IMG/VR virus record: IMGVR_UViG_3300007171_000042
Coordinates: 1-64,000 of that record
Source of the DNA: an uncultured virus (IMG/VR IMGVR_UViG_3300007171_000042)
Lineage: Duplodnaviria > Heunggongvirae > Uroviricota > Caudoviricetes
Length of the DNA: 64,000 bases
Reading direction: 5' to 3' (one strand)
This document shows positions 1 through 64,000 of this stretch, in pieces; position 1 is the first letter of the stretch, and the number at the start of each line of letters is the position of its first letter. Below the pieces are notes generated by a model. That model had not been told where the DNA came from and made no database searches. It saw only the letters and a program-made list of their open reading frames with translations. The translations under genes were made by a program, and so were the position numbers.

Positions 1-776
1 GGTAGGTATGTTTGTGCGGTTGTGCCTTCGACAAGTTGTGCGCCCCAAATGAATACGCCATCAGTTCCATTTCCTAAAAATGTTGTATTGCCCGAACTAT
101 CTGCCAACCTTATTTGAACATTGTAATTCCCCGAAGTTGTTGGCGTGTATGTCATAATACATCTATACCATCCGTTGCCAACATTTTCAATACTTGCAGA
201 AACGCCATTGACTAAAACCGCAGTCCCAGCAGATAAATTAAAGTTAGCAACTCCTAATCCACCCGCATTGTTCAGAAATTGTATATTAGACAATCCCGCT
301 GATTTTGCGTAAATAGATACCGTTGATGTTGCACCACTGACTGACCCCGCAGGTTGTTGTAGTAAAATATGAGTGCTTGTTGTTGTAGTTGCAGTCAACT
401 TGTCCGCAGTCAATGTCCCATTGGGTGCAGTTGTAGTGTTAGTGGTTACAGTTGCAGATATAGTAAACCAATTTGAAGCATTGCTTAAATCCTCGGAATA
501 CTGAAACAAATTCCACGGCACTCGCTGAATCAACCCACTTGCATTGGTTCTAAACGCATCACTTCCACGAGTCCAAGTTAAATCCCCATTTGCTCCTGGA
601 GCTCCTGAGTAAAGAACTCCTCTCCCAAAAGAAGAAGGTACTAACTCAAATGAAGCTCCTGTTAAGCGAGAATATAATGCGTTTGCTTCATCTAAACTTT
701 CCGATATACCTCCTCCATTTACTGCTCTCGCATTAGATTGTATAGTTTCATTTAAAAATGATATTCCTGTTAGCAT
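1..776 (-). CDS. Spike/fibre protein with carbohydrate-binding-like modules (partial, runs off window start; missing from ORF track)
   Basis: Manual translation from ATG at 776: MLTGISFLNETIQSNARAVNGGGISESLDEANALYSRL...GDLTWTRGSDAFRTNASGLIQRVPWNLFQYSEDLSNASNW...VGNGWYR...IWGAQLVEG; clearly paralogous to 2474..4132 and 4162..6060. Confidence 0.8.
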   Translation of the reverse strand, partial: MLTGISFLNETIQSNARAVNGGGISESLDEANALYSRLTGASFELVPSSFGRGVLYSGAPGANGDLTWTRGSDAFRTNASGLIQRVPWNLFQYSEDLSNASNWFTISATVTTNTTTAPNGTLTADKLTATTTTSTHILLQQPAGSVSGATSTVSIYAKSAGLSNIQFLNNAGGLGVANFNLSAGTAVLVNGVSASIENVGNGWYRCIMTYTPTTSGNYNVQIRLADSSGNTTFLGNGTDGVFIWGAQLVEGTTAQTYL

Positions 777-805
777 GTTAGTTTTTATTTTTATTTTAAA
801 CTAGA

Positions 806-2425
806 TTAAAAATTTAAGATATAAGAAGCGTAATAATTTGTTCCATCCCATACTAAAGTAATGATATCTATCTTACCTGCAGTAGTAGTCAATACAGGGG
901 CAATACCTCCTGACCATTTTACTGTAGCAGGCCAAGTTACTGTGAAGCTTCCTGCTCCTCCTTGGGTTAACTTTACTATGTAGGTTCCTATTACTGGAGC
1001 GCTTAAGGTTAAAGTAGTGCTAGAAGTAAGCGTAATATCCGCTAAGTTTCCGTTAGCCCAGTTTACTGTAGTAGTAGAAGTGGAGGCAGCAACACTTTGC
1101 TTAACATCAATTACGTTCTGAGCAGTATCTAATAAGAGAAGTTTTCTATCTGTTCCGTTAATCTTGACAGCCCAAGAAGAAATAGTAGTATTTGTTTCTG
1201 CAACTACAGTACCCGCGTTAGCTGATGCACTACCAACTACAAACTGGTTAGCGGCTGTTGCTGTAGCGTTTGAGCCTAATACAACGCCACCTTGAAAACC
1301 TGATGTATTTGCATTCGCGCCAATTATCGTAGAGTTACTACCTACAGCCAATCCTGCATTACCTGCGTTATATCCTATGATTGTATTATTTGTACCTGTA
1401 GTTATTTGTGTACCCGCCTGAAAACCTAAAGCAGTATTGTAGTTTCCCGTACTCGCAGTCAGCGCCTGATAACCTATGGCTGTGATTCCTGTTCCGGAGG
1501 TGTTGGCGGCTGCTGCACTAAAACCTACCGCTACGTTATTTGCTGATGTGTTTAGATTTAATGCATTATGACCTACTGCAGTATTTGCATTACCACAATT
1601 AGCCCCTAACGATAAATTTCCAATTGCTACATTAAAACTTGAGCCACTTGGAACAAATAAAGCACCTCCAATAGCGATATTATTTGAACCTGTAATATTT
1701 GCCAATAGTGCTGAACTTCCCAACGCTACGTTTGAAGCCCCTGTAGTATTTGCTAAACCTGCCTGATATCCTAATGCAGTATTGTAGTTTCCCGTACTCA
1801 ACCTCAACGCCTGATACCCTATCGCAGTTATGCTTATGCCTGAGGTGTTGGTTAATGCGGCTTCGTAACCTACGGCAACGTTGTTGGATGCGGTGTTGTT
1901 GGCTAATGCAGTCACACCTACGGCAGTATTATTATTTCCACTGATATTTTGTACTAATGCATCCTTACCTACAGCAGTATTTAATGCACCTGTGCTATTT
2001 GTAAGCAAAGACCTCTCACCTATAGCAGTATTTCTAATACCCGTAGTATTAGCATTTAAGGATTGATAACCAACAGCAGTACAACTACTCGCCGTACTAC
2101 TTGCCAACAACGCATCCACCCCTACAGCAACGTTTTGTGTTCCGCTTGTGTTGGCTCGTAAAGCACGATAGCCTAATGAAAGGTTATTTGAACCGCTTGT
2201 GTTGCTCAATAATGCTTGGTCACCAAATGCCGTGTTAGTTGTGATAGATCCTCCTCCATAGTTTGTTACTGATGTAGTAGAGAGTCTTAATACTGATGGA
2301 GTGTTTAATTGATCAGTAAGAATTCTAAGGGTACCATCTAGGTACACCCCTCCTTGAAGTTGAAGTACTCCTGTGTTTACTACTGAACCAAGAGAACCTA
2401 AGGGAAATATTTTAGCGTATGACAT
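806..2425 (-). CDS. Tail fibre/adhesin with YadA-head-like beta-roll repeats (NTAVGxxALxxN)
   Basis: Many ~14-aa N-[TV]-A-[VIL]-G-x-x-A-[LG] repeats; C-terminal TQGGAGSFTVTWPATVKWSGG...P.L.T..GK.D motif typical of phage fibre tips. Confidence 0.75.
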   Translation of the reverse strand: MSYAKIFPLGSLGSVVNTGVLQLQGGVYLDGTLRILTDQLNTPSVLRLSTTSVTNYGGGSITTNTAFGDQALLSNTSGSNNLSLGYRALRANTSGTQNVAVGVDALLASSTASSCTAVGYQSLNANTTGIRNTAIGERSLLTNSTGALNTAVGKDALVQNISGNNNTAVGVTALANNTASNNVAVGYEAALTNTSGISITAIGYQALRLSTGNYNTALGYQAGLANTTGASNVALGSSALLANITGSNNIAIGGALFVPSGSSFNVAIGNLSLGANCGNANTAVGHNALNLNTSANNVAVGFSAAAANTSGTGITAIGYQALTASTGNYNTALGFQAGTQITTGTNNTIIGYNAGNAGLAVGSNSTIIGANANTSGFQGGVVLGSNATATAANQFVVGSASANAGTVVAETNTTISSWAVKINGTDRKLLLLDTAQNVIDVKQSVAASTSTTTVNWANGNLADITLTSSTTLTLSAPVIGTYIVKLTQGGAGSFTVTWPATVKWSGGIAPVLTTTAGKIDIITLVWDGTNYYASYILNF

Positions 2426-2473
2426 AGCTTGTTTTATTATTTAAAGTTTATATTTTGTAATTTAAGTTTAAGT

Positions 2474-4132
2474 TTATAAGGTTGTTAGTGCAGCAAGTTC
2501 TGCGTTAGTAAGACGTGTGTTAAACAAGGCAACTTGATTGTATCTCATTGGTGTGGCTTGATTATATGCAAACAAACCAATTTCCGAACAAGTTGGAACT
2601 GTTCCACTCGTATCTGTACCAATTTGTGAGCCGTTAACATACAAAACAAAATCATTTTCTTTATATGCCCCCGCGATTTTAAACCTACCAGTAGATGAAT
2701 TGAGAAAAGTTATTTGCGACTGAACCCCAGAATTTACCACTTCGTATTGGATTGATGTTGCATTAAACCCAATTCCTATGTAAATATTTGCCGCACCTAT
2801 ATTTGGAGCGATGGCTAAATAAGTAAAAGATTGGCGAACATCTAAATTAACATCGCAATAAAGCACGCCTTCTGTTTGTCCGATTAAACTACTAATACCT
2901 GTTCTTACAGCACTGTCAGCAATCCTTGTAACAGTTGTTGCTTGAGTTGGAATATAGCTAGTAGGATATGCTCCAACCTCTGCTTGGAATCCATAAACGT
3001 AGATTGTCCTTGCAGTTGCTCCTAGAAATGTATTGATGTTTGCATAGATATTAGATGTAGATGCTCTGCTTACTGACAATCTTTGCCAACTCCCATTAAG
3101 CGTAAATACTTGGTCAGTTCCTCCACAAGCAATTGTTATTGTTTCTCCAGATGTACCTTTAACCCAAACAGAACTAGTTGCACTTGTACCAAGTGTAAAA
3201 CATCCTTGTGTAACATATTTGTCAACTCCACTAAATACAATAGTTGAAGCATTTTGAGTACCATCAGGAGAAATTGTTGTGTTAGGAGTTACAGTAGCAC
3301 CAGACTTACTCCAAACTACATTAGTAAAATCATTACTATACAACGCCAAATTCGTTCTCTGAGGCTCAACCAAAAAAGCTTTAGATCCAGTAGAACTGTC
3401 AACTCTAGGAACGTTAAGTCTGTCTGTTGTTCTTAAGTAAGTGAGAGGTTGTGTTCCATGAACTAACTGAGCGCCCCAAATTCCAAAAGTGTTATTAGTT
3501 GATACACTATCAGGTCCAAAGTCAATGTAATGATAGCTTGGTGTAGCTACAGTCACAAAACTTAAAATTAAACGATACCATCCATTTCCTACGTTTTGCA
3601 TTGAAGCAGTTACCGAAGAATTAGGACTTTGCGTAATACTAATTACTTGCGTACTCAAGTTGTAAGTAGCTACTCCTCCAGTATAACCTCCTGCAGAGTT
3701 ATCCACATAAGCAATTTTAAATACATTGGTGTCTCCCAATACTTTAGCAAAGAGGCTAAGAGTATATGCTGTATTTCCAGTAAATGTAATGAAATTTGTT
3801 TTAAACACTACAGGGGTAGTAACTTGTCCACTTAAAGTTACAAGCGTATCAGCATCTTGGATACCTGTAGGAGAAATAGTAGCGTTAGGAGTAATCGTAC
3901 CTCTAGCTGTTGACCAATATGCATTGTTAAACTCTTCAGAGTAGCCTAACAAATTCCAACATGCTTGTCTAATTACTCCTGTAGAGTCAGTATATGTAGC
4001 ATCTGATCCCCTAGTAAATGAGATCTCTCTAGGTAAGTATTGCTTAGAAGAAGATCCTAAGGCATATCCTAGAATGTTATCTTCTTCTATTGCCCAGTTA
4101 TTTGCTCCTAATATAAGTGTTGGGGTAGCCAT
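2474..4132 (-). CDS. Spike/fibre protein with tandem CBM-like modules and LamG-like C-terminus
   Basis: FTRGSDAT, NLxxYSxxF...W, VGNGWYR, WGAQL, GAYPTSYIPT, TVTRIAD motifs; C-terminal LYVNG...FNTRLTNAEL resembles a concanavalin/LamG fold. Confidence 0.7.
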   Translation of the reverse strand: MATPTLILGANNWAIEEDNILGYALGSSSKQYLPREISFTRGSDATYTDSTGVIRQACWNLLGYSEEFNNAYWSTARGTITPNATISPTGIQDADTLVTLSGQVTTPVVFKTNFITFTGNTAYTLSLFAKVLGDTNVFKIAYVDNSAGGYTGGVATYNLSTQVISITQSPNSSVTASMQNVGNGWYRLILSFVTVATPSYHYIDFGPDSVSTNNTFGIWGAQLVHGTQPLTYLRTTDRLNVPRVDSSTGSKAFLVEPQRTNLALYSNDFTNVVWSKSGATVTPNTTISPDGTQNASTIVFSGVDKYVTQGCFTLGTSATSSVWVKGTSGETITIACGGTDQVFTLNGSWQRLSVSRASTSNIYANINTFLGATARTIYVYGFQAEVGAYPTSYIPTQATTVTRIADSAVRTGISSLIGQTEGVLYCDVNLDVRQSFTYLAIAPNIGAANIYIGIGFNATSIQYEVVNSGVQSQITFLNSSTGRFKIAGAYKENDFVLYVNGSQIGTDTSGTVPTCSEIGLFAYNQATPMRYNQVALFNTRLTNAELAALTTL

Positions 4133-4161
4133 CTAATTTAAATTTAAGTTTAATAGTTTGT

Positions 4162-6060
4162 TTAGATTAATATGTATCCTAAGCTAGAAGCCATTGAAGC
4201 AAAAGAACTGTATCCACTAGAAGTAGGATTAGTAAGCAACTCACAGTCCACATCATCTAATGGGACAGGATATAAAGCCATTCCTTGGATATGTAAAGGA
4301 GAACCTACAGAACAAGTTAAATCATTCATTGTAGTTGGAGTAAAGGAAGTACCTGATACAACTTTAGTTCCATTGGCAAATATATCTGCGGTAGAACCAT
4401 TCCATTTTATTACCAACTTAACAGATGAACTTAATCCTAGAAAGGAAAAGTATACGTTTGTTCCGCTACCTGCTATATTCTTGTTTACAATAAATGTGTA
4501 ACCTCCAAGTCCAGAATTTATCTGCAGTGCATTGTTAATGTCGCCTAGACGTAAAACATTACTGTTATCTCTTTCTGTTGCTGTAACTCTAAATTGAATG
4601 TACCAAGTTCCTCCTGCAGAGGTTATAAGGTTATTAGTATATATGTTATTACGAGAGAAAGAGTCAGCTAAGCGAGTTACTGTGGTTGCTTCTGTTCTGA
4701 TATAAGAACTAGGATAAGCACCTGCTTCTAATTGGGCTCCCCAAATAAAAGCAGAACCAGCAGAGATAGGTGTTAAAGTATTATCAGCATCACTTAGTCC
4801 TAGTTGATGATATATAGCTGATTGTGCAGTTGTATTAGTTAATGTACAACGATACCATCCATTTCCTACGTTTGTTATTGTAGCTGTATATCCTGAAACA
4901 ACAGTACCTAAAACACCCGTATTTAAGTTAAACCATGCTCTTCCTCCAGTACCTTGTACGTCAACTAAGAAAAGCCAATCTTTAGTATTCTTCTTAGCGT
5001 AAACACTTACAGTATAGATTGCTGATGTCCCAGAAACCGTTCTATAGACTCCACTGTAAGTACTTGTAGTTACTGATAATGTGTCAGCATTTAAATTCCC
5101 ATTAGGAGAAACCGTAGTATTAGGGGTTAGAGTAGATGCATTTTTAGTCCAACTTACATCATCAAACTGCTCACTATATAATACTATATTCGTTCTCTGC
5201 GGTTCTAATAGTAAAGCAGGACAAGTACCATAAGAGTAATCTATTCTAGGTACATCAAGTCTATCTGTAGTAGGAAAGTACTCTAAAGGATAAGCGCCTT
5301 CTACTATTTGAAATCCCCAGACATAAAGACTTTTTGCAAATCCATTTGTAAAAACTTCAATCCACCCATTACCTCCGTTTACTGATGTTGCAGTTACTGA
5401 TACTCTAAACCAATCATTTCCTACCTCTTCAACTACTCCACTTAAATTAGTCCAAGCAGAAGGATTAGTGTTATAAGTAGCTGTTTTATTTACAATATTA
5501 ACTGTAGCAATTGCAGGAGCTATAACGCCATCTGATAATCTAAAGAATACAGTCTCTCCTGTTGCAAATGTACTGTTCTTGAAATATGCGCTAAAAGTGT
5601 ATTGTGTAGCAGGAGCAACTGATTGTGTTCTTAGTACGTATCCATTTGTTGTAGTAAAGGTTACTAAGTCAGCAGTGAGTGTCCCATTTGGAGCAACAGT
5701 ACTATCAGGTGTAATAGTTACACTTGTCTTAGTCCAACTTACGTTACTCAAGTCATTACTATACTGTACTAGGTTATAAGGAGTTCTCTGTAAGAGACCT
5801 TGTACGTTAGTTCTCCAAGCATCTGATCCTCTGGTAAAAGTTAAGTTACCTGTTGCTCCTATAGGTTTCTGTGTGTATACTGTGTCTTCTTTGTATCCAC
5901 TTGGAGATAAGAGAAAAGAAGATTGTTCTAAAAAGCTAGACGTATTATCTACGCAGCCTATAGATTCTACTACTCCTCCATTAGATCTTACATGATAATA
6001 GAAGACAGTGGCTAAATTTTCTGAGCCATCAAAAAAGAAAAATTTTCCTATACGAGCCAT
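4162..6060 (-). CDS. Spike/fibre protein paralogue with tandem CBM-like modules
   Basis: Same motif series as 2474..4132 (FTRGSDA, EPQRTN, VGNGWYR, WGAQLEAGAYPSSYI, TVTRLAD). Confidence 0.7.
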   Translation of the reverse strand: MARIGKFFFFDGSENLATVFYYHVRSNGGVVESIGCVDNTSSFLEQSSFLLSPSGYKEDTVYTQKPIGATGNLTFTRGSDAWRTNVQGLLQRTPYNLVQYSNDLSNVSWTKTSVTITPDSTVAPNGTLTADLVTFTTTNGYVLRTQSVAPATQYTFSAYFKNSTFATGETVFFRLSDGVIAPAIATVNIVNKTATYNTNPSAWTNLSGVVEEVGNDWFRVSVTATSVNGGNGWIEVFTNGFAKSLYVWGFQIVEGAYPLEYFPTTDRLDVPRIDYSYGTCPALLLEPQRTNIVLYSEQFDDVSWTKNASTLTPNTTVSPNGNLNADTLSVTTSTYSGVYRTVSGTSAIYTVSVYAKKNTKDWLFLVDVQGTGGRAWFNLNTGVLGTVVSGYTATITNVGNGWYRCTLTNTTAQSAIYHQLGLSDADNTLTPISAGSAFIWGAQLEAGAYPSSYIRTEATTVTRLADSFSRNNIYTNNLITSAGGTWYIQFRVTATERDNSNVLRLGDINNALQINSGLGGYTFIVNKNIAGSGTNVYFSFLGLSSSVKLVIKWNGSTADIFANGTKVVSGTSFTPTTMNDLTCSVGSPLHIQGMALYPVPLDDVDCELLTNPTSSGYSSFASMASSLGYILI

Positions 6061-6106
6061 AATGGTAAGTTAAGTTTAAATAAAGTTAAGCCTAATAAAG
6101 GCTAAC

Positions 6107-6427
6107 TTATTGAGATACAATGTAATACAGAGTTCCAGTACCTAGTACTTTTACGTTTACTGTATTAGGGGTATCTATACTTACTCCTGAGTTGTTTGGT
6201 AAAACAACTGTAGCTCCTGAAGTTCCAGACATGGAATTGTTTACTGTAAAGCTTACAGTAGTTCCCGTAGTGTTCATTAAAGTTACAAACTTGCAACACT
6301 CGGAAGGAAGAGCAGTAAGAGACCCTGTAAGGGCAATACTTCTAGATACGTCTTGGGGTTCTTCTGTGTTAGAAGCAATCTGTCTTAGACGTTTGGCCTG
6401 CTCCTTAAGCAAATCATTATTTTCCAT
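6107..6427 (-). CDS. Small beta-rich hypothetical (probable virion) protein
   Basis: 106-aa ORF downstream of the promoter at 6513-6542, first gene of the fibre operon. Confidence 0.6.
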   Translation of the reverse strand: MENNDLLKEQAKRLRQIASNTEEPQDVSRSIALTGSLTALPSECCKFVTLMNTTGTTVSFTVNNSMSGTSGATVVLPNNSGVSIDTPNTVNVKVLGTGTLYYIVSQ

Positions 6428-6512
6428 AATTATATATTCTTATTTAGATTTAAGTTTAATTATCTTTACAGTAATTAGATTACCTAAGTACTCGGCTATT
6501 AGGCCCGTAGTA

Positions 6513-6542
6513 CAAAAGTATATTAATTAAAAATAAAGTCAA
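6513..6542 (-). promoter_or_regulatory. Bacteroidota-type housekeeping promoter
   Basis: Minus strand TTG (6540-6542), 19-nt spacer, TACTTTTG (6513-6520). Confidence 0.7.
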
Positions 6543-6554
6543 TAGATAGAATTA

Positions 6555-9500
6555 TTAACTTCTATCTAATCCTTCTTCATAGTCAGACAACTCTCTCTGT
6601 TGTTCTTTAAGCTGGACTTTTTCTTTTTGAAGATCATCTATTTGTGATTGTAAAGATTGTTTAGTTTCTTCATCATCTAAATAGTCTAACTGACGAGTCA
6701 TAGCTTTAATTTGTTTATTAATAGAAGATATGTCTCCTTTCGTTCCCTTTATCTCAGAATCTAATGTAGATATAAACCATCTTGGGTTTTTAGCTTCATA
6801 TTTCCTATAGATATACTCAGGTCCAGTAAAGTAATTTGTACTTACTGCAAGTCCAAACATTTTTTCTAATCTAGCAAAAAACTCCATCTGTCCCTGAAGT
6901 ACAGGATCAGGCTTATATCTTTTAGGATTTAAAATATTACCTGTTCTACTACGTTCAATATACTCATCAAACATATCTACATCATCTAATGGGTTAACAA
7001 ATTGATAAGCTAATTTAATAGACTCAAAAGCTCCCTGCAAAGGAAGAATAAAATTTTTCTCTAAATAAAATTGTCCTATATTCTTACCGTCTACATTATT
7101 CATCATACGAGAATAGACAATAGATCCTGTTCCAAAGACAGGATTCAACGTGTTTAATTCATCTTCGATTTGTAAAAGATTGTAAAGTAAAAAATAAGCT
7201 CCCCAGATATTTTCCTCATCGTCATCATCAGAGTATACTAAAGCATTTAAAGCAATTGCAATAGCAGTACTTACACTTAACACAAGCATGTCATAAACTG
7301 CTGCCATAGCTTCTGCTTTTTCTCTAGGACTCATTAAACTGTCTACAGCTGCAAAAGAAAATCTATTCTGCATGATTAACTTAAGAGCCTGTACCAAGGT
7401 TCTAAAGTACCCTTGTTGTTCCATACCTGCTCCATAGTTCATTCTTCTATTTCCAAATCTTCTAATAAACTGATAGGTAAACCATCCCTTCATGTAGCCA
7501 ACTAATCTTCCTATAGTATATCTACTATATTCTCCTTTATCCATTGCACCATACGCTCCATGAATAAGAGCATTTACTGCGTTTACTTTTTGCCTAAATG
7601 CAGATTCTACTCCACTAAATCCTTCTATGTCTTTAATATTTGGATCAGGTTTAATAACACCCTCTTCTACAATGTAAGCATCCATTATAGGCTTGAATGT
7701 TCCATCGGTCATCTCTACCATAAACTGCTTAGATAAAGATTCTGCTACCGCACTACGCATTTCAAATTCACCAAATGTCCTAGTAAAAGAAAGCATATAA
7801 AGAGGATTGTATTTTCTAACTCCTTTAGCTAAATCACTAACATATACTCTTTTACCTGATTCAGTTAAATGATCTTCAACCATAATATTGAAGTAACGCA
7901 TCTTCTGAATATAAGGAGAATCTATACCATCTTCTACATAAGATTTAAATAAATCGCCAATATGCTTAGCATTCTTTCCCATTGCTACAGTAACATCTTT
8001 TCGACTAACACCGTAAATCTTTAACTGTTCAAAGATGTTTATTGTACCAGCTCCAAAGTTTTTAATACTTGAAGGTAAACGTAAACTAAGTGCTAACTCT
8101 GCACCAATACCCAATCCCTTATCTAAAGCCCACTCAAATACCCTACCCGCTTTATTATTAATCATAGGCTTTCTAGACTTACCTTGTAACTTACGTTCAA
8201 ATAAGTTATTTACCATCTTTTGGATACGACTTCCAGGAATTTTTTCACTAAGAACATCTTGTATACCGTATAAATATGGAGCATTAGCGTAAGCTTTTCT
8301 AAACCTAATCAGATCAGTACCGTACATAGTTAAACTATTAATAAAGTTTACACTCATCTTGTCTGCCCCAATAGGAGTATTGTAACGTAAGAAAAGTCTT
8401 CTATTAACCTTTGTCACCATACTGCCTTCTTCGTCTCTAGACATATCTTCATCATTCTTAAAGGTCATATTATCCCATATGTTACTAGCTACGCCTTTTA
8501 TCTGAGAGCCAATAGTACCAAATTTCTTATTTCCTAAAGCCTCAAAGCCTTCTTTCATTACAGAAGGAAGTTCTAAACCTTTCTTAAGGTTTCTAGGAAC
8601 TCCTTTTTGCATCTCATTATACACCTCAAGTATTTCAGAAAGTAACTGTTTTTCTTCAGTACTTAATCTAGCGTACTCTGGATTTATATACTTAGTCTTT
8701 GTATTATCCAATGATACTCGTTTAGATTTCTTGTTCTGAGTAACGGTTTCTTTTCTAAAAACAGGATTAAGAGTAATAGTTTTCCATCTAAACGAGGGTT
8801 CATTAAAACTAATGTAGGACTTATCTGTAGGTTCAGTCGTCATCCAATAGGTTAGTGGTTCATCTTCTTCTATAAAGGTACCTGCAGCTTCAGAATAGTT
8901 ATAAACCTTTTTATGGTTCATCTTATACCATGTAGTATTTTTTAATGCCTCTACAGCATCCGAAGTTAGCAAACTACCATTTTGATCTCCTGCATACTTA
9001 GCAGAATTTTGAGCAGAAAGTTTGGCTCTTTGTTCAGCTAACTTAGTATTGTATACTTCAATATATGCAGGTGTATAGACTTTTTCTTGGATTGCAGAAA
9101 GCTCTTTATATAGATTACGAAGAGCTACACGATCTTCTCTGGATAGTTCAGGAGACTCCTCTTTAATAGTTTCTTTAACTTCTTCTAACTCTTTCTCTAA
9201 CTCTGCTATACGTATAGGAATATTTACTTCTCTAACAACACCATTCTCCTCTACAGTAACAGTCTCATTAGGAATTCTTGATCCATCATAAAGATTATCA
9301 TTATTCTTAAATCCTTTTAATAGGCTAAAAATCTCATCCCAGATCTCTGAAACAGTTCTCATGCCAGGAACATCTACTTTCTCTTGAATAGCAGAAATAG
9401 AATCTAAGATCTCTCTACGTTCTTCATAAAACTCTGGACTAATCTTTCTTACAGCATTATTGGCTCTCCAAACATCATAGTCTTTTTGGACTGCATTTAG

Positions 9501-12359
9501 TATAGCTTTTTTAGAATTTATAACCTCTTCAGGTTGTTTTGTTGCTACAGCATCTTCATACTCTAATTTAACTCTATCCAAAGAAGCTTTCTTTTTTGTT
9601 AGTTGTACATTAAATAAAGCTTTATTAGTTTCTGTTAGCTCATATTTGTATAACTCTGCAGCATTTTTCTCTTTTTTCCACTCTCTTATACTTGCAGCTA
9701 TACGTAAACCCTTTTCATCTTTAACTATACCGTTGATGTCGGTATCTGCCTCTAAACGTTCTAACTGAGACTTTAAGTCTTCTAACTTATCTAATTCATC
9801 CTCATTATTCTCTTCGTCTAAAGAAGATGCTTGAATCTTACGCATCTCCTCTATGATTTCTTCTCTAGCCTCCCTTGCTTCATCACTTAATAAGGATTGA
9901 ATACGATAGTATTCATCTATAAAAGGCTTCTCTTCAAACTCTTCTTGTAGATTAACTAACTCTCTTTCTTTTTTCTTTATCTCTTCTTTTATAATATCTG
10001 TTTGATTTTTTTGGTTTTTAAGTTGCTGGATAGCATGAATAAGAGTAATTCGATCGTTTTGATAAGCGATCTCATCCATCTCTGTATTAAAAACTAAAGT
10101 CTCTCTTTCTACTATCTCTCCCTTCTTAATTTCTTTAACTGTTACTTTACGGATGTATGGTCCAAAAGTATTTTGAAAATCTAAACCTGTAAGATTCCTA
10201 CCCCCTTTAGACTTTGTAATTTTTTCTAGCCTATCTCCTAATCCCCGCATTTTTCTTTCTAGTACAATAGATTCTGCGTTAGCTTCGTCATACATTTTAC
10301 TCAACATAGAACCCACAGTACCTGTAATAATATTACCTGTTAGTGCTGCAGATTCTGCATAAAGACTGAATAAATTAATATCTTTTAATTTGCCAGTAAA
10401 TGCTCTGGCAATATTTTCTTCTGTAGCCAATTCATTATACTTCTTGGTTTCCTCTGCTATTTTATTCTTAAGATTCTGAGCTAATGTATTATTACCTGAA
10501 GCAACTGCTGAATCATAAGATTTTTGAAACTGTTCTATATTCTGAGCAATAGTTGCTCGCATAGATTCTGTTTGAGGAGCAATCTCTCTAGCTAACTTCT
10601 CTGCAATAGCTTTAGTAGCTTTATTAAAGTAGTCTTGTGTAAGTGAGTTAGCTAAAGCTTCTATGTTTCTTATTTGAGTATTTAATACAGTGCCTGTACC
10701 AGTGTCTCCCATAATGTCTGTATACTCACGCATTACTTGCTTAAAGTGTTCACCTAACTCACGAGCATGGTATGCTTGTCTAAACATCTCCTCTTGAGTA
10801 TAGATACCACTTGCAGACATAGAATCCATAGATAATTGTAAAGATCTAAGATACTTAGCTGTATCATGAAAGTATGTAACTAGGGATCTAAAAGCCTCTT
10901 TAGCTTCTCCAATAGATATATTTTGCAGAGACTCTTCTGATTTATATAGCAAAGGCAAATTAATTTTTATACTATTCGCCTCCATAAAAATCTTTTTCCA
11001 GTCAATAATGTCTGAGTCTAGAAACCTAGTAAGATTTTTTTGGAATTCAGAATTTTTTAATAAGTACTCCTTAGCTTCTTCCATTTGCATAGTTGTCATC
11101 TCATAGTTAAATTTTTGTTTATCTAATGGATTACTTTTAGTATTTAAGTTGTTATTAAATACTACTTCTGCAAAATAATTATCTAACAATTCATCAAGTG
11201 CTTCTTGAGTTGGGGCAATCTTTTTATCTGGCTTAGTTAAACCTAGCTTACTTAGTATAAAGTCCCATATCTTTTCAAAAATATTTCTAGCATATTCTAC
11301 ATCATTTTTTTCTATAGAATCTCTAAAGGCAGGATTACTTAAGAATTCACTTACAAACTCAAACTCATCTGCTAAACCGTAATAATCTCCTACAGGAGCT
11401 TGTCCTTTATATTTAGTCTTATAATAAAGATAGGCCTCTCTTATACCTTCAACCAATTTTTTATCAGTAGCATTACTAGGAGACATCATAGCATGCACAG
11501 TAACAGAGTGGACTAACTCATGAATAAACAACTTCTTAAAAGAATCTATATCTAGAGCACCTAATGCTATAGGACTAAAACTTAGTTTACGATTGCTGGC
11601 ATCATATGTTGCAGGCCTAATAAGATAGTCACCATTGCGATCCCTCATAACTCCTGTATGCTCTACTCTAAAGTCCATACTGATGTTTGGATCTATATGA
11701 AGTACTCTAATTAGTTTTTTAAGTATCTCTCTCTGATATTGTGGAGTACTAGGATCATTAATAATTTTTGTAGCAGTATCAAAGATATCAGGATTAGTAA
11801 AGTCTAAGTATGGCTGAAGATGTTGTACGTTAGCTGACTCTAAAGCAGAGTTACTTCTAATCAACTCGTACTCTAAAGCCTCCGTCATCATTAACTTAAA
11901 CTCATTTTTTCCTGATGCAGGAGTCAATTTGTAAGTTCTTTGTGCACCAGGTAAATCGCTCTGTACAGGTTCTATTTGTAATGAGAAAGTAGAATAAGGC
12001 TGATTGTCTAGTACAAGTTGTTGTACATCAGTTAGATTATATTCTTTTTCTATATCTAAGTCTCTCTCCTCGTAAAATTTTTGTACATCCTTTACATAAG
12101 CAAGTTGTCTAGGAGGAAGTTGAATTCCCGCTAAACCTAAAAACTGTTCTATATCTGCTTCTGGATTATGAGCAGCAGTCATAGACGATTTAAGAGGTCC
12201 CCAAGAACGAGTACTTCCAACGTTATCATAAATAGCTTCTATAGTTTGTGCAATATAGTCGCTATCTAAATCTAATTGCGTTAATAGATATCCTAAAGTG
12301 GAAGCATGTCTTTCTCCTGATATAGGATTATTTACATGTATAATACAGCCTTTGCTCAT
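6555..12359 (-). CDS. Giant ejected virion protein (third gene of the crAss-like RNAP cluster) with zincin-like domain
   Basis: 1934 aa, helical/coiled-coil; HELVH (11508-11522) with downstream EFVSE; hydrophobic C-terminal helix MLVLSVSTAIAIALNALVY; adjacent to virion RNAP. Confidence 0.75.
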   Translation of the reverse strand: MSKGCIIHVNNPISGERHASTLGYLLTQLDLDSDYIAQTIEAIYDNVGSTRSWGPLKSSMTAAHNPEADIEQFLGLAGIQLPPRQLAYVKDVQKFYEERDLDIEKEYNLTDVQQLVLDNQPYSTFSLQIEPVQSDLPGAQRTYKLTPASGKNEFKLMMTEALEYELIRSNSALESANVQHLQPYLDFTNPDIFDTATKIINDPSTPQYQREILKKLIRVLHIDPNISMDFRVEHTGVMRDRNGDYLIRPATYDASNRKLSFSPIALGALDIDSFKKLFIHELVHSVTVHAMMSPSNATDKKLVEGIREAYLYYKTKYKGQAPVGDYYGLADEFEFVSEFLSNPAFRDSIEKNDVEYARNIFEKIWDFILSKLGLTKPDKKIAPTQEALDELLDNYFAEVVFNNNLNTKSNPLDKQKFNYEMTTMQMEEAKEYLLKNSEFQKNLTRFLDSDIIDWKKIFMEANSIKINLPLLYKSEESLQNISIGEAKEAFRSLVTYFHDTAKYLRSLQLSMDSMSASGIYTQEEMFRQAYHARELGEHFKQVMREYTDIMGDTGTGTVLNTQIRNIEALANSLTQDYFNKATKAIAEKLAREIAPQTESMRATIAQNIEQFQKSYDSAVASGNNTLAQNLKNKIAEETKKYNELATEENIARAFTGKLKDINLFSLYAESAALTGNIITGTVGSMLSKMYDEANAESIVLERKMRGLGDRLEKITKSKGGRNLTGLDFQNTFGPYIRKVTVKEIKKGEIVERETLVFNTEMDEIAYQNDRITLIHAIQQLKNQKNQTDIIKEEIKKKERELVNLQEEFEEKPFIDEYYRIQSLLSDEAREAREEIIEEMRKIQASSLDEENNEDELDKLEDLKSQLERLEADTDINGIVKDEKGLRIAASIREWKKEKNAAELYKYELTETNKALFNVQLTKKKASLDRVKLEYEDAVATKQPEEVINSKKAILNAVQKDYDVWRANNAVRKISPEFYEERREILDSISAIQEKVDVPGMRTVSEIWDEIFSLLKGFKNNDNLYDGSRIPNETVTVEENGVVREVNIPIRIAELEKELEEVKETIKEESPELSREDRVALRNLYKELSAIQEKVYTPAYIEVYNTKLAEQRAKLSAQNSAKYAGDQNGSLLTSDAVEALKNTTWYKMNHKKVYNYSEAAGTFIEEDEPLTYWMTTEPTDKSYISFNEPSFRWKTITLNPVFRKETVTQNKKSKRVSLDNTKTKYINPEYARLSTEEKQLLSEILEVYNEMQKGVPRNLKKGLELPSVMKEGFEALGNKKFGTIGSQIKGVASNIWDNMTFKNDEDMSRDEEGSMVTKVNRRLFLRYNTPIGADKMSVNFINSLTMYGTDLIRFRKAYANAPYLYGIQDVLSEKIPGSRIQKMVNNLFERKLQGKSRKPMINNKAGRVFEWALDKGLGIGAELALSLRLPSSIKNFGAGTINIFEQLKIYGVSRKDVTVAMGKNAKHIGDLFKSYVEDGIDSPYIQKMRYFNIMVEDHLTESGKRVYVSDLAKGVRKYNPLYMLSFTRTFGEFEMRSAVAESLSKQFMVEMTDGTFKPIMDAYIVEEGVIKPDPNIKDIEGFSGVESAFRQKVNAVNALIHGAYGAMDKGEYSRYTIGRLVGYMKGWFTYQFIRRFGNRRMNYGAGMEQQGYFRTLVQALKLIMQNRFSFAAVDSLMSPREKAEAMAAVYDMLVLSVSTAIAIALNALVYSDDDDEENIWGAYFLLYNLLQIEDELNTLNPVFGTGSIVYSRMMNNVDGKNIGQFYLEKNFILPLQGAFESIKLAYQFVNPLDDVDMFDEYIERSRTGNILNPKRYKPDPVLQGQMEFFARLEKMFGLAVSTNYFTGPEYIYRKYEAKNPRWFISTLDSEIKGTKGDISSINKQIKAMTRQLDYLDDEETKQSLQSQIDDLQKEKVQLKEQQRELSDYEEGLDRS

Positions 12360-12373
12360 TTTTACGTATGTTA

Positions 12374-12403
12374 CAAATATAATCTTTAATTAAAAATATC
12401 AAA
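12374..12403 (-). promoter_or_regulatory. Bacteroidota-type promoter
   Basis: TTTG (12400-12403), 18-nt spacer, TATATTTG (12374-12381) just upstream of the 1934-aa gene. Confidence 0.7.
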
Positions 12404-12416
12404 CTTTAAATATAAT

Positions 12417-15400
12417 CTAATCTTCTATGTTACACTTAGTCACTTCTGCATCTGTAGAACTTAGTGGCGTACTTTTTCCTGACTTACGTGCAACATTTAC
12501 ACCTGTAGATTCTCCTAAGTCAACAGGTCTATTACCTCTAGAACTATTTAAAATTCCTTGACTTCTGTAAGCTTCTTCATCGTCAAACTCTGGATCATCA
12601 TAAGTATTACCTTCTTCTAATGGAAGAACATCATCTTCATCAACCTCTTCTACGATTGCTACATCTCCCTTAAATTTATACTTAGGAAACACTCTATCCA
12701 GTTCTGATAGACCCTTTTGTTTAGATTGGGCATATGCTGCTTTAATGCCTTCTGTAAAGATAGTTAAAGCTTCTTCATCGTTAGAGTCAGAGTTATTATA
12801 AGAATACTTTAAACCTTTTAAAGTAACAGATAAACCTGCTGCTACATCAATATATCCTTTAATAGGAAGATATGGTTGTATACTTCTAAAACGAATATTA
12901 AATCCTTGTGATACTATAGTAGCACTAGCAACATCTGTAAAAAACTGAGACACTTGTGGATTAGGATGATTTAATCCATCCATGAATGCTTTTTGTACAG
13001 CATCTATAGCATCAGGATCTTTCTCATTTGTCTTCATAGCTACATAAAACATCTTTGAGTCTTTTACATCAATAGTATTAAAGTTAGCTAAAAATAAATT
13101 TTTGTTTGCAAACTGCATCAACTCAGGCTTACTACTATCCTTAAACAAAGTAATAAACTTAGACTTTAAGTTGTTGGGTTTATCCTTCTCTAAGAATCCA
13201 GAATCTCTTCCATATCTATTATACAAATCTCTACTATAGTCATCCCCAAATCTGCTAATAAGAATATGCATAAAATTATTAAGAATCTTATTAACCTCTC
13301 TAGTTGCCCTATCTCTGCTCCAATATTTATTTTCATCTAGTATTTTTTGTATTTGTTCCTGAACAGGAGCTAAAGCTAGAATATCGAAGACACTTCTAGA
13401 AATCTCTACTGCTTCTGATACAATGTTAAAGGGAGATACTACGCTATTAGAAAGAATTTTTTCGACTGCTTCTCCATTGAAATAATCAGACGCTGAATTA
13501 ATACCATAGGCTACAGAGAAAAAATCTGTAATATTTCTGTAGTTATTTGTATTAAAATCTATATTAGAAGTCAAATCATATAGTACATCTTGTTGATCCT
13601 TTACAGCAAGATACTGCGTTAAGAAGGCAACCTGTGCAGCCAACTTAGATTGAGCTTCTATGTTTCCAGTTTTAGCTTCTTCTAAAATAATATCGTATGC
13701 TTTCCTACTATTCTCTACATAAGGCGGATAATCATTTTCATTAAAACGTTCTATATGTCTCTTAAAGTAATCGTCTTCAAGTAACATTGTTACTGTATCT
13801 TGTAAGTTAATAACTGATTTTTTTCCTTTAGGAGTTTGGATTTCCTCCATAATAGGCGATACTCCAAGTACTTTTAAAGCCTCGATTACGTATTGTTTTT
13901 CAGATTTAGACTTTGATCCAAGTGTTCTTCCTATATGTCCAACAAAATTCTCTCTTAAGAAATGTTGAATAATAGGTTGATTCACTAAAAGAATAGCATC
14001 CTTAACTGGAGTACCATTTAAAACCATTTGTAGAATAAGAGGAGTCCGAACATTATCACCATTAAAATAGTTAATCCAGTCTTCTTTCTCAATGTCTACG
14101 TGACCATTAATAAACTCATTGATTACATCTGATATCAGATTGTCATTGTCAGCATCTATATATCCTCCTAGAATGATTTCTCCAGATGTTGTTCTGTTTG
14201 CCTTCATTCTATAGTTGTTTGTTATATTACCTGCCTTAAATCTTAATCCTACTTGTTGGAAAAGTTTATGTAATGCATTCATCTTAGCGTCCACACCCAA
14301 AGACTTTTTACCTAAAGTATTTTCTTTAAACAAAGCAACTGAGGTTAATGGAGAAAACATATCCGTAGAACTAATCTTACCTCCTTTATTTCGTAATGCT
14401 AAGTATTTAGCAGCTATCTCTGGTAAGATTTTATTAGAATTAGGTTTTGTAAATCTAGAGAATAGAGCAGGTTCAGATAATACACCAGAGATAACTTTAA
14501 TCATTCTATTAGAAGATACATTTTTAATATTGTTTGGAGTATAACCCTGCAATGTATCTAAGTCTTTGTTTATCTCTTTTAACTTAGCCAAAGTATCAGC
14601 TAATGAAGGATTTTCTTTTAATAGATGTTCTATACGTGCAATTAATAGTTTAATACGTAGGTGTGCACCTTCTACCAATGGATCATCGTAAGAGGCTTTT
14701 CTAGTAGATAAGTCATACAATACTCCTTTTAAGTTCTTAATGTCTTTCTCGTATAATCCTTTTATAAAGTAAGCACCTGTATTGTTTAAGAGTTCTTTGA
14801 TCTCTTTCTTATTTTGTAGATTAACAACTCGCTCTCTTATGTTGTTAAGCATGTTCTTTGTAAAGTCTGCAGAGTCTACAATAGAATCATCCATTATATT
14901 ACCTTCAGAGTCTAACATAGGCTCATACATAAACAACTTATCTATATCGAAGTCAGATCCAGACTTAGTAACAATTGAAGGAGGTACTACAATAACAGGA
15001 CCTGCACTTGTAGGTAAGAACTCTCTCACTCTAAAGTATTCCATAGAGTTAAATCCTTGTACGGGAATACGTACACCTGCCATAGTAATTTTTTCTGAAT
15101 GAAGTTCTACCCAGTTGTCATCTAAAAGTGCCTCATTTAACCTAGCAAGAGTTGCTATCCTCTGACCATTAAACTCTAAGTTTAATAAAGGTAAATGTTT
15201 TTTAGGATTAAAGGCAATCTTAATATCAGCAGGTTGGGTTTTACCATTCTCTACTCTGTAGTCCCTCAATCCTGAAGTTCCGTATTTACTAACGTCTTCC
15301 TTACTAGGTTTTTTAAATCTTGTTCCTAACTGATTAAATCCAGAAGAAGCTAATTGAATATAGGCTTCTCCAAACATCTTTGGTTTAAGCACACGTTTAG

Positions 15401-18400
15401 ATAAAGCCGAACTAATTACATTTTCTACCAAGTCTCTTCTAGAGGATCCATCAATAGATCTAATAAACTCATTCTCATCAAGAGAGTCAATGTAGACATA
15501 TACCGAGTTTGGAATATCTTTTTTGTCGAATTCTTTGAATAACCACCGTTTAAAGGCAGGAATAGAGAAGGTTTTTATAACACCATTTTCGTCTACCTCT
15601 GCTTCTATTTGAGTATAGATTTTGGCTTTCTCCGCATTTACGACATTCTGAACCATGTTAATAAACTCTTGTTGTAAGGAGTCCATTTTATCTTGGATCT
15701 GTGCAAATGCTGGATTAATCTCTCCATTAATATAAAAATCCCCAAACAACAACTTAACCATCTGAGTAGAAAGAGTTGCCTCATTTTTAAACTTAGGTGC
15801 TATATACTGTTGTCTACGTAGTCCACTTATAGGATAGGTAAGAATACTTTTTGTAGGAATATTGTTGATAGACAATACATCGTCTTCTTTGTAGAAAGGA
15901 ATTGACTCTACTGGAGTAGACATCTTGTTTCCAGAATCAAAAGTTGCAAAGTCCACACCCTTCTCAAACATATCAAACATAAAAGATTCTAAGTCAGTAT
16001 TAAATACTGCAGATGGTAATAGATTGAATACGGAGTATTTACCTAAAGTTACATACTTAGTATTCTCTAAAGGAGAACCATAGTAACCTAATTTTAAAGA
16101 AGTTAGGATACCTTTGTTTGATTGCTCTATTAAATCTAATACTGATTGTTTGGTACCTTTATTAGCCCTATAAGCTTTGATTGCTTCTAATACTTTAACT
16201 TCATGATTGTAGGCTTCTTCAAGTTCTGAAGACCACTCATCTATTGAGTTAAGATAGAAACGAATAAAGTCTAAGTTTGCATACGCTTGAGCATCGGACT
16301 CTTTGTCCTGAGCAAACATATCATCAAGGTTAGTTTTAATCTCTTCTTTTGCGGCTAGTATAACTTCTGCTTTCTTTGCCTTTGATGCATTCTTAGGAAG
16401 TAAACTTAGTTTCCAATCTACAAATCCATCTTCGATTTGTTTTCTTAAAACATCTTCCTGAGACCTAGTAAACGATTTAATATCTTTAAATTGAATATAT
16501 TTAAAATTCTCATCATACTCTCTAGACTTGCCTCTACCTTTAACTTGTTGTTCGAGTAGTCTTGCATACTTAGGCTCAGAATTCCAAGATAATAAAGTCT
16601 GATCATCTAAGTGTGGTTGTTTCCCTGGAGAAATACTACCACCTAAACGCTTAAATACTTCCCTCCAGTTTCCTCCTTTTGCATTAAAGTTAGAAGGATC
16701 TCCCACTAACATATGCATATATTCTATCTGATGAGTATAGTAGTTGGTAATATAAGCTAGAATAATCGCATCAATTTGTGACTCACTTCTAGCATCTCCC
16801 TCTTCAGTAAATGTTTGATTAAACTTCTTTACAAAATTTGCTTTCTTACCATCTGCAATACTTTCAGTTAAAGCAGCTTTAAAAACTCTTAATTGGTCTT
16901 GAAAGTATTGAGTAAGAGAATCTTTAAACTCACCATAACGAGTATCTCTTCTACCACTATACAACTGACTGACTGCTTCTATTAATGATTCTTTAGACTC
17001 AGCTACTGCCACAAGATTCTTAAGCTCATCTTGTAATTGAGGAGAAAGAATGTCTTGAAGTATAATAAATTCTGAACCACGTACTTCTTTTTGAGTAGAC
17101 TTAGCTCTATCATCATACATACGGGAGACTTCAAACTTTAAATAATCTGTAAACTGTGACTGTACAGAAGAAGCAAGGACTGTCTTATTCATCACAATAA
17201 AGTCCTCAAACTTATGATACGTTCTATCTGCTAAGTTTCCATTTATTCTAGTAGCAAAAGCACTGTTTTTAGCTCCTGCTCTTATGTTTTCAAAGGTGCG
17301 ATCTTTTAAAAATCCTAAAAAGTCCTGAACTAACTTAGAGTCTGCACTGAGATTTGTTGTTTTCTTACCATCAAAAATACCAGTCTGCATACCAGAAAAG
17401 TTTAATACTTCTATAGAAACGTCTTCTCCTGCTAAGTTTTTCTTACGATCTCCGTTGAAGTCAAACATCTTTTTACCCCAAGCACTGTACTTAATAAAGT
17501 TATTTGTCTCTGGACTTAAGTGTCCTTTAAGTTGGGATAAGTTCTTTACCTTATTTAAATCTTCTACGGTATCTATCATATGATTCCATTCTCTGATAGA
17601 CCATTCTAAATTCTTCTCTAAATTAAGATAAGAAGCTGAATTAGATAAGTTATAAAAAGACTCTACTGTGTTAAAGAAGTTTCTTCTCTCATTTTTAAAT
17701 GTTGTAATCGAACCAAATCTTTGTTTATACAACACTTTAACAGGGTCATTATCTTTAAGAGCGTTAATAGCTTTTTGAAGTTTACTAGAGATATCTGTAG
17801 TCCAAGTACTTAGAGGAAGAGAAGTTGTCTGCGGAGTTAATGCAATTAAATCTAGATTGCCAGACCGAGCAATTTGATCCATTAATACCATCTTATTGAC
17901 TGATAGTTTAGCAATTGTAAGAATATTTTTAAGTCCAATAGGTGTAATTCTTAGGTTTGAACTTGGAATGAAGTTACCTTTTCTATCAAACATAAGTGAT
18001 GGAGATACTCCTCCATATAAATCTACGCCAAATACATCCTTAAAAAATCTAAAAGCATCTTCAGCAACAAAAGGAGCTAGTCCTAGATAATCAGCTAATA
18101 CAGACTTAACACTAAAGGTAGGAACATTGATACTATTTACATCTACGTTCCTATATTTTCTACTAGAATTTTCAATAAAGTCTTGATCAAAGTATTCCAT
18201 CAAGTTATTTAGAGACAATGTATTTTCAACAAACACACTAGTCTTTAAAACTGGTTTCTTTCCAGGAGTATCTTCTACTGTAGATCGAATATTTAAAGGA
18301 ACTACTGTAGGCATAGAAGCAAACTGTAGAAATCCAGCTTTTAATGCTTCCTCTTCTATACTCAATGTACCAGTAGTTTTGGGCATTCTTTGTACAAAAT

Positions 18401-20231
18401 AGAGAAGTTGAGGGGACAAGTCTGCTTTTTCTACTAAAGCTTGGATTGCCTCACTGTAACTCTTAATACCGCTTACAGTATTTAGAATTAAGTTTTTATT
18501 GGTTAGGTAGTCTCCTACCTGGGGTAGACCTAAAATACTTCCCACCTGTTGAATCTCTTCTCCTAATTCATTTCTTTTAATATCTGGAAGAGTTTTAATA
18601 AGTTCTAATATCTCAGGAGAAGCAAGATCAATAGGATTGATCATCTCAGCTGACTTTGAAGCATATTCGTTTCTACTACGGTCTTCTTCAGCTATCTCAT
18701 CTAATACAGAATCTATGTCTTTGGTATCATCTCCTTCTTTTGTTTTAAGTATGTTTCCCTTAGAAAATCCTTTATGATACTCTACTGTTTCAGCCCACTT
18801 ATCTTGTCCATCTTTACTGTAGACTAAGGGCTTAAGAGAATTAATACGTTCTTCAAGAATTTCTGCAGTAGCTGGATCTGCAGTCTCTAATTGAGACTCA
18901 TAGTTTTCAATAGCAGCCTCTAAAGACGTCTTTACCTGATCATAGATCTTAGGTAGTAATTGTGCTTTTAGTTTAGAGTTATTAAAGAATGCAGCATTAA
19001 TTCCCATTCTATCTACTGCTGCATTAAAGTAATAGTCAATAGCACTAAGAATCTCAGCACCCTCAACAGAAGTGTACTCGATGGATACTTTTTCTCCCGC
19101 ACTTGTAACTACCTCTAAAGTAAACTCTTTAGTTCTATTAAGTTTATTATGTTCTATATTTAAGTCAGAAGGTTTATACTCCGAGAGATTGCCTCTATAC
19201 AGTTTCTCAAATAATTCATCTATAGGGGCTTTCTCTTCAACAATCTGTCCTTCAGGAGTAATACTGGTCTTTTTAGTAAATAGATTACGTAAGAAGTCCA
19301 TTATACGCTGAAACAAATTTCTTACAGGTTGTTCTAGAGTTTCTTCTTCCGATGCTGCAAGTATTGCTTGTTCTTCAGGAGAAAGTTCTTGGCTTCTGTT
19401 TAAAGAGTAGGTTCGAAAAGACTCTGCTAATACCTCTTCTATTTGTCTATTAGTAAGAGAATAATGTGGAATCTCTGTCCCTCCTAAGTTAATGTTTCCA
19501 GGTCTGGAACGCACTAATTCGTACAAAGCCGCTTTCTCTGCTTTAGTTAAGAATCTTTGTGTAAATTCATGAAAAGATTCATGATACAAGTCAGAAGAGT
19601 CTGAACCTTGATACAAGGTAATTGCATCTTTTGTCCATTGAGCAAAAGCTTTCTGATTAACAATATTACTTAAGTTAGCAAAACCTACATAGTTAGATAA
19701 AGGTGATTGTGAAAACCATATATAAGCATCTAATAGTTGGCGACCTGTTGGCTTATCAATAGTTTTATCTACATCGTCTGAGATGTTTTGTAGCATCTCT
19801 CTGCTCACTTCTTGAATTTCCTCTGGCCTAAATCTTTCTGCCTTAAATCCTTGATTTACTTTAGCAATAATCTTAGTAGCCAAAGCATCTAAGTCTCCTC
19901 CGTTTTTTGTAATGTAGGAATGAACAACTTTAGACTGTATAAAAGAGTTGAATCCATCAAATCCTGGATACTGCTTCTTGAACTTGTTACTAAATGTAAC
20001 AGCTACTGCAAAGATAGCTTTAGCTTCATTACCCTGATACTGAGATAAAAAGTTACTATAAATAGAATTATCTACGACAACTTCTTTTTTATTTTTTATA
20101 ATAGTCTTTTTACTCAAGGGATTACCTTGGTTTCTATTCCAAAGAAAGTAAGCAAAGTCTTCTCCTACAACATTCTTTAAAGAGTTAAACTCTGCACGAA
20201 TATTAGGGTCACTTAGATTAGGGCAAATCAT
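12417..20231 (-). CDS. Virion-packaged single-subunit two-barrel RNA polymerase (crAss/phi14:2 gp66-like) with N-terminal zincin-like domain
   Basis: Catalytic region GVRIPVQGFNSM...TKSGSDFDIDKLF (DFDID at 14940-14954); HESFH (19569-19583) with EEVLAE; MICPN N-terminus recalled as typical of crAss-like giant proteins; 2604 aa. Confidence 0.9.
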   Translation of the reverse strand: MICPNLSDPNIRAEFNSLKNVVGEDFAYFLWNRNQGNPLSKKTIIKNKKEVVVDNSIYSNFLSQYQGNEAKAIFAVAVTFSNKFKKQYPGFDGFNSFIQSKVVHSYITKNGGDLDALATKIIAKVNQGFKAERFRPEEIQEVSREMLQNISDDVDKTIDKPTGRQLLDAYIWFSQSPLSNYVGFANLSNIVNQKAFAQWTKDAITLYQGSDSSDLYHESFHEFTQRFLTKAEKAALYELVRSRPGNINLGGTEIPHYSLTNRQIEEVLAESFRTYSLNRSQELSPEEQAILAASEEETLEQPVRNLFQRIMDFLRNLFTKKTSITPEGQIVEEKAPIDELFEKLYRGNLSEYKPSDLNIEHNKLNRTKEFTLEVVTSAGEKVSIEYTSVEGAEILSAIDYYFNAAVDRMGINAAFFNNSKLKAQLLPKIYDQVKTSLEAAIENYESQLETADPATAEILEERINSLKPLVYSKDGQDKWAETVEYHKGFSKGNILKTKEGDDTKDIDSVLDEIAEEDRSRNEYASKSAEMINPIDLASPEILELIKTLPDIKRNELGEEIQQVGSILGLPQVGDYLTNKNLILNTVSGIKSYSEAIQALVEKADLSPQLLYFVQRMPKTTGTLSIEEEALKAGFLQFASMPTVVPLNIRSTVEDTPGKKPVLKTSVFVENTLSLNNLMEYFDQDFIENSSRKYRNVDVNSINVPTFSVKSVLADYLGLAPFVAEDAFRFFKDVFGVDLYGGVSPSLMFDRKGNFIPSSNLRITPIGLKNILTIAKLSVNKMVLMDQIARSGNLDLIALTPQTTSLPLSTWTTDISSKLQKAINALKDNDPVKVLYKQRFGSITTFKNERRNFFNTVESFYNLSNSASYLNLEKNLEWSIREWNHMIDTVEDLNKVKNLSQLKGHLSPETNNFIKYSAWGKKMFDFNGDRKKNLAGEDVSIEVLNFSGMQTGIFDGKKTTNLSADSKLVQDFLGFLKDRTFENIRAGAKNSAFATRINGNLADRTYHKFEDFIVMNKTVLASSVQSQFTDYLKFEVSRMYDDRAKSTQKEVRGSEFIILQDILSPQLQDELKNLVAVAESKESLIEAVSQLYSGRRDTRYGEFKDSLTQYFQDQLRVFKAALTESIADGKKANFVKKFNQTFTEEGDARSESQIDAIILAYITNYYTHQIEYMHMLVGDPSNFNAKGGNWREVFKRLGGSISPGKQPHLDDQTLLSWNSEPKYARLLEQQVKGRGKSREYDENFKYIQFKDIKSFTRSQEDVLRKQIEDGFVDWKLSLLPKNASKAKKAEVILAAKEEIKTNLDDMFAQDKESDAQAYANLDFIRFYLNSIDEWSSELEEAYNHEVKVLEAIKAYRANKGTKQSVLDLIEQSNKGILTSLKLGYYGSPLENTKYVTLGKYSVFNLLPSAVFNTDLESFMFDMFEKGVDFATFDSGNKMSTPVESIPFYKEDDVLSINNIPTKSILTYPISGLRRQQYIAPKFKNEATLSTQMVKLLFGDFYINGEINPAFAQIQDKMDSLQQEFINMVQNVVNAEKAKIYTQIEAEVDENGVIKTFSIPAFKRWLFKEFDKKDIPNSVYVYIDSLDENEFIRSIDGSSRRDLVENVISSALSKRVLKPKMFGEAYIQLASSGFNQLGTRFKKPSKEDVSKYGTSGLRDYRVENGKTQPADIKIAFNPKKHLPLLNLEFNGQRIATLARLNEALLDDNWVELHSEKITMAGVRIPVQGFNSMEYFRVREFLPTSAGPVIVVPPSIVTKSGSDFDIDKLFMYEPMLDSEGNIMDDSIVDSADFTKNMLNNIRERVVNLQNKKEIKELLNNTGAYFIKGLYEKDIKNLKGVLYDLSTRKASYDDPLVEGAHLRIKLLIARIEHLLKENPSLADTLAKLKEINKDLDTLQGYTPNNIKNVSSNRMIKVISGVLSEPALFSRFTKPNSNKILPEIAAKYLALRNKGGKISSTDMFSPLTSVALFKENTLGKKSLGVDAKMNALHKLFQQVGLRFKAGNITNNYRMKANRTTSGEIILGGYIDADNDNLISDVINEFINGHVDIEKEDWINYFNGDNVRTPLILQMVLNGTPVKDAILLVNQPIIQHFLRENFVGHIGRTLGSKSKSEKQYVIEALKVLGVSPIMEEIQTPKGKKSVINLQDTVTMLLEDDYFKRHIERFNENDYPPYVENSRKAYDIILEEAKTGNIEAQSKLAAQVAFLTQYLAVKDQQDVLYDLTSNIDFNTNNYRNITDFFSVAYGINSASDYFNGEAVEKILSNSVVSPFNIVSEAVEISRSVFDILALAPVQEQIQKILDENKYWSRDRATREVNKILNNFMHILISRFGDDYSRDLYNRYGRDSGFLEKDKPNNLKSKFITLFKDSSKPELMQFANKNLFLANFNTIDVKDSKMFYVAMKTNEKDPDAIDAVQKAFMDGLNHPNPQVSQFFTDVASATIVSQGFNIRFRSIQPYLPIKGYIDVAAGLSVTLKGLKYSYNNSDSNDEEALTIFTEGIKAAYAQSKQKGLSELDRVFPKYKFKGDVAIVEEVDEDDVLPLEEGNTYDDPEFDDEEAYRSQGILNSSRGNRPVDLGESTGVNVARKSGKSTPLSSTDAEVTKCNIED

Positions 20232-20259
20232 TCTAGTTTTATTTTATAATTAGTTTTAA

Positions 20260-20267
20260 CAAATATA
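20260..20267 (-). promoter_or_regulatory. Bacteroidota-type -7 promoter element
   Basis: TATATTTG in the 62-nt gap upstream of the RNAP gene; -33 element not clearly matched. Confidence 0.55.
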
Positions 20268-20293
20268 ATACGTAACACTAAGATACTCTAAAA

Positions 20294-23200
20294 TTACAAC
20301 TTAGGTTTCTTTTTTATCTCTTTTAATTGTTTAGCACGATCTAATCCGGCACAATCTTCTTTTGCTTTTTTTGCTTGGTCTATATCATCTTGATCAAACA
20401 TCTCCCCTGCGTTTACACTGTTAAGTCTGTCTGCTAATGATTGCTTAGGAGGTGTAGATTGTTCTGAGGCAGCTAGTTCTGCATCGTAATCTTTGATAAA
20501 GTCTTCCAAAGTATAAGTCTGACCATACTTTTTACCCAACCTTACTTGTTCTGCTGATACAGTATTTTCTAAAGGAATAATACCATTAGCAGAGGATTTA
20601 TCTTTTTCAGAGTATTCTACTTTTTCAAAGTTTTCAATATCTTGAATCAAAGGTTTAGCAGCCAAACTAAGTAACAAGTCTTTTGGAGAGCCATACTTTT
20701 CATTTATATTTTTTAATTCATCTAGGCTAATAGACTGATAAGTACCTGTCTTATCATTAAATTTTGCTATTTCCCACCTGACATTGCCTTTTACATTAGT
20801 TATATAAAATGCGGCAAATTTTTGTTTCTTATAAGTAAATCTAAAATTAGACTCTTCTTGGTCGAATATTACATGAGTAATCTCTCCTTCATTAATTTCT
20901 ATAGGAGTAGCTAGTTTAGCACCAGCTATTTTTATAGCTTCAGACAAATTAGTTACTTCATTTCCTGGTTTAGGATTATCTATACCTGCTATTTTATTTT
21001 GAAGTTTATATTTTACAGATTCTCTAGAAGGTTTGGCATCATCCTTTTGTTTTCTTTTTTCAAAATCAGTCTTAGAAATCACAGTTTGAGTAGGAGCAGT
21101 AGGAATAACTGGAGCAGTATTTTGTTTAGGCATAGTTAATTGGATAGACTTTTTATCTATACCTCTTACTTCTAAATCATCGTTGCTTAACATCACTAGA
21201 GGAAAAGGCTTCTCTCTACCTGGTAATTGTATGCCTACAAAAATAAATATAGGATTACTATCAGTTGTATAAGGAACAATTCCGTAAGCACTTTTACTAG
21301 AGTCTGTGTACTCTATAGAGTTGTAGGTCACTTTGCCTGGATTATCATAGATAAATTGTACCAGTTGATCGTATAACTCTGGAGTAAGATTGTCATAAGC
21401 ACCTTTAAATAAACTGTTAAGTATTGGATTTTTTTCTACTACTTCTTTAAGTTTTGCATGTTGTACTAGGTGAAGATCTACTGCCTCAGGTTGATTTGTA
21501 CTAGTAGAAACACTAGGACTCGATACACTTGGTTGTACTTGAGGAGGAGTGGGCTGAGTTTTAGGAAGAACCTCGAGTACTTTTTTCTCAAATTCTTTTT
21601 GATCAGGATAAACTACTTTATTTATTGGTGTAATAAGTTCTCCCCCAGCTGTCACAGGAAAAGTATGTGTATCTTTTAGATAGTCAGAATAAGATTGTTT
21701 AGTTGTTACTATCTTACCATCGACCAAAGATACTCGTATCATAGGATCTCCATTTTGTAATATAGTACGATCTGCTTTATAAAAACTTTTCTTTAAGAAA
21801 TCCAAGAACTCTTCCTTGGTCAAAATCTTATTAACAGGTTTACCGTTTACATAGGTAGTCTGAACAACAGTAAGTGGGTACTCTACTGCTTCGGACTTAC
21901 TTGGATAATTATTATTAGGAAAAAAATGTACCCGATTCTTCTTATCTATAATGTTAATAAGACTAAACAAATACTTTTCTAATCCAGCCTGATCTACAAA
22001 GTCACTAGGAATTGTTTCAGAGAATATCATTTCTGCTATTGCCTCTGCCTCTTGCTCTTGTATATTAGTATTGCCTAGAATAACGGGATTACCATTGTTA
22101 TTAAAGTATATACGACCTAAGTTAAACTTAAAAGTCTTACCAAAAATTTCCTGACCTTCTGAGTCTGCAATCTCAAAGTCACTAGCATTAGATTGTGCAA
22201 TGGTTTCGTTTTCTATCTCAGCTGCTTTCTTTTGACTAGCGGATTTAGGTAATACTCCTTCAGACACACTAAACTCTGTATCAACAAAAGAATAAGGATT
22301 TTCAGTTAAAAATGTTCTTAACCTTTTTACATCCTGTAAAGTCTTACTATGTTCTTCTGGGAAAACTACATCTTTACCCTTAGAGACAAGTTTGGTTAAG
22401 TTTAATTGTAGAGGATACCCATCAAATAGAGATAAAGAACCTTCTTCTTGATTAGGAGCAGTAATCATAACAGCAGAGTTAACTGTGAATCCATCTCCTT
22501 TGTTAACTATAAAGTATCCCAAGGTAGACCTATCAAAGTATTCTTCTCCTAAAAGCTCGTGCATTGGGGCTAATATAGCATCTTGTTGTTCCCTAGTTAA
22601 AGCATTCCATTGTTCTATAGTCATAGAGTTATTCTCAAAAATTGACTCTATTCTACGAAAATCTTCATCTATTTGCTCTTCTGTTTTATCGGGATACTTC
22701 ATAGCTAGGAATACCATTGCTGTTCCTTTTCTACTCTGTATTCTAATTTGAGCACCTGGACCACCAAGTGACTCAATTGCTTTAGCATTTCTTACTTCTG
22801 CAGGATCTGTTCTTCGTACATCTTTACTGTCAAACTCTATTGCTGCACTCCTTAAGGGAGAATTTAATTCTAATAATCTTGCTTCTCTTCGAGCAAGTTG
22901 GGCATCTAAAGCTTTATTTTTAGTTTCTGTATTTAGATTTGCTGGCAAAGGATTTGCTACGGGTGTAGCAGCTACTACAGGTGCAGAAGCAGCAGTAGTA
23001 GGTAACTCTTCTCGTACAAATCTTTTAGCAAAGTATGATACAGCGTTCAATGAAGCAAGTTTATTTTCTGCTGTATCAGAGTTTGTTTTATTTCTTTTTC
23101 TAGCTGCAATATCTTTAGATATGATATCAGCCATACTAGCTATACTTTGTTCAAACTGAGAAATAGTAATACTCTTGTTAAAGAGACTATTTACAAGACC

Positions 23201-26200
23201 AACAATGTAGTCAAAGTCTCTTGTTCCTCTACCGAACTTTCTTGCTACTATATTAACTAAAAATTCTTTAAATTTATTTATATAATCTGTGGGATACTTT
23301 TTCTTATAGTCGCCTACTTGCTTAGCATATCCCTCTTTAAAAGTTAATTTAGTTTGAGATTTACCCGACTCATCTATAGGTTGGGTAGGAGAAGAAGTGG
23401 TAGAAGAAGCAGGAGTATTAGAGGGAGTAGAAGGAGTACTTGCAGTATTAACCATTGAAGAAAATTCTTCTACATCTGCATTTTCTTCGTCAGTTAATCC
23501 TTCTTCAGTTACAGGTTGACCAGCAATTTCCTGTGCTTTCATTTCCGATCTTCTTTGAATTAAAGCTTCTCTGGCTATATCTAATTCTTCTACAGTAAAT
23601 TTTATACCAGGAAATTGTTTATTTAAAGCTTCTACATTGTAAGCATACATTGCATTTTTAGGTGCAACATTGTCTAAGAAAACAGCTAATGCTGATTGGC
23701 GTTCTTCTGGAGTAGCAGTAAGAAGTTTTTCTAGAATCCGTACTTGACTTGCAGCTAAGTTTTCGTCTGCTGTAAGTGCCATCTCCTGATTAATAAAATC
23801 AGAATTATCTTCTATCTGATTACGAAGCTTAGTAATACCATAAAGATCCAAAGTATTTTCTAAGGTATCATAGTCTATATTCTCTATAGACTGTTCTAAA
23901 AAGTTTCTTCCAGATTCGTCCCTTTGATTTGTAAGTTGATCAAATCTTTCTCCATAAGCATCTAGCAAACGTTCTCTGTTTGCAATCTGTGCTTTATCCT
24001 TATAGTTTCCTTTAAGTTTAAGATAATCTAGATCTCTTTGTACATTTACTCTAGATTGTATAAGTTCCTGTGGATCCGTAATCTGATCAAGACTAGCTAT
24101 TTTTTCATCGTAGGCATTAGAAATAACTTTAGCTTTCTCTTCTTCAGATAAATTAGCATACTTTTCTATTCTCTTCTGGGTCTTTAAAATATCAGTAGTA
24201 ACCTTAGATAACTCAGCATCAATGTCTGCTTGAGTATATTCAAAGTCTTTCTCGCCTATAATTCCTTTTTCTTTTAAAAACTTTTCTTCTTCTGCTGTTA
24301 AATCTTTTTTATTTATTGTTTTTATGTTAGCTCTTCGGATAGCATAGTATTCTTTTGACAGATCTTTAATTTTTTTATCATTCTCTACGGTCAACTCTTC
24401 TTTATACAGACCCACAAGTTCTTTTCTAATCTCATCCATTCTAGCTCTTCCTTTAGAGTCTATTTTATCTGCAAGTTTTCTAGTTGCAAATATTTGCTTC
24501 TCTTGATCAGTTAGGGCATCGTAATTAATATCAACTAGTTCGTCAGCTCTTAGATGATTAATAAAATAGTTGTACTGTTCATCTTTGTCTTCTAACAATG
24601 TCTTAGCATCTCTAATGCTATCAAAACCAAACAAACCATTTAAAACAGCTGACTTCCTATTAACATCTAGTACAGCTTGAGCATATTGTTGGTCAGAAAT
24701 ACTACCTTTTTCATTAAGCTGTTTTAACTTAGCTTTAAATAGCTCTGGATTATTTGCTGCTTCCCAGTCTGCTTGATTCTGAACATGCGACTTATTACCT
24801 GCGGCATATCCTTGAAATCCAGTTGTAAACCCTGAGTAGATAGCGCCTGCTGCAAAAGACTCAACAAAAGTATCAAGCATACTCTCACCAGTTATTTCTG
24901 TTTTATCTCTACCTACAAACTCTTCAGGCATGAGTGTAGTCTCTAAAAAAGCATTTCCTAGTAATGAAAGCTCTTCTTCTAGTGCTTCTACTGCGTTTTG
25001 TTTAAGTCCAATAACTCCAAATTGTCCAGCAGAATTAAAGAAGTTTCTAGCATTGTCAGTAAACTTAAGTTCAATTCCTGCTGCTCGTTTTGCTGAAGTA
25101 GCTAGATCTGCTTGAAAAGGTTTAAACTTTAAAGCCCCAACGTCAGGGAATCCAATACCCTCAGTCAAACCTTCTACTGATGCTTTAGCTAGTGCTCTTT
25201 TAAAATAGTTGCCTCCCCACTTTTTTTCTTCTGCAATCATTGTAGGTAAGGTACCAGCAGTAACTGTTGCAAAAGTAGAGAGTCTATCAGCCATTCGAAG
25301 TTCTTTACCAAATGCAGATACTTTATTTAAGGTAGAATATCCTTCTGCTAACTTAGCAGCTGCATCAATACTTTTTGCAGCTCCTCCTACTACTCCTCCT
25401 ACCACAGATCCTACAGAAAGAATAGGTAACATTTGACTTATCATAGCAGCACCTGCCTCAGGTATTGCTCCAAAATTAAAACCAGTAGAACCATCTTCTT
25501 TCTCATACATAAACTGATTAGACATTACTGGCTTACCATCAGGTGTATAAGAAATTACTTCAGGAGCATACAATGCTTTCTTATAAATAGTTCCCTCAAA
25601 GTCACTCCTACTACTAAAGGCATTTGATAAATCTACTACTCCTGAAAGTAAAGAATTTGCAGTTCCTCCTCTGCCTTTTCCTCCTAATCTTTCATAATCA
25701 GGTTCGTATTTATTAACTCCATAAATCTTAGCGTTCTCTTTTTGGCGTTTGTCTAATAACTCTAGAGACTGTCTATAAGAAGTAATTAAACGATCATTCT
25801 CTTTGTTTACTGACTCATCTTTTGATTTAGGAGAGACTATAAGTTCTGTAAGTTTTGAACTAATTGCGGAACGTAAAGAACCAATAGTTTCGTTCTCTAA
25901 ATCATATTTAAAGTACTTCTTAGCAAGGTCATCAGGATTTTTAAGTGAATTTAAAGCTTGTTGTTGAAACTGTTTAGCTTCTGGTCCTTCTCGATAGAAG
26001 TCATTCCCTCTTGTGATAAAATTATCTTGTAACTTAGTCGTTAATAAGTCATCAAAAGCATTCTGAGCAACAGGAGAAGCTAGACTTTGTTTTAGCTTTT
26101 TGTTTAACTCATCCGGACTCCCGTAACTATTTAAAAGATTAACACCAAAAGATTTGTAATCAATCTCATTTATATGGGATTTAATATTAGTAACGAGATC

Positions 26201-26689
26201 AGATGGTGTTAACCACTTAGTAGACTCATTTAAATCTATATCTTTAGACTTAAGTAATTTGTCTTTACCCTCAACTACACCACGAGCTCTGCCATACCAG
26301 TTAAGTAAAGAGTCTCCCAACTCTGCAACATCAAACAAATACTTATTATCTTCTGCTTTTTCTCTAATTGATTCTAGCTCTTGATGAATAGCATTAATAG
26401 AATTTTTATCTCTTGCTCCTTCTATACGACTAAACATTGAAGCAGCAGACTTCTCTGCTAAAATTGGATTATCATAAGCCTGCATATACAGACTCTTTAA
26501 AGAATTTAATTTTAAGTTTCTATTTTCTTCTACTAATTTATTCTGATAGTTTTGATCAGCAATAGCGCCTTTGCGTAACGTAGTTTCAAAAGACTGTAAA
26601 CCTCTTTCAGAATTAAGTTGTCTATCTGCAGCTACAGTTAAGTCTTTTGTTCCATAGAAGGGATTAAATCCAAGATTACCAGATGGCAT
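20294..26689 (-). CDS. Giant ejected virion protein (first gene of the crAss-like RNAP cluster), possible membrane-channel former
   Basis: 2131 aa; Gly/Ala-rich hydrophobic segment AGAAMISQMLPILSVGSVVGGVVGGAA; Pro/Ser/Thr linkers; synteny with RNAP. Confidence 0.7.
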   Translation of the reverse strand: MPSGNLGFNPFYGTKDLTVAADRQLNSERGLQSFETTLRKGAIADQNYQNKLVEENRNLKLNSLKSLYMQAYDNPILAEKSAASMFSRIEGARDKNSINAIHQELESIREKAEDNKYLFDVAELGDSLLNWYGRARGVVEGKDKLLKSKDIDLNESTKWLTPSDLVTNIKSHINEIDYKSFGVNLLNSYGSPDELNKKLKQSLASPVAQNAFDDLLTTKLQDNFITRGNDFYREGPEAKQFQQQALNSLKNPDDLAKKYFKYDLENETIGSLRSAISSKLTELIVSPKSKDESVNKENDRLITSYRQSLELLDKRQKENAKIYGVNKYEPDYERLGGKGRGGTANSLLSGVVDLSNAFSSRSDFEGTIYKKALYAPEVISYTPDGKPVMSNQFMYEKEDGSTGFNFGAIPEAGAAMISQMLPILSVGSVVGGVVGGAAKSIDAAAKLAEGYSTLNKVSAFGKELRMADRLSTFATVTAGTLPTMIAEEKKWGGNYFKRALAKASVEGLTEGIGFPDVGALKFKPFQADLATSAKRAAGIELKFTDNARNFFNSAGQFGVIGLKQNAVEALEEELSLLGNAFLETTLMPEEFVGRDKTEITGESMLDTFVESFAAGAIYSGFTTGFQGYAAGNKSHVQNQADWEAANNPELFKAKLKQLNEKGSISDQQYAQAVLDVNRKSAVLNGLFGFDSIRDAKTLLEDKDEQYNYFINHLRADELVDINYDALTDQEKQIFATRKLADKIDSKGRARMDEIRKELVGLYKEELTVENDKKIKDLSKEYYAIRRANIKTINKKDLTAEEEKFLKEKGIIGEKDFEYTQADIDAELSKVTTDILKTQKRIEKYANLSEEEKAKVISNAYDEKIASLDQITDPQELIQSRVNVQRDLDYLKLKGNYKDKAQIANRERLLDAYGERFDQLTNQRDESGRNFLEQSIENIDYDTLENTLDLYGITKLRNQIEDNSDFINQEMALTADENLAASQVRILEKLLTATPEERQSALAVFLDNVAPKNAMYAYNVEALNKQFPGIKFTVEELDIAREALIQRRSEMKAQEIAGQPVTEEGLTDEENADVEEFSSMVNTASTPSTPSNTPASSTTSSPTQPIDESGKSQTKLTFKEGYAKQVGDYKKKYPTDYINKFKEFLVNIVARKFGRGTRDFDYIVGLVNSLFNKSITISQFEQSIASMADIISKDIAARKRNKTNSDTAENKLASLNAVSYFAKRFVREELPTTAASAPVVAATPVANPLPANLNTETKNKALDAQLARREARLLELNSPLRSAAIEFDSKDVRRTDPAEVRNAKAIESLGGPGAQIRIQSRKGTAMVFLAMKYPDKTEEQIDEDFRRIESIFENNSMTIEQWNALTREQQDAILAPMHELLGEEYFDRSTLGYFIVNKGDGFTVNSAVMITAPNQEEGSLSLFDGYPLQLNLTKLVSKGKDVVFPEEHSKTLQDVKRLRTFLTENPYSFVDTEFSVSEGVLPKSASQKKAAEIENETIAQSNASDFEIADSEGQEIFGKTFKFNLGRIYFNNNGNPVILGNTNIQEQEAEAIAEMIFSETIPSDFVDQAGLEKYLFSLINIIDKKNRVHFFPNNNYPSKSEAVEYPLTVVQTTYVNGKPVNKILTKEEFLDFLKKSFYKADRTILQNGDPMIRVSLVDGKIVTTKQSYSDYLKDTHTFPVTAGGELITPINKVVYPDQKEFEKKVLEVLPKTQPTPPQVQPSVSSPSVSTSTNQPEAVDLHLVQHAKLKEVVEKNPILNSLFKGAYDNLTPELYDQLVQFIYDNPGKVTYNSIEYTDSSKSAYGIVPYTTDSNPIFIFVGIQLPGREKPFPLVMLSNDDLEVRGIDKKSIQLTMPKQNTAPVIPTAPTQTVISKTDFEKRKQKDDAKPSRESVKYKLQNKIAGIDNPKPGNEVTNLSEAIKIAGAKLATPIEINEGEITHVIFDQEESNFRFTYKKQKFAAFYITNVKGNVRWEIAKFNDKTGTYQSISLDELKNINEKYGSPKDLLLSLAAKPLIQDIENFEKVEYSEKDKSSANGIIPLENTVSAEQVRLGKKYGQTYTLEDFIKDYDAELAASEQSTPPKQSLADRLNSVNAGEMFDQDDIDQAKKAKEDCAGLDRAKQLKEIKKKPKL

Positions 26690-26703
26690 AAGTATTTATA
26701 TTA

Positions 26704-28383
26704 TTATTTGGTAAGTTTACCAATTTGATTAATGTGAGGTAAGATAGCACTTGCATTTTCGTTTAAAAAGTCTTTAACTCTTTGTTTACGAATATAGTTT
26801 TTAGTCCCATCTGAAACAGTGTATTGAATAGTTTGTTCTGGACTAACATCTTCCCCTGATAGACTCATAAGTAGACCTTTAAGTTTATGTAGATACAATT
26901 CTCTATTCTTACCTAATACTATATCTAACTTTGTAGTACCTGGAGTATCAACATTATTTTCAGCCTGTGCTATCTTTAAAACATCTGCAACAGTAGAATT
27001 TCTTTTTATACTACCATCTTTATTTGTAGTATAGTTTGCAACTAAGGTTTTTCCATCTGGTGATAATTTATATCCTCCTAAATTACTTATACCTTCATTA
27101 AGAACTCTGTTGTCTTCAGCACTAAGATTTTGCATTGTACTAAAGTCTTGATATACATTAAAGTTTTCTGGATTTAAATCGCTGTCCTTTGCAGGCATAA
27201 ATCCTACAGGTGTTCCTTGCTTCTTGCTAGAAGATCCATCAGCAGAAGTACTTAATCCCATTTGATCCAATAAGGCAGCTTTCTGAATATCTACTTGAGC
27301 CTTAGCTTGATACTCTCCGATACTTAAAGAACTCTTATATGCTTCTAATGTGTATTTATTTTCTTCAAGATCACTTTCAATCTGTTTGTAGGCATATCCT
27401 TCTGCAGCATTGAATATTTGGTCGTCTACTAAATAAGACACTAACTCATTTTGATTAATTGTTTCTGAACTCTGATTAAGTTTATCTGCAGTAGCATTTC
27501 TATACATCCGAGTTTTTTTAAGTTCCGCATCAATTCTTAAAGTCGTAGGATCATTTTCACCCAATTTATTCACCGCTTGTTTATATCTACCCTCTAACTC
27601 ATTTACTCTATTATCGTAAGCATTTAAGTTGTTTTGTTGAGATTGTTGCCACTGGTTAAACACATTTTCTTTACCTCTAATCTCCAGGTTATATGCAGCA
27701 TCCATCTGAAGTTGCTCTTCTTCCTGGGGAGTTAATATAGACCTATAAGCCTTCATAAAACGATCCTGATCTACTCCAGAAATTTTTTGTTTAGTAATCC
27801 AACGTCCATCAGGAGATTGTTCATATACAGTTTCAATATTGGGCTTAAGATCTTTTGATACTTCAGACCATTTTTTTACCGTCCCTTCTGCATAAGGTTT
27901 ATAAGCACTATAATTTAACTGAGCACCTACATTAGGATCTTCCATCCAAGATCTAATCCCCTTAAAATAGAAATGATCGTTTACAGGAGATTTAAGTTTA
28001 GGATCTAACTTCTTATAATCTTCCATCATCTTACTGTAGTTCTTAGAAGAGTTTACAGCGTTAATTAAGTTAGGGTCATTCTCAAAAGGTTTCCCTATTC
28101 CTAAAACAGCTTGTACATTAGACTTATTAGAAAAGTCTAAGCCTGCACTAGAATTAATTGCTTTAACTAATCCACTCATAGATTTGTCAAAGTATTCTTT
28201 GTCTTGATCTTTTACTAGTTGATTACGAATTTGACCATAGGTATCTATCTGTTTTTGTACTAAGCTTCTACCTTCGTCATACATCTCTTGTTTCTTAACA
28301 GCAAGTTTAATTAACTCGTCTGCTGGAAAAGGAGAGATGTATTCGGGATACTCAAATTTTGTATGTCTTGCTCCTATTGGCAT
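26704..28383 (-). CDS. Internal virion (cargo/ejection) protein
   Basis: 559 aa, helical, no Cys seen; position between tail genes and giant genes matches crAss-like cargo genes. Confidence 0.6.
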   Translation of the reverse strand: MPIGARHTKFEYPEYISPFPADELIKLAVKKQEMYDEGRSLVQKQIDTYGQIRNQLVKDQDKEYFDKSMSGLVKAINSSAGLDFSNKSNVQAVLGIGKPFENDPNLINAVNSSKNYSKMMEDYKKLDPKLKSPVNDHFYFKGIRSWMEDPNVGAQLNYSAYKPYAEGTVKKWSEVSKDLKPNIETVYEQSPDGRWITKQKISGVDQDRFMKAYRSILTPQEEEQLQMDAAYNLEIRGKENVFNQWQQSQQNNLNAYDNRVNELEGRYKQAVNKLGENDPTTLRIDAELKKTRMYRNATADKLNQSSETINQNELVSYLVDDQIFNAAEGYAYKQIESDLEENKYTLEAYKSSLSIGEYQAKAQVDIQKAALLDQMGLSTSADGSSSKKQGTPVGFMPAKDSDLNPENFNVYQDFSTMQNLSAEDNRVLNEGISNLGGYKLSPDGKTLVANYTTNKDGSIKRNSTVADVLKIAQAENNVDTPGTTKLDIVLGKNRELYLHKLKGLLMSLSGEDVSPEQTIQYTVSDGTKNYIRKQRVKDFLNENASAILPHINQIGKLTK

Positions 28384-28388
28384 AGTTT

Positions 28389-30710
28389 TTATTTTTTAGA
28401 TTTTTTATACATACCCTTCTTAGCTGTAGCTGGGGGTGTACTATACGAGAAGTTTCCTGAGGGTTTTAAAACAAATTTACCTGTAGAGTCTACATCAAAG
28501 TTACTGATTAAGTTTGTAATGTATGCATCTTTAAGATTCTCTTCTTGATCAAACATACCTTTTTTATTTGTTAGACTAGCAATAGCTGACATCTTTTCTG
28601 CCGATTGTGCATCTCTTGCAGATCCAATTAAATCATTATAAACTTTATCAAAGTATTGCGCATTGTATAAGTCGGCAGTTTGTCTCATCTGTGCATTAGT
28701 CAAATCAGCTCTAGAACGACCTTCAGCATCATAATTTTGTTTAGTCTGGAAAGCCTTCTGTTTAGCATCCAATCCTGCAATGTAAACATCTAGAGGATTT
28801 GCTCCAGCTCTTACACTTGCTGATCCCATGTTATCAATATCTTGTAACTCACTTTGAATGTTTAGAGTTTGAGGACGTACATAGGGAGCATCTACTTCAG
28901 GAATAGCGTATGGGTAAATTTCTTGTGCCTGAGCTAACCCAAATGCTTCAGGGATAGCTTGATATAAAGGAAATTCTCCACGGATATATTGTCCTTGGTT
29001 TCCTCCAGGAGGGACATTATAGGTAGGAGTATTGGGAGGAACACCTTTTCCTGGAGGAGTCTCTGGAGTAGTAGGAGGAGTTTTCTTTTTGATAGCATCG
29101 TAATGCTCAAAGCCAAACTTAAAATCATCTTTTAAATCTGGACGAAACTGTGCCTCTGGTAGATACTTTGTAAATCCTTTATAAAACTTTTCTCTAAAAT
29201 CTTTACTATTATATAATGCTTTAGGATCTTCTATGTTATAATCATTAGGATTAATGCCTATTAGCTCAAATGCTTTTTTACGCATTCCTAACTCGTCTAA
29301 CTTAGCAGCTTCTTCCATACCCAACTCTTCCTCTACTAATCTTCTTTCGTAATCCTGTGGAGTTAGACCTGCATAGTACCCTTCATATCCAGGAGCAGAT
29401 TGTCCTTTTAAACGAGGATTAGCTGTCTGTACTAGATTCTTATATCCTTGAATATTGGCGGCTGCAGCAATTTCTCTTAACTTAGAAGAAGGAAGACCTT
29501 CGGGAACTTCTAATCTCCAAGCACCTTTACCGCCTCCTGCTTGAGGGTCCCAGTTTACATACTCTTGTAAGTTTTTTGGGATACCTGCTTTAGAAGGAGG
29601 ATTACCTCCGTTAGCCATATTAGCAGTAATCTTAGCTTGTACATAACCAGGCAATGCTTTAAATCCTGGGTTATCAATACCTGCGCCATTCTTAGCCATT
29701 ACCTCTCCATTAGAGTTACCATTCATAATCTGTTGATCTCTAAATAAATCATCAAGAATCTTTTGATTACGTTGCATCATAAGATTAGCGGTATCCTTAT
29801 CTACTTGTTTAGCAAAAGGATTCTCTAAAGTCTTTTTATAAGAAGTAATATCGTAGTTCTTAGCAATCTGAGCAAAAGTTTTCTTAGAACCTTCTGGCTT
29901 TAAGTTATTAGAGTATACACGAGTCTCATCAGGAAGGTTTGTAGGAATACCCCCATTAGCGTGAGAAGGTCCTTCAGCCAACTCTGTGTCAAAGTTAGGA
30001 AGTTGGATAAACTCTCCTCCTTCAATTTCTACATCGTTCATGCCTTCACTAGCATAACGTTTATTTATTTTTGCACCCATTTCGGCTTTAATTACAGGTT
30101 GATACTCTGTTCCTCCACTAGTAGTACGGCCATACATATAATTGTAGTCATAGAGAGGTTTGGAGTTTCTTTGTTGAATTGATTGTGTTAATTTTTCTCG
30201 GTTTGCTAAGTCTTGATTATAGGCCAAAGCTGTATCTACTCCAAGCAAACCTAAACCTATCCCTTCTCCTAAATCTTTTCCTAACTTAGGAAACTTAAAC
30301 TGTTTCTGAGGATCAAATTGAGATGCTACTTCATTACTTATATCCTGTGCTTTTTGCACACTCTCAGGAGTAGAAGTGAAGTACTCGGTTGCGTTTAATG
30401 TTTGTTCTTGATTAAGAATATTGTTAGCCATTCTATCGCCTACACCTTGACGATCTACGATGCCAAAGTCAAAAGACTGATCAAAAGATTCTGGAGAGAT
30501 TTCTAGTTTACCATATCTCTTCTCATATTCTTCTTTTGTTTTAGGAGTCCCTACTCCCATCATGCTAGGAGTAATAGGTTTAATTTTATTTGCTATTTCC
30601 TCAATAGTAGGATAGTCCTGAACAGGCTCTAAGCCAGCTCCAGATACCTTGTCTACAGGTTCATTCATACCCCCTGTACCAAATCTCTTAAAAAGATTGC
30701 TTCTTAACAT
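28389..30710 (-). CDS. Internal virion cargo protein
   Basis: 773 aa; VEIEGGE...GPSHANGGIP motif recalled from crAss-like cargo proteins; repeated xxxG[GAM] motifs; no Cys seen. Confidence 0.6.
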   Translation of the reverse strand: MLRSNLFKRFGTGGMNEPVDKVSGAGLEPVQDYPTIEEIANKIKPITPSMMGVGTPKTKEEYEKRYGKLEISPESFDQSFDFGIVDRQGVGDRMANNILNQEQTLNATEYFTSTPESVQKAQDISNEVASQFDPQKQFKFPKLGKDLGEGIGLGLLGVDTALAYNQDLANREKLTQSIQQRNSKPLYDYNYMYGRTTSGGTEYQPVIKAEMGAKINKRYASEGMNDVEIEGGEFIQLPNFDTELAEGPSHANGGIPTNLPDETRVYSNNLKPEGSKKTFAQIAKNYDITSYKKTLENPFAKQVDKDTANLMMQRNQKILDDLFRDQQIMNGNSNGEVMAKNGAGIDNPGFKALPGYVQAKITANMANGGNPPSKAGIPKNLQEYVNWDPQAGGGKGAWRLEVPEGLPSSKLREIAAAANIQGYKNLVQTANPRLKGQSAPGYEGYYAGLTPQDYERRLVEEELGMEEAAKLDELGMRKKAFELIGINPNDYNIEDPKALYNSKDFREKFYKGFTKYLPEAQFRPDLKDDFKFGFEHYDAIKKKTPPTTPETPPGKGVPPNTPTYNVPPGGNQGQYIRGEFPLYQAIPEAFGLAQAQEIYPYAIPEVDAPYVRPQTLNIQSELQDIDNMGSASVRAGANPLDVYIAGLDAKQKAFQTKQNYDAEGRSRADLTNAQMRQTADLYNAQYFDKVYNDLIGSARDAQSAEKMSAIASLTNKKGMFDQEENLKDAYITNLISNFDVDSTGKFVLKPSGNFSYSTPPATAKKGMYKKSKK

Positions 30711-30773
30711 GTTTTAATGATTAATGTTATTAACTTAGTATGTTAATAACTGCTTGGAAATAAGCTAGTTATA

Positions 30774-30803
30774 CAAATATACAAGATTAATAAAAAAAAG
30801 CAA
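30774..30803 (-). promoter_or_regulatory. Bacteroidota-type promoter
   Basis: TTG (30801-30803), 19-nt spacer, TATATTTG (30774-30781). Confidence 0.7.
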
Positions 30804-30822
30804 GGGGTAATTGCTTACCCCT
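30792..30822 (-). terminator. Rho-independent terminator
   Basis: Inverted repeat aggggtaa/ttacccct (30803-30822) followed on the minus strand by U8 (30792-30799). Confidence 0.7.
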
Positions 30823-30970
30823 GACCTCGTGATTTCTTTAAGTAGTTCTTACTAGACTTTAACTTTGAAGCTTTAGTTTTTGCTACTACTCCTTTTCTGC
30901 GGATCTTTGGTTTAACTTTAAACTTTGAAGCAGTAGAAGTTGATTTTGATTTAGATGCTTTAGCGGCCAT
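30815..30970 (-). CDS. Small, very basic protein (51 aa; below ORF-track cutoff)
   Basis: MAAKASKSKSTSTASKFKVKPKIRRKGVVAKTKASKLKSSKNYLKKSRGQG*; A-rich leader; fills the gap between 31002 and the terminator. Confidence 0.75.
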   Translation of the reverse strand: MAAKASKSKSTSTASKFKVKPKIRRKGVVAKTKASKLKSSKNYLKKSRGQG

Positions 30971-31001
30971 ATATTTAGTTTTAGTTTTTTAATTTTGGTT
31001 T

Positions 31002-31451
31002 TTAGCACTTCCAACGTCTGCGTGCTTGTCTAATTCTGCTATTAGGATCATTCTGTGTAGCCTGTGAAGATCTACGTAACTGACCTAGTGATCTAGCACA
31101 ATAAGACTTTCTACGCATAGCTGCCTTACTTCCAGGTTTTACCTTACCTGTAACAGCAGTGCTTAGTTTAGATCCAGGGTTTGCTCTACGATAGGCCATT
31201 ACACCTTTCTGAGTCATTCCTGCTCCTTGTTTTGTAGGACGGTAGTTCGCTCCTGGACCTTTAGTTGTATGACGAATGTTTCCACCCTTAGCCATATATG
31301 CTTTCTTTAAGCGACTTTCTTTTTTAATTTTAGCCTCTTGGTTAAGCATCTCTTTTGTGGGATTCTTACCTGATCCTTTATTGGCCCTCAAATTATCCCA
31401 CAATCCACGTTGTGAGTAAGACCCATCTTTACGCTTTATCATTTGTTTCAT
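31002..31451 (-). CDS. Basic protein with DUF6321-like C-terminal domain
   Basis: GMTQKGVMAYRRANPGSKL...RRKSYCARS...DPNSRIRQARRRWKC resembles a recurrent small basic phage domain. Confidence 0.6.
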   Translation of the reverse strand: MKQMIKRKDGSYSQRGLWDNLRANKGSGKNPTKEMLNQEAKIKKESRLKKAYMAKGGNIRHTTKGPGANYRPTKQGAGMTQKGVMAYRRANPGSKLSTAVTGKVKPGSKAAMRRKSYCARSLGQLRRSSQATQNDPNSRIRQARRRWKC

Positions 31452-33409
31452 TTCTTTACTTTAGCTTTATTTAAGAAGTCAGATAAATTATAGTTTACTT
31501 TTTCTCTATTAAATTGCTTAGCCATTTTATTAGCTAACTGTAATCTATTTTGTTTACTTTTCACATCTCTTAAGATTCCTGCCACTCCATCTACCATTTG
31601 TTTATCGTTAGATATCTTTCCTCCGTTCTCCATCTTTTTATTTAAAACATACTTTTCATAAGCTGCTTGTGTATTCTTTCCCCATGCTCCATCTGTTTCA
31701 AGATTAGCTCCATACTTTTCATTAAGCATCTTTTGGTAATTCTGTACTTTAAGTCTTTCTCCTGTTAAGGTAGAAGAACTTTTTGTTGCAGGAGTAGAGG
31801 TATTAGACTTAAGAGTTGTAGTAGATTTAGTGGGTGAAGGAGAATAAGTCTTTTTAGAAGCAGTAGTTTGATATGTTTCTTGTGCTTTAGCTTTTGCAGG
31901 AACAGTAGTTTTTGTAGGCGCAACAATCTCTTTCTTTGTAGGTACAACTGGCTTTGCATTTTTTTCTGCAAGGATTTGTTTTTTAGCTTCGTCTACATAA
32001 CTCTTAGGCACTACTAAATTTGTTTCTGCTTCTACTCCAAAGTCGTAACCTATCTTTTCTAATCGTTCTGTAATACTTTGAGGATCTTTAGCATGTTCAT
32101 CAAAATTATATTTATCATGAATAAGATACTCTTTATCATTAACCTTTTTAAATGACGCTCTTCCTAGAGTAGTTTGAGCAGTTAGTGATGGCCAGTTTTT
32201 TTTCATATTTTCTACCTTATCAGAAAACTTTCCATCAGATTTATGTAATGTATGTAGAGAATTATACGCTTGCCTTTTACTTGGGTAATCATCGTATCCA
32301 AAACTTCCTGTATAACCTGCTTGTCCTGCAGGATTTCCTTTTTCTTCGGCTTTTGCAATAGCATAAGCAACTGCTTTTTTTTGACCCTCAGTAAAATTAT
32401 CACTTCGGTTGTCTATACTAGCAAAACTACGTAGATAAGAAGCAGCAGGAGTAGGAAGAATGTCTAAAGCAGCTCCTACAGGAGATCTAAACCTAGACTC
32501 ATTTGCTTGTTCATAATCTCTATTAACATCCCATTGTGTAAGAGTTTTTCCACTTATACCTTCTAATCCATCTGGTTTTCTATAAGTATTATCTTGGTAA
32601 GACCTGTTATCAACTTGTGTTACAGGAGTGGTAATCTTATTAGTAGATACTTTTTTAGGTGTTGGAGTGGGATTGATCTTAGGTTTAACTTTACCCTGCG
32701 GTTTAATATTTACAAATGTATTATCTGTATATTGATTTTGTTTTTGATTTTGTGGTTTAATTTTAGAATGCATTTGTCTAATTCTCTCTGCATCAGCCAT
32801 TTGATAAGCAGATTTTATAGGCATGTAAGGTCTAGCTACAAATGTGTTGTCTGTAGTGCTAGGAGCATTACTAGTAAAACTTAGAGGTCTTTTACTGGGT
32901 GGCACATACCTAGTACCTCCGGCTTTAAAATTCTTATTAAATCTAAATCCTACTCCATAACTAAGAGGTTCTTTTGGAGTATAGTTTGCATTACCATAAA
33001 AAGATAAGTTAGGATTAACTTGATAGTTTCCAGATACTGCTGCTCCTACTACTTTATTTTTATTGAAGTCTGCTGATGCATCTAAGTTTAGCTTATTAGT
33101 CATCAAGGATGCTCTTACATTTCCTGGAGTATAATCTAGATCTACACCCTTATAAGATGCACCAACACTAGGAATAAGAAAGTCTTGCTTACCTGTTAAG
33201 ATATTAGTAGACCCTTCTAACTTTCCTCTAAGTGATTTAAAAGAAGGAGAGTAAGAGTAAGCTACACTTCCTTCAGGAGATATATTATTTATAGCTACAG
33301 ATCCTCCATTAGGCATCTTACGTTTCTTAGAATTCTTATATGCACCCTTAAGCCTAGAGCCTGAGGGTGCACTTGGAATTACGGAACCATTTACTCCTGG
33401 TACAAACAT
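31448..33409 (-). CDS. Modular basic virion/cargo protein with peptidoglycan-binding-like domain
   Basis: KVQNYQKMLNEKYGANLETDGAWGKNTQAAYEKY matches the PG-binding-1 DGxxGxxT pattern; N-terminal beta-strand-rich segment; Lys/Pro/Thr linkers. Confidence 0.6.
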   Translation of the reverse strand: MFVPGVNGSVIPSAPSGSRLKGAYKNSKKRKMPNGGSVAINNISPEGSVAYSYSPSFKSLRGKLEGSTNILTGKQDFLIPSVGASYKGVDLDYTPGNVRASLMTNKLNLDASADFNKNKVVGAAVSGNYQVNPNLSFYGNANYTPKEPLSYGVGFRFNKNFKAGGTRYVPPSKRPLSFTSNAPSTTDNTFVARPYMPIKSAYQMADAERIRQMHSKIKPQNQKQNQYTDNTFVNIKPQGKVKPKINPTPTPKKVSTNKITTPVTQVDNRSYQDNTYRKPDGLEGISGKTLTQWDVNRDYEQANESRFRSPVGAALDILPTPAASYLRSFASIDNRSDNFTEGQKKAVAYAIAKAEEKGNPAGQAGYTGSFGYDDYPSKRQAYNSLHTLHKSDGKFSDKVENMKKNWPSLTAQTTLGRASFKKVNDKEYLIHDKYNFDEHAKDPQSITERLEKIGYDFGVEAETNLVVPKSYVDEAKKQILAEKNAKPVVPTKKEIVAPTKTTVPAKAKAQETYQTTASKKTYSPSPTKSTTTLKSNTSTPATKSSSTLTGERLKVQNYQKMLNEKYGANLETDGAWGKNTQAAYEKYVLNKKMENGGKISNDKQMVDGVAGILRDVKSKQNRLQLANKMAKQFNREKVNYNLSDFLNKAKVKK

Positions 33410-34224
33410 TATTTTCTGTTTTGTTTTGCGATATACTCCATTGCAGCATTAATACCTACAGCTTTATATGGAGTAGATTTTTTTGAAGTTGCTTTAAGCT
33501 GCGGTTGATTAGGATTGCCAGAACCTTTTACAGAATAAGGTCTTACAGGATTTGCTAATCTAGTATTATCAGAGTAACTTCTTGTATTGACTGCAGGATT
33601 AACACGAGTAGAGTATGGTCCAGTATATTTATTACTTGGAGTTACTGCAGGATCATAACTAGTCTTTATTGTTTTAGCTGGAGAATTTACCACCGACTTA
33701 GCTGCAGGTTTAACAGTAGACTTAGCTGCAGGAGCAGTCTTAGACTTAATGTATGACTCATAAGCTTTTTGTGTTTCAGGTCCCCAAGCACCATCAGCAG
33801 CAATATTAAATCCCTTACTTTGCAACATTTGCTGATACTTCATTACTTTTTGTCTTTCAGGAGAAAGGTTAGAACTTTCTAATTGATTTAAAGTACTCTT
33901 AGCAGCCATGTTTAATGGGTCAATTGCTTTTACTGTAGGCATATCCATTTCTCTTGGTCTTTCCATTTCCATACCATCCTCACCCTTACGCATCTTAGAA
34001 AGAGTCTTAGCCAAGTTAGCACGTTTTACAGTAGTACTTGAGAACTTCTCTTTGTTGCTTAATACTTTATCACGAAATGCAGGAACAGACATACCTGCAT
34101 TCTTAGCTTGTGCAGTAAAAGATCCTGGCTTTTTAATAGCGCTCTGAATCCATTTGCCTCCTGATTTCATTTTCTTACCTCCGCAACTCATGCAGGTAGA
34201 GTAAGAGTTTTTTAAACGGCTCAT
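33409..34224 (-). CDS. Modular basic protein with peptidoglycan-binding-like domain
   Basis: KVMKYQQMLQSKGFNIAADGAWGPETQKAYESY; N-terminal KWIQSAIKKPGSF...KRANLAKTL basic module. Confidence 0.6.
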   Translation of the reverse strand: MSRLKNSYSTCMSCGGKKMKSGGKWIQSAIKKPGSFTAQAKNAGMSVPAFRDKVLSNKEKFSSTTVKRANLAKTLSKMRKGEDGMEMERPREMDMPTVKAIDPLNMAAKSTLNQLESSNLSPERQKVMKYQQMLQSKGFNIAADGAWGPETQKAYESYIKSKTAPAAKSTVKPAAKSVVNSPAKTIKTSYDPAVTPSNKYTGPYSTRVNPAVNTRSYSDNTRLANPVRPYSVKGSGNPNQPQLKATSKKSTPYKAVGINAAMEYIAKQNRK

Positions 34225-34248
34225 ATTATTTATTTTAAGTTATTTAGT

Positions 34249-34629
34249 TTAAGATAAAGTCAACAGATACAAAGTTTCAGTAATCAGACCAAGGATCTCA
34301 TCAATGATGTTTTGAATATGAGTATTCTCCATTCCTAGTACACCTCTATGCTTGAAGATGTAATCCTTCATGTAAGTAAGGTGAGTGCGTGCATTCATGT
34401 ATTCAGATGCAGGAATTTTAATGTTTACTCTCTTTCCAATTGTACCGAAGTAAGTTTCAATAAGACTATCAGTTAAGTCTAAAACAGAACTGTAGTAGTT
34501 GTCTAGTGCTTTGTGCTCAGCATAGTTTACAGTTTGCAAGTGAGTCAAGTGCATAATGTCACGAGACTGAAACAATTGACCTAAAAAGATTTCAGGTTTA
34601 ATTGTTGTAAAAAGTTCTTTTTCTTTCAT
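34249..34629 (-). CDS. Ferritin/Dps-like four-helix protein (DUF5856-like)
   Basis: HLTHLQTVNYAEHKALDNYY...DSLIETYFG...IQNIIDEI...TLYLLTL pattern. Confidence 0.7.
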   Translation of the reverse strand: MKEKELFTTIKPEIFLGQLFQSRDIMHLTHLQTVNYAEHKALDNYYSSVLDLTDSLIETYFGTIGKRVNIKIPASEYMNARTHLTYMKDYIFKHRGVLGMENTHIQNIIDEILGLITETLYLLTLS

Positions 34630-34639
34630 GATAAGAATG

Positions 34640-37600
34640 TTATGGATTTGTTTGAGTTATTTGAATGGTGTTAATAAACTTAAATCTAGAGTACTGATCT
34701 TGAATCAATCTTACTCTAGCAAAGTCAGACTTAATTTTATTTTTTTGATAGGATACAGATGTAGGTCTTATACTCTTAGTATTAGGTACTTTGTCTATAG
34801 GATATTGAGTAACTAAGTCACTCCATTGGGTAGACCACAAAGGTTGCCCATTTCCTTGAGCTGCAACGTTCCAGAATCCGTTAAAAGTACTGACATGGTC
34901 CCTACGAGAGATAAGTGTTTCTATACCTGTTGCTGTCATTCTAGGATAAGTGATCTTCTGTCTTGTGTTACCAAATATCTCTGGAATTAGTTTGATAGTA
35001 CCAGAAGACTGTTCTTTATTATAGATAATAGCCTTAGTAAAGTTTGCTAAGTTAGTATTGTTATTAGTACCTAAAGAATAGTACTCGTAATCAGAGTAGT
35101 ATTCTTGGATATCTTGCATCAATGTAACAGAATTTACCGTAGATATCTGAGGAAATGTACTTACATTATACTCTAGTATATAAGGATACAACCTATTGTA
35201 GTAAGTCTGATAAGTATACACAGATAAATTATGGTTCCACGTAGATGCTCCTGCAGAGGTATTAATCATTGTTTGAAAATGACCTAACTGAGGAACAAAG
35301 AAATTAGGAAGGAAAGAGTAGAAAGAAATAAAGTTCTTTAACTTAGGTGAATATGCTACTGTCCAAGACTTGTTCTCAAAGAAAGCTGGGTCACCAAAAG
35401 TAATTGTAACTTGAGTGGCCCCTGTCTCGAGTACATACTTACGATAATTAGTATCTGAAGTATCTGTAATGTACTTGACTACAGAAGAATTTCCTTCACG
35501 ATATTCTGGCTTTACTCTGTAGTCCAACTTAGTAATAAATACTCTTTCGTATCTTTCATCCCAACCCATAACAATGCCTAATCCGATAGGAGGATTATCT
35601 ACGTCTGCATTAGGGATGTCTTTAAGAATTTGGAAAGGTAGATTTTGCTTAAACCAGTTATAGTTATTTTCTGTTTTAATCTCGTTAAAGCCGTCTCCTG
35701 TAATTTGATAGATATGACCACGTTTAGCGTCTACCCAGAATGTACCATATTCACACTTGACATAAGCTTTGTGTTGAGTTCCAATATAACCCAAGTCACT
35801 CTTAGCCAAGTCAACAGGCTTTTGTTTAAACATTTCTGCATTACCAATCTCTAACTGATAAGGAGAAGTAGTACTTAATGTAATACGAGAGTTGTATACC
35901 TTAGTAGTATTTTCAAATCTAGCGTATACTCTTTCATTCTCTCCTGCATTCAAATCAACTAAGCGACCACCTTGCTTAGGAAAGTCATAGAAGTTTCCTG
36001 GACGGAACACTCTCCAAGCATCTGAAAGATAATTAGAGGAATTTGCAGGATCAGAATAAATTACACGGTTATGATGAATAGATAAACACTCCAATGAAGG
36101 ATACTTTAGTCTGTATGGTAAGTTAGGACTCAAGTTCTGTGCAGAATAAGTGGCGTTGTAGTGGTAGAAGTTATCAAACTTAATAGGGACATTTACTTCA
36201 TGTAGCCACTCATCAGGAATACCTTCTCCTACATTAGGATAAAAGTTTTCTTCTAGGTCGTTTCTTCCATGACGTAAGTCTACATTAATATCGGACTCTA
36301 CATAGAATACTGGAATACCGTAAGAAGCTGTATAAAAGTATCCTTCCCTATCTACGTCAAACGAACTGTTTGCCGCATCAAGATTTATCTTAGGAATATA
36401 GTCGTTCAGTATAGAAGCAAATGCAGTAGTAAAAGCGGCATCCGCAGCAAGTTCAGCAATAGCAGTAGCTTGTGATCCTAAGTTAAGTAATGCAGGAGCC
36501 TTCTTTGCAGTTATTGCTACTCCAAGAGCAGTGAGAGTTCCTGCTACATCTGCTGCAGTAATAGCTTCAGATGAGTTACCAGCATAGAATGTTGGATATC
36601 CCAAGTTTGGATACAGCCAATAATCAAACGGAACATTGTCTACTTTAGCAGGCAAGTTAGCTAAGTTACGAGTAAAGAAAGAGTGTTTACGCTTAAGGGC
36701 AAACTGGTTAATGTATGTATCGCCACCAAATGCAGGATAGAAAGTTCTTTCTACTTTTAAGTATCCTGTATTATCTTCAAATACATCTGCACTATAGCCA
36801 GTAGATACGTATTTAATGTTTTCTATTTGTCCATATTGGTTAGGGAAATTTCGTTTAATTGAAGAGTAGTAGGCACGAGTATTAGACTCTACAATCCGTG
36901 ATGGATTGTCTTCCATTCCTGCCTGAGAGATTGTGAATCTTGAAGTATCAACAATACTAGTAGCAGAATGAAGGGCAAATGTCTGACCTACTTTTAGATA
37001 AACAGAAGTCTCTCTTAATCTATTATGTAATGGAGCATCATCATTTAACTCTACTATCTTGTCGTTAGCGTATAAACCAATATCCAGTACTCTTCGTTTA
37101 TCCCCTGTGTTAGGAATAGATTCATATTTAGTATAGGTACCAACTGAGTTATACTGCCATGCTAATTCTCTATAAGACAAAGCCTTTTCTATCAGGTCTT
37201 TCATTATAGAGGTATTAGTTATAATCTCTGTTACTCGACTTTCAAAAGTAGATCTAAAGCCTGCTGTAGCACTTGCGTCTGATTCAGCACTTGTAACATA
37301 TGATAAAAGTGTGGCTACTGAAGAAGACAAAATATTAGTTCCTCTTCCGATTATCTTATATTTAGGATGGTCTAGTACAGGAACAAAATGGCCCTTTACA
37401 GTCCCATGTTCTATAGTCTCTAATTTAAGTTCTGTTCCAATCTTAGGATACTGAAAGTGAGTATCAGGGGAATGGAAAGTAAATCTTTGAGATCCAAAAG
37501 CTATAGTGTTTATAAACCCAGAGTGATTTCCCATATCATCACTCACCATTCCTCTATCGCCTTCTTTGTACCAATCAGATCCCATCTTAAGATAAGGATC

Positions 37601-39739
37601 TTGGTTTAAGTCATTATAAGGATAATTAGGATAGTATACTTTCTTTCCTGTGGTCTTGTCTAAGAAGGTTCCTACATCATAAACTAATCCTTTAGCAATT
37701 ACAGACTTATTGTTTACACGATTACCTCTTACTAACTCGTACCCACAGATAAGTTCCTTAACAGGAATCTGGTGATTACCATAAGTATTTAACGGATCAT
37801 AGACAGTTGTGTTGTTTATTACGTTTTCAAACTCTGTCTCCTGTATACGCACACCTATAGGATAGATAATAGCTTCATCGTTTTTATGGATGTGTGTAAT
37901 AGCACTGTCAGGAAATTTGTGGTGACGAATAGGTTGACCTGCTAAATCTCCCCATACTTCTTCATAACAAGGATAAGTCTCTGTAGATTCCCAATAAGCA
38001 AACTGTCCTGCCTCCCCTGGAGTAATAGCACAAGAGTATTGTTCTTCTTGTTTATTTGCAGGATTTTCAGAGTACATCAATCCTTTAGATCCTGTATTGT
38101 ATACCTGCCAACGTAAGGATTGGTCTTCTACTACGCAGTCATTTACAATTTGGAATACATCCTTATTATCAGGATTCATAGGTTCTAGGTCTGTACTACT
38201 AGGTAGCCTACCAGGAATATGAAATACATCTGTGTATTTACCGTTCTTTAATTTAAATTTAATTCCAAAAGGATAAACCTCATCCCTCTGATATGTGCGG
38301 AAGAAGTAAGCAACCTCAGGATTAGAATAATCAAACTTCTTATCTACAGGCATCTGCACAGTTTCCCAACGAAGTTTAATCTGATTTGCAATAAGTTGGA
38401 AGTTGTACTTAGGCGTTTCCACCAAGTCAGCCAACATCAAGATGTCGTTCTGCTTTTCGATAATCTCAGCATGCTCATAGTGAGGACTACGAACTAAAGG
38501 AGTAATAGAAGAAAAAGTAGAAGAGTAATCTCCTGTGTAAATAATAGAATCTTTTAGACTAGATTGATTAACTCTGTAAGTACCTACTAAGTGGTATGTA
38601 GTTACTTCATTAATATTTTCTGCAACAGTTAAGTTAAAATAATCAAAGATTGCAGTTTTATGATCTATAGAAATTCTAATAGATTTAGAAGTTTCGTACT
38701 CTGTTTGTTCTGTAATAGTCCGTTCAAAGATTGGAATAGGATTACAAAAATCAACATAGTCTGTAAGTTCTTTTCCGTTCTCGTCTGCATAGGCTACAGA
38801 AAAAGAATAAACACCTCCCTTAAGTCTTCCTCCTGAATCTACTGAGGTAGGATATACTTCTGGTTGACAGAAGTCAGGAAACAGTTTTAAGCGCTCACAA
38901 GCAGTTGAAAGAGAGTTGATGGGATCACCACATTGATCTTTCCCTAAAGGTTCTTCTAAAGAGAAATAACGAGGTTGTATATTACGTGCAACAAAGTAGA
39001 TCTTAGTCTCACAGTTGTCAATACGATACTCAGCAAATACAGGAAAATCGACTGATAGTTTCAAACAGCATCCTGTTCCTGGATCACAAGGAGTTCCTCC
39101 TCCTTCATAAACTTCACTAATGATTCTAACATTCGGAGGCAAAGTATATTGTCCTTTGCGTGCTAGGAAGAAACCTAAGCCAAAAAAACTTTGACTTTGT
39201 TGTTGCCCACTACAGTCAGTCCAGTTAACTGTATATGCTTGATTAGATTCACCTTGTTGCTCTACAGATTCTACAGAATAGAAATAGCATCCTCCTGTAT
39301 CTTGACAACAGTTGTCTACTATAAGAGGAGTAAAAGTACAACAAGTATCTAGGGACTCTCCTAGTTGAGATCCTACGGTACTGCTGACCACTGTTCCAGA
39401 AATACAACCACAGTCTGTTTCAGACTTTGTTAATGTGTTACAGTCTTTATCTAAATTAGTTATCTCTCCTATCAAAGATCTTCCATCAGGATGAGCCAAG
39501 AAAACAATTAGTTTAGACTGTTCTATAATGTTTAAATTACCTACAATCTTGTAGCCAGGATACTGAGAAGTAAAATCAAAACATAACTGGTTAGAAGACT
39601 CATTTGTATAGGTAGTAGAATTACCGTCATGAGACTGAATGTTTGCATTTAGAGCAAACGTAATCATGTTCTCCTTAATCTGGTAGTTAACCGAATCAAG
39701 GTTTAAACCTGCTACATTTTGATTTATCTTGTTATCCAT
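34640..39739 (-). CDS. Tail stabilisation / muzzle protein
   Basis: 1699 aa; GLNLD start, YQRDEVYPFGI, YWESTETYP...IRHHKFP, FGGDTYI, SWTVAYS...FISFYSFLP motifs recalled from crAss-like Tstab; follows the tail tubular gene. Confidence 0.8.
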   Translation of the reverse strand: MDNKINQNVAGLNLDSVNYQIKENMITFALNANIQSHDGNSTTYTNESSNQLCFDFTSQYPGYKIVGNLNIIEQSKLIVFLAHPDGRSLIGEITNLDKDCNTLTKSETDCGCISGTVVSSTVGSQLGESLDTCCTFTPLIVDNCCQDTGGCYFYSVESVEQQGESNQAYTVNWTDCSGQQQSQSFFGLGFFLARKGQYTLPPNVRIISEVYEGGGTPCDPGTGCCLKLSVDFPVFAEYRIDNCETKIYFVARNIQPRYFSLEEPLGKDQCGDPINSLSTACERLKLFPDFCQPEVYPTSVDSGGRLKGGVYSFSVAYADENGKELTDYVDFCNPIPIFERTITEQTEYETSKSIRISIDHKTAIFDYFNLTVAENINEVTTYHLVGTYRVNQSSLKDSIIYTGDYSSTFSSITPLVRSPHYEHAEIIEKQNDILMLADLVETPKYNFQLIANQIKLRWETVQMPVDKKFDYSNPEVAYFFRTYQRDEVYPFGIKFKLKNGKYTDVFHIPGRLPSSTDLEPMNPDNKDVFQIVNDCVVEDQSLRWQVYNTGSKGLMYSENPANKQEEQYSCAITPGEAGQFAYWESTETYPCYEEVWGDLAGQPIRHHKFPDSAITHIHKNDEAIIYPIGVRIQETEFENVINNTTVYDPLNTYGNHQIPVKELICGYELVRGNRVNNKSVIAKGLVYDVGTFLDKTTGKKVYYPNYPYNDLNQDPYLKMGSDWYKEGDRGMVSDDMGNHSGFINTIAFGSQRFTFHSPDTHFQYPKIGTELKLETIEHGTVKGHFVPVLDHPKYKIIGRGTNILSSSVATLLSYVTSAESDASATAGFRSTFESRVTEIITNTSIMKDLIEKALSYRELAWQYNSVGTYTKYESIPNTGDKRRVLDIGLYANDKIVELNDDAPLHNRLRETSVYLKVGQTFALHSATSIVDTSRFTISQAGMEDNPSRIVESNTRAYYSSIKRNFPNQYGQIENIKYVSTGYSADVFEDNTGYLKVERTFYPAFGGDTYINQFALKRKHSFFTRNLANLPAKVDNVPFDYWLYPNLGYPTFYAGNSSEAITAADVAGTLTALGVAITAKKAPALLNLGSQATAIAELAADAAFTTAFASILNDYIPKINLDAANSSFDVDREGYFYTASYGIPVFYVESDINVDLRHGRNDLEENFYPNVGEGIPDEWLHEVNVPIKFDNFYHYNATYSAQNLSPNLPYRLKYPSLECLSIHHNRVIYSDPANSSNYLSDAWRVFRPGNFYDFPKQGGRLVDLNAGENERVYARFENTTKVYNSRITLSTTSPYQLEIGNAEMFKQKPVDLAKSDLGYIGTQHKAYVKCEYGTFWVDAKRGHIYQITGDGFNEIKTENNYNWFKQNLPFQILKDIPNADVDNPPIGLGIVMGWDERYERVFITKLDYRVKPEYREGNSSVVKYITDTSDTNYRKYVLETGATQVTITFGDPAFFENKSWTVAYSPKLKNFISFYSFLPNFFVPQLGHFQTMINTSAGASTWNHNLSVYTYQTYYNRLYPYILEYNVSTFPQISTVNSVTLMQDIQEYYSDYEYYSLGTNNNTNLANFTKAIIYNKEQSSGTIKLIPEIFGNTRQKITYPRMTATGIETLISRRDHVSTFNGFWNVAAQGNGQPLWSTQWSDLVTQYPIDKVPNTKSIRPTSVSYQKNKIKSDFARVRLIQDQYSRFKFINTIQITQTNP

Positions 39740-39744
39740 TAAAC

Positions 39745-40581
39745 TTAGGAGATATGGAACTTATTAAAACGAGTTCTAGTTTTAGCTACGTTATCTGCCA
39801 TCTGTTGCTTAGTATAAGTCAACAGGTAGCCATTAGCAGCTTGTAATTTATTTAATTGATCTTGTCTGTAGTACTGAAACTTAGCTTCTACTTGACGTTG
39901 ACTCTCGTCTACTACTGAATGCCAAAGTTGTTCAAAAAACTTAAACTTAAGATAAGACTTGATATACTCTTCAACCTCAAGAATTTCTGGCACCATAGGT
40001 AGGTTATCATCATCCATTGGACGTGAGAAATATCTAAAGTAAACACAACCGCTTTCAAACGTAGAAGTAACTGTCTTATTTGGGTGAATCTGTATAACAT
40101 TATTTGAAGAAACATTTAAATTTTCACACCCTTCTGTACACAAAGCTTTTGATCCATGATACACTCGAATCCAAGTAGGATTCTTCATGGTAATCTTAAA
40201 TCCAGGAGTAGGGACAGTTACAATCTCATACATCTCCTCTTTTAAGCCACAGTCTGTACAGCCTTCAGTACACTGTATAGATTTATACCAAGTGCCTTTA
40301 GCTGAGTTTACACCCTGACTCCAGAATACATCTGAATCATAATGAATAGCATAGTCTAATAAAGCAAAGTCACAGGGTACCTCAGACTTATAGTTTTCAA
40401 ATCGAAGAACCATTTCTTGAGGATCTAGTACCATAACACGAAGCTTTCTTAATGCTTGATCTACAAAAGTAGGAATAAGAACTTCGCTAATAGCTCCTGC
40501 TTCGAAGTACGATTTAAGCTCTTGCTTTACTTCGGCAATTAAAGGTTCGGAAGAAATAAAGGGAACATTATCGTATTTCAT
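39745..40581 (-). CDS. Tail tubular / ring protein
   Basis: Synteny (IHF-like, Ttub, Tstab); TFESGCVYFRYFSRPMDDDNLPMVPE motif. Confidence 0.7.
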   Translation of the reverse strand: MKYDNVPFISSEPLIAEVKQELKSYFEAGAISEVLIPTFVDQALRKLRVMVLDPQEMVLRFENYKSEVPCDFALLDYAIHYDSDVFWSQGVNSAKGTWYKSIQCTEGCTDCGLKEEMYEIVTVPTPGFKITMKNPTWIRVYHGSKALCTEGCENLNVSSNNVIQIHPNKTVTSTFESGCVYFRYFSRPMDDDNLPMVPEILEVEEYIKSYLKFKFFEQLWHSVVDESQRQVEAKFQYYRQDQLNKLQAANGYLLTYTKQQMADNVAKTRTRFNKFHIS

Positions 40582-40590
40582 AGTCTTTGT

Positions 40591-41076
40591 TTAAACGTCT
40601 AACTTGTTGTCTCTTATTGCTTTAGCTAATGCTAGTTTGTGTTTTGTTGCAGCTCTTAAGTCATAAAATCCAAACTGTACTATCCTCTTAGAATATGGAT
40701 ACAGGTGAAATTTATAGACTGCACCATTGGTATGTGAGTTTCTATAAGGCACCCGAACTCCGGTTTCATTGTAGACTTTCCAGTTAATAATTGTATGTTT
40801 AGCTTCTGGAATTGCATTCTCAGTCTTCAGTATTTTAATTGAACCTAAGTTAGGGATTCTTATAGTATATCTACCACGTAAGAGACGTTCCATTAGTTTT
40901 GTGTGCAGCTTTTTAGGAATAGCACAAAACTGTTTGTAAGTGATGTCTTTACGTTTGGTTTCTTTTAAGAACTTGTGGTAGGCTCGAAGAACTAGATAGT
41001 TTGTATCTGACGTAGTATCTTTTTCTTTTTGCCTAGGATTTTTTTGTGGGTTGGCTTTTATAAAGTCTTTCGACAT
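40591..41076 (-). CDS. IHF/HU-like DNA-binding protein (crAss-like IHF family)
   Basis: GRYTIRIPNLGSIKILK arm motif plus INWK...YRNSHTNG; very basic; conserved position upstream of Ttub. Confidence 0.65.
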   Translation of the reverse strand: MSKDFIKANPQKNPRQKEKDTTSDTNYLVLRAYHKFLKETKRKDITYKQFCAIPKKLHTKLMERLLRGRYTIRIPNLGSIKILKTENAIPEAKHTIINWKVYNETGVRVPYRNSHTNGAVYKFHLYPYSKRIVQFGFYDLRAATKHKLALAKAIRDNKLDV

Positions 41077-41078
41077 AA

Positions 41079-41720
41079 TTAGTTGGGTTCGTCTCTGTTA
41101 TTGTCTTCAGTCTCGTAAGGAATCTTATGGTAGTTAATCAAAGATTGATTACACATTTCTACTAATGTATCTGTAAGATATGCAGGAAACTTAAATTGCT
41201 TATCGTACATACTTACACACTGAGTTCCATCAAGATCCTCAATAGACTCTGTAAAGTAAGCGTACATATTCACACATTCTACATCGGGATCTAATACATA
41301 GAGATAGCCATTGCGAATAGTGTAGTATTTCTTAGGAGTTTTAAATCTTAAAGAGTTGTGATTAATGAAGTCACGAATAGTAGTAGGAAATAATTCCTGA
41401 GAGTTAGAAGTGTTAAATACTCCCTGAATAAAGTAAGAGTACAAGCCTTCGTCAATATTAGGAAGTTTATGCTTTGTCCTACGAATAGGACAGTTTAAAT
41501 CACACTCTGATCCTGGAGCCTCAATTAAGTGTACGCACTCATAAGCTTGATACACGTTATCTGAGGTAAGCAATCTTCTTAAGTTGATTTCTCTACGTAA
41601 AAGAGTTGCAGCCTTGGTCTTTAACAACCCATAGATATAACGATCACTAATCATGTCATCATCACTGATAAACTTGTTAGCGCTCTTTACCCTAGCGATT
41701 AAGTCGGAATTAGTATACAT
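41079..41720 (-). CDS. Tail ring/adaptor protein
   Basis: 213 aa; YYTIRNGYLYV motif and C-terminal DNNRD; position in the tail module. Confidence 0.6.
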   Translation of the reverse strand: MYTNSDLIARVKSANKFISDDDMISDRYIYGLLKTKAATLLRREINLRRLLTSDNVYQAYECVHLIEAPGSECDLNCPIRRTKHKLPNIDEGLYSYFIQGVFNTSNSQELFPTTIRDFINHNSLRFKTPKKYYTIRNGYLYVLDPDVECVNMYAYFTESIEDLDGTQCVSMYDKQFKFPAYLTDTLVEMCNQSLINYHKIPYETEDNNRDEPN

Positions 41721-41754
41721 TAGTATATAGTTTGGGTTAATTTAAGGCTTATTA

Positions 41755-41785
41755 CAAATATAATTTAATTTTAAAGTTTAGTCAA
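41755..41785 (-). promoter_or_regulatory. Bacteroidota-type promoter
   Basis: TTG (41783-41785, within TTGAC), 20-nt spacer, TATATTTG (41755-41762). Confidence 0.7.
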
Positions 41786-41796
41786 GAGTTTATTTT

Positions 41797-41833
41797 AAAA
41801 CTAGAAGAGCCCACTTTCGCAGGCTCCTACTAG
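41797..41833 (-). terminator. Rho-independent terminator with GAAA tetraloop
   Basis: Minus-strand RNA GAGCCUGC-GAAA-GUGGGCUC, extended by CUAG/CUAG, then UUUU. Confidence 0.7.
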
Positions 41834-41877
41834 CAAGATGACAGGAAAACCAACCAAAAAATCCTGCCAAGATTTTA

Positions 41878-43740
41878 TTATACTTTATAGGTGTTACCTC
41901 CTAGTACGATTTCTAACGAGTCTCCTGCTGTAAAGGTTAAAGTTCCAGTAGGATTAATTAGATATACAAGTAAGCTTCCACCTGATAATGCTGCAATACC
42001 TCTAGTCGCTCCTGTAGGAATAGAAGGAGATGCAGCTGTATAAGTTAAAATAGATACCTGAAAGAATTCAGGATTTGTGTTCACGTATCCCACAGGCAAA
42101 TCAAAGAAGTCAATCAATTGATTGTTTGCCCAAGACACAGAACCTGTAACAGTTATACTACATGTTCCTGAGATAGTAACCATACCATTTACTTTGTGTA
42201 GTTTAGGATAACTTCCAATAGAGAATCTAGTAGAAGGAATCACACTCATATTAAGTGGACTACGTGGAGCCAAGGTAGAAGTTGAAATAGAACTTGCTGC
42301 TGTCTCCAAGTTAACAGTAATGTTAGAAGGATTATTAGTACGTGTAATGGTTACACTTCCTCCGGTAGAAGTAAAGATAAGTTCCTTATTTACATACTCA
42401 GAACCATTCCAGAATAAACTGTGGTAAGTAGAAGGAGCAGTAGAGGTTACATCCGACAAAGAAGAGATAGAGCAAGAACTCAACTGAGAGCAAGTAAAGC
42501 GTACTCCAGAAGCCAATGATACGTTCAAACCATCTGAGTCACTAGTAGCTACAAAGTCAGAAGCATTAAGCTTCATTTTCAGTCTTCCTAAAGTTGCTAC
42601 AATCTTAGTTAATTGGTTAGCAAGTGTGTCAGAAGTACTTGTATAGTTAAAAGTATAACCGTAATAAGGAGTTGTACCAAAGTTAGTAGCCCAAGCTAAG
42701 GTATAGTTTGTAGCAGGAATAGAAGCTAAAGTAGTGTTGATTGCACAGATCTGACTTGTAAACAAGATAGCCGCTGCACTCAAAGTACTAGTAGAAGATC
42801 CTCCAGTAATACAAGAGGTGTCAATAGATGCAGGAACTGCACTTCCTCCGGAGATGTATGTCTTTAAGTTATTAGCATTAGTAGTTACTGCAGTTACGTT
42901 AGCATCTGTAGTAGTCTTAATTGAGCATACATTACTTACTACCCAATCAAACCACACTTGCAAATCTGCACTAGAAGAAGGAACTGTAGTAAAGCAACCT
43001 GCAGTTACTCCAGTTAAGTCTAATTGAGTATTAATACTACAAAGCTTAGTTCCATATGCAGTTAAGATTTGGCTTAAAGTAGATACACCTGAAGTCAAAG
43101 TAACGCAAGAAGGTACAGTAAATGTAGGAGTCTCTAATGCAAGAGTACGAGTATTTAAAGAACACAATGCAGCAGAAGCAGCCTCAGTAAATTGTTGAGC
43201 ACTAGTGATAGCTGTTCCTACACCAGTTAAAACTCCTCCTACACGTAAACAAGAGTAATTGAATCCAGAATAGTTCAAACCTACAGAAGTAAGTGTACAA
43301 AGTCTCTGGTGAAGATTTACAATAGCATCGTCTACAGTAGAACTAGTAGAAATCAAAGCAGCTAAAGAGGTAACTGTAATTACTAAGTTATTACTTGGAG
43401 CAGTTCCTCCTAAAGAAGTCCCTAAAATGGTAATAGTATCTCCTACTGTGTAAGATGATCCTACAGATACAATAGTAACTGTGTAAGCAGTAGAACCTGG
43501 AGTACGAGTTACTTTAACCTGCAGACCAGTACCTGTTCCTCCTGAAGGAGTCAAGGTTACTTCTGTAATAGTTAAAGGATCTACTGCTGTACCAGTAAAA
43601 GAAAGAGTTCCTACGCCTCCTGTAGCACAGTACAAAGGAGATCCAGAGTAAGTAATACACTTACCATAGTTGGTAGACAAACATCCTGGCTCAGAGCAAG
43701 GGGTGTATATAGTTCCAGTGCAATCAATACAAGTAGACAT
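41878..43740 (-). CDS. Cys-rich fibre-like structural protein
   Basis: Start revised to ATG at 43740 (TAATG overlap with upstream stop); MSTCIDC...; Thr/Ser-rich with repeated C-x(n)-LC/IC coiled segments; beta-rich fibre-tip C-terminus. Confidence 0.65.
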   Translation of the reverse strand: MSTCIDCTGTIYTPCSEPGCLSTNYGKCITYSGSPLYCATGGVGTLSFTGTAVDPLTITEVTLTPSGGTGTGLQVKVTRTPGSTAYTVTIVSVGSSYTVGDTITILGTSLGGTAPSNNLVITVTSLAALISTSSTVDDAIVNLHQRLCTLTSVGLNYSGFNYSCLRVGGVLTGVGTAITSAQQFTEAASAALCSLNTRTLALETPTFTVPSCVTLTSGVSTLSQILTAYGTKLCSINTQLDLTGVTAGCFTTVPSSSADLQVWFDWVVSNVCSIKTTTDANVTAVTTNANNLKTYISGGSAVPASIDTSCITGGSSTSTLSAAAILFTSQICAINTTLASIPATNYTLAWATNFGTTPYYGYTFNYTSTSDTLANQLTKIVATLGRLKMKLNASDFVATSDSDGLNVSLASGVRFTCSQLSSCSISSLSDVTSTAPSTYHSLFWNGSEYVNKELIFTSTGGSVTITRTNNPSNITVNLETAASSISTSTLAPRSPLNMSVIPSTRFSIGSYPKLHKVNGMVTISGTCSITVTGSVSWANNQLIDFFDLPVGYVNTNPEFFQVSILTYTAASPSIPTGATRGIAALSGGSLLVYLINPTGTLTFTAGDSLEIVLGGNTYKV

Positions 43741-44243
43741 TATGCGCAAATTTTAGCAATAATAGCGTTTAACAAATCTTTTAAAGTAAAAATAGTACCA
43801 CCTTGGCAATAAGACTCTAGGCATCCTAAGTCTACCTTTCCATCTAAAGGAAGATCTAACCAATGAACATTACCACTGTTTGTATTAATATTTCCCGCAG
43901 TTAAATAGTTCATGCGAGAACGTAAGTCACAAATAACTCCTACCAACTTAATAACCACTTCTGAAGAATAGTACTTGTCATCTTTTACTGTTAAGCCAGT
44001 AGTTGAGATTACAGGAGTAGTACCACAAGCAGTGTTAGCTGCATCAAAAGTAGACTTATTCAATCCTACACGTGCATCTAAAAGAGTTACGTTATCATCC
44101 AACAACTTAAGCAAGTCATTTAGATAAGGATCGCAAGAGTCAAAAGAATCAATCAGACCTCCTGTAGTAGGAGTACCTGTATACTTTACGCACCCAGAAG
44201 GAACGATTTCTACGCAGTTGTTATTAGGGCAGCAGTTAGTCAT
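43740..44243 (-). CDS. Cys-rich structural protein
   Basis: MTNCCPNNNC...CVKYTG resembles the N-terminus of 41878..43740 (CITYSG). Confidence 0.6.
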   Translation of the reverse strand: MTNCCPNNNCVEIVPSGCVKYTGTPTTGGLIDSFDSCDPYLNDLLKLLDDNVTLLDARVGLNKSTFDAANTACGTTPVISTTGLTVKDDKYYSSEVVIKLVGVICDLRSRMNYLTAGNINTNSGNVHWLDLPLDGKVDLGCLESYCQGGTIFTLKDLLNAIIAKICA

Positions 44244-44244
44244 T

Positions 44245-44433
44245 TTACAATTTTATTTTAAGGGTTTGATTAGTATCACAATCTAAACAGTGAGAGTACT
44301 TAAGAAATCTTGCTAGTCCTCTTGATTTCTTGTAATACGGTTTTGTTAAGTATTTGATATGCTGAAGTTCTTTGTAGGCAGCTGCAGCAAGTTTTTTCTT
44401 AACAGTCAAGCTCAAGTCTTCTGAGTAGGTCAT
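44245..44433 (-). CDS. Small hypothetical protein (probable start MTYSEDL)
   Basis: ATG at 44433 gives 62 aa with C-terminal CLDC; tightly packed in the operon. Confidence 0.5.
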   Translation of the reverse strand: MTYSEDLSLTVKKKLAAAAYKELQHIKYLTKPYYKKSRGLARFLKYSHCLDCDTNQTLKIKL

Positions 44434-44905
44434 CGGCTTTCTTATACAGTTCAGTAGCTTTTGTAGGGTTACACAAGTCAGCATGTGCTTCTGCTCCCTT
44501 TAACAAAAACTCAATTTTATCAAGGTAATAAAGAATCTTCTCATCGTCACAGCAATCTACATATTTAGCCCACTGTGCAGCAAGACGACAATCAATCTTA
44601 CAAGTCCTTAAGTGATGACGAGAATTGACTCCCGTATCAGGACAGGTTGTGACAACTAATGAGTATACTCCATCAGGTAATTCTGTAAAGTCAGAAGTAG
44701 CTGAGGTAGTAAAGCCAAATGAATATGAGTTGTAGGTGTTTGTTTGACCAAACAAGAAAGGGAACTCATAGGCAGAATCATACCCAGGAACTCCAATAAA
44801 AATACTTGCACTTGTAGGTGCTACAGGATATACAGAGGTATCAATGATTGTTAAGTAAGAACAATCCTTGGCTTTTAATACTTCGAGATTTAGTTGTACG
44901 TTCAT
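44399..44905 (-). CDS. Cys-rich structural protein (possible vertex/auxiliary protein)
   Basis: LPDGVYSL motif, Ig-like N-terminus and helical Cys-rich C-terminus. Confidence 0.55.
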   Translation of the reverse strand: MNVQLNLEVLKAKDCSYLTIIDTSVYPVAPTSASIFIGVPGYDSAYEFPFLFGQTNTYNSYSFGFTTSATSDFTELPDGVYSLVVTTCPDTGVNSRHHLRTCKIDCRLAAQWAKYVDCCDDEKILYYLDKIEFLLKGAEAHADLCNPTKATELYKKADDLLRRLELDC

Positions 44906-44910
44906 AGTTT

Positions 44911-44935
44911 AAAAAAGGGGAGTGTTACCTCCCCT
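44911..44935 (-). terminator. Rho-independent terminator
   Basis: aggggag/ctcccct inverted repeat followed on the minus strand by a U-run. Confidence 0.7.
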
Positions 44936-44950
44936 ATTTAATTGGGTTAA

Positions 44951-45388
44951 TTAGAAGATTCCGAAACCGATAGTTACGGTACCAGTGTTAGAAACAACAC
45001 CTGCTAAAGAGATTGAGCAAGAACCTGCTACAATGTTATCTACTTGTACGACAACTAAGCCAGCACCAGAAGTATCATTTACAGTAGCAAGAATTACAGA
45101 ATCAGCTTTAATGTAGCTGTTATTAAGGGTAAAAGTATTTACAGTTCCTGCAATAGTAGCACTTACAGTTGTGATCTCACCAGCAGGCTGGTTAAGAGTA
45201 ACTGCACTTGTAATACTGCCAGTTTGGGTAACTACTCCTTTAGTTAAAGTGACGTATTTAGCACAGCAAGTAGGATTCTTCAACAAGCCTACAACAAAGT
45301 CTTCCATAGATTGACCAGGAATGTTCTTTGTGTTTTGAGTCTTAGTATCCTTAAGGAATGTGCCAGGTTTTAAGATGATATCTTTCAT
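44951..45388 (-). CDS. Probable head fibre/decoration protein
   Basis: 145 aa, beta-rich (VTQTGSITSAVTLN...FTLNNSYIKADSVILAT); flanked by terminators; follows the auxiliary capsid gene. Confidence 0.5.
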   Translation of the reverse strand: MKDIILKPGTFLKDTKTQNTKNIPGQSMEDFVVGLLKNPTCCAKYVTLTKGVVTQTGSITSAVTLNQPAGEITTVSATIAGTVNTFTLNNSYIKADSVILATVNDTSGAGLVVVQVDNIVAGSCSISLAGVVSNTGTVTIGFGIF

Positions 45389-45408
45389 TTTTTGTTTAGA
45401 TTAAAGGT

Positions 45409-45436
45409 AAAAAGGGGGAGGATTTATTCTCCCCCT
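45409..45436 (-). terminator. Rho-independent terminator
   Basis: agggggag/ctccccct inverted repeat followed on the minus strand by a U-run. Confidence 0.7.
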
Positions 45437-45443
45437 ATTTAGA

Positions 45444-46787
45444 TTAGACGTGGAAGCTAGTAGGCAATACGTTGTTCAATACAGCAGCAACTGCAGTACT
45501 TACGGCACCAGTAGTAGCCAAGATAACTACAGAGTGTACGTTCTCAGTCTTCTTCTCGAAGCCAATTGGAGAAGGCTCGATGTAAGTGATTTCGTACATG
45601 TCGTAAGTGGTACCAGAGTTTACATACAAGTAGTTGTTAGAATCTTCGTTGTAAACTGGGTTCCAGTAGCGACGAGCATCTGCAGTAGCAGGCAAGTTGT
45701 TGGTGAAGTAGTGACGCTCCATTTCAGCCATAGCTGCACCAGCACCCAAAGGATATTTAATATCTTGAGTAGTAGTTACAGGAACAGCAGCACAGAAGTT
45801 TTCGATATCGAAATCTTGAGTGTTGTAAGGACCTTCATGAACGTTTACTTTGAAACGTACCAAGTTGAATACGTAAGGAACTGCATCAGGAACACAAGCG
45901 TTACCGAATTCATCCAATACCTTACCTTCGATTTTAACACCGCAAGCAGTTACTGAACCAGCAGATACCAATACTTTTTCCCAAGCTACACCGTTGAAGT
46001 TAGGCAAGCTAGTTACTCCTGCGATAGGAGTCAACTCGTACATAGTGTTACCCAAGCTATCTGCATCAGAATCACCATCAACGTCTGAAGTGATAACGAT
46101 ATCAGAAGAAGGAGTAGTTACGTAAGCAGCGTAGGTAGAACGCAAAGTGGTCAATACAGCAGTTTCTGCAGTAGAGTCACCTGGATCTTTGTAAGTCAAA
46201 GTCCATTTGTAAGTAGGCAAAGAACCTTTGTAAACATAGGTAGCAGTTACATACTTGCTCAACAAAGGAGAAGCGTTGATTTTGTCAGCGATCTCACTCA
46301 TGTAAGTAGAGCAACCCAAAGAGTCACATCCACCTGCACAGTCAGCGCAGCAAGCAGTTTTTACACGAACTGACTCTTGGATCATAGGTTGGAATACACC
46401 CTTAGACCAGTACTCGTCAATCTTCAAAGTAACAACATACTCTTCATCGCAAGCAAAGTTAACAGCTTTAGCATCGTTAACTTCATCAAAACCGATGTAA
46501 GTGATTTGTTGCTTGATAGTAGTGTCAGCTAAAGTTTTTGCAGTAGAAACAATGTTAGCTACTTTAATAGCAGAGGTTTTGAAAGAACCATACTTAGAGT
46601 TTCCAGAACCAATAGCTACCAAAAAGTCAGCATCAGCAGCAGTACCACCAATGTTAGCAAAAGTGCTGGGATTGTAGATACCCATCACCTGTTTAGTAAG
46701 TGCGTCAGTAGTTACACTACCAGTAGTACCACCAGAACTAGCAGAAACTGCAGTAGGTACAAAAATTTGTGTGATTTTGTGATTCAT
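45444..46787 (-). CDS. Auxiliary capsid / abundant structural protein
   Basis: 447 aa; codon bias similar to the MCP gene; crAss-like position downstream of MCP. Confidence 0.6.
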   Translation of the reverse strand: MNHKITQIFVPTAVSASSGGTTGSVTTDALTKQVMGIYNPSTFANIGGTAADADFLVAIGSGNSKYGSFKTSAIKVANIVSTAKTLADTTIKQQITYIGFDEVNDAKAVNFACDEEYVVTLKIDEYWSKGVFQPMIQESVRVKTACCADCAGGCDSLGCSTYMSEIADKINASPLLSKYVTATYVYKGSLPTYKWTLTYKDPGDSTAETAVLTTLRSTYAAYVTTPSSDIVITSDVDGDSDADSLGNTMYELTPIAGVTSLPNFNGVAWEKVLVSAGSVTACGVKIEGKVLDEFGNACVPDAVPYVFNLVRFKVNVHEGPYNTQDFDIENFCAAVPVTTTQDIKYPLGAGAAMAEMERHYFTNNLPATADARRYWNPVYNEDSNNYLYVNSGTTYDMYEITYIEPSPIGFEKKTENVHSVVILATTGAVSTAVAAVLNNVLPTSFHV

Positions 46788-46798
46788 AGTTTTATTTA

Positions 46799-47515
46799 TT
46801 ATTCAGAGTTTTTATTTAAGCGATCTTCTGCAAATACAGCCTGAGCTTGATTATCAGTTGATTGAGCAGCAAACTTTACAGCTAAGTCGACTAGGTCTGA
46901 CTTTGCATACTCAGGGAGTTCTGAGTCTTGGTTAACAGAGTTTGTTCCATCAAACTTTACGTAGCCCTGTACATCTATATCAAGGGGATAACGTAAGTAT
47001 GTAATATAAACCTGTTCAACCGTGAACTTACCATCTGTATAGACTGTCAAATTATCATTCCCCAGTGTGGCTATAGTTGTTCTCCACTCAAACGAAGGGT
47101 TGTAATTTGTATCTAAATACTTACTAGTAAGTTCTCCATGTCTAATCAAGTCTACAGTCATAGGTTCAGAGCATTTGCCCTTCTTACCAATAGCATAAGA
47201 CGTGATATAGAACATATAGTTTGCGGCATCTTTCAAAGGACAGTCGTATCCAAGATGAAAGAGATCGTTTGTTTTGTTAGGCTTCAGAGGAACATTAGGG
47301 ACTTTCAATACTTGTAAGTCGTCTATACGTTTTCTGATAGATTCATAACCTACTTTGTAAACATTGTTAGGATTAATTTTAGTTTTAATCCAACTAACTT
47401 GAGCCTTGTTGAGGTAAACAATGATATCCTCGATAGGGATATCAATGTTATCCTGACGATTAACTTTGTTTAAAGTTAACTTGAATTCGTAAATCAGTTC
47501 CTCAACAGGGATCAT
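46799..47515 (-). CDS. Head-tail ring/adaptor protein
   Basis: EDIIVYLNKAQ...YITYLRYP...ELPEYAKSDLVDLAV resembles crAss-like ring proteins. Confidence 0.65.
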   Translation of the reverse strand: MIPVEELIYEFKLTLNKVNRQDNIDIPIEDIIVYLNKAQVSWIKTKINPNNVYKVGYESIRKRIDDLQVLKVPNVPLKPNKTNDLFHLGYDCPLKDAANYMFYITSYAIGKKGKCSEPMTVDLIRHGELTSKYLDTNYNPSFEWRTTIATLGNDNLTVYTDGKFTVEQVYITYLRYPLDIDVQGYVKFDGTNSVNQDSELPEYAKSDLVDLAVKFAAQSTDNQAQAVFAEDRLNKNSE

Positions 47516-47529
47516 TCGTTAGTTTTATA

Positions 47530-48468
47530 TTACAAAGAGTTAATTCTCAATTTATTTTTAAGTTTTTCCTTAAAGGCATCATACTCTTCGGTGTTTTTAG
47601 GATCTGCTAAGAAGAGTTCAAACTCTTCAATAGATTTAGCCCAAACATGCTCTCCCTCGTATATGATAGAACCTTTAATTCTAACTATGTTTTTGTCTAC
47701 TAGATCTTTTACTAAGGCCTTAACATCCAGCAAGTCGTCACTGTAAGAGGTAATCTTCAGGAACTGCTCAATAGGATCTCTATCCATAGCACTAGCAGGT
47801 GTACGTAAGTATTCGTCTACAGCGTTGTAGATTTCTTCTTCTGTACTGTCTATAGGTAAACCTAAGCCTAAAAGTTTTTGGATCTTCCTACGCTTTGTAG
47901 CACTCATTCTATCGAGGTCTGCAATAGCGCTGTTGATCTTCTTCTTACGCTCGAAGGTAGTTTTAGTTTCTACTTCTCCATTGTAAACATAGAATTTTAC
48001 AATTGAAGTGTCCACTCGACCACTTTCAATATCATCCAAAGAAGAAGCAACCATATCGGTCTCCATTAACCAGTAGTAGTTAATGGCTTCTCTAGGATTT
48101 TCCATATTGAAAATGTTCTCACCATCTTCTAAGGTGTAACCGTTTTCTTTAATTTCGTCATAGAACGTACTGTTAGGCAACAAGGATTCGTCTAGGATAG
48201 ACTCATAATACTCTCTAAGTTGTAACACTCTTTGAGTCTCTTGCTCTCTAACTTCTGGGTCCAAGATTCCACGGAACTTCGGAGAGTTCTCATCTAATCC
48301 TGTTCTAATTACTCCACGTGAGTCTACACGGGGGTAAAATTTTCTTACTGTACCAGGGATGAAGTTGTATCCATTCTGATAAAGTGATCCTTCTAACGTC
48401 CGCAAGTTTGCGGGCTCTTTTTTGTAGGGACGAATTACTCGTACTCCCTTAGCAATATTATTACTCAT
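47530..48468 (-). CDS. Conserved crAss-like protein downstream of MCP
   Basis: 312-aa intact ORF in the conserved capsid block. Confidence 0.6.
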   Translation of the reverse strand: MSNNIAKGVRVIRPYKKEPANLRTLEGSLYQNGYNFIPGTVRKFYPRVDSRGVIRTGLDENSPKFRGILDPEVREQETQRVLQLREYYESILDESLLPNSTFYDEIKENGYTLEDGENIFNMENPREAINYYWLMETDMVASSLDDIESGRVDTSIVKFYVYNGEVETKTTFERKKKINSAIADLDRMSATKRRKIQKLLGLGLPIDSTEEEIYNAVDEYLRTPASAMDRDPIEQFLKITSYSDDLLDVKALVKDLVDKNIVRIKGSIIYEGEHVWAKSIEEFELFLADPKNTEEYDAFKEKLKNKLRINSL

Positions 48469-48510
48469 GTTGGTTTTGGTTTTTTTAGTTTGTTCTAACT
48501 TTATCTATTT

Positions 48511-48534
48511 AGGAGGGGCTGTTACACCCCTCCT
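48511..48534 (-). other. Stable hairpin just after the MCP stop (mRNA stabiliser or weak terminator)
   Basis: aggagggg/cccctcct 8-bp inverted repeat; no U-tract on the minus strand. Confidence 0.55.
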
Positions 48535-48548
48535 TCATAGAAACGCAA

Positions 48549-50078
48549 TTAGATGCGAGGGAATTCTTTAATGATCACAGTCTTAGTAGGATCTTCCAAG
48601 AAGATACCTGCGAAGTCTTTCATCATATAGGTAGAGTAAGGATCTTTGCTAGCTACAACAGTTTGCTGTGAACCAAATCCTACTGAACCAGGGATGTACT
48701 GATAGTACATGTTAGGGCGAGTAGCCAATTTCACTTCACGGATACCTGCGTCATCTTGACCAGATACATCCAAGATAATGAAGATTGGAGGAGTCTTCTT
48801 GTTAGGACCCAACTCCAAGAAGGTAGCATGCTCGTTCAACTGTTCCAATTCTACGAATTCTACAGGACCAGTTTCGGTGGTCATGAAGTGATCGAATTGG
48901 AAAGCATAACCTTGCTTCAAGCGATCTTTACCATCCAAGAACTTACCAGCGTCAACCATGAAGTTTTGACCGTTGAAGTCTTTACGGATAGCAGTAGAAG
49001 CCAACTCCATACCTGAACGGTTGGTGTAGATCTTCACACTACGATCTTTGATCAATACACGGTTGTAGAACAAGTCACCGATAGCAGCACGAATCAAGTT
49101 CAAAGAGAACTGACCACGATCGTAGTAGATAACGTTACCCAAGTGAAGTTGTTGCCACAAACCTTGCTTAGCACGGGTAGGACGACCTTTTTCATCTTTA
49201 GCGTTACCTTGACGACCCCACATCAAAGTGTTGGCCTTCATACGCATCATCTCCATACGGAGCAAGCGAGATACTGTAGGCTCCCAACCAACAATCTTGG
49301 TCTTTTCACCCTGAGCCATAGGATCAGTTACAGAGTAGTAAGTGATGTCCAAAGGATTGCCTGAAGCATCAGTTTGCATACCCAATTTGGTTGCATCAGC
49401 CCAGTCAGTGATAGTGTGTTCAACACCATACTGTTGCAATACATCAGCCATAACTTCCAAGTTACCATCGAACAATCCCAAGCTAGAGAATGAAGTGGTG
49501 TACTCACCCAAGATGTTACCAATCTTGAAGTACTCAGTACCGATTTGCAAGAAGCGCTGATTAACGAAGTCGCTAGAAGAAGCACCTACAGCACGGAACT
49601 TGTATTTGAAACCGTTCTGATACTTTTCACCTTCAGAAACAACTTGCAACTGGGTTTCTTGCTCATAGCGGTGAGCAGTGATGATGTCGTTAGTTACGAA
49701 TACGTTCTTGTCGAATACGATTTCGAACTCTTGACCATCAATACCAGGTTTAGCTACAGCAGAAGCCAAGTTAACAATAACTTTAGGCAACTCAGCACGC
49801 TTCTTGATCTTGTAGGTGAAAACACCGTTAGGATCATTAACCATGAAAGGTTTACCTGATTTCATAACCAAGTCAATCAAGTCGTTAGAGTACAACTTGG
49901 TGTCAGTGAAAAGACGAATCATCATTTTGTCATACTGATCAGGCTTAGTGCGCAGCATGGTTTCTACGAAGTTCTTGTCTGTGAGTTTACCCAAACCATT
50001 CTTAGAATAGAATGAGCTGGTCATGTGAGCGTTAGCTATAACTCTCCCATTGACGCGTGGAATACTTTGATTAGGCAT
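48549..50078 (-). CDS. Major capsid protein
   Basis: 509 aa; order terminase-portal-acidic protein-MCP; strong C-ending codon bias; GLWQQL and C-terminal GIFLEDPTK motifs as in crAss-like MCPs. Confidence 0.85.
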   Translation of the reverse strand: MPNQSIPRVNGRVIANAHMTSSFYSKNGLGKLTDKNFVETMLRTKPDQYDKMMIRLFTDTKLYSNDLIDLVMKSGKPFMVNDPNGVFTYKIKKRAELPKVIVNLASAVAKPGIDGQEFEIVFDKNVFVTNDIITAHRYEQETQLQVVSEGEKYQNGFKYKFRAVGASSSDFVNQRFLQIGTEYFKIGNILGEYTTSFSSLGLFDGNLEVMADVLQQYGVEHTITDWADATKLGMQTDASGNPLDITYYSVTDPMAQGEKTKIVGWEPTVSRLLRMEMMRMKANTLMWGRQGNAKDEKGRPTRAKQGLWQQLHLGNVIYYDRGQFSLNLIRAAIGDLFYNRVLIKDRSVKIYTNRSGMELASTAIRKDFNGQNFMVDAGKFLDGKDRLKQGYAFQFDHFMTTETGPVEFVELEQLNEHATFLELGPNKKTPPIFIILDVSGQDDAGIREVKLATRPNMYYQYIPGSVGFGSQQTVVASKDPYSTYMMKDFAGIFLEDPTKTVIIKEFPRI

Positions 50079-50101
50079 AGTAATTTATTTTTGTTTTTGT
50101 T

Positions 50102-51244
50102 TTATTTAAAGTATCTAGAAAAGAGATCGTCATTCGACTTTGCAGCTTTTCCTGATTTCTTGCTTTTGGTTTTGAGGTCGTTGAACAAAGAATTGGTTTC
50201 CTCTGTTACAGCTTTCCTCTTTACTGGAGTAAGATCTAAATCATTCTGAACTAGTCTAGCTACTGCTAAAAACTTAGAAGGATCTTCCTGACGCATCTTA
50301 GCTAACTTATATTCAAAGTCACTAATACGTTGTCCGTTTGGAAGAACGTGAGGCTTAGATAGAACAAAGTCAAACAACTCTGTAGCTGATTGCTCATTGA
50401 TGGGGTAACCTTCAATAGAACCTGAAGCAATTGCTCCATCTAAAACGTCAGCATACAACTGCTCTCTTTCTTCTTCTTTCTGTCTCATAGCCTGTACTCG
50501 AGCTTCACTTTCTTGTGCAAGTGCTGCTCTTTCCTGTTGCATCTTCTCTACCAATTTAACTTGGTATTTCTGTGCATAGGCTTCTAAGCGATCGTTGTCT
50601 CTAGCATAGTTCAACTGATCTTCGATTTCATCTTCATCCATTCCTGTCTTAGCCAAGTATAAGCGGAACACTCGTTCTTGGTTTCCTTCAGAGGACAAAT
50701 CTACATTCTCAACTACTTGTTCGTTTGAGAACATTTGTAAGTACTCTTGTACAGGAACTTTATTAATAAAGATGTCTTCGATCATCTGTACTCCTGCTTC
50801 TCCGTAAGTTTCTGTAGCAAGTTCTTCTAACTGACTCCAAGCTCTATCTTCGATAGTCTCGTTCATCTTAGCTAAAAATGTTTGCTCATTCCACTCAATC
50901 TCTTCTCCCTCTTCTACGTTAAGCATTCCTGCTTTAACAAGTCCTTTACCAAATACTTCGAAGTAGTTTTCTTCTTCTTCGTCGTCTCCTTCTAGGTCAA
51001 CTTCCTCTTCCTCTTCTTCCTCCTCTTCTTCATCATCAGGTGCAGGAGCTGGAGGAGTATCTTTAGGTTTAGGAATTGGGATCTCTTCTTCCTCTTCTTC
51101 AAGAGGATCAAAGTCTTCTCCGCCTAAAATATCAGGTTTGATATTGGCATTGGGATCTGGTGTAGGGGTATCCAAATCTAGTGGATCATCTACGGAAAAA
51201 CTGTCAAAGAACTCTAAGTTCTCCAATGGACTATTGGTTGTCAT
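50102..51244 (-). CDS. Acidic scaffold-like protein
   Basis: Poly-Glu/Asp/Pro N-terminal region and coiled coil, immediately upstream of MCP. Confidence 0.65.
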   Translation of the reverse strand: MTTNSPLENLEFFDSFSVDDPLDLDTPTPDPNANIKPDILGGEDFDPLEEEEEEIPIPKPKDTPPAPAPDDEEEEEEEEEEVDLEGDDEEEENYFEVFGKGLVKAGMLNVEEGEEIEWNEQTFLAKMNETIEDRAWSQLEELATETYGEAGVQMIEDIFINKVPVQEYLQMFSNEQVVENVDLSSEGNQERVFRLYLAKTGMDEDEIEDQLNYARDNDRLEAYAQKYQVKLVEKMQQERAALAQESEARVQAMRQKEEEREQLYADVLDGAIASGSIEGYPINEQSATELFDFVLSKPHVLPNGQRISDFEYKLAKMRQEDPSKFLAVARLVQNDLDLTPVKRKAVTEETNSLFNDLKTKSKKSGKAAKSNDDLFSRYFK

Positions 51245-51264
51245 AAGGTTAGTTTGGTTTAATT

Positions 51265-51294
51265 CAAAAGTAATATTTTAAAAAATTAACACAA
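51265..51294 (-). promoter_or_regulatory. Bacteroidota-type promoter for the capsid operon
   Basis: TTG (51292-51294), 19-nt spacer, TACTTTTG (51265-51272). Confidence 0.7.
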
Positions 51295-51334
51295 GAGATT
51301 AATTCACTAATGATACTATATGATTAATAAGTTA

Positions 51335-51371
51335 AAAATGGGGGATTTTTGGTTATTTTGTCCCCCATTTT
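51335..51371. terminator. Probable bidirectional terminator
   Basis: Perfect 11-bp inverted repeat aaaatggggga/tcccccatttt. Confidence 0.65.
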
Positions 51372-51391
51372 ACACCTATTTTTTAGTAAAT

Positions 51392-51427
51392 TTATTTCTT
51401 TTTAGTGCCGTTATCGTATTTATTTTT
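51392..51427 (-). pseudogene. Orphaned original 3' end of the portal gene (KNKYDNGTKKK*)
   Basis: Directly after the endonuclease stop: AAA AAT AAA TAC GAT AAC GGC ACT AAA AAG AAA TAA; parallels the current portal end RNKYSKE*. Confidence 0.55.
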
Positions 51428-52163
51428 ACAGTAATACATCTCTTAAGTAGGCAAATATTAGTCCGTGAGTTTGTTTTGCTTTCCTTTTACATACCCTTGT
51501 AATGTGGGTAGCATCTTTTATTTTACAATCTTTAGCAGCTGCTGAAGCAGATTTGTAAACTTTTATAACACTCCTATTAAAATCTAGTAGACATACAGGA
51601 ATAATGACTGCATTCACACGAGATTTAAGAAGGTTTGGATTATTTTTATTTAATTCCTTCATTTTCTCGGAATGTTTACGTCCGATTTCTACACGCTTTT
51701 CCTTTGATATATGTCCATATCCAAAACTTATAGTCTTGGTAGAATGCAAAGATTTCATAAGTAAAGAGTGTTCTTTACATTTCTTAGCCCATAACTCTGA
51801 GGTTTTAAGAGTCAAGTTTCTTTTGTCTATAGACTCCTTACTAAGTTTGTGGCCCCTATTGCCTTGACCTCCTAGGGCATGATTGCATAGATTACATGTT
51901 TTTCTATACTCTCGTATATAATGAATTTCTCTTTCATCTAGGTTTTCTAATGCGCACTGTTCCAATACATTTAAGATAGGTTTAAAATTATGAAGTTTAA
52001 GATTTCTTATCCAAGAATTTACATAAGTTAATTTTCCAACTGTTCTAGCTTCTTGGTGTAAGTGCTGAGCAAGTCTTTTTGACGGGGAGTTAATAGTCTG
52101 ACCCACATACCTAATTTGGTTAGTACGTGGATCAGACAATGTATAAATGTAACCTAGTTTCAC
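51426..52163 (-). mobile_element. Free-standing GIY-YIG homing endonuclease with NUMOD1-like C-terminal HTH
   Basis: GYIYTL...RYVGQT, RLAQH, REIHYI, CNHALGG; C-terminal YKSASAAAK...ITRVCK...HGLIF; GTG start overlaps portal TGA. Confidence 0.85.
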
Positions 52164-54601
52164 TCTTTAGAATACTTGTTACGATTAACTGTAGCTATCT
52201 TAAGTTTAGTATCTATGTCTTTTTCTTTCAACGCTAGCTCTTTTTCTTTCAGACTTAACTCTTTATTCTTAGTTACTTTTTCAAAAGTTTGTTTGGAGAT
52301 ATCTTGAGCTATTTTAGTTTGTTGAATAAGAAGACCAGTAGTATCTACATCTGGATTGTAAGAACCTTCGTTAGCAATACCTTGAAGTTGAACTACTTGC
52401 AATCTATTCTCACGATCAAGTTGTTTGTTCATATCATCTCTTCTAGCTTCTTCTGCTTTCTGAGCAGCTTCCATCTGCATCTTCTGTTCAAACTGTGCTT
52501 GTTGTTGCTCCAACTGTTGTTGCTTAAGCGCTTGTTCTTGTTGACGGATGGCTTCCTTACGATTCTGTACATCTGCTAGAGTCTTACGTAAGCTTCTCTC
52601 AGAGTTAGCAGTAAACAAGTCTACCATCTCAGAAAGCTCTGCCCCATTCTGCATTGCAGGTTGAGCCAACTGCTTTAACTGTTCTAAGGTTACTTTGTCT
52701 TCTGCATAAGAAGAAACAAATACAAATAACTCATGGAGTAATTCATTTTTAGACACTTGTAAGAATACAGTTTCTAGTTCATTATTTAAGTAATTTAAAG
52801 TAGATGTAGGTTTCTGTAACTCAATGTACTGAGCCATATCCAAGATAGTCTGATAAACTTTCTGTAAGATGTTATCGTGCCAAGCAAACCAAGTTTCTGT
52901 TTGAGCAAAGGATTGAATCAAAGCATTGTTAGCTGCTGTAGCAGTTTCTGATGCTTGTGCATTACCTAAACGTTGACGAGTAATACCTACCAACTCATAA
53001 GCCTCTAAGCGAAGCTGCTGTGCTAACTGAATACGTGCTTGGATTTCTTGAGAACGAGTAAGATCAATACGAGAGAATTGGTTAAACTGTACAGCTCCTC
53101 CTGTATTCTCAATAGAAGTATCAATCAAAAGAGTTCCTCTGTTCTTAGCATTCCAAAGCATTGTCTCAATAGGATCTTGAGAGTCTTTCTTAGGAACCAC
53201 TTTTAAGTCTCCCAAGAATACTACCCCAATCTCTTTCTCAAGCAACTCCCACAACTGGTTCATACAGATGTTGTAAAGAACTTGGTATGGCTTCAACAGA
53301 TCTAAAAGAGATTTACCTTGAGTATTTCTAGAAGTGTTAATGATTCCTACAATAGGTGCATTTTGAGTAAACTCTAAAGGCTCTACACATACGTAAATGT
53401 CTGCACCGATCTTAATACCTCTCCACCACTCATTAATCCAAATTTCTTCAAGAGAAACATCACCTAAGGTTTTATCCATCTTGTAGTCCTCAGATACAAA
53501 CATTTCTTGTTGGAATCCATCCTCATCTAAGTAAGTACGTTTAAAGATACGTTTCTTAGACTGCCAGTAAGCTGTAATTACGGTGTAGGCATGCTGAGAG
53601 TTGAATGAGAATACGTTGTGGTCAATACCTCCGTTAGCAAAGTCACCTACGTTCTCAAATGTCAACTGCCACAAAGGATCGTTAGGATCTGGCAGAGCAG
53701 GAGCCATTGGAGAGTATTCGTTATTACGAAGATTCTGCAGAGAACGATTCTTCAAGTGCTCTACTTCTTCTCCTGTAAGATTATAACGATCTACAATCTC
53801 TGTCATAGAAAGAACTTCAATCAAACCTAAAGCCCAACAATCAGAAGTATACTGAGCATTACGATTAGCTAAGTACCATACATTAGATGGGTTTTCTGTT
53901 TTGTAGTTAAACCCTAAGCGAGAATTATCAGGGTAAAAGTGATGGAACTCTTTACCAGTAACCAAGAAGTCTAAGAAAGACTGCTGAGACTTCTCTCTAA
54001 AGTTAAAGTGATACTTAAGAGCATTCAAAGTCTTATTACCCCACTCTTCTGCAACTGAAGTATAATCCAAAATTTTGTTTTGGATTTCTTGTTGCATTTG
54101 AGCTTCTTGCTCTGGATCTACAGGCTGACCTTCTAACTGAGCTTGTAACTTTTTTAGAAAGTGATCCTTAATCAGTTCTGTACGAAAGTCAATGGTTTCG
54201 TTTACTGCTTCATCATCTACTGCCTTAACCTTGTACTTGTGAGGACGGTTAATCAACTCTCCCTTCAATTGGTTGATGGGAGGGTTTACAATAGGATAGT
54301 GCTTTAAATGCTGAGGAACATCTGGATCTTGATCAGGAGTATCATTTAGATAGCTAATCAACTCCTGCATTTGAGGAACGTTTGTGTAGTCAGCAAAGTT
54401 AAACTCACCATTTAGCAAACGGTAGTTCTTCCTAAAGTTTATATTCTGCCTGTACTGTGCAAACGCAATGTTAGCAAAGTAATCCATGGTACCTTTGATC
54501 CATTGTTCTTTCTGCTTCTCACTTAAGCTAATAAATTGCTCAGGGTAGAAGTAGGCGTGATTGACTGGATCAGTGTACTCTTTAAGTGCTTCAATGATCA
54601 T
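52160..54601 (-). CDS. Portal protein
   Basis: 813 aa downstream of terminase; HYPIVNPPINQLKGE, WINEWWRGIKIG, SLLDLLKPYQVLYN, GITRQRLG motifs typical of crAss-like portals. Confidence 0.9.
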   Translation of the reverse strand: MIIEALKEYTDPVNHAYFYPEQFISLSEKQKEQWIKGTMDYFANIAFAQYRQNINFRKNYRLLNGEFNFADYTNVPQMQELISYLNDTPDQDPDVPQHLKHYPIVNPPINQLKGELINRPHKYKVKAVDDEAVNETIDFRTELIKDHFLKKLQAQLEGQPVDPEQEAQMQQEIQNKILDYTSVAEEWGNKTLNALKYHFNFREKSQQSFLDFLVTGKEFHHFYPDNSRLGFNYKTENPSNVWYLANRNAQYTSDCWALGLIEVLSMTEIVDRYNLTGEEVEHLKNRSLQNLRNNEYSPMAPALPDPNDPLWQLTFENVGDFANGGIDHNVFSFNSQHAYTVITAYWQSKKRIFKRTYLDEDGFQQEMFVSEDYKMDKTLGDVSLEEIWINEWWRGIKIGADIYVCVEPLEFTQNAPIVGIINTSRNTQGKSLLDLLKPYQVLYNICMNQLWELLEKEIGVVFLGDLKVVPKKDSQDPIETMLWNAKNRGTLLIDTSIENTGGAVQFNQFSRIDLTRSQEIQARIQLAQQLRLEAYELVGITRQRLGNAQASETATAANNALIQSFAQTETWFAWHDNILQKVYQTILDMAQYIELQKPTSTLNYLNNELETVFLQVSKNELLHELFVFVSSYAEDKVTLEQLKQLAQPAMQNGAELSEMVDLFTANSERSLRKTLADVQNRKEAIRQQEQALKQQQLEQQQAQFEQKMQMEAAQKAEEARRDDMNKQLDRENRLQVVQLQGIANEGSYNPDVDTTGLLIQQTKIAQDISKQTFEKVTKNKELSLKEKELALKEKDIDTKLKIATVNRNKYSKE

Positions 54602-54625
54602 TTTATTTTTATTTAGTTTTAGTTA

Positions 54626-56635
54626 TTAGTATCTAAAGGGAGAAGAGGTTGTACGGAATAAAGAGTTGCCTTTTCTTTCTCTAAAGTATGCATTAATTCT
54701 GTTGTCATCATTTGTATTAGAGATAATGACTTGAGTATTTAAAGACTTAGCCATAGCTAAAGTAAGGCCAAAAGAGATTACTCGGTCAACGTTTAACTTA
54801 GGAGTGAACTTAATTAATTCCTTAATCAAGACAGGGTCTAGAATCCTTGTTACACCTAAGCGTTCTTTTGTAATATTTCCTTCAGCGTCTCTCTCGACAT
54901 CTACTACTTCGGTAATGTACTCGATAATCAAAGACATTAGATAGCTCTTAATGTCCTTAGTCATGTGAATACCATAGTCACGGTTAACTGTAGAGTTAGG
55001 GTGAATATCATTCAAAAACTTAGGAGTTCTTTCAAGTACTCTAGGAGACTCATTCTTATCTACACAGTGTTGGATAAAACCGTAGTCCATGTTCTCGCAA
55101 AGAGTCTTAGCATTGTAGTACTTAAGAAGCATCTTAGTATTCTCATACCAAGTCTCAATTTTCTTAGGACGACCTGTGTAACAGGCTACTACCATATTCT
55201 GCCATCCCTCTCCGTTAAGGTTATGTACTCGTTTGTAGATATAAGTTGAACCCAAAGAAGTTGAGTAGTGTGCTTGAGATTGTTTATATGGGTCCGTTCC
55301 TGCTGTATAAAGCCCATAGGGAGCATCTGAGACAGGATATTCCCAAATCTGAATACAACCCTCAATATCGTCTGTTGGTTTAACTGGGAAGTTCGTAACA
55401 GCTTTTTTATCTGTAAACTTATGTCTTACAGATCCATCAGAAGTTATGTAGAGTTCTACGTTATCAGCAACAATCTCTTGAGCTGTTAACTTTTGTAGTT
55501 GTTCTTGAAGCAAGTCTACTGGGAAGATGTTTTGAGAAAGCTCTAAGAAACACTCCTCATGCGTGAGAGGATAGTACATTACTTCCTTAAGGTAAGTCTC
55601 AAGACCACTAGATTTTTTAATCTGTTCCCTAGACTTTAAGATAAGCTCTTTACCTTTTTCCTCATCTGCTACCCAGATCTTAATTAAGTCTAACTCTGAA
55701 GCCTCTTCTTTGCCTAAGTGCAGTCCTAAAGACTTTTCTTCTTTAGGAACTTTCAAAGACTTAGTTCCTGGAATAAATAGTCCATAACTTTTACCTGTTT
55801 CATTTGCTTCAACAGGAAGAAAATTATAAGCCTCGGGATTATTGAAAAGTTCTTCTAGGTCAGCAGCTTTACTCATATCTCCCGAAGTTCCGATCACAAA
55901 AGGAGAACAACGCCAACCATAAGGACTGTCAAAACACGGAGTAGTTGCCGCTAAACAACTAAGGATCTTTCCTTTTCCTCCTTCTTCCAAAAGAAAAGAA
56001 GAAAGAGTAAGACCTGCAGCTGCTTCCGTATTGTTGCCTTCGTCAAAGTTTCGTACGTGGAACTTAGACCACTCATTTCTAGCGTTAGTCTTTTTGTCTT
56101 TAAAACCTAAAGTAACCTGCTTCTTCCAGTCATCTTCGATACGAGGAAATCTAAAGTAGTCAGGTAAGTTTCTAAGACCTAAGTCTACGTAGTCTGTAAT
56201 TACTTTTAAGTCAGGTTGGTTAAGAGCTGAAATAAGATTATCCGATCCCTTCTGTGTGATAGCTTTGTGGGCCATATAAGAGGAAGTCAAAACTGACTTA
56301 GAGATACGACGAGATCCTACCATTACAACTCCTTTCTTTCCGTCCTCGTGATTCTCAGCTTTATGAATAGTTTCATCTACAGCCAAGTAAGTGTCCCACA
56401 GTTGAGGTTTGTCTAGCTTACGAACTTGACGCTTACCTATCATTGTATCTATGTAGATAGACCAGTAGTTTAAGTGCCAGTAAATAAAAGGAGAAAAATA
56501 AAATCCGTTAATAGTCACACCCTCAGTAATCTTCCTATCCTCGTTCTCCCAAAATGCAGTATACTCCTCTGAGTCTGTGTCAGGGAGATTCTTTACATTG
56601 ATTAGGAATTCAGGACTATTTAGATTAGGATACAT
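54626..56635 (-). CDS. terL: Terminase large subunit
   Basis: ATPase motifs VMVGSRRISKS and FLLEEGGK; nuclease motifs AGTDPY, LCEN, DRVISF; upstream of portal. Confidence 0.9.
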   Translation of the reverse strand: MYPNLNSPEFLINVKNLPDTDSEEYTAFWENEDRKITEGVTINGFYFSPFIYWHLNYWSIYIDTMIGKRQVRKLDKPQLWDTYLAVDETIHKAENHEDGKKGVVMVGSRRISKSVLTSSYMAHKAITQKGSDNLISALNQPDLKVITDYVDLGLRNLPDYFRFPRIEDDWKKQVTLGFKDKKTNARNEWSKFHVRNFDEGNNTEAAAGLTLSSFLLEEGGKGKILSCLAATTPCFDSPYGWRCSPFVIGTSGDMSKAADLEELFNNPEAYNFLPVEANETGKSYGLFIPGTKSLKVPKEEKSLGLHLGKEEASELDLIKIWVADEEKGKELILKSREQIKKSSGLETYLKEVMYYPLTHEECFLELSQNIFPVDLLQEQLQKLTAQEIVADNVELYITSDGSVRHKFTDKKAVTNFPVKPTDDIEGCIQIWEYPVSDAPYGLYTAGTDPYKQSQAHYSTSLGSTYIYKRVHNLNGEGWQNMVVACYTGRPKKIETWYENTKMLLKYYNAKTLCENMDYGFIQHCVDKNESPRVLERTPKFLNDIHPNSTVNRDYGIHMTKDIKSYLMSLIIEYITEVVDVERDAEGNITKERLGVTRILDPVLIKELIKFTPKLNVDRVISFGLTLAMAKSLNTQVIISNTNDDNRINAYFRERKGNSLFRTTSSPFRY

Positions 56636-56637
56636 AA

Positions 56638-56955
56638 TTAACTAAATTGTTTCATCTTCCCATTGATCTCTTGAGATCCACGAGCTTCTGCTTTCTGTTC
56701 TTCTTTCTCTCTAAGACGATCTACTACTTCTAAAAGGGCTAAGTATTCTTTCATAGTATCTCTAAGAGATTTGATTTGTGATTCTTGACTAGCAATAACC
56801 ATAGGCATAGTTCCTCCTTTGGCTGTTGGTTTCCACTCAATACGATCCTTAAGACCATTGATAGGATTGTCATCAATATATGCTCTCCACTCAGTAAGCC
56901 GTTGTTCTGCCCACTCAAGTTCTGCGGAGATATAGGATTGTTTTTTACTTGCCAT
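56638..56955 (-). CDS. Possible terminase small subunit
   Basis: 105-aa helical protein directly upstream of terL with C-terminal ARG motif; function inferred from position only. Confidence 0.4.
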   Translation of the reverse strand: MASKKQSYISAELEWAEQRLTEWRAYIDDNPINGLKDRIEWKPTAKGGTMPMVIASQESQIKSLRDTMKEYLALLEVVDRLREKEEQKAEARGSQEINGKMKQFS

Positions 56956-57151
56956 TTGTGTACTTCTTTAGAAAGTCTGTTTGATTCATGTTCATGATAT
57001 CTTCTAGCACACGTGCGTAGAAGTCTTCATCTCTGCCTGTCTTACCGTATGAGTATCCTGCTTTCCAAAATATCTTAAATGTTTCAAATAAGTTATCCTG
57101 TAAGGTCTCATGTACATAAGGCTGACTGGTATTTGGTTGGTTGTCCATCAT
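56945..57151 (-). CDS. Hypothetical protein
   Basis: 68-aa ORF overlapping the next gene's start. Confidence 0.55.
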   Translation of the reverse strand: MMDNQPNTSQPYVHETLQDNLFETFKIFWKAGYSYGKTGRDEDFYARVLEDIMNMNQTDFLKKYTNGK

Positions 57152-57152
57152 C

Positions 57153-57284
57153 TTATTTTTTAGAAGAAACCTGTACTAAAGGTTTGTCTGCGGGAAGGAA
57201 GTATACTTGAACTCCACACTTGCTTCCAGGACGTTTGTCACATCCATTCTTAATTGTTAATTTAGTTAATTTTCGCTTTTCCAT
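57153..57284 (-). CDS. Small hypothetical protein (43 aa; below ORF-track cutoff)
   Basis: MEKRKLTKLTIKNGCDKRPGSKCGVQVYFLPADKPLVQVSSKK*; fills the operon gap, stop is 1 nt from the next ATG. Confidence 0.55.
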   Translation of the reverse strand: MEKRKLTKLTIKNGCDKRPGSKCGVQVYFLPADKPLVQVSSKK

Positions 57285-57640
57285 TTTAGTTCTATTTTAT
57301 GTAAAGGGTGTTCTGCGTTCCAAGTCTCTATTCCACAATTCGAAGATAGAGATGCTGTTTTGTAGGTACAGACGCATCCACAAAATGAACAGTGAAGGTC
57401 GTCTCTGTTAGTGCTGTAGTGCTTGCCCGTAAGTTGTAGATACTCGGGGGAAGATACTGCGTTTCTCGAATTGTAGGGACAAGAGATACAAATGTCCATT
57501 CTGTCTGCGATAATGTCCTGTTTTTCATTGCTCAGTAACTTAAACTGGTTGGCTGTCTTCGTTGCTACTCCCTCCAGTACTTTGTCTAGATTCTTTAACC
57601 CCTTCAGGCTCAGGGCCATGTACTCTTTGTAAGGATTCAT
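57266..57640 (-). CDS. Cys-rich zinc-finger-like protein (DUF6171-like)
   Basis: RMDICISCP...CSFCGCVCTYKT...C...KW pattern. Confidence 0.6.
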   Translation of the reverse strand: MNPYKEYMALSLKGLKNLDKVLEGVATKTANQFKLLSNEKQDIIADRMDICISCPYNSRNAVSSPEYLQLTGKHYSTNRDDLHCSFCGCVCTYKTASLSSNCGIETWNAEHPLHKIELKWKSEN

Positions 57641-58082
57641 ATAATTTCTTGTGGTTTTCTTTCATCTGATTTAAACTGTAGTCAAAAAGACTTACTTGAT
57701 TAGGTCTATAAAGTTTCTTAGCCTTTCCTCTCTCGTATCTCTCTTCAAACAATCTTATCCAGTCCTCTATCATGTAGTAGTTAGTGTATCCTCTGAGTGC
57801 TGTTAAGTCTTCTCTTGGCTCTAGTGTAAGCAAGGTTTCTGACTTAATCTTAGAGGCTACTAACTTAGATGCCTTTGCAGGATTAAATATTAATACTCCT
57901 AGACCAGATAATCTTACTTTTACAGTAGGTAACTCTTTAATCTCCTCAATGGTGTTCTTTAGGTACCACTCGTAGACAGTACTTACTTGGTCTATAGTCA
58001 TACCAAGTTCCTTAGCAACATCTGAGTACACTGCATAAGTCTTGATTTGAATACTATCGTACTTATCTTTTATTGAGGTCAT
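57540..58082 (-). CDS. IHF/HU-like DNA-binding protein
   Basis: DVAKELGMTIDQVSTVY...KVRLSGLGVLIF resembles the HU/IHF helix plus arm. Confidence 0.55.
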   Translation of the reverse strand: MTSIKDKYDSIQIKTYAVYSDVAKELGMTIDQVSTVYEWYLKNTIEEIKELPTVKVRLSGLGVLIFNPAKASKLVASKIKSETLLTLEPREDLTALRGYTNYYMIEDWIRLFEERYERGKAKKLYRPNQVSLFDYSLNQMKENHKKLYESLQRVHGPEPEGVKESRQSTGGSSNEDSQPV

Positions 58083-58426
58083 GCAGTTGCAACTTGTTTG
58101 TTTTCTTCAGAAACTAGAGTAGAAAGAACTAAAGTGAGAGTAACACCTTGCTTGCTAGTAGGACACAATCGTCTATTGACTGTATTCTTTTCTAAGATAC
58201 CCATCTTTCTTAGTTTAGTAATTCCGTTAGAAATTACTTGTATGGATGTGTTAAACTCACTAGAGATCTTTTCTTTTACTTCTTTGTCTAAAGTACCGTA
58301 GTATGAACTGTGGGCTAGGATACTGGTGTATAGATCTGATAATCTGTAACCTGCAAGTCTGAGTAGTACATCAATGTAGGCCTGATGCAACTTTACTCCT
58401 TCTTCATATTTACGTGCTACTTTCAT
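58079..58426 (-). CDS. Winged-helix DNA-binding protein (RepL-like)
   Basis: KEKISSEFNTSIQVISNGITKLRKMGILEK helix-turn-helix. Confidence 0.55.
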   Translation of the reverse strand: MKVARKYEEGVKLHQAYIDVLLRLAGYRLSDLYTSILAHSSYYGTLDKEVKEKISSEFNTSIQVISNGITKLRKMGILEKNTVNRRLCPTSKQGVTLTLVLSTLVSEENKQVATA

Positions 58427-58460
58427 TGTTTTTGGTTGGTTTGGTTTATTTTTCCTTAAA

Positions 58461-58490
58461 CAAATATACTATACTAACAAAAAAAGTCAA
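58461..58490 (-). promoter_or_regulatory. Bacteroidota-type promoter for the terminase operon
   Basis: TTG (58488-58490, within TTGAC), 19-nt spacer, TATATTTG (58461-58468). Confidence 0.7.
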
Positions 58491-58621
58491 GTTAAATGTT
58501 AAGTCTAGACAGTAGTGTAACATCTGATATTATACGTATTAGCTAGAATCTTAATCTAAATAATTATTTTAATTGAGGATAAGTATTACACCCCGACTAT
58601 GGACAAAAAATTATTTAAAAC

Positions 58622-58629
58622 TATATTTG
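58622..58629 (+). promoter_or_regulatory. Divergent Bacteroidota-type -7 element
   Basis: TATATTTG 18 nt upstream of the ATG at 58648. Confidence 0.6.
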
Positions 58630-58647
58630 TGTTAGAACAATACTACT

Positions 58648-58920
58648 ATGTCGATGGAAAAAATTAAAAAACCAACTTCCCAAGAAGTATTTGACATCTT
58701 CTTGTTGGCTTTGCAAGACGAAGACATAAAGCTTGCAGGAGACATAGGAGGATTTAAAGATGCCCTTTATCAGGGATTCAAGGATTTTACCTATAGAAAA
58801 AAGTATACGGAAGAGATGTTGTGGGAGTATATCGAATATGCTTTAGACTCTCTAATGGATACCGACAGTCCTATGCAACAAACTGATTATCTTACAGGTC
58901 AATCAGCTGCAGGACTATAA
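58648..58920 (+). CDS. Acidic hypothetical protein
   Basis: 90-aa ORF with its own promoter element, no overlap with minus-strand genes. Confidence 0.65.
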   Translation: MSMEKIKKPTSQEVFDIFLLALQDEDIKLAGDIGGFKDALYQGFKDFTYRKKYTEEMLWEYIEYALDSLMDTDSPMQQTDYLTGQSAAGL

Positions 58921-58933
58921 AATATTAACATTC

Positions 58934-59313
58934 AATCCACAGAGCAGACTGCTTACTCACAAACAACAGTATATTCGCATTTGACACCACTGCATAAGTG
59001 TTCGTAGGTGAGGATGAGATGGTAACCTGCTAGAAGTCGGATTGTGAGAGTAGCCCTTGAGGCGAAATTGGTTTTCTCCGATAGTGTCAAAATGTTCTAG
59101 TGAAATGTAAAGTACTCTGACCTACAACTAATAGACCGTAGGCAATAAGTGGACAGAACAGAGACTTAGCTTAATTTAAGCTATTTGGGCGTAAAAACGG
59201 CTTTACTATAATCTAAAACAGTAAGTAACATTGACAATCTTAGCCTGGAAGAATAGCCACCCTGAGAATAAATCAACGTACAAGAAATCTAAGACTGCAG
59301 TTTTGGAAGGATT
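58934..59313 (+). ncRNA. Candidate large structured non-coding RNA of unknown class
   Basis: No ORF of 60 aa or more; many nested helices, a 5'/3' closing stem, and G-U pairs consistent with the plus strand (details in findings). Confidence 0.55.
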
Positions 59314-59330
59314 ATTTTTATTTTTTAGTC

Positions 59331-59357
59331 TTGCCTTAATTAAAATTATTATATTTG
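59331..59357 (+). promoter_or_regulatory. Bacteroidota-type promoter (near-leaderless transcript)
   Basis: TTG (59331-59333), 16-nt spacer, TATATTTG (59350-59357); ATG only 4 nt further. Confidence 0.55.
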
Positions 59358-59361
59358 TACT

Positions 59362-59622
59362 ATGAATACAATTCTAGGCATCATTCTCTTTTTAATCTTA
59401 GTGGTTTTACTGTATCTTGCTCGTAAGGAAGAAAAACGTAGTGACCAGTACTATAGAGATCTTTATGGCTCCAAAGAGGAAGTAAAGGATAATAGTGTCC
59501 AAATCACAGCAGAAGAAATCATAAAGATAGCTGAGGAGATTCACAAACAAGAACCTGCTCCTAAGAAAAAGAAAAGCAGACCTCGTAAGAAGCCTGCTTC
59601 AAAGGAAAGCAAAAAAGATTAA
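59362..59622 (+). CDS. Small membrane-anchored protein with Lys-rich tail
   Basis: N-terminal TM helix ILGIILFLILVVLLYLA; C-terminal PKKKKSRPRKKP. Confidence 0.7.
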   Translation: MNTILGIILFLILVVLLYLARKEEKRSDQYYRDLYGSKEEVKDNSVQITAEEIIKIAEEIHKQEPAPKKKKSRPRKKPASKESKKD

Positions 59623-60063
59623 TTACTTTTTGTAGAGTCTGTAGTATTCAAAGTCGGATTCTCCTCCGTTCTTTTTATACTCCATCCACTCATCATAAAG
59701 GGCACCTTTAAATACAAAGTTGTCCCCTTCATTGATATTTACATAACTAACTGTAGTATCGAGTCCTACCTCTACCATTCTAGTAGTAAAGATCTCAACC
59801 TTCTCAGAAACGATTTTAAGCTCTTCTGAGGCAACAACTAGCTCTTCCTGTAGTTCTTTCTTCTCTTCTACCTTTTGTTCCACTAGAGCCTCTCCTTTTG
59901 CCTTAGCAACAGATGTTACAGCAGAAGCAACTCTAAGATTGTTTTCAATCTTCTTAAGCATGATTTCTAACTCATCTACTGGAGCAGGATCAATAGCTCT
60001 CAAAGGCATAGAGAAATGGATAGCCAAAAAGAATACAGCAAAAATTCCCAATAAGTACTTCAT
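59623..60063 (-). CDS. Exported or membrane-anchored coiled-coil lysis-cassette protein (spanin-like?)
   Basis: Signal-like N-terminus MKYLLGIFAVFFLAIHF, coiled coil; last gene after the endolysin; no lipobox Cys. Confidence 0.5.
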   Translation of the reverse strand: MKYLLGIFAVFFLAIHFSMPLRAIDPAPVDELEIMLKKIENNLRVASAVTSVAKAKGEALVEQKVEEKKELQEELVVASEELKIVSEKVEIFTTRMVEVGLDTTVSYVNINEGDNFVFKGALYDEWMEYKKNGGESDFEYYRLYKK

Positions 60064-60084
60064 CTTAGTTAAATTAAAATTTCT

Positions 60085-60366
60085 TTAAAACTTTTTCATT
60101 GTGTTAATGATACGAAGTTCTGTAATAGCTGCTGAGAGAGCGCTATCAGACTTCTTAAGTGCAGTATTCATCCGATCAATCTTTAACTCTAGATTATTCA
60201 TCTTTTCGTTAGAGAGTTTAATCTGGTCTGCATACCCCGTTTTAACGTCATAATACAAATAGCTAACAGCCACCAGCATACAAAAAGCAACGGCAGCAAC
60301 TGGATTCTTTTTAAATTGATCAAAACTTACGGGTAATGGATTAGAGTTAATCTTCTTAGCAGTCAT
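60085..60366 (-). CDS. Membrane protein with coiled coil (holin- or spanin-like)
   Basis: TM segment PVAAVAFCMLVAVSYLYY followed by coiled coil; coupled to the endolysin stop. Confidence 0.5.
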   Translation of the reverse strand: MTAKKINSNPLPVSFDQFKKNPVAAVAFCMLVAVSYLYYDVKTGYADQIKLSNEKMNNLELKIDRMNTALKKSDSALSAAITELRIINTMKKF

Positions 60367-60953
60367 TACTTGATGTCTTTAGATTCGATCAAAGTATAAG
60401 TAAAAGAGTTACCTCCTACGGAAGCTGCTTTTTTACAAATTGCCATAAACGCGTCAAAGTCTGCGGATTTTTTAAAGACTTGACATCCTTCTGACCAGTT
60501 TTCAACGTAAGTTGAGTCAGCACCTGCTTTATGAATGTTGATTCCATAAATGCCTTCAGTAATTTTTGTTTCATCATAGTTTAAATCTTTATTAGCGTCA
60601 CGATAAACCTTTACGTTAGCCTTCTGTTTGAGAGCTTCGTACTTACCTTGGTGCAAACCAACATGGTGTGAACCAGGATATTGACCAGGTACTAAGCGAG
60701 CAACTCCTTGAGCATTGTGGAATTCTTTAACTCCTTTAGTTCCAGGATCAGTAGTAGCAGGCCAGATCTTAAATTTCCACTCACCATTCTCTTTATAAGA
60801 GATAGTCAAGTGGTCGTCAAATACGTTGGTTACTTTGGTACCAGTAGAAGAGTTACGTACACCAATGATGTTTACGTTAAAGTCTCCGTTCTCAAAGTAC
60901 TTATAACCTTTTGCTTTTACAGCAGCTTCGATTTGTTCTCTAGTGTAGCTCAT
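60366..60953 (-). CDS. Endolysin candidate, L,D-transpeptidase (YkuD-like) fold
   Basis: NIIGVR...FDD...TTDPG...GINIHKAG...WSEGCQV: His...S-x-G-C catalytic signature. Confidence 0.7.
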   Translation of the reverse strand: MSYTREQIEAAVKAKGYKYFENGDFNVNIIGVRNSSTGTKVTNVFDDHLTISYKENGEWKFKIWPATTDPGTKGVKEFHNAQGVARLVPGQYPGSHHVGLHQGKYEALKQKANVKVYRDANKDLNYDETKITEGIYGINIHKAGADSTYVENWSEGCQVFKKSADFDAFMAICKKAASVGGNSFTYTLIESKDIK

Positions 60954-60955
60954 AA

Positions 60956-61204
60956 TTATGCCTCAGCAGAGTCCTCCTTCTTTTTCATGATCTTCTCTAC
61001 AGAAGTCAAACCTAAACAACCAAAAGCTAACAAAGCAACAGCATCTACTAAAGGAGTAGAAGGAGCAAAGTGAGCTTCAGTAAAAGAGTTAGCGTACAAT
61101 GTAGCACACAAAGTAATAGTGCAGACTAAGCCACACAGTCGTTTCATAGAGACAGAACCCTTCTCATCTTTGAAAAGTGCACTGATAAAATTAATTAGTT
61201 TCAT
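60956..61204 (-). CDS. Holin-like two-TM protein (likely start at 61204; in-frame extension to 61300/61327)
   Basis: SMKRLCGLVCTITLCATLYA and LVDAVALLAFGCLGLTSVEK TM segments, charged C-tail; directly upstream of the endolysin. Confidence 0.6.
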   Translation of the reverse strand: MKLINFISALFKDEKGSVSMKRLCGLVCTITLCATLYANSFTEAHFAPSTPLVDAVALLAFGCLGLTSVEKIMKKKEDSAEA

Positions 61205-61383
61205 ATAGATACCTTTTTTTAGTTTAAACAGACTAAGAACGTAGTCCTCTACTAACCACTTAAACAGTAGTAGTGTGAGAAATACAGAAAAACTCACCAT
61301 TATGGTTATATCTGAGAGAATGTTCAAAGCAACTTCGGACTTTCATAGATTATACTTTAGGTGAGAAAAGGTTGGTTCTATTT

Positions 61384-61414
61384 CAAAGATAGTATATTAA
61401 AAAAATAAGTCAAA
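61384..61414 (-). promoter_or_regulatory. Bacteroidota-type promoter for the lysis cassette
   Basis: TTTG (61411-61414), 19-nt spacer, TATCTTTG (61384-61391). Confidence 0.7.
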
Positions 61415-61418
61415 TCCT

Positions 61419-61451
61419 AAAAAGAAAACCCCCAGATTTCTCTGAGGGTTT
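61419..61451 (-). terminator. Rho-independent terminator with GAAA tetraloop
   Basis: Minus-strand RNA AAACCCUCAGA-GAAA-UCUGGGGGUUU then UCUUUUU. Confidence 0.75.
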
Positions 61452-61475
61452 ATAAAAGCTTGTTAATTACAAGGT

Positions 61476-61766
61476 TTAGAGGATTTCTGCATCAGAGATA
61501 GGGCTAACAGTTGCCTCTGTCTCCATTGCAATGTGCTCAAAAGTTTCCAAGTTGATTTGACCTTTACCGTAGGTCTCCTCAATTTTTTGGAAGAACTCAG
61601 CCTGCTCTTTGCTTACTTCTTTCATTACATCCATTACTTGAGACTTTAAGTCCTCAAGGTCAGAAAGTTGCAATTGGATCTTACCCAAATCCATAATAAC
61701 GGCTTGAGTCTTTTGTTGGAAGCCTTTGATTGCTTCGATCTCTTGTTCGGTTAACTTGGTATTCAT
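61476..61766 (-). CDS. Small coiled-coil protein
   Basis: KLTEQEIEAIK...LGKIQLQ...ETYGKGQINLET pattern seen next to phage tail fibre genes; -7 element TATATTTG at 61787-61794. Confidence 0.6.
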   Translation of the reverse strand: MNTKLTEQEIEAIKGFQQKTQAVIMDLGKIQLQLSDLEDLKSQVMDVMKEVSKEQAEFFQKIEETYGKGQINLETFEHIAMETEATVSPISDAEIL

Positions 61767-61824
61767 AATTTTTTAGTTGGTTTACACAAATATAGTACCT
61801 TTTAGGCAATTATGACATTATGTC

Positions 61825-62115
61825 TTACTCAGCTGTAAGACCTAATTCGCTTAATGCCCAATCAATAACTACAGAGTCGTCTGTTCCCCAAGTAGCAATA
61901 ACGTCTTCTTTCATAATCAAGTTACCGTCCAAGATAGAAGAACCGGGTTTAGAAACAGGAGTTTCAGAACCTTCTACAGTCTCAAAGGTTTCGGTCAAGA
62001 TCTGCCAGTAAAAAGTAATAGAAGTTGCGTTCATAGGAAAAGTTAACGCATTGATAGTAAAGTACTTACCTTCACCACGTGCAGGTACAGTAACAGTTTG
62101 GATTTTAGTTGCCAT
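61825..62115 (-). CDS. Probable tail fibre assembly/accessory protein
   Basis: 96 aa, C-terminal WGTDDSVVIDWALSELGL; directly downstream of the tail fibre; -7 element TATATTTG at 62142-62149. Confidence 0.5.
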   Translation of the reverse strand: MATKIQTVTVPARGEGKYFTINALTFPMNATSITFYWQILTETFETVEGSETPVSKPGSSILDGNLIMKEDVIATWGTDDSVVIDWALSELGLTAE

Positions 62116-62164
62116 ATTTTTGTTTTAAATTAAGTGTGTTACAAATATAATATCATTTTTAAAA

Positions 62165-64000
62165 TTACATAGCGGTAGAAGTTACTCTTTGCCAAGCAGT
62201 TCCATTGTAGAAACAAATAGTCTTAAGATCTGTATTATAGACCTGTAGACCTTCTGCAGGAGAGGAGATAAGTAATATCTGCGCTGTAGTCATTCTAGGA
62301 GGTAAGAAACCCTTAGTAGTAGACTCTACTTGAAGTAAAGCACTAGCATTCACAGTGGTTGTTCCTAGTACTAGACTGCCTCCTAAATAGTTAGGTGCAG
62401 TTCCTACTCCATATAATCCCCAACCGCTATTATTCGACCACTCAATAGAACGCCAATCAGCTGCTGCGGTTAGAGTAGGATTAACATATAATCCTCGTGT
62501 TACACCACTAGCTCCTCCTGTTTGGTTAATTGTACCTCTATAAAGCAATCCAATAAAAGTTCCGACTCCACTTGTTGGAGCAAATCCGTGCGCTAATTGT
62601 AAAACTCCTGCTGCACCGCTTGTATTTGTTCTTGTTGAGGCATTAAAACCAGATATTGTTAATCCATAGCCTTCAGTAGAACTACTTGCAAATCTCAAAG
62701 AAGTAAATAAACCTCCAGCAACATAAGATTCTCCTCCACTAGAACTAACCAAATCATTACCGTTTGACGTGCCTATAACAAAACCTTGAGACGCTCTTGC
62801 ATATCCGTCTTTTCTAACTCTAAATTGACTTGAACCTGCGACTTGCAGGTCTATTAAGAAAGAACTTGCATTAGATGCAGTGTCTGTAAGATTCGCTTTA
62901 ATTAAAGTAGGTGTCCCAGTAGTATTCCAAGTTCCACTTAAATCTATCAAAGGAGTAGTACCACTTCCTGTTACAGAATAACCTGTAGAAACTATTGCAG
63001 AAGTATCAGCAGCAGGAGTTATGGTGGTTGTTCCTTGTACTCTGGCTGTGCCGTTAACATCTAGTTTATAACCACTATCAGTTGTAGTACCTAATAACAA
63101 GTTACCTCCGTTTGTTACTCTAAGTCTTTCTACGATACCCCCAGAATAAGTACTTATTTTAAAGTAATCTGCTGGTTGAATACTAATACTATCTCCAAGA
63201 AATTGACTATTTATATTAAAAACAGTTCCGTATTGAAACAAATTTGTACTATGGCTAGTTGTATCACTTATTCTTAATCCCGTTTGGTAACTGTTTCCGT
63301 TTATTTCTAATTTAGCTCCAGGACTAGTTGTTCCGATACCTACATTACCAAGTCTTGTTATTCTCATGTACTCAGTAAGAGCAGAACCATCATAGTTTAA
63401 AAACAATAAATCTGCTCCACCATTGGCTGTGTTTGTAGTTATACTTCTAATTGTACTTGAAGAAAGCGAAGTAGCAAATCCGCTGTCATTTGCAAAATCT
63501 AATTGTACGCCCTGACCTGCGGTAACAGAAGCAACAGCTGAATTTGCTAATCTTAAACCTGTTGTAGCCGCACTAGAAGCACTGTTCTGCATCCTCACTA
63601 CTCCATTAACGTCTAATCTATAACCAGCATCAGTAAATGTACCTCCATTCTGAATAACTACGTTTCCTGTAGAACCAAACACTCGAAGTTTAATGTTCCC
63701 AGAATTGTCATTCAGGTTGATATTTGTACCTAGGATATCTAATGAGTTTGCACCAGAATTAACCCCTCTTGTGTAAACATTTAGCCATCTGTAATTAGAC
63801 GCACCGAGTGCACCAGTAGAATCAACACTTGGTCTTATTGCTTCGGTAGCGCCCGAATAAATAATACTGTTAGATGTAGTATTGCCTGCTGTGGTTACGG
63901 CCGCTAGGGTAGGAGTAGGTACAGCAGTTGCTACAGTCACATTCTTCCAGACTTGCTGGGTGGAGTCGTACTGCAACAAATCGTTATTTGCAACGCTAGT
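62165..64000 (-). CDS. Tail fibre protein (partial, frame stays open past the window end)
   Basis: Repeats GNVGIGTTSPGAKLEING, GNLLLGTTTDSGYKLDVNG; C-terminal STTKGFLPPRMTTAQ...GLQVYNTD...FYNGTAW; frame open from 64000 (TSVANND...). Confidence 0.8.
   Translation of the reverse strand, partial: TSVANNDLLQYDSTQQVWKNVTVATAVPTPTLAAVTTAGNTTSNSIIYSGATEAIRPSVDSTGALGASNYRWLNVYTRGVNSGANSLDILGTNINLNDNSGNIKLRVFGSTGNVVIQNGGTFTDAGYRLDVNGVVRMQNSASSAATTGLRLANSAVASVTAGQGVQLDFANDSGFATSLSSSTIRSITTNTANGGADLLFLNYDGSALTEYMRITRLGNVGIGTTSPGAKLEINGNSYQTGLRISDTTSHSTNLFQYGTVFNINSQFLGDSISIQPADYFKISTYSGGIVERLRVTNGGNLLLGTTTDSGYKLDVNGTARVQGTTTITPAADTSAIVSTGYSVTGSGTTPLIDLSGTWNTTGTPTLIKANLTDTASNASSFLIDLQVAGSSQFRVRKDGYARASQGFVIGTSNGNDLVSSSGGESYVAGGLFTSLRFASSSTEGYGLTISGFNASTRTNTSGAAGVLQLAHGFAPTSGVGTFIGLLYRGTINQTGGASGVTRGLYVNPTLTAAADWRSIEWSNNSGWGLYGVGTAPNYLGGSLVLGTTTVNASALLQVESTTKGFLPPRMTTAQILLISSPAEGLQVYNTDLKTICFYNGTAWQRVTSTAM

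What the first reader, a model, noticed from the sequence alone, without database searches (positions are those of the whole stretch)
6555..26689. Giant ejected proteins carry only terminal cysteines, placed for a head-to-tail disulfide chain
Seen (manual scan of the translations): the three giant proteins total 6,669 aa and contain four Cys. The 2131-aa protein has one, 19 residues from its C-terminus (codon 20351-20353). The 2604-aa RNAP has two, Cys3 (20223-20225) and Cys2600 (12432-12434). The 1934-aa protein has one, Cys5 (12345-12347). In gene order this reads P1-C...C-P2-C...C-P3, with both free ends lacking Cys. The upstream 559-aa and 773-aa cargo proteins appear to have none. Established: crAss-like RNAP-cluster proteins are packaged in the virion and are thought to pass unfolded through the tail. 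Inference: the proteins may be linked into one ordered ~750-kDa chain by disulfides (or shared metal sites), fixing stoichiometry and ejection order and separating on reduction in the host cytoplasm. I do not know of a published description of this mechanism.
Basis: partly seen in the sequence, partly recalled or inferred. Interest (0 to 1): 0.85.

Follow-up and report, generated by a model that had tools for sequence, protein, structure and literature searches.

The report
Terminal cysteine pairs link crassvirus giants
In this crAss-like phage and its relatives, the huge proteins packed into the virus particle with its RNA polymerase have almost no cysteines except one at each end that faces the next protein, which suggests the separately made pieces are tied end to end, probably by disulfide bonds, into one long chain for injection into the host.

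Summary
The three giant proteins (2131, 2604 and 1934 aa) hold four Cys: Cys2113, Cys3 + Cys2600, and Cys5. About 83 would be expected at the window's background rate of 1.25%.

The pattern is conserved across Crassvirales:
- In related IMG/VR loci found through the RNAP catalytic core, 149 of 157 junctions between module proteins have a Cys at most 25 aa from the upstream C-terminus and a Cys at positions 2-7 downstream. The 8 exceptions have explanations.
- 53 of 57 control junctions have neither Cys.
- phi14:2 and crAss001 show the same pattern. In crAss001 the first giant lies on the opposite strand.
- Where two giants are fused, both junction Cys are absent.
- Where the module is split further, each extra piece has a Cys at both ends.
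- The break point shifts relative to a conserved HExxH domain, and the Cys pair moves with it.

The number of conserved Cys is therefore twice the number of junctions. This fits pairwise tethering, most simply by disulfides, into a head-to-tail chain. The bond itself is untested. A co-fold gave only weak support. Six literature searches found no description of this.

The parts
20294..26689 (-). First giant of the RNAP module (2131 aa). Its sole Cys is Cys2113 (codon 20351-20353), 18 residues from the C-terminus. It has no N-terminal Cys.
   Evidence: Residues 385-742 match the N-terminal part of fused first-giant+RNAP ORFs in L072 and L071 (E 1.5e-24 and 3e-18). In the alignment of the last 100 residues from 11 relatives, Cys is the only invariant column.
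20232..20293 (-). 62-nt intergenic gap between the first giant and the RNAP gene (junction 1)
   Evidence: In relatives the gap ranges from overlapping to 85 nt. In crAss001 the two genes lie on opposite strands, so the Cys pair does not depend on this DNA junction.
12417..20231 (-). Virion RNA polymerase (2604 aa). Its only Cys are Cys3 (20223-20225) and Cys2600 (12432-12434).
   Evidence: It matches phi14:2 gp077 by BLAST (E 3.7e-16). A profile of the catalytic region, built without phi14:2, hits PDB 6VR4 'DNA-dependent RNA polymerase' at E 4.7e-52.
19833..20231 (-). N-terminal head module of the RNAP (residues 1-133, starting MICPNL). Cys3 and Pro4 are invariant.
   Evidence: Alignment A3 has invariant M1, C3, P4, F15, L18, G23, A27, W31 and others. 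AlphaFold2 gives mean pLDDT 81.8 and pTM 0.72, ordered over residues 1-133. The same module sits at the N-terminus of the last giant in cr4_1, L071 and L072. Foldseek found no PDB match.
19569..19583 (-). HESFH (HExxH) motif at residues 217-221, inside a conserved domain (about residues 150-410) that serves as a landmark for where the module is split
   Evidence: One search gives the motif. One search shows that the homologous domain lies 660-800 aa after the junction in L036, L038, L047 and L064, inside the fusions at about 1900-2180, and before the junction in crAss001 gp47 (2135-2267 of 2341).
14940..14954 (-). DFDID catalytic motif of the RNAP (residues 1760-1764)
   Evidence: The D, D, I, D and K columns are invariant in alignments A1 and A4.
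12360..12416 (-). 57-nt intergenic gap between the RNAP and the last giant (junction 2)
6555..12359 (-). Last giant (1934 aa). Its sole Cys is Cys5 (12345-12347). It has a zincin-type HELVH motif at residues 280-284 (11508-11522) and no C-terminal Cys.
   Evidence: It is homologous to phi14:2 gp076 (E 4e-15) and crAss001 gp49 (E 1e-12).
26704..33409 (-). Upstream ORFs without Cys (559, 773 and 653 aa). They sit between the muzzle gene and the giants, where crAss001 has its cargo proteins gp45 and gp46. A 149-aa ORF (31002-31451) within this span has 2 Cys.
   Evidence: Only weak similarity was found: the 773-aa ORF to FpV4 gp30 (E 1.2e-10) and the 559-aa ORF to phi14:2 gp079 (E 0.009). Their identity as cargo is positional and inferred.

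Best explanation
The three genes encode the virion-packaged RNA polymerase module of a crassvirus. This is a 6-7 thousand residue 'polyprotein' that different lineages encode in 2 to 5 separate pieces.

As in other ejected phage proteins, Cys has been purged from the module. The exception is one Cys within a few residues of each terminus that abuts the next piece. In the particle, the Cys near the tail of one piece and the Cys near the head of the next form a pair, most likely a disulfide. The pair stands in for the missing peptide bond. The pieces then form one linear head-to-tail chain: first giant, then RNAP, then any small extra pieces, then last giant.

Because the Cys sit 0-4 residues from the C-end and 2-5 residues from the N-end in most lineages, each joint is barely wider than a single chain. 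The chain could therefore be threaded, partly unfolded, through the tail in a fixed order and in 1:1:1 proportion. It would fall apart when the host cytoplasm reduces the disulfides.

Shown here: the Cys pattern, its conservation, its link to junctions, its loss on fusion and its gain on splitting.

Inferred: the disulfide chemistry, the head-to-tail topology, and the role in packaging, ejection and release.
For: 1. Window. There are 4 Cys in 6,669 aa, all at junction-facing termini, against a background of 1.25%.

2. Unbiased survey. Loci were found through the RNAP catalytic core, not the termini.
- 149 of 157 junctions inside the module have both a Cys at most 25 aa from the upstream C-terminus and a Cys at positions 2-7 downstream. 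53 of 57 other co-oriented junctions in the same loci have neither.
- The 8 exceptions are one broken ORF (L006), one mis-set start (L026) and junctions next to inserted ORFs in L043, L048 and L058, three of them GIY-YIG homing endonucleases and one of unknown family.
- Of RNAP ORFs with a complete N-terminus, 62 of 70 have the N-terminal Cys. All 8 that lack it are 3884-4798-aa ORFs; N-terminal homology to the first giant was shown for five, one more is FpV4 gp32, and the last two share L072's N-terminus.
- Of RNAP ORFs with a complete C-terminus, 83 of 84 have a Cys in the last 8 residues.
- The loci form 58 clusters at 70% identity and 23 at 50%.
- The module proteins hold 354 Cys in 535,342 residues. 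314 are terminal and 40 internal (0.0075%).

3. Named phages.
- phi14:2: gp078 has Cys as its last residue, gp077 has Cys3 + Cys2179, gp076 has Cys3, and none has any other Cys.
- crAss001: gp47 has Cys2339 of 2341, gp50 has Cys5 and Cys2404 of 2412, gp49 has Cys5.
- cr85_1, IAS, LMMB, crAss002, cr4_1, cr115_1 and FpV4 are consistent.

4. Not a nucleotide artefact. In crAss001, IAS and cr85_1 the first giant is on the opposite strand from the RNAP. Both Cys codons are used: TGT 268 and TGC 49.

5. Both or neither.
- Fusions of first giant + RNAP (FpV4, L044, L071, L072, L074, L075, L087, L094, cr4_1) and of RNAP + last giant (LMMB, crAss002) lack the junction pair.
- Extra pieces of 169-583 aa carry exactly one Cys at each end (L017/18, L027-33, L036, L043, L048, L066).
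- The last giant has a Cys in its last 25 aa in 0 of 52 cases.

6. The split site moves relative to a conserved HExxH domain. It lies 195 aa before the domain in the window, 660-800 aa before it in four loci, is absent in fusions, and lies about 75 aa after it in crAss001. The Cys pair always flanks the split.

7. The same tail abuts the same head. The tail ...EFEV[TI]KCRED precedes the head MSKGC whether the tail is carried by the RNAP (L011) or by a 328-aa extra piece (L017). L023 and the window carry diverged forms of this tail and head.

8. Geometry. The N-terminal Cys is at position 3 (85 cases), 4 (39), 5 (26), 6 (7) or 7 (1). In 133 of 159 cases the C-terminal Cys is followed by 0-3 residues.

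9. Plausibility from papers (passages read).
- crAss001 virions contain inter-protein disulfides in the tail and portal vertex, and the cargo is proposed to pass partly unfolded (PMC10172136).
- Cys suppression in ejected proteins is known in Schitoviridae (PMC11445570).

10. Co-fold of the first giant's last 60 aa with RNAP residues 1-150: verdict 'weak support', score 0.48, best of 3 controls 0.00.
- The mark was reached by 116 of 157 solved complexes and 2 of 215 mismatched pairs.
- At 0.60 or under, it was reached by only 18 of those 157 solved complexes and by both mismatches that passed.
- The runs agree in at least 63% of contacts, and the partner's pLDDT is at least 53.
- My own alignments were used, so these counts hold only roughly.
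Against: - No bond has been observed. Everything here is comparative.
- Particles assemble in a reducing cytoplasm, so a disulfide could only form later. The termini would first have to meet non-covalently.
- Gut crassviruses live in anoxic habitats.
- In this window's clade the first giant's Cys is 8-21 residues from the end, not at the very end.
- cr273_1 has the head Cys3, but the nearest upstream Cys is 49 residues from the annotated end.
- crAss002 fits only if translation starts 32 codons after the annotated start.
- Gut phages keep several internal Cys, for example 8 in the LMMB fusion and 10 in the IAS RNAP. Free thiols are therefore tolerated there.
- The count of Cys alone cannot tell a linear chain from cyclised middle pieces plus a link between the first and last giant.
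- The co-fold pass is of the weak class, which the tool says is more often wrong than right unless the guess was likely beforehand.
- Many loci are related to one another, so the 157 junctions are not independent events.
Confidence: 0.55

Rival explanations
1. The disulfide chemistry is the same but the topology differs. Middle pieces (the RNAP and the small extra pieces) close on themselves through their own N- and C-terminal Cys. The first giant's C-terminal Cys bonds to the last giant's N-terminal Cys.
For: The Cys counts fit this as well as a linear chain for 2, 3, 4 or 5 pieces.
Against: - A cyclised 2,600-aa protein would have to pass the tail as a double strand.
- The tail ...EFEV[TI]KCRED stays next to the head MSKGC of the following gene whether the RNAP or a 328-aa piece carries it. 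L017, L011, L023 and the window all have MICPN-type RNAP heads.
- The MICPNL head module moves between the RNAP and the last giant in different lineages, and always sits directly after a Cys-bearing tail.
- The co-fold of the first giant's tail with the RNAP head gave a weak pass (0.48 against controls 0.00, with the caveats).
Confidence: 0.1
2. The junction Cys pair is bridged by a metal ion (Zn, Cu or Fe), with other ligands from the termini, rather than by a disulfide.
For: - Some heads have His near the Cys, such as MSKGCIIH and MARHCTLDFH.
- A metal site could form in the reducing cytoplasm during assembly.
Against: - Most heads and tails have no His or second Cys near the conserved Cys, for example MAC-K, MSC-K...NTIC and ...DPFKC.
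- Apart from M1, the Cys (and Pro4 in the MICPNL-type head) is the only invariant column near these termini.
- Two thiolates alone make a poor Zn site.
- The Cys number scales as 2, 4, 6 or 8 with the number of junctions, so there is no single shared 4-Cys centre.
Confidence: 0.1
3. Each terminal Cys acts on its own. It might tether that end to another virion component such as the portal, a cargo protein or the capsid interior. It might instead act as a redox or acylation site after ejection. The two Cys at a junction are not partners.
For: - Some non-module cargo proteins also have a lone terminal Cys with no obvious head partner: LMMB 861-aa Cys860, crAss002 557-aa Cys550 and FpV4 gp30 Cys5.
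- crAss001 tail proteins are rich in disulfides, and this window's tail proteins are Cys-rich.
Against: - This does not explain why the first piece's N-terminus and the last giant's C-terminus never carry a Cys (0 of 52 last giants; 3 of 34 first pieces are flagged, and all three are cases where the true first piece is cut off or lies further upstream).
- It does not explain why fusion removes both Cys together, or why each new split brings two.
- No one-sided junction remains once the broken ORF, the mis-set start and the inserted ORFs (three of them homing endonucleases) are set aside.
Confidence: 0.1
4. The N-terminal Cys is a 'cysteine switch' that caps the zinc of the nearby HExxH (zincin) domain and keeps a protease latent, as in matrix metalloproteinase pro-peptides. 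The C-terminal Cys of the preceding protein might do the same as a bound product.
For: In the window both head-bearing proteins have an HExxH within 300 residues of the Cys: HESFH at 217 and HELVH at 280.
Against: - The phi14:2 RNAP has Cys3 but no HExxH, and FpV4 gp33 has Cys3 but no HExxH.
- The distance from the Cys to the HExxH domain varies from 195 to about 800 residues. In crAss001 the domain lies on the other side of the junction.
- Small extra pieces of 169-209 aa carry both Cys, with no HExxH domain detected by Pfam.
Confidence: 0.03
5. The pattern has no protein-level function. It would be a by-product of start and stop codon context, translational coupling or annotation.
For: Most junctions are tight, with gaps from -11 to +90 nt.
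Against: - The pattern holds where the partner genes are on opposite strands and more than 10 kb apart.
- Both Cys codons are used.
- Cys positions and flanking residues vary, but the Cys itself is invariant in an otherwise variable tail.
- Control junctions lack the pattern.
Confidence: 0.02

Closest known systems
Virion RNAP module of crAss-like phages (phi14:2 gp66 with its two neighbours; crAss001 gp47, gp49 and gp50)
   Same: The window has the same gene block after the muzzle and cargo genes. It has the DFDID catalytic motif, homology to the solved phi14:2 RNAP, and a zincin motif in the last giant. The published model has the proteins packaged in the virion and ejected partly unfolded (PMC10172136 passages; preprint 10.1101/2020.03.07.982082 passages).
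   Different: In the texts I searched, neither paper mentions cysteines of these proteins. The preprint has 0 hits for cystein, Cys or disulfide. The Nature paper speaks of disulfides only for tail and portal-vertex proteins. The preprint suggests that fused polyproteins are 'likely cleaved'. The present reading is the reverse: split pieces are joined.
Cys-suppressed ejection proteins of Schitoviridae (N4 gp50, DEV gp71-73)
   Same: These are giant virion RNAPs and companion proteins ejected into a Gram-negative host, and they are almost free of Cys: 0.00075% against 0.865% for the proteomes (PMC11445570 passages). Here the figures are 0.06% against 1.25%.
   Different: There the RNAP is one polypeptide and has no Cys at all. 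Here the module is in pieces and keeps exactly one Cys at each abutting end.
Inter-protein disulfides that stabilise the crAss001 tail and portal vertex
   Same: Covalent Cys-Cys links between different virion proteins of a crassvirus have been seen by cryo-EM (PMC10172136 passages). This window's tail proteins are Cys-rich at 1.4-6%.
   Different: Those links hold a rigid, symmetric structure together. The pairs proposed here would join flexible, ejected cargo end to end and would be meant to break.
Polyvalent proteins of phages and conjugative elements (Iyer et al. 2017, PMC5512222)
   Same: These are giant multi-domain proteins delivered with the DNA. They often carry a zincin-like peptidase thought to cut them into units (passages). 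A 328-aa extra piece in relative L017 carries the Pfam domain ART-PolyVal (E 1.1e-10).
   Different: That concept joins domains by peptide bonds and separates them by proteolysis. The paper has 0 hits for cysteine or disulfide. Here the genes are separate and the joints would be redox-cleavable.
Split inteins and protein trans-splicing
   Same: Separately translated pieces of one protein become joined, and a Cys sits at the joint.
   Different: Only 0-4 residues (at most 21) follow the C-terminal Cys and only 2-5 precede the N-terminal Cys. There is no room for intein halves.

Membership tests
crAss-type virion RNA polymerase (phi14:2 gp66 family) | DxDxD (DFDxD) catalytic motif | tested here: met
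   DFDID at residues 1760-1764. These columns are invariant in A1 and A4.
crAss-type virion RNA polymerase (phi14:2 gp66 family) | Sequence homology to the solved phi14:2 enzyme | tested here: met
   BLASTP against phi14:2 gp077 gives 21.9% identity over 1013 aa, E 3.7e-16. Profile A4, built without phi14:2, hits 6VR4_A at E 4.7e-52. phmmer with the single sequence found nothing.
crAss-type virion RNA polymerase (phi14:2 gp66 family) | Two double-psi beta-barrels in one polypeptide | not tested
crAss-type virion RNA polymerase (phi14:2 gp66 family) | Packaged in the virion and ejected | not testable with these tools
   This is known for phi14:2 and crAss001 from papers. Here it is inferred from homology and gene position.
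Crassvirales | Crassvirus major capsid, muzzle and tail ring proteins in the conserved order | tested here: met
   Pfam hits, all above their cut-offs: Crass_capsid (48552-50078, E 1.6e-28), crAss_MUZ (34643-39739, E 2.7e-38), CrAss_Ring_1 and CrAss_Ring_2.
Cys-suppressed ejection proteins (Schitoviridae type) | Cys frequency far below that of the phage proteome | tested here: met
   4 Cys in 6,669 aa (0.06%) against 1.25%. In relatives, internal Cys are 0.0075% of 535,342 residues.
Cys-suppressed ejection proteins (Schitoviridae type) | Essentially complete absence of Cys, with none conserved | tested here: not met
   Terminal Cys are conserved in 149 of 157 junctions.
Disulfide-linked virion proteins | A Cys-Cys bond observed between the partners | not testable with these tools
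   The only result is a weak co-fold pass (0.48 against controls 0.00). No contacts were reported.
Polyvalent proteins (Iyer et al. 2017) | Giant multi-domain delivered protein with a zincin-like peptidase and effector domains | tested here: inconclusive
   HExxH motifs are present, but Pfam and PHROGs give no hit for the three giants. An ART-PolyVal domain was found in a relative's extra piece.
Cysteine-switch zincin pro-enzymes | The conserved Cys always accompanies an HExxH domain in the same protein | tested here: not met
   phi14:2 gp077 and FpV4 gp33 have Cys3 but no HExxH. In crAss001 the domain lies on the other side of the junction.
Split inteins | Intein halves (tens to about 100 residues) flanking the joint | tested here: not met
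   The overhangs are 0-4 residues (at most 21) and 2-5 residues.

The most novel reading that the evidence does not exclude
Crassviruses build a 0.6-0.9 MDa 'disulfide-stitched polyprotein'. Two to five separately translated pieces of the RNAP and effector module are joined end to end through near-terminal Cys pairs that stand in for peptide bonds. The chain is threaded through the tail as one string in a fixed order and is unzipped by the host's cytoplasmic reductants. Release of the pieces, and perhaps activation of the RNAP, would then be timed by redox state rather than by proteolysis. Any break in the reading frame can be healed by a Cys pair. That would explain why gene boundaries in this block drift so freely, and how new payload pieces such as an ADP-ribosyltransferase can be added to the chain.
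Probability: 0.4. Interest if true: 0.9.

Novelty: new variant of a known kind. Interest (0 to 1): 0.85.

Why it matters
Crassviruses are the most abundant phages of the human gut. How they pack, order and deliver several very large proteins, including the RNA polymerase that starts infection, is an open question raised by the crAss001 structure paper.

A rule that holds across the order, with one Cys pair per junction, none at the free ends, lost on fusion and gained on splitting, gives that question a concrete answer that can be tested on a gel or by mass spectrometry in two cultured phages.

The rule would also explain the puzzling variability of gene boundaries in this block. It gives a simple aid for annotating starts and module membership, as with the crAss002 start. 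It would add a new principle to phage protein delivery: a redox-cleavable covalent tether in place of a polyprotein plus protease.

Tried and rejected
- **PHROGs and Pfam on the three giants.** No family was found.
- **phmmer of the RNAP against PDB sequences.** No hit. A profile was needed.
- **Foldseek of the N-terminal head module model against PDB.** Best E was 1.4, so no match.
- **Motif covariation.** I tested a motif chosen after seeing the data: a tail 'C-x-G' before heads with 'C-P'. It occurred in 12 of 40 such junctions against 1 of 116 others (Fisher p 2e-7). With one junction per 70% cluster it was 8 of 24 against 1 of 76. The motif is post hoc and the loci are related, so I do not rely on it. 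DPFKC-type tails precede more than one head type.
- **Homology of the Cys-free 559- and 773-aa ORFs to crAss001 gp45 and gp46.** BLAST found none, only weak hits to FpV4 gp30 and phi14:2 gp079. Their cargo role is positional.
- **Cysteine-switch, intein, CaaX-like and nucleotide-signal readings.** All rejected for the reasons given under the rival explanations and the membership tests.
- **Literature.** Six full-text searches and term look-ups inside five papers found no description of terminal Cys in crassvirus cargo proteins.
- **Not seen.** The final Nature version of the phi14:2 RNAP paper, and the extended-data tables of PMC10172136 (I saw only their legends).

Full report
**1. The observation**

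The window carries, on the minus strand, three consecutive giant ORFs: 20294-26689 (2131 aa), 12417-20231 (2604 aa) and 6555-12359 (1934 aa).
- Cys2113 in the first protein (codon 20351-20353, 18 residues before the end).
- Cys3 (20223-20225) and Cys2600 (12432-12434, 4 residues before the end) in the second.
- Cys5 (12345-12347) in the third.

The 559-aa and 773-aa ORFs upstream have no Cys. The 653-aa ORF also has none.

The other ORFs of the window hold 132 Cys in 10,596 residues (1.25%). About 83 Cys would therefore be expected in 6,669 aa, and 4 are seen. The tail genes are Cys-rich (1.4-6%).

**2. What the genes are**

Pfam places the window in a crassvirus. It finds the Crass_capsid major capsid protein (48552-50078), the crAss_MUZ muzzle protein (34643-39739), ring proteins 1 and 2, and a P22-like portal below the cut-off.

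The giants have no Pfam or PHROGs hit. Other evidence identifies them:
- The 2604-aa protein has DFDID at residue 1760 and matches the phi14:2 RNAP (gp077 in GenBank numbering) at E 3.7e-16.
- A profile of its catalytic region, built from the window and 33 IMG/VR relatives without phi14:2, hits PDB 6VR4 'DNA-dependent RNA polymerase' at E 4.7e-52.
- The last giant has a zincin HELVH motif and is homologous to phi14:2 gp076 and crAss001 gp49.
- The first giant is homologous to the N-terminal part of long fused ORFs in relatives.

The block is thus the virion RNAP module described for phi14:2 and crAss001. In crAss001 it comprises gp47, gp49 and gp50, which are found in virions and are proposed to be ejected partly unfolded (passages of PMC10172136).

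**3. Conservation**

A first scan of IMG/VR with the RNAP gave 12 loci at 42-100% identity. All kept the pattern.

I then built an alignment of the catalytic core only (A1), so that the search could not favour any terminus. It returned 80 more loci at 23-63% identity. Scripts then walked the plus-strand ORFs around each RNAP.

Junction counts (L001, L013, L014, L016, L019 and L022 were left out, and L008, L010 and L012 were never entered):
- Inside the module, 149 of 157 junctions have a Cys in the last 25 residues upstream and a Cys at positions 2-7 downstream.
- Among the other co-oriented junctions in the same loci, 53 of 57 have neither.

The eight exceptions have explanations:
- An RNAP ORF broken relative to its close relative (L006).
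- A start set too early by my first-ATG rule (L026).
- Junctions next to inserted ORFs in L043, L048 and L058. Three of these ORFs are GIY-YIG homing endonucleases above Pfam's cut-off. The fourth, a 217-aa ORF in L058, has no Pfam match.
- One of the two control junctions with both Cys (L066) turned out to be a further split of the first giant.

RNAP termini:
- 62 of 70 RNAP ORFs with a complete N-terminus have the N-terminal Cys.
- 83 of 84 RNAP ORFs with a complete C-terminus have a Cys in the last 8 residues.

Other figures:
- The loci fall into 58 clusters at 70% identity of the catalytic region and 23 at 50%.
- The module proteins total 535,342 residues with 354 Cys. Of these, 314 are terminal and 40 internal (0.0075%).
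- The last giant never has a Cys in its last 25 residues (0 of 52).

**4. Named phages**

- phi14:2: gp078 (1797 aa) has one Cys, its last residue. gp077 (the RNAP, 2180 aa) has Cys3 and Cys2179 only. gp076 has Cys3 only.
- crAss001: gp47 has only Cys2339 of 2341. gp50 (DFDVD) has Cys5, Cys1334 and Cys2404 of 2412. gp49 has only Cys5.
- cr85_1, IAS, LMMB, cr4_1, cr115_1 and FpV4 also fit.
- crAss002 fits if translation starts at Met33 of the annotated protein, which gives MSC....
- cr273_1 is a partial exception. Its head has Cys3, but the nearest upstream Cys is 49 residues from the annotated end.
- Gut phages keep more internal Cys than the environmental ones.

**5. The pattern belongs to the junction, not to a gene, a domain or the DNA**

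(a) In crAss001, IAS and cr85_1 the first giant lies on the opposite strand from the RNAP, yet it keeps its C-terminal Cys and the RNAP keeps its N-terminal Cys. Both Cys codons occur. A nucleotide or coupling signal is excluded.

(b) The 8 RNAP ORFs that lack an N-terminal Cys are 3884-4798 aa long. For five of them (L044, L071, L072, L087, L094) the N-terminal parts are shown to be homologous to the first giant. A sixth is FpV4 gp32. L074 and L075 share L072's N-terminus. None has a Cys anywhere in the first 2,700 residues or so. In Suoliviridae the same fusion occurs (cr4_1; cr115_1 by size and motif positions). In Intestiviridae the RNAP is fused to the last giant. No terminal Cys pair marks these fused joints: the environmental fusions have no Cys anywhere in the N-terminal ~2,700 residues, while the gut fusions carry scattered internal Cys that I did not map against the junction-equivalent position.

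(c) Where the module has extra pieces, each piece has one Cys near each end:
- 169-209 aa in L027-L033 and L066.
- 328 aa in L017/18.
- 396 aa in L048.
- 506 aa in L043.
- 583 aa in L036.

(d) A conserved HExxH domain (window RNAP residues about 150-410) serves as a landmark. The break lies about 195 residues before it here, and 660-800 residues before it in L036, L038, L047 and L064. There is no break in the fusions. In crAss001 the break lies about 75 residues after the domain. The Cys pair always flanks the break.

(e) L011 has a 3853-aa RNAP ending ...EFEVTKCRED before the head MSKGC. Its relative L017 has a 2845-aa RNAP ending in Cys, then a 328-aa piece that begins MIC and ends ...EFEVIKCRED before the same head.

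The number of conserved Cys is thus twice the number of junctions (2, 4, 6 or 8). This argues for pairwise action and against a single shared metal centre.

**6. Anatomy of the joint**

The N-terminal Cys sits at position 3 (85 cases), 4 (39), 5 (26), 6 (7) or 7 (1). The C-terminal Cys is followed by 0-3 residues in 133 of 159 cases, and by 21 at most.

In the first giant's otherwise variable, acidic tail, the Cys is the only invariant column.

The RNAP head is a conserved module with invariant M1, C3, P4, F15, L18, G23, A27, W31 and other positions. It folds with confidence (pLDDT 81.8, pTM 0.72, residues 1-133) and has no PDB match by Foldseek. The same module heads the last giant in cr4_1, L071 and L072.

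A co-fold of this head with the first giant's last 60 residues received the verdict 'weak support':
- The score was 0.48 and the best of 3 controls was 0.00.
- The mark was reached by 116 of 157 solved complexes and 2 of 215 mismatches.
- At 0.60 or below it was reached by only 18 of the 157 solved complexes and by both mismatches that passed.
- The runs agree in at least 63% of contacts, and the partner's pLDDT is at least 53.
- My own alignments were used, so these counts hold only roughly.

**7. Mechanism**

The best-supported reading is that tail and head Cys form an inter-protein link, most simply a disulfide. The link turns the pieces into one linear chain.

Supporting knowledge from papers:
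- Cys is purged from ejected proteins of N4-like phages, and one proposal is that this avoids periplasmic disulfide catalysts (PMC11445570).
- crAss001 virions do contain inter-protein disulfides (PMC10172136).
- The order of cargo extrusion is thought to depend on packing and mutual interactions.

These points remain inferences:
- That the link forms after assembly.
- That it fixes 1:1:1 stoichiometry and ejection order.
- That it keeps the subunits together at very low copy number.
- That it is reduced in the cytoplasm.

The rivals are another disulfide topology, metal bridging, independent anchoring of each end, a cysteine switch, and no function. They are weighed in their own sections.

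**8. Novelty**

Cys suppression in ejected proteins and disulfide-stabilised crassvirus tails are known. I found no description of conserved terminal Cys pairs at the junctions of the RNAP module.

This rests on six full-text searches and on term look-ups in the crAss001 structure paper, the phi14:2 RNAP preprint, the Yutin 2021 genomics paper and the polyvalent-protein paper. The last three have 0 hits for 'cysteine'. The crAss001 structure paper had 0 hits for 'cystein' and speaks of disulfides only for tail and portal-vertex proteins.

I did not see the final journal version of the phi14:2 paper, or the extended-data tables of the crAss001 paper.

**9. Verdict**

Both interest and testability are high.

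Noticed in passing
window 34640-45388 (minus strand): The tail genes are Cys-rich. These include the muzzle, ring proteins 1 and 2, and the small ORFs at 43740-44905. They run at 1.4-6% Cys, against 0% in the neighbouring capsid-side ORFs at 47530-51244. This is in line with the disulfide-stabilised tail reported for crAss001.
   Followed up: no
L017:15274-16257: The 328-aa extra piece between the RNAP and the last giant, with Cys3 and Cys325, carries the Pfam domain ART-PolyVal (ADP-ribosyltransferase of polyvalent proteins) at E 1.1e-10, above the cut-off. The chain seems able to take on effector payloads.
   Followed up: partly
L043:10024-10638; L048:16132-16722; L058:12361-13047: GIY-YIG homing endonuclease genes sit exactly between two Cys-flanked pieces of the module. 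Such insertions may be one way in which the module becomes split.
   Followed up: partly
L098 (crAss002, NC_055828) 11938-12040: The annotated start of the 4245-aa RNAP fusion gives MVLDYS..., with the first Cys at position 35. Met33 gives MSCTPSNPK, which matches the Cys3 rule and LMMB's MSCGN. The start is probably annotated 32 codons too early.
   Followed up: partly
L097 682-3267 (LMMB 861 aa); L098 1243-2916 (crAss002 557 aa); L014 6597-8393 (FpV4 gp30): Cargo-position proteins outside the giant module also have a single near-terminal Cys: Cys860 of 861, Cys550 of 557, and Cys5 of 598. There is no matching Cys in the adjacent gene. Their partner is unknown. Self-pairing is possible.
   Followed up: no
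L006:1476-9995 compared with L011:10001-21562: The RNAP ORF of L006 stops at 2513 aa. A separate 285-aa ORF carries the usual C-terminal tail and has no head Cys. This looks like a frameshift or assembly error rather than a true split.
   Followed up: partly
L011:10001-21562: The RNAP of L011 is 3853 aa. It has about 1,200 residues between the conserved core and the conserved 22-residue tail that L017 and L023 lack. This is a hypervariable C-terminal region.
   Followed up: no
L015, L101, L102 (cr4_1, cr115_1, cr273_1): The annotated CDSs contain many in-frame stops under table 11: 4-80 per CDS counted in cr115_1 and cr273_1, and several visible in the cr4_1 translations. These phages appear to use a reassigned stop codon. 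Gut crassviruses also keep more internal Cys in the module than environmental ones.
   Followed up: no
window 31002-31451 and 34249-34629: Small ORFs match DUF6321 (E 2.3e-10) and DUF5856 (E 1.7e-21). Their function is unknown.
   Followed up: no

Follow-up and report, generated by a model that had tools for sequence, protein, structure and literature searches.

Here we ask what is encoded by the longest ORF-free gap in a window of 64,000 nucleotides from an uncultured virus; the window is the whole stretch of DNA analyzed, 64 kb of a source record of 72,383 bases that is an estimated 61% complete. Almost all genes in the window lie on the minus strand, and the gap sits in a small plus-strand island between an ORF for a 90-amino acid acidic protein (58648–58920) and an ORF for an 86-amino acid membrane-type protein (59362–59622). 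In the ORF set used here it spans 444 nt (58918–59361). A preliminary description of the sequence had singled out this gap as the longest in the window and as less AT-rich than the others, and both observations hold, with a G+C content of 0.415 at 58900–59199 vs 0.265 in the adjoining promoter gap at 58400–58599. It had also proposed a new structured RNA of about 380 nt. We find that the gap almost certainly encodes a plus-strand, single-copy, highly structured RNA that belongs to a real structured RNA family, although its conserved core is approximately 237 nt (58983–59219) and its limits and part of its fold differ from those first drawn. On balance, we favor as the best explanation overall a free-standing, trans-acting RNA gene of a new family with a conserved protein partner.

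The RNA lies approximately 2.3 kb from the gene for the terminase large subunit (54629–56635), which heads the structural operon within a minus-strand block that also contains the portal, major head protein, and tail fibers. By terminase, the nearest cultured phage is Leptolyngbya phage Lbo-JY46, whose enzyme shares 40% identity with that of the window; identity to Cellulophaga and crAss-like phage terminases is approximately 29–30%. A homing endonuclease of 245 amino acids (phrog_314, 3.9e-12) is encoded at 51429–52163 on the minus strand, where it separates the portal gene from the next structural gene. Three window proteins of 1934–2604 amino acids have no family; their ORFs (1934, 2604, and 2131 amino acids) are consecutive at 6558–26689 on the minus strand, with no PHROG family at 1e-5.

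Distribution and linkage to an acidic protein

Relatives of the locus were collected through both the protein and the RNA. A search with the 90-amino acid ORF fetched 12 viral loci, and in all 11 non-identical ones the DNA corresponding to 58982–59237 of the window is 80–84% identical, equal to the ORF itself. A 17-mer scan gave 26 loci, 23 of them real and three chance matches, and a profile of the ORF gave 29. From metagenome contigs, a 20-mer scan gave 26 loci, including one chance match (L087) and one with the RNA in part only (L078). The same strongly divergent version of the RNA is carried by L074 and L082. A profile search of 1.84 billion protein representatives returned 16 relatives of the ORF (10 at E ≤ 1e-10), at 28–39% identity to the window protein, and an alignment of three of these relatives led to three more viral loci, L152–L154. 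The RNA directly follows the ORF in each of these three, scoring 177.6, 172.3, and 171.7 bits.

The ORF always precedes the RNA. In 29 of 29 close loci the RNA begins 62–80 nt after the ORF stop, and it also follows the ORF in L074, where the ORF is 33% identical; over the close, distant, and L074 loci the two are always on the same strand, roughly 40–85 nt apart. The link to the acidic ORF that had been suggested earlier is therefore tight. Co-transcription, the other half of that suggestion, is argued against by a conserved promoter box just before the core, which points to a start of its own for the RNA. The protein has no Pfam or PHROG family. Its AF2 model (pLDDT 76.5) has helices at residues 11–24, 33–47, and 55–71 and a disordered C-terminal tail; comparison of this fold with the PDB by Foldseek gave nothing at E ≤ 0.001 (best E 1.7), and the ESM Atlas gave no usable match.

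Each of five relatives that are 93–100% complete (110–119 kb) contains exactly one copy of the RNA, as does the window's record, and the family occurs in abundant uncultured freshwater phages of 110–119 kb. A 20-mer scan of prokaryotes, at one genome per species, found no copy and two chance matches (8.6 and 8.2 bits). Among 50,697 records of cultured phages, neither blastn of 58400–59700 nor tblastn of the ORF gave a match. Viral contigs scanned with a degenerate pattern yielded 25 loci, each of them a chance match, and a scan with the P0062/P0060 alignment found none. Phage Lbo-JY46 has no match to R1, the covariance model of the RNA. Immediately upstream of the Lbo-JY46 terminase block lies an array of approximately 20 tRNA genes with a homing endonuclease (L234, 118680–123220 of the record), which is about where the window phage has the ORF–RNA island.

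Conservation and fold of the RNA core

The fold was determined from the pattern of substitutions among relatives. RNAalifold on 14 sequences already revealed a long-range helix in which four pair types occur, and 54 pairs were then drawn as a structure on an alignment (A6) of 28 rows out of 35 distinct sequences. This alignment leaves out the chance match L087, the partial L078, and five loci (L007, L012, L013, L062, and L090) whose cores looked equal to kept A5 rows, short of a letter-by-letter comparison. In A6, 97.8% of 1433 cells pair, vs 28.2–40.7% when the partners are slid by 1–3 columns, both sides change in 19 of 54 pairs, and none of 500 shuffles reached the score. The covariance model R1 has 236 positions and scores the window core at 252.7 bits (E 3e-62). 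It was used to align 30 sequences from three subfamilies (A12, without L082, which is identical to L074); like A7, this is an alignment made with the covariance model and is biased toward the model's own structure. With a short extra helix included, 96.4% of its 1704 cells are standard pairs, vs 30.8–44.3% when slid. Both sides change in 30 of 57 pairs, with at least one such pair in 10 of the 11 helices, and again 0 of 500 shuffles reached the score, so covariation among homologs is above chance. The lineages are few, one dense group and two divergent subfamilies, and many of the compensatory cells are thus inherited rather than independent. G·U accounts for 174 cells and A·C for 6, which identifies the plus strand as the folded strand, in agreement with the wobble pairs first noticed there.

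Folding energy gave no such signal. Relative to shuffled sequences, z was 0.22 and −0.01 for the two strands of a 410-nt segment and 0.78 for the core, so the energy is not below that of shuffles, and the minimum free energy fold does not reproduce the helices supported by covariation. Given the pairing conserved in relatives, this null result does not refute a structured RNA. Pair-keeping compensatory changes fall on one strand, and coding constraint is absent: the core contains indels of 1, 2, 4, and 12 nt, and no open frame is conserved among the relatives compared. Only one frame recurs, an ORF on the minus strand that begins MTLSEK, and its window and L023 versions read differently after these six residues.

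The core folds into two domains. Domain 1 (58983–59088) is a four-way junction of helices H1–H4. H1 (58983–87/59084–88) changes on one side only, from C-G to U·G in 13 of 30 sequences, and both sides change in all four pairs of H2 (58988–91/58997–59000) and all five of H3 (59004–08/59026–30). The base of H4 (59036–41/59077–82) shows both-side changes in one of six pairs and carries a long distal arm (59042–59076). Within this arm, a short middle helix (59045–47/59068–70) has a middle pair that is unpaired in 19 of 30 sequences, while A12 pairs 70–96 (UA/UG/AU) and 72–94 (UA in 20 and AU in 10) covary. Above it, AGUA (59049–52) lies opposite GAA (59064–66), both invariant in 30 of 30 sequences, an arrangement that we take to resemble a loop E or S-turn motif. 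The top of H4 pairs GCC (59053–55) with GGC (59061–63) around a loop at 59056–60.

Domain 2 (59094–59219) consists of H9, H8, H5, H6, and H7, with the long-range helix pair closing a three-way junction. H9 (59094–101/59212–19) is the weakest helix, with 87.9% of its cells paired and both-side changes in two of eight pairs. Both-side changes occur in four of seven pairs of H8 (59107–13/59200–06), three of five of H5 (59115–19/59159–63), two of five of H6 (59121–25/59138–42), and all six of the variable hairpin H7 (59167–72/59178–83). A near-invariant single strand, AGGCAAUAAGUGGACAGAA (59140–59158), runs between H6 and the 3′ strand of H5; across the 30 sequences and three subfamilies it is invariant save for one position (G to C in L152–L154). 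The strand joining H7 and H8 (59184–59199, UUUGG..UAAAAAC) keeps UUUGG and A.A.AC in 30 of 30 sequences. Overall, 102 of 263 alignment columns are invariant in the 30 sequences, and the invariant elements include AGAAGU in the H3–H4 link, GAGUA and GAAA beside the H4 top, AUAGUGUC, AGGCAAUAAGUGGACA, and UUUGG.

Much of the fold first read from the single sequence survives in this comparison. Six of the ten helices then listed stand, one was half right, and three fall outside the core. CACU/AGUG, GUAGGU/ACCUGC, UCGGA/UCCGA, CCUAC/GUAGG, and the hairpin at 59167–83 are kept in relatives, as are the inner five base pairs (GACAC/GUGUC) of UUUGACAC/GUGUCAAA, the remainder of which is not. In the proposed AAGU-A-CUCUG helix, CUCUG/CAGAG is supported by compensatory CUCUA/UAGAG and CCAUG/CAUGG, whereas AAGU belongs to the long-range helix GUAAAGU (59107–13)/GCUUUAC (59200–06). 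The pairings AAUCC/GGAUU, AGACUGC/GCAGUUU, and UCUUAG/CUAAGA are the ones outside the core and are not kept. H8, H9 (59094–59113 with 59200–59219), and the short helix at 59045–47/59068–70 had been missed. Neither pseudoknot held up: CUCACAA, the proposed partner of UUGUGAG, is not conserved and precedes the promoter box, and UUCUAG, the proposed partner of CUAGAA, belongs to H9. A pairwise column scan for pseudoknots gave no stacked candidate, and its signal was dominated by shared ancestry. A further candidate, AAGU/ACUU, is invariant, so that covariation can give no readout of this pairing; its last U pairs within H7 in L071.

Known RNA families and an endonuclease insertion

The RNA is a family absent from Rfam 15. 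None of its 4227 models matched the window at the gathering score, none matched within 58934–59313 at E ≤ 10, and the core alone, with the laxest filters, also gave none at E ≤ 10. The homologs L074, L152, and L093 gave three unrelated weak rows only, none of them a ribozyme or intron family. The window is also free of tRNA and tmRNA genes by ARAGORN, and bacterial RNase P type A (RF00010) was not found in the whole record at E ≤ 10, in a search whose control was positive in 11 of 14 genomes. The earlier statement that the stretch could not be assigned to tRNA, tmRNA, RNase P, or an intron thus extends to Rfam as a whole. Literature searches on crAss-like non-coding RNA, novel structured phage RNAs, and strings of the core sequence returned no description of the RNA. 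A catalog of candidate phage RNAs of 29–151 nt from IMG/VR (PMC10690425) may, going by the part of it available, hold fragments of it, and a preprint (10.64898/2026.09.22.753630) deals, in its available part, with other RNAs.

Several known RNAs share individual traits with it. The ROOL and GOLLD RNAs are approximately 580–800 nt, occur in phages and prophages, and often lie beside tRNAs. Like the window RNA, they are phage-borne and multi-helix, have many conserved unpaired nucleotides and an orphan function, and were found by comparison; unlike them, the window RNA is approximately 240 nt, is not beside tRNAs, and matches neither Rfam model at E ≤ 10. The phi29 pRNA is a phage-encoded, independently transcribed structured RNA. 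The likeness, by this general description, is of a phage structured RNA gene, here close to the terminase and portal block, but no resemblance in sequence or structure was found, and the large terminase and portal of the window phage are of the standard kind. RNase P RNA and 6S RNA, which work with conserved host machines, are of a similar size class, and the short word ACAGAAC presumably recalls a conserved region of RNase P; the helix topology is different, however, and neither RF00010 nor the 6S and 6S-Flavo models match. The freshwater-1 RNA (RF02979) is likewise an orphan motif of freshwater metagenomes and is found in a complete relative of the window phage, but it is 62 nt, at another locus, and of unrelated structure. 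In that relative (G001, 118,886 bases) it lies at L235:3995–4056 (84.4 bits) beside tRNA-Leu(taa); G001 also carries tRNA-Glu(ttc), and the window has neither the freshwater-1 motif nor a tRNA.

One copy of the RNA gene is interrupted. In L078 (380–1020, minus strand of the locus), the H4 top is replaced by approximately 440 nt that encode, on the RNA's strand, a 126-amino acid endonuclease VII (PF02945, 1.1e-24), and the ends of the insert, GGGA and UCCC, can pair. From its sequence, the insert looks like a homing-endonuclease gene that invaded the RNA gene. It removes the invariant AGUA/GAA arm top, is found in one contig, and is absent from all other copies; either the arm is dispensable or that copy is dead. 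Of 145 relatives of the endonuclease found in viral contigs, 79 loci were kept, and none adjoins the RNA. The strands of the H4 middle helix, just below AGUA/GAA, exist in alternative versions (UGA with UUG, UAU with AGA, and, in L074, AGU with AUU), all of which keep the outer two pairs. L014 and L016 show 30 differences over 3017 nt (99.0% identity), of which 7 cluster in 31 nt (positions 1592–1622), exactly at this short helix (window 59042–59076), which suggests a short gene-conversion tract near the endonuclease insertion point. The two H4 observations would fit together if a homing enzyme targeted this invariant RNA gene and alleles were exchanged around its site, although the insertion is known from a single contig.

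The insertion bears on whether the RNA could be a ribozyme, either self-processing or akin to group I-like catalytic RNAs but free-standing. Such a size, a multi-junction fold, and numerous unpaired nucleotides that never vary are what one expects of a catalytic RNA. In addition, L078 resembles group I introns in that a peripheral hairpin carries an endonuclease ORF with pairing-competent ends; in group I introns, a homing-endonuclease gene in a peripheral loop is common rather than defining. In L078, however, the insertion deletes an invariant motif and has been seen only once, against 79 loci in which the enzyme's relatives occur without the RNA. The RNA also differs from group I introns in having its own promoter box and no flanking exons. 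The group I intron model (RF00028) has no row at E ≤ 10 for 58934–59313, the core, L074, L152, or L093. A group I intron at the locus was accordingly rejected: the ORF stop is kept in all lineages and followed by a variable spacer and the promoter box, and the genes downstream differ or converge. A ribozyme of either kind is, in our view, unlikely.

Putative transcription unit, candidate partner, and meaning

A putative transcription unit can be outlined around the core. The window contains a likely promoter with a −7 box, TATATTCG, at 58970–58977, 5 nt before the core and one mismatch from the consensus TAnnTT(T/C)G. Such a box lies 4–7 nt upstream of GACA, the first conserved bases, in 7 of 7 lineages; the divergent L074 and L152 are among them and have a TTTG 19–21 nt further upstream. 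We take TAnnTT(T/C)G with TTTG to be the Bacteroidota −7/−33 promoter consensus. TATATTTG boxes are also present in intergenic gaps at 12374, 20260, 30774, 41755, 58461, 58622, 59350, 61787, and 62142, in the orientation of the next gene, and are probably phage promoters for the host polymerase; TANNTTTG is not enriched in the window (82 found vs 75.9 expected).

On the other side of the core is a variable 3′ tail (59220–59326) with a local hairpin (UCUUAG 59238–43/CUGAGA 59262–67), a purine motif (GGAAGGA, 59305–11), and a U-rich run (59312–26) that, judging from its sequence, is the likely transcript end. A hairpin and a UGRGAAGG-like purine motif occur 3′ of the core in all five tail types compared. 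Tails of all three subfamilies (L008, L021, L074, and L152) contain one to three copies of the motif, as UGRGAAG(G/A)A; those of the window are at 59246–59253, 59263–59270, and 59304–59311, and in the main group the terminator hairpin has the motif as its 3′ arm. Assembled contigs of four sequencing runs, in which uncovered parts are uninformative, were compared with the locus; in one of them, a freshwater metatranscriptome, the sole contig on 58400–59700 is 151 nt and covers 59017–59157. This is a weak hint of RNA expression, as it could be contaminating DNA.

We propose that the RNA would be transcribed from its own host-type promoter, 4–7 nt upstream of the core, and would end at the hairpin or U-run 20–110 nt after it. 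A start and an end of its own, both inferred from position and conservation, would make it a free-standing RNA gene rather than a leader. Alternatively, the RNA could be a cis-acting 3′ element of the 90-amino acid ORF's mRNA, co-transcribed with it as a stabilizer, terminator complex, or translational regulator. The constant strand and short distance from the ORF stop are consistent with this, and there is no clear terminator between the ORF and the RNA. Against it, the promoter box keeps a fixed distance of 4–7 nt to the first conserved base, whereas what separates the ORF stop from the box or core varies freely among lineages; the 237 nt, eleven helices, and roughly one hundred invariant positions far exceed the needs of known 3′ stabilizers; and conservation is much higher in the RNA than in the ORF that it would serve. 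We regard a 3′ element as improbable.

A riboswitch-like or leader element for the downstream gene fares worse. A plus-strand membrane-type ORF does follow the RNA in the window and in the L021/L026/L028/L029 types. In most lineages, however, a converging minus-strand gene comes next: it encodes 148 amino acids in the L014/L015/L016/L023/L038 types and 147 in L152. The downstream neighbor is thus not conserved, and membership of the riboswitches or leaders was rejected on these grounds. The 86-amino acid ORF of the window is a variable neighbor outside the RNA unit and has its own TATATTTG box at 59350. Synteny brings this reading close to refutation, and we consider it very improbable. Inside the 3′ end of the 86-amino acid ORF, at 59573–59600, a 12-bp terminator-like hairpin with a T-run on the minus strand probably terminates the converging lysis and tail fiber genes; it also accounts for a weak match to L20_leader (E 0.0022). 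Either a DNA-level signal close to the terminase (an origin, a packaging site, or an array of protein-binding sites) or a coding sequence in decay, for which there is the short distance to the terminase gene and a coding-like G+C, is just as remote, since strand-specific G·U and compensatory changes indicate a folded single strand and frame-breaking indels leave no conserved open frame; leader, DNA signal, and dead gene are all close to excluded.

An independent, trans-acting RNA is the probable reading of the sequence evidence. Such an RNA would act in trans as a compact fold, its invariant junction and loop nucleotides being read by a conserved protein partner to form a ribonucleoprotein or a decoy. 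The RNA is nearly frozen while the neighboring protein is only approximately 30% identical, which is why we think that a conserved partner reads the invariant unpaired nucleotides. Because the RNA sequence is held far tighter than the phage proteins, that partner is probably a host machine or a co-inherited protein, and the candidates are accordingly a conserved host machine or the co-inherited 90-amino acid acidic protein. Acidic proteins seldom bind RNA. The H4 AGUA/GAA arm would be the likeliest putative protein-binding site. Protein binding or decoy activity as the mechanism is a tentative suggestion drawn from conservation, to which we give slightly less than even credence.

RNAs longer than 200 nt with a complex fold and many invariant unpaired nucleotides are rare, and the solved examples are ribozymes, riboswitches, or ribonucleoprotein cores. 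A folding-energy z near zero would have wrongly dismissed this one, a real structured RNA. The family now provides a 237-nt construct of defined limits whose fold is backed by covariation, together with a protein that is a candidate partner and lends itself to direct testing. It is a more speculative idea, and one that we doubt, that the RNA, either as a new large ribozyme or as a mimic of a conserved host RNA or protein-binding site, does the work in a new kind of phage device. As a mimic, the RNA and the acidic protein would together take over or disarm host transcription, translation, or RNA-based defense. A device of this type would explain why the RNA sequence is frozen amid diverging proteins and why a homing endonuclease chose it as a target.
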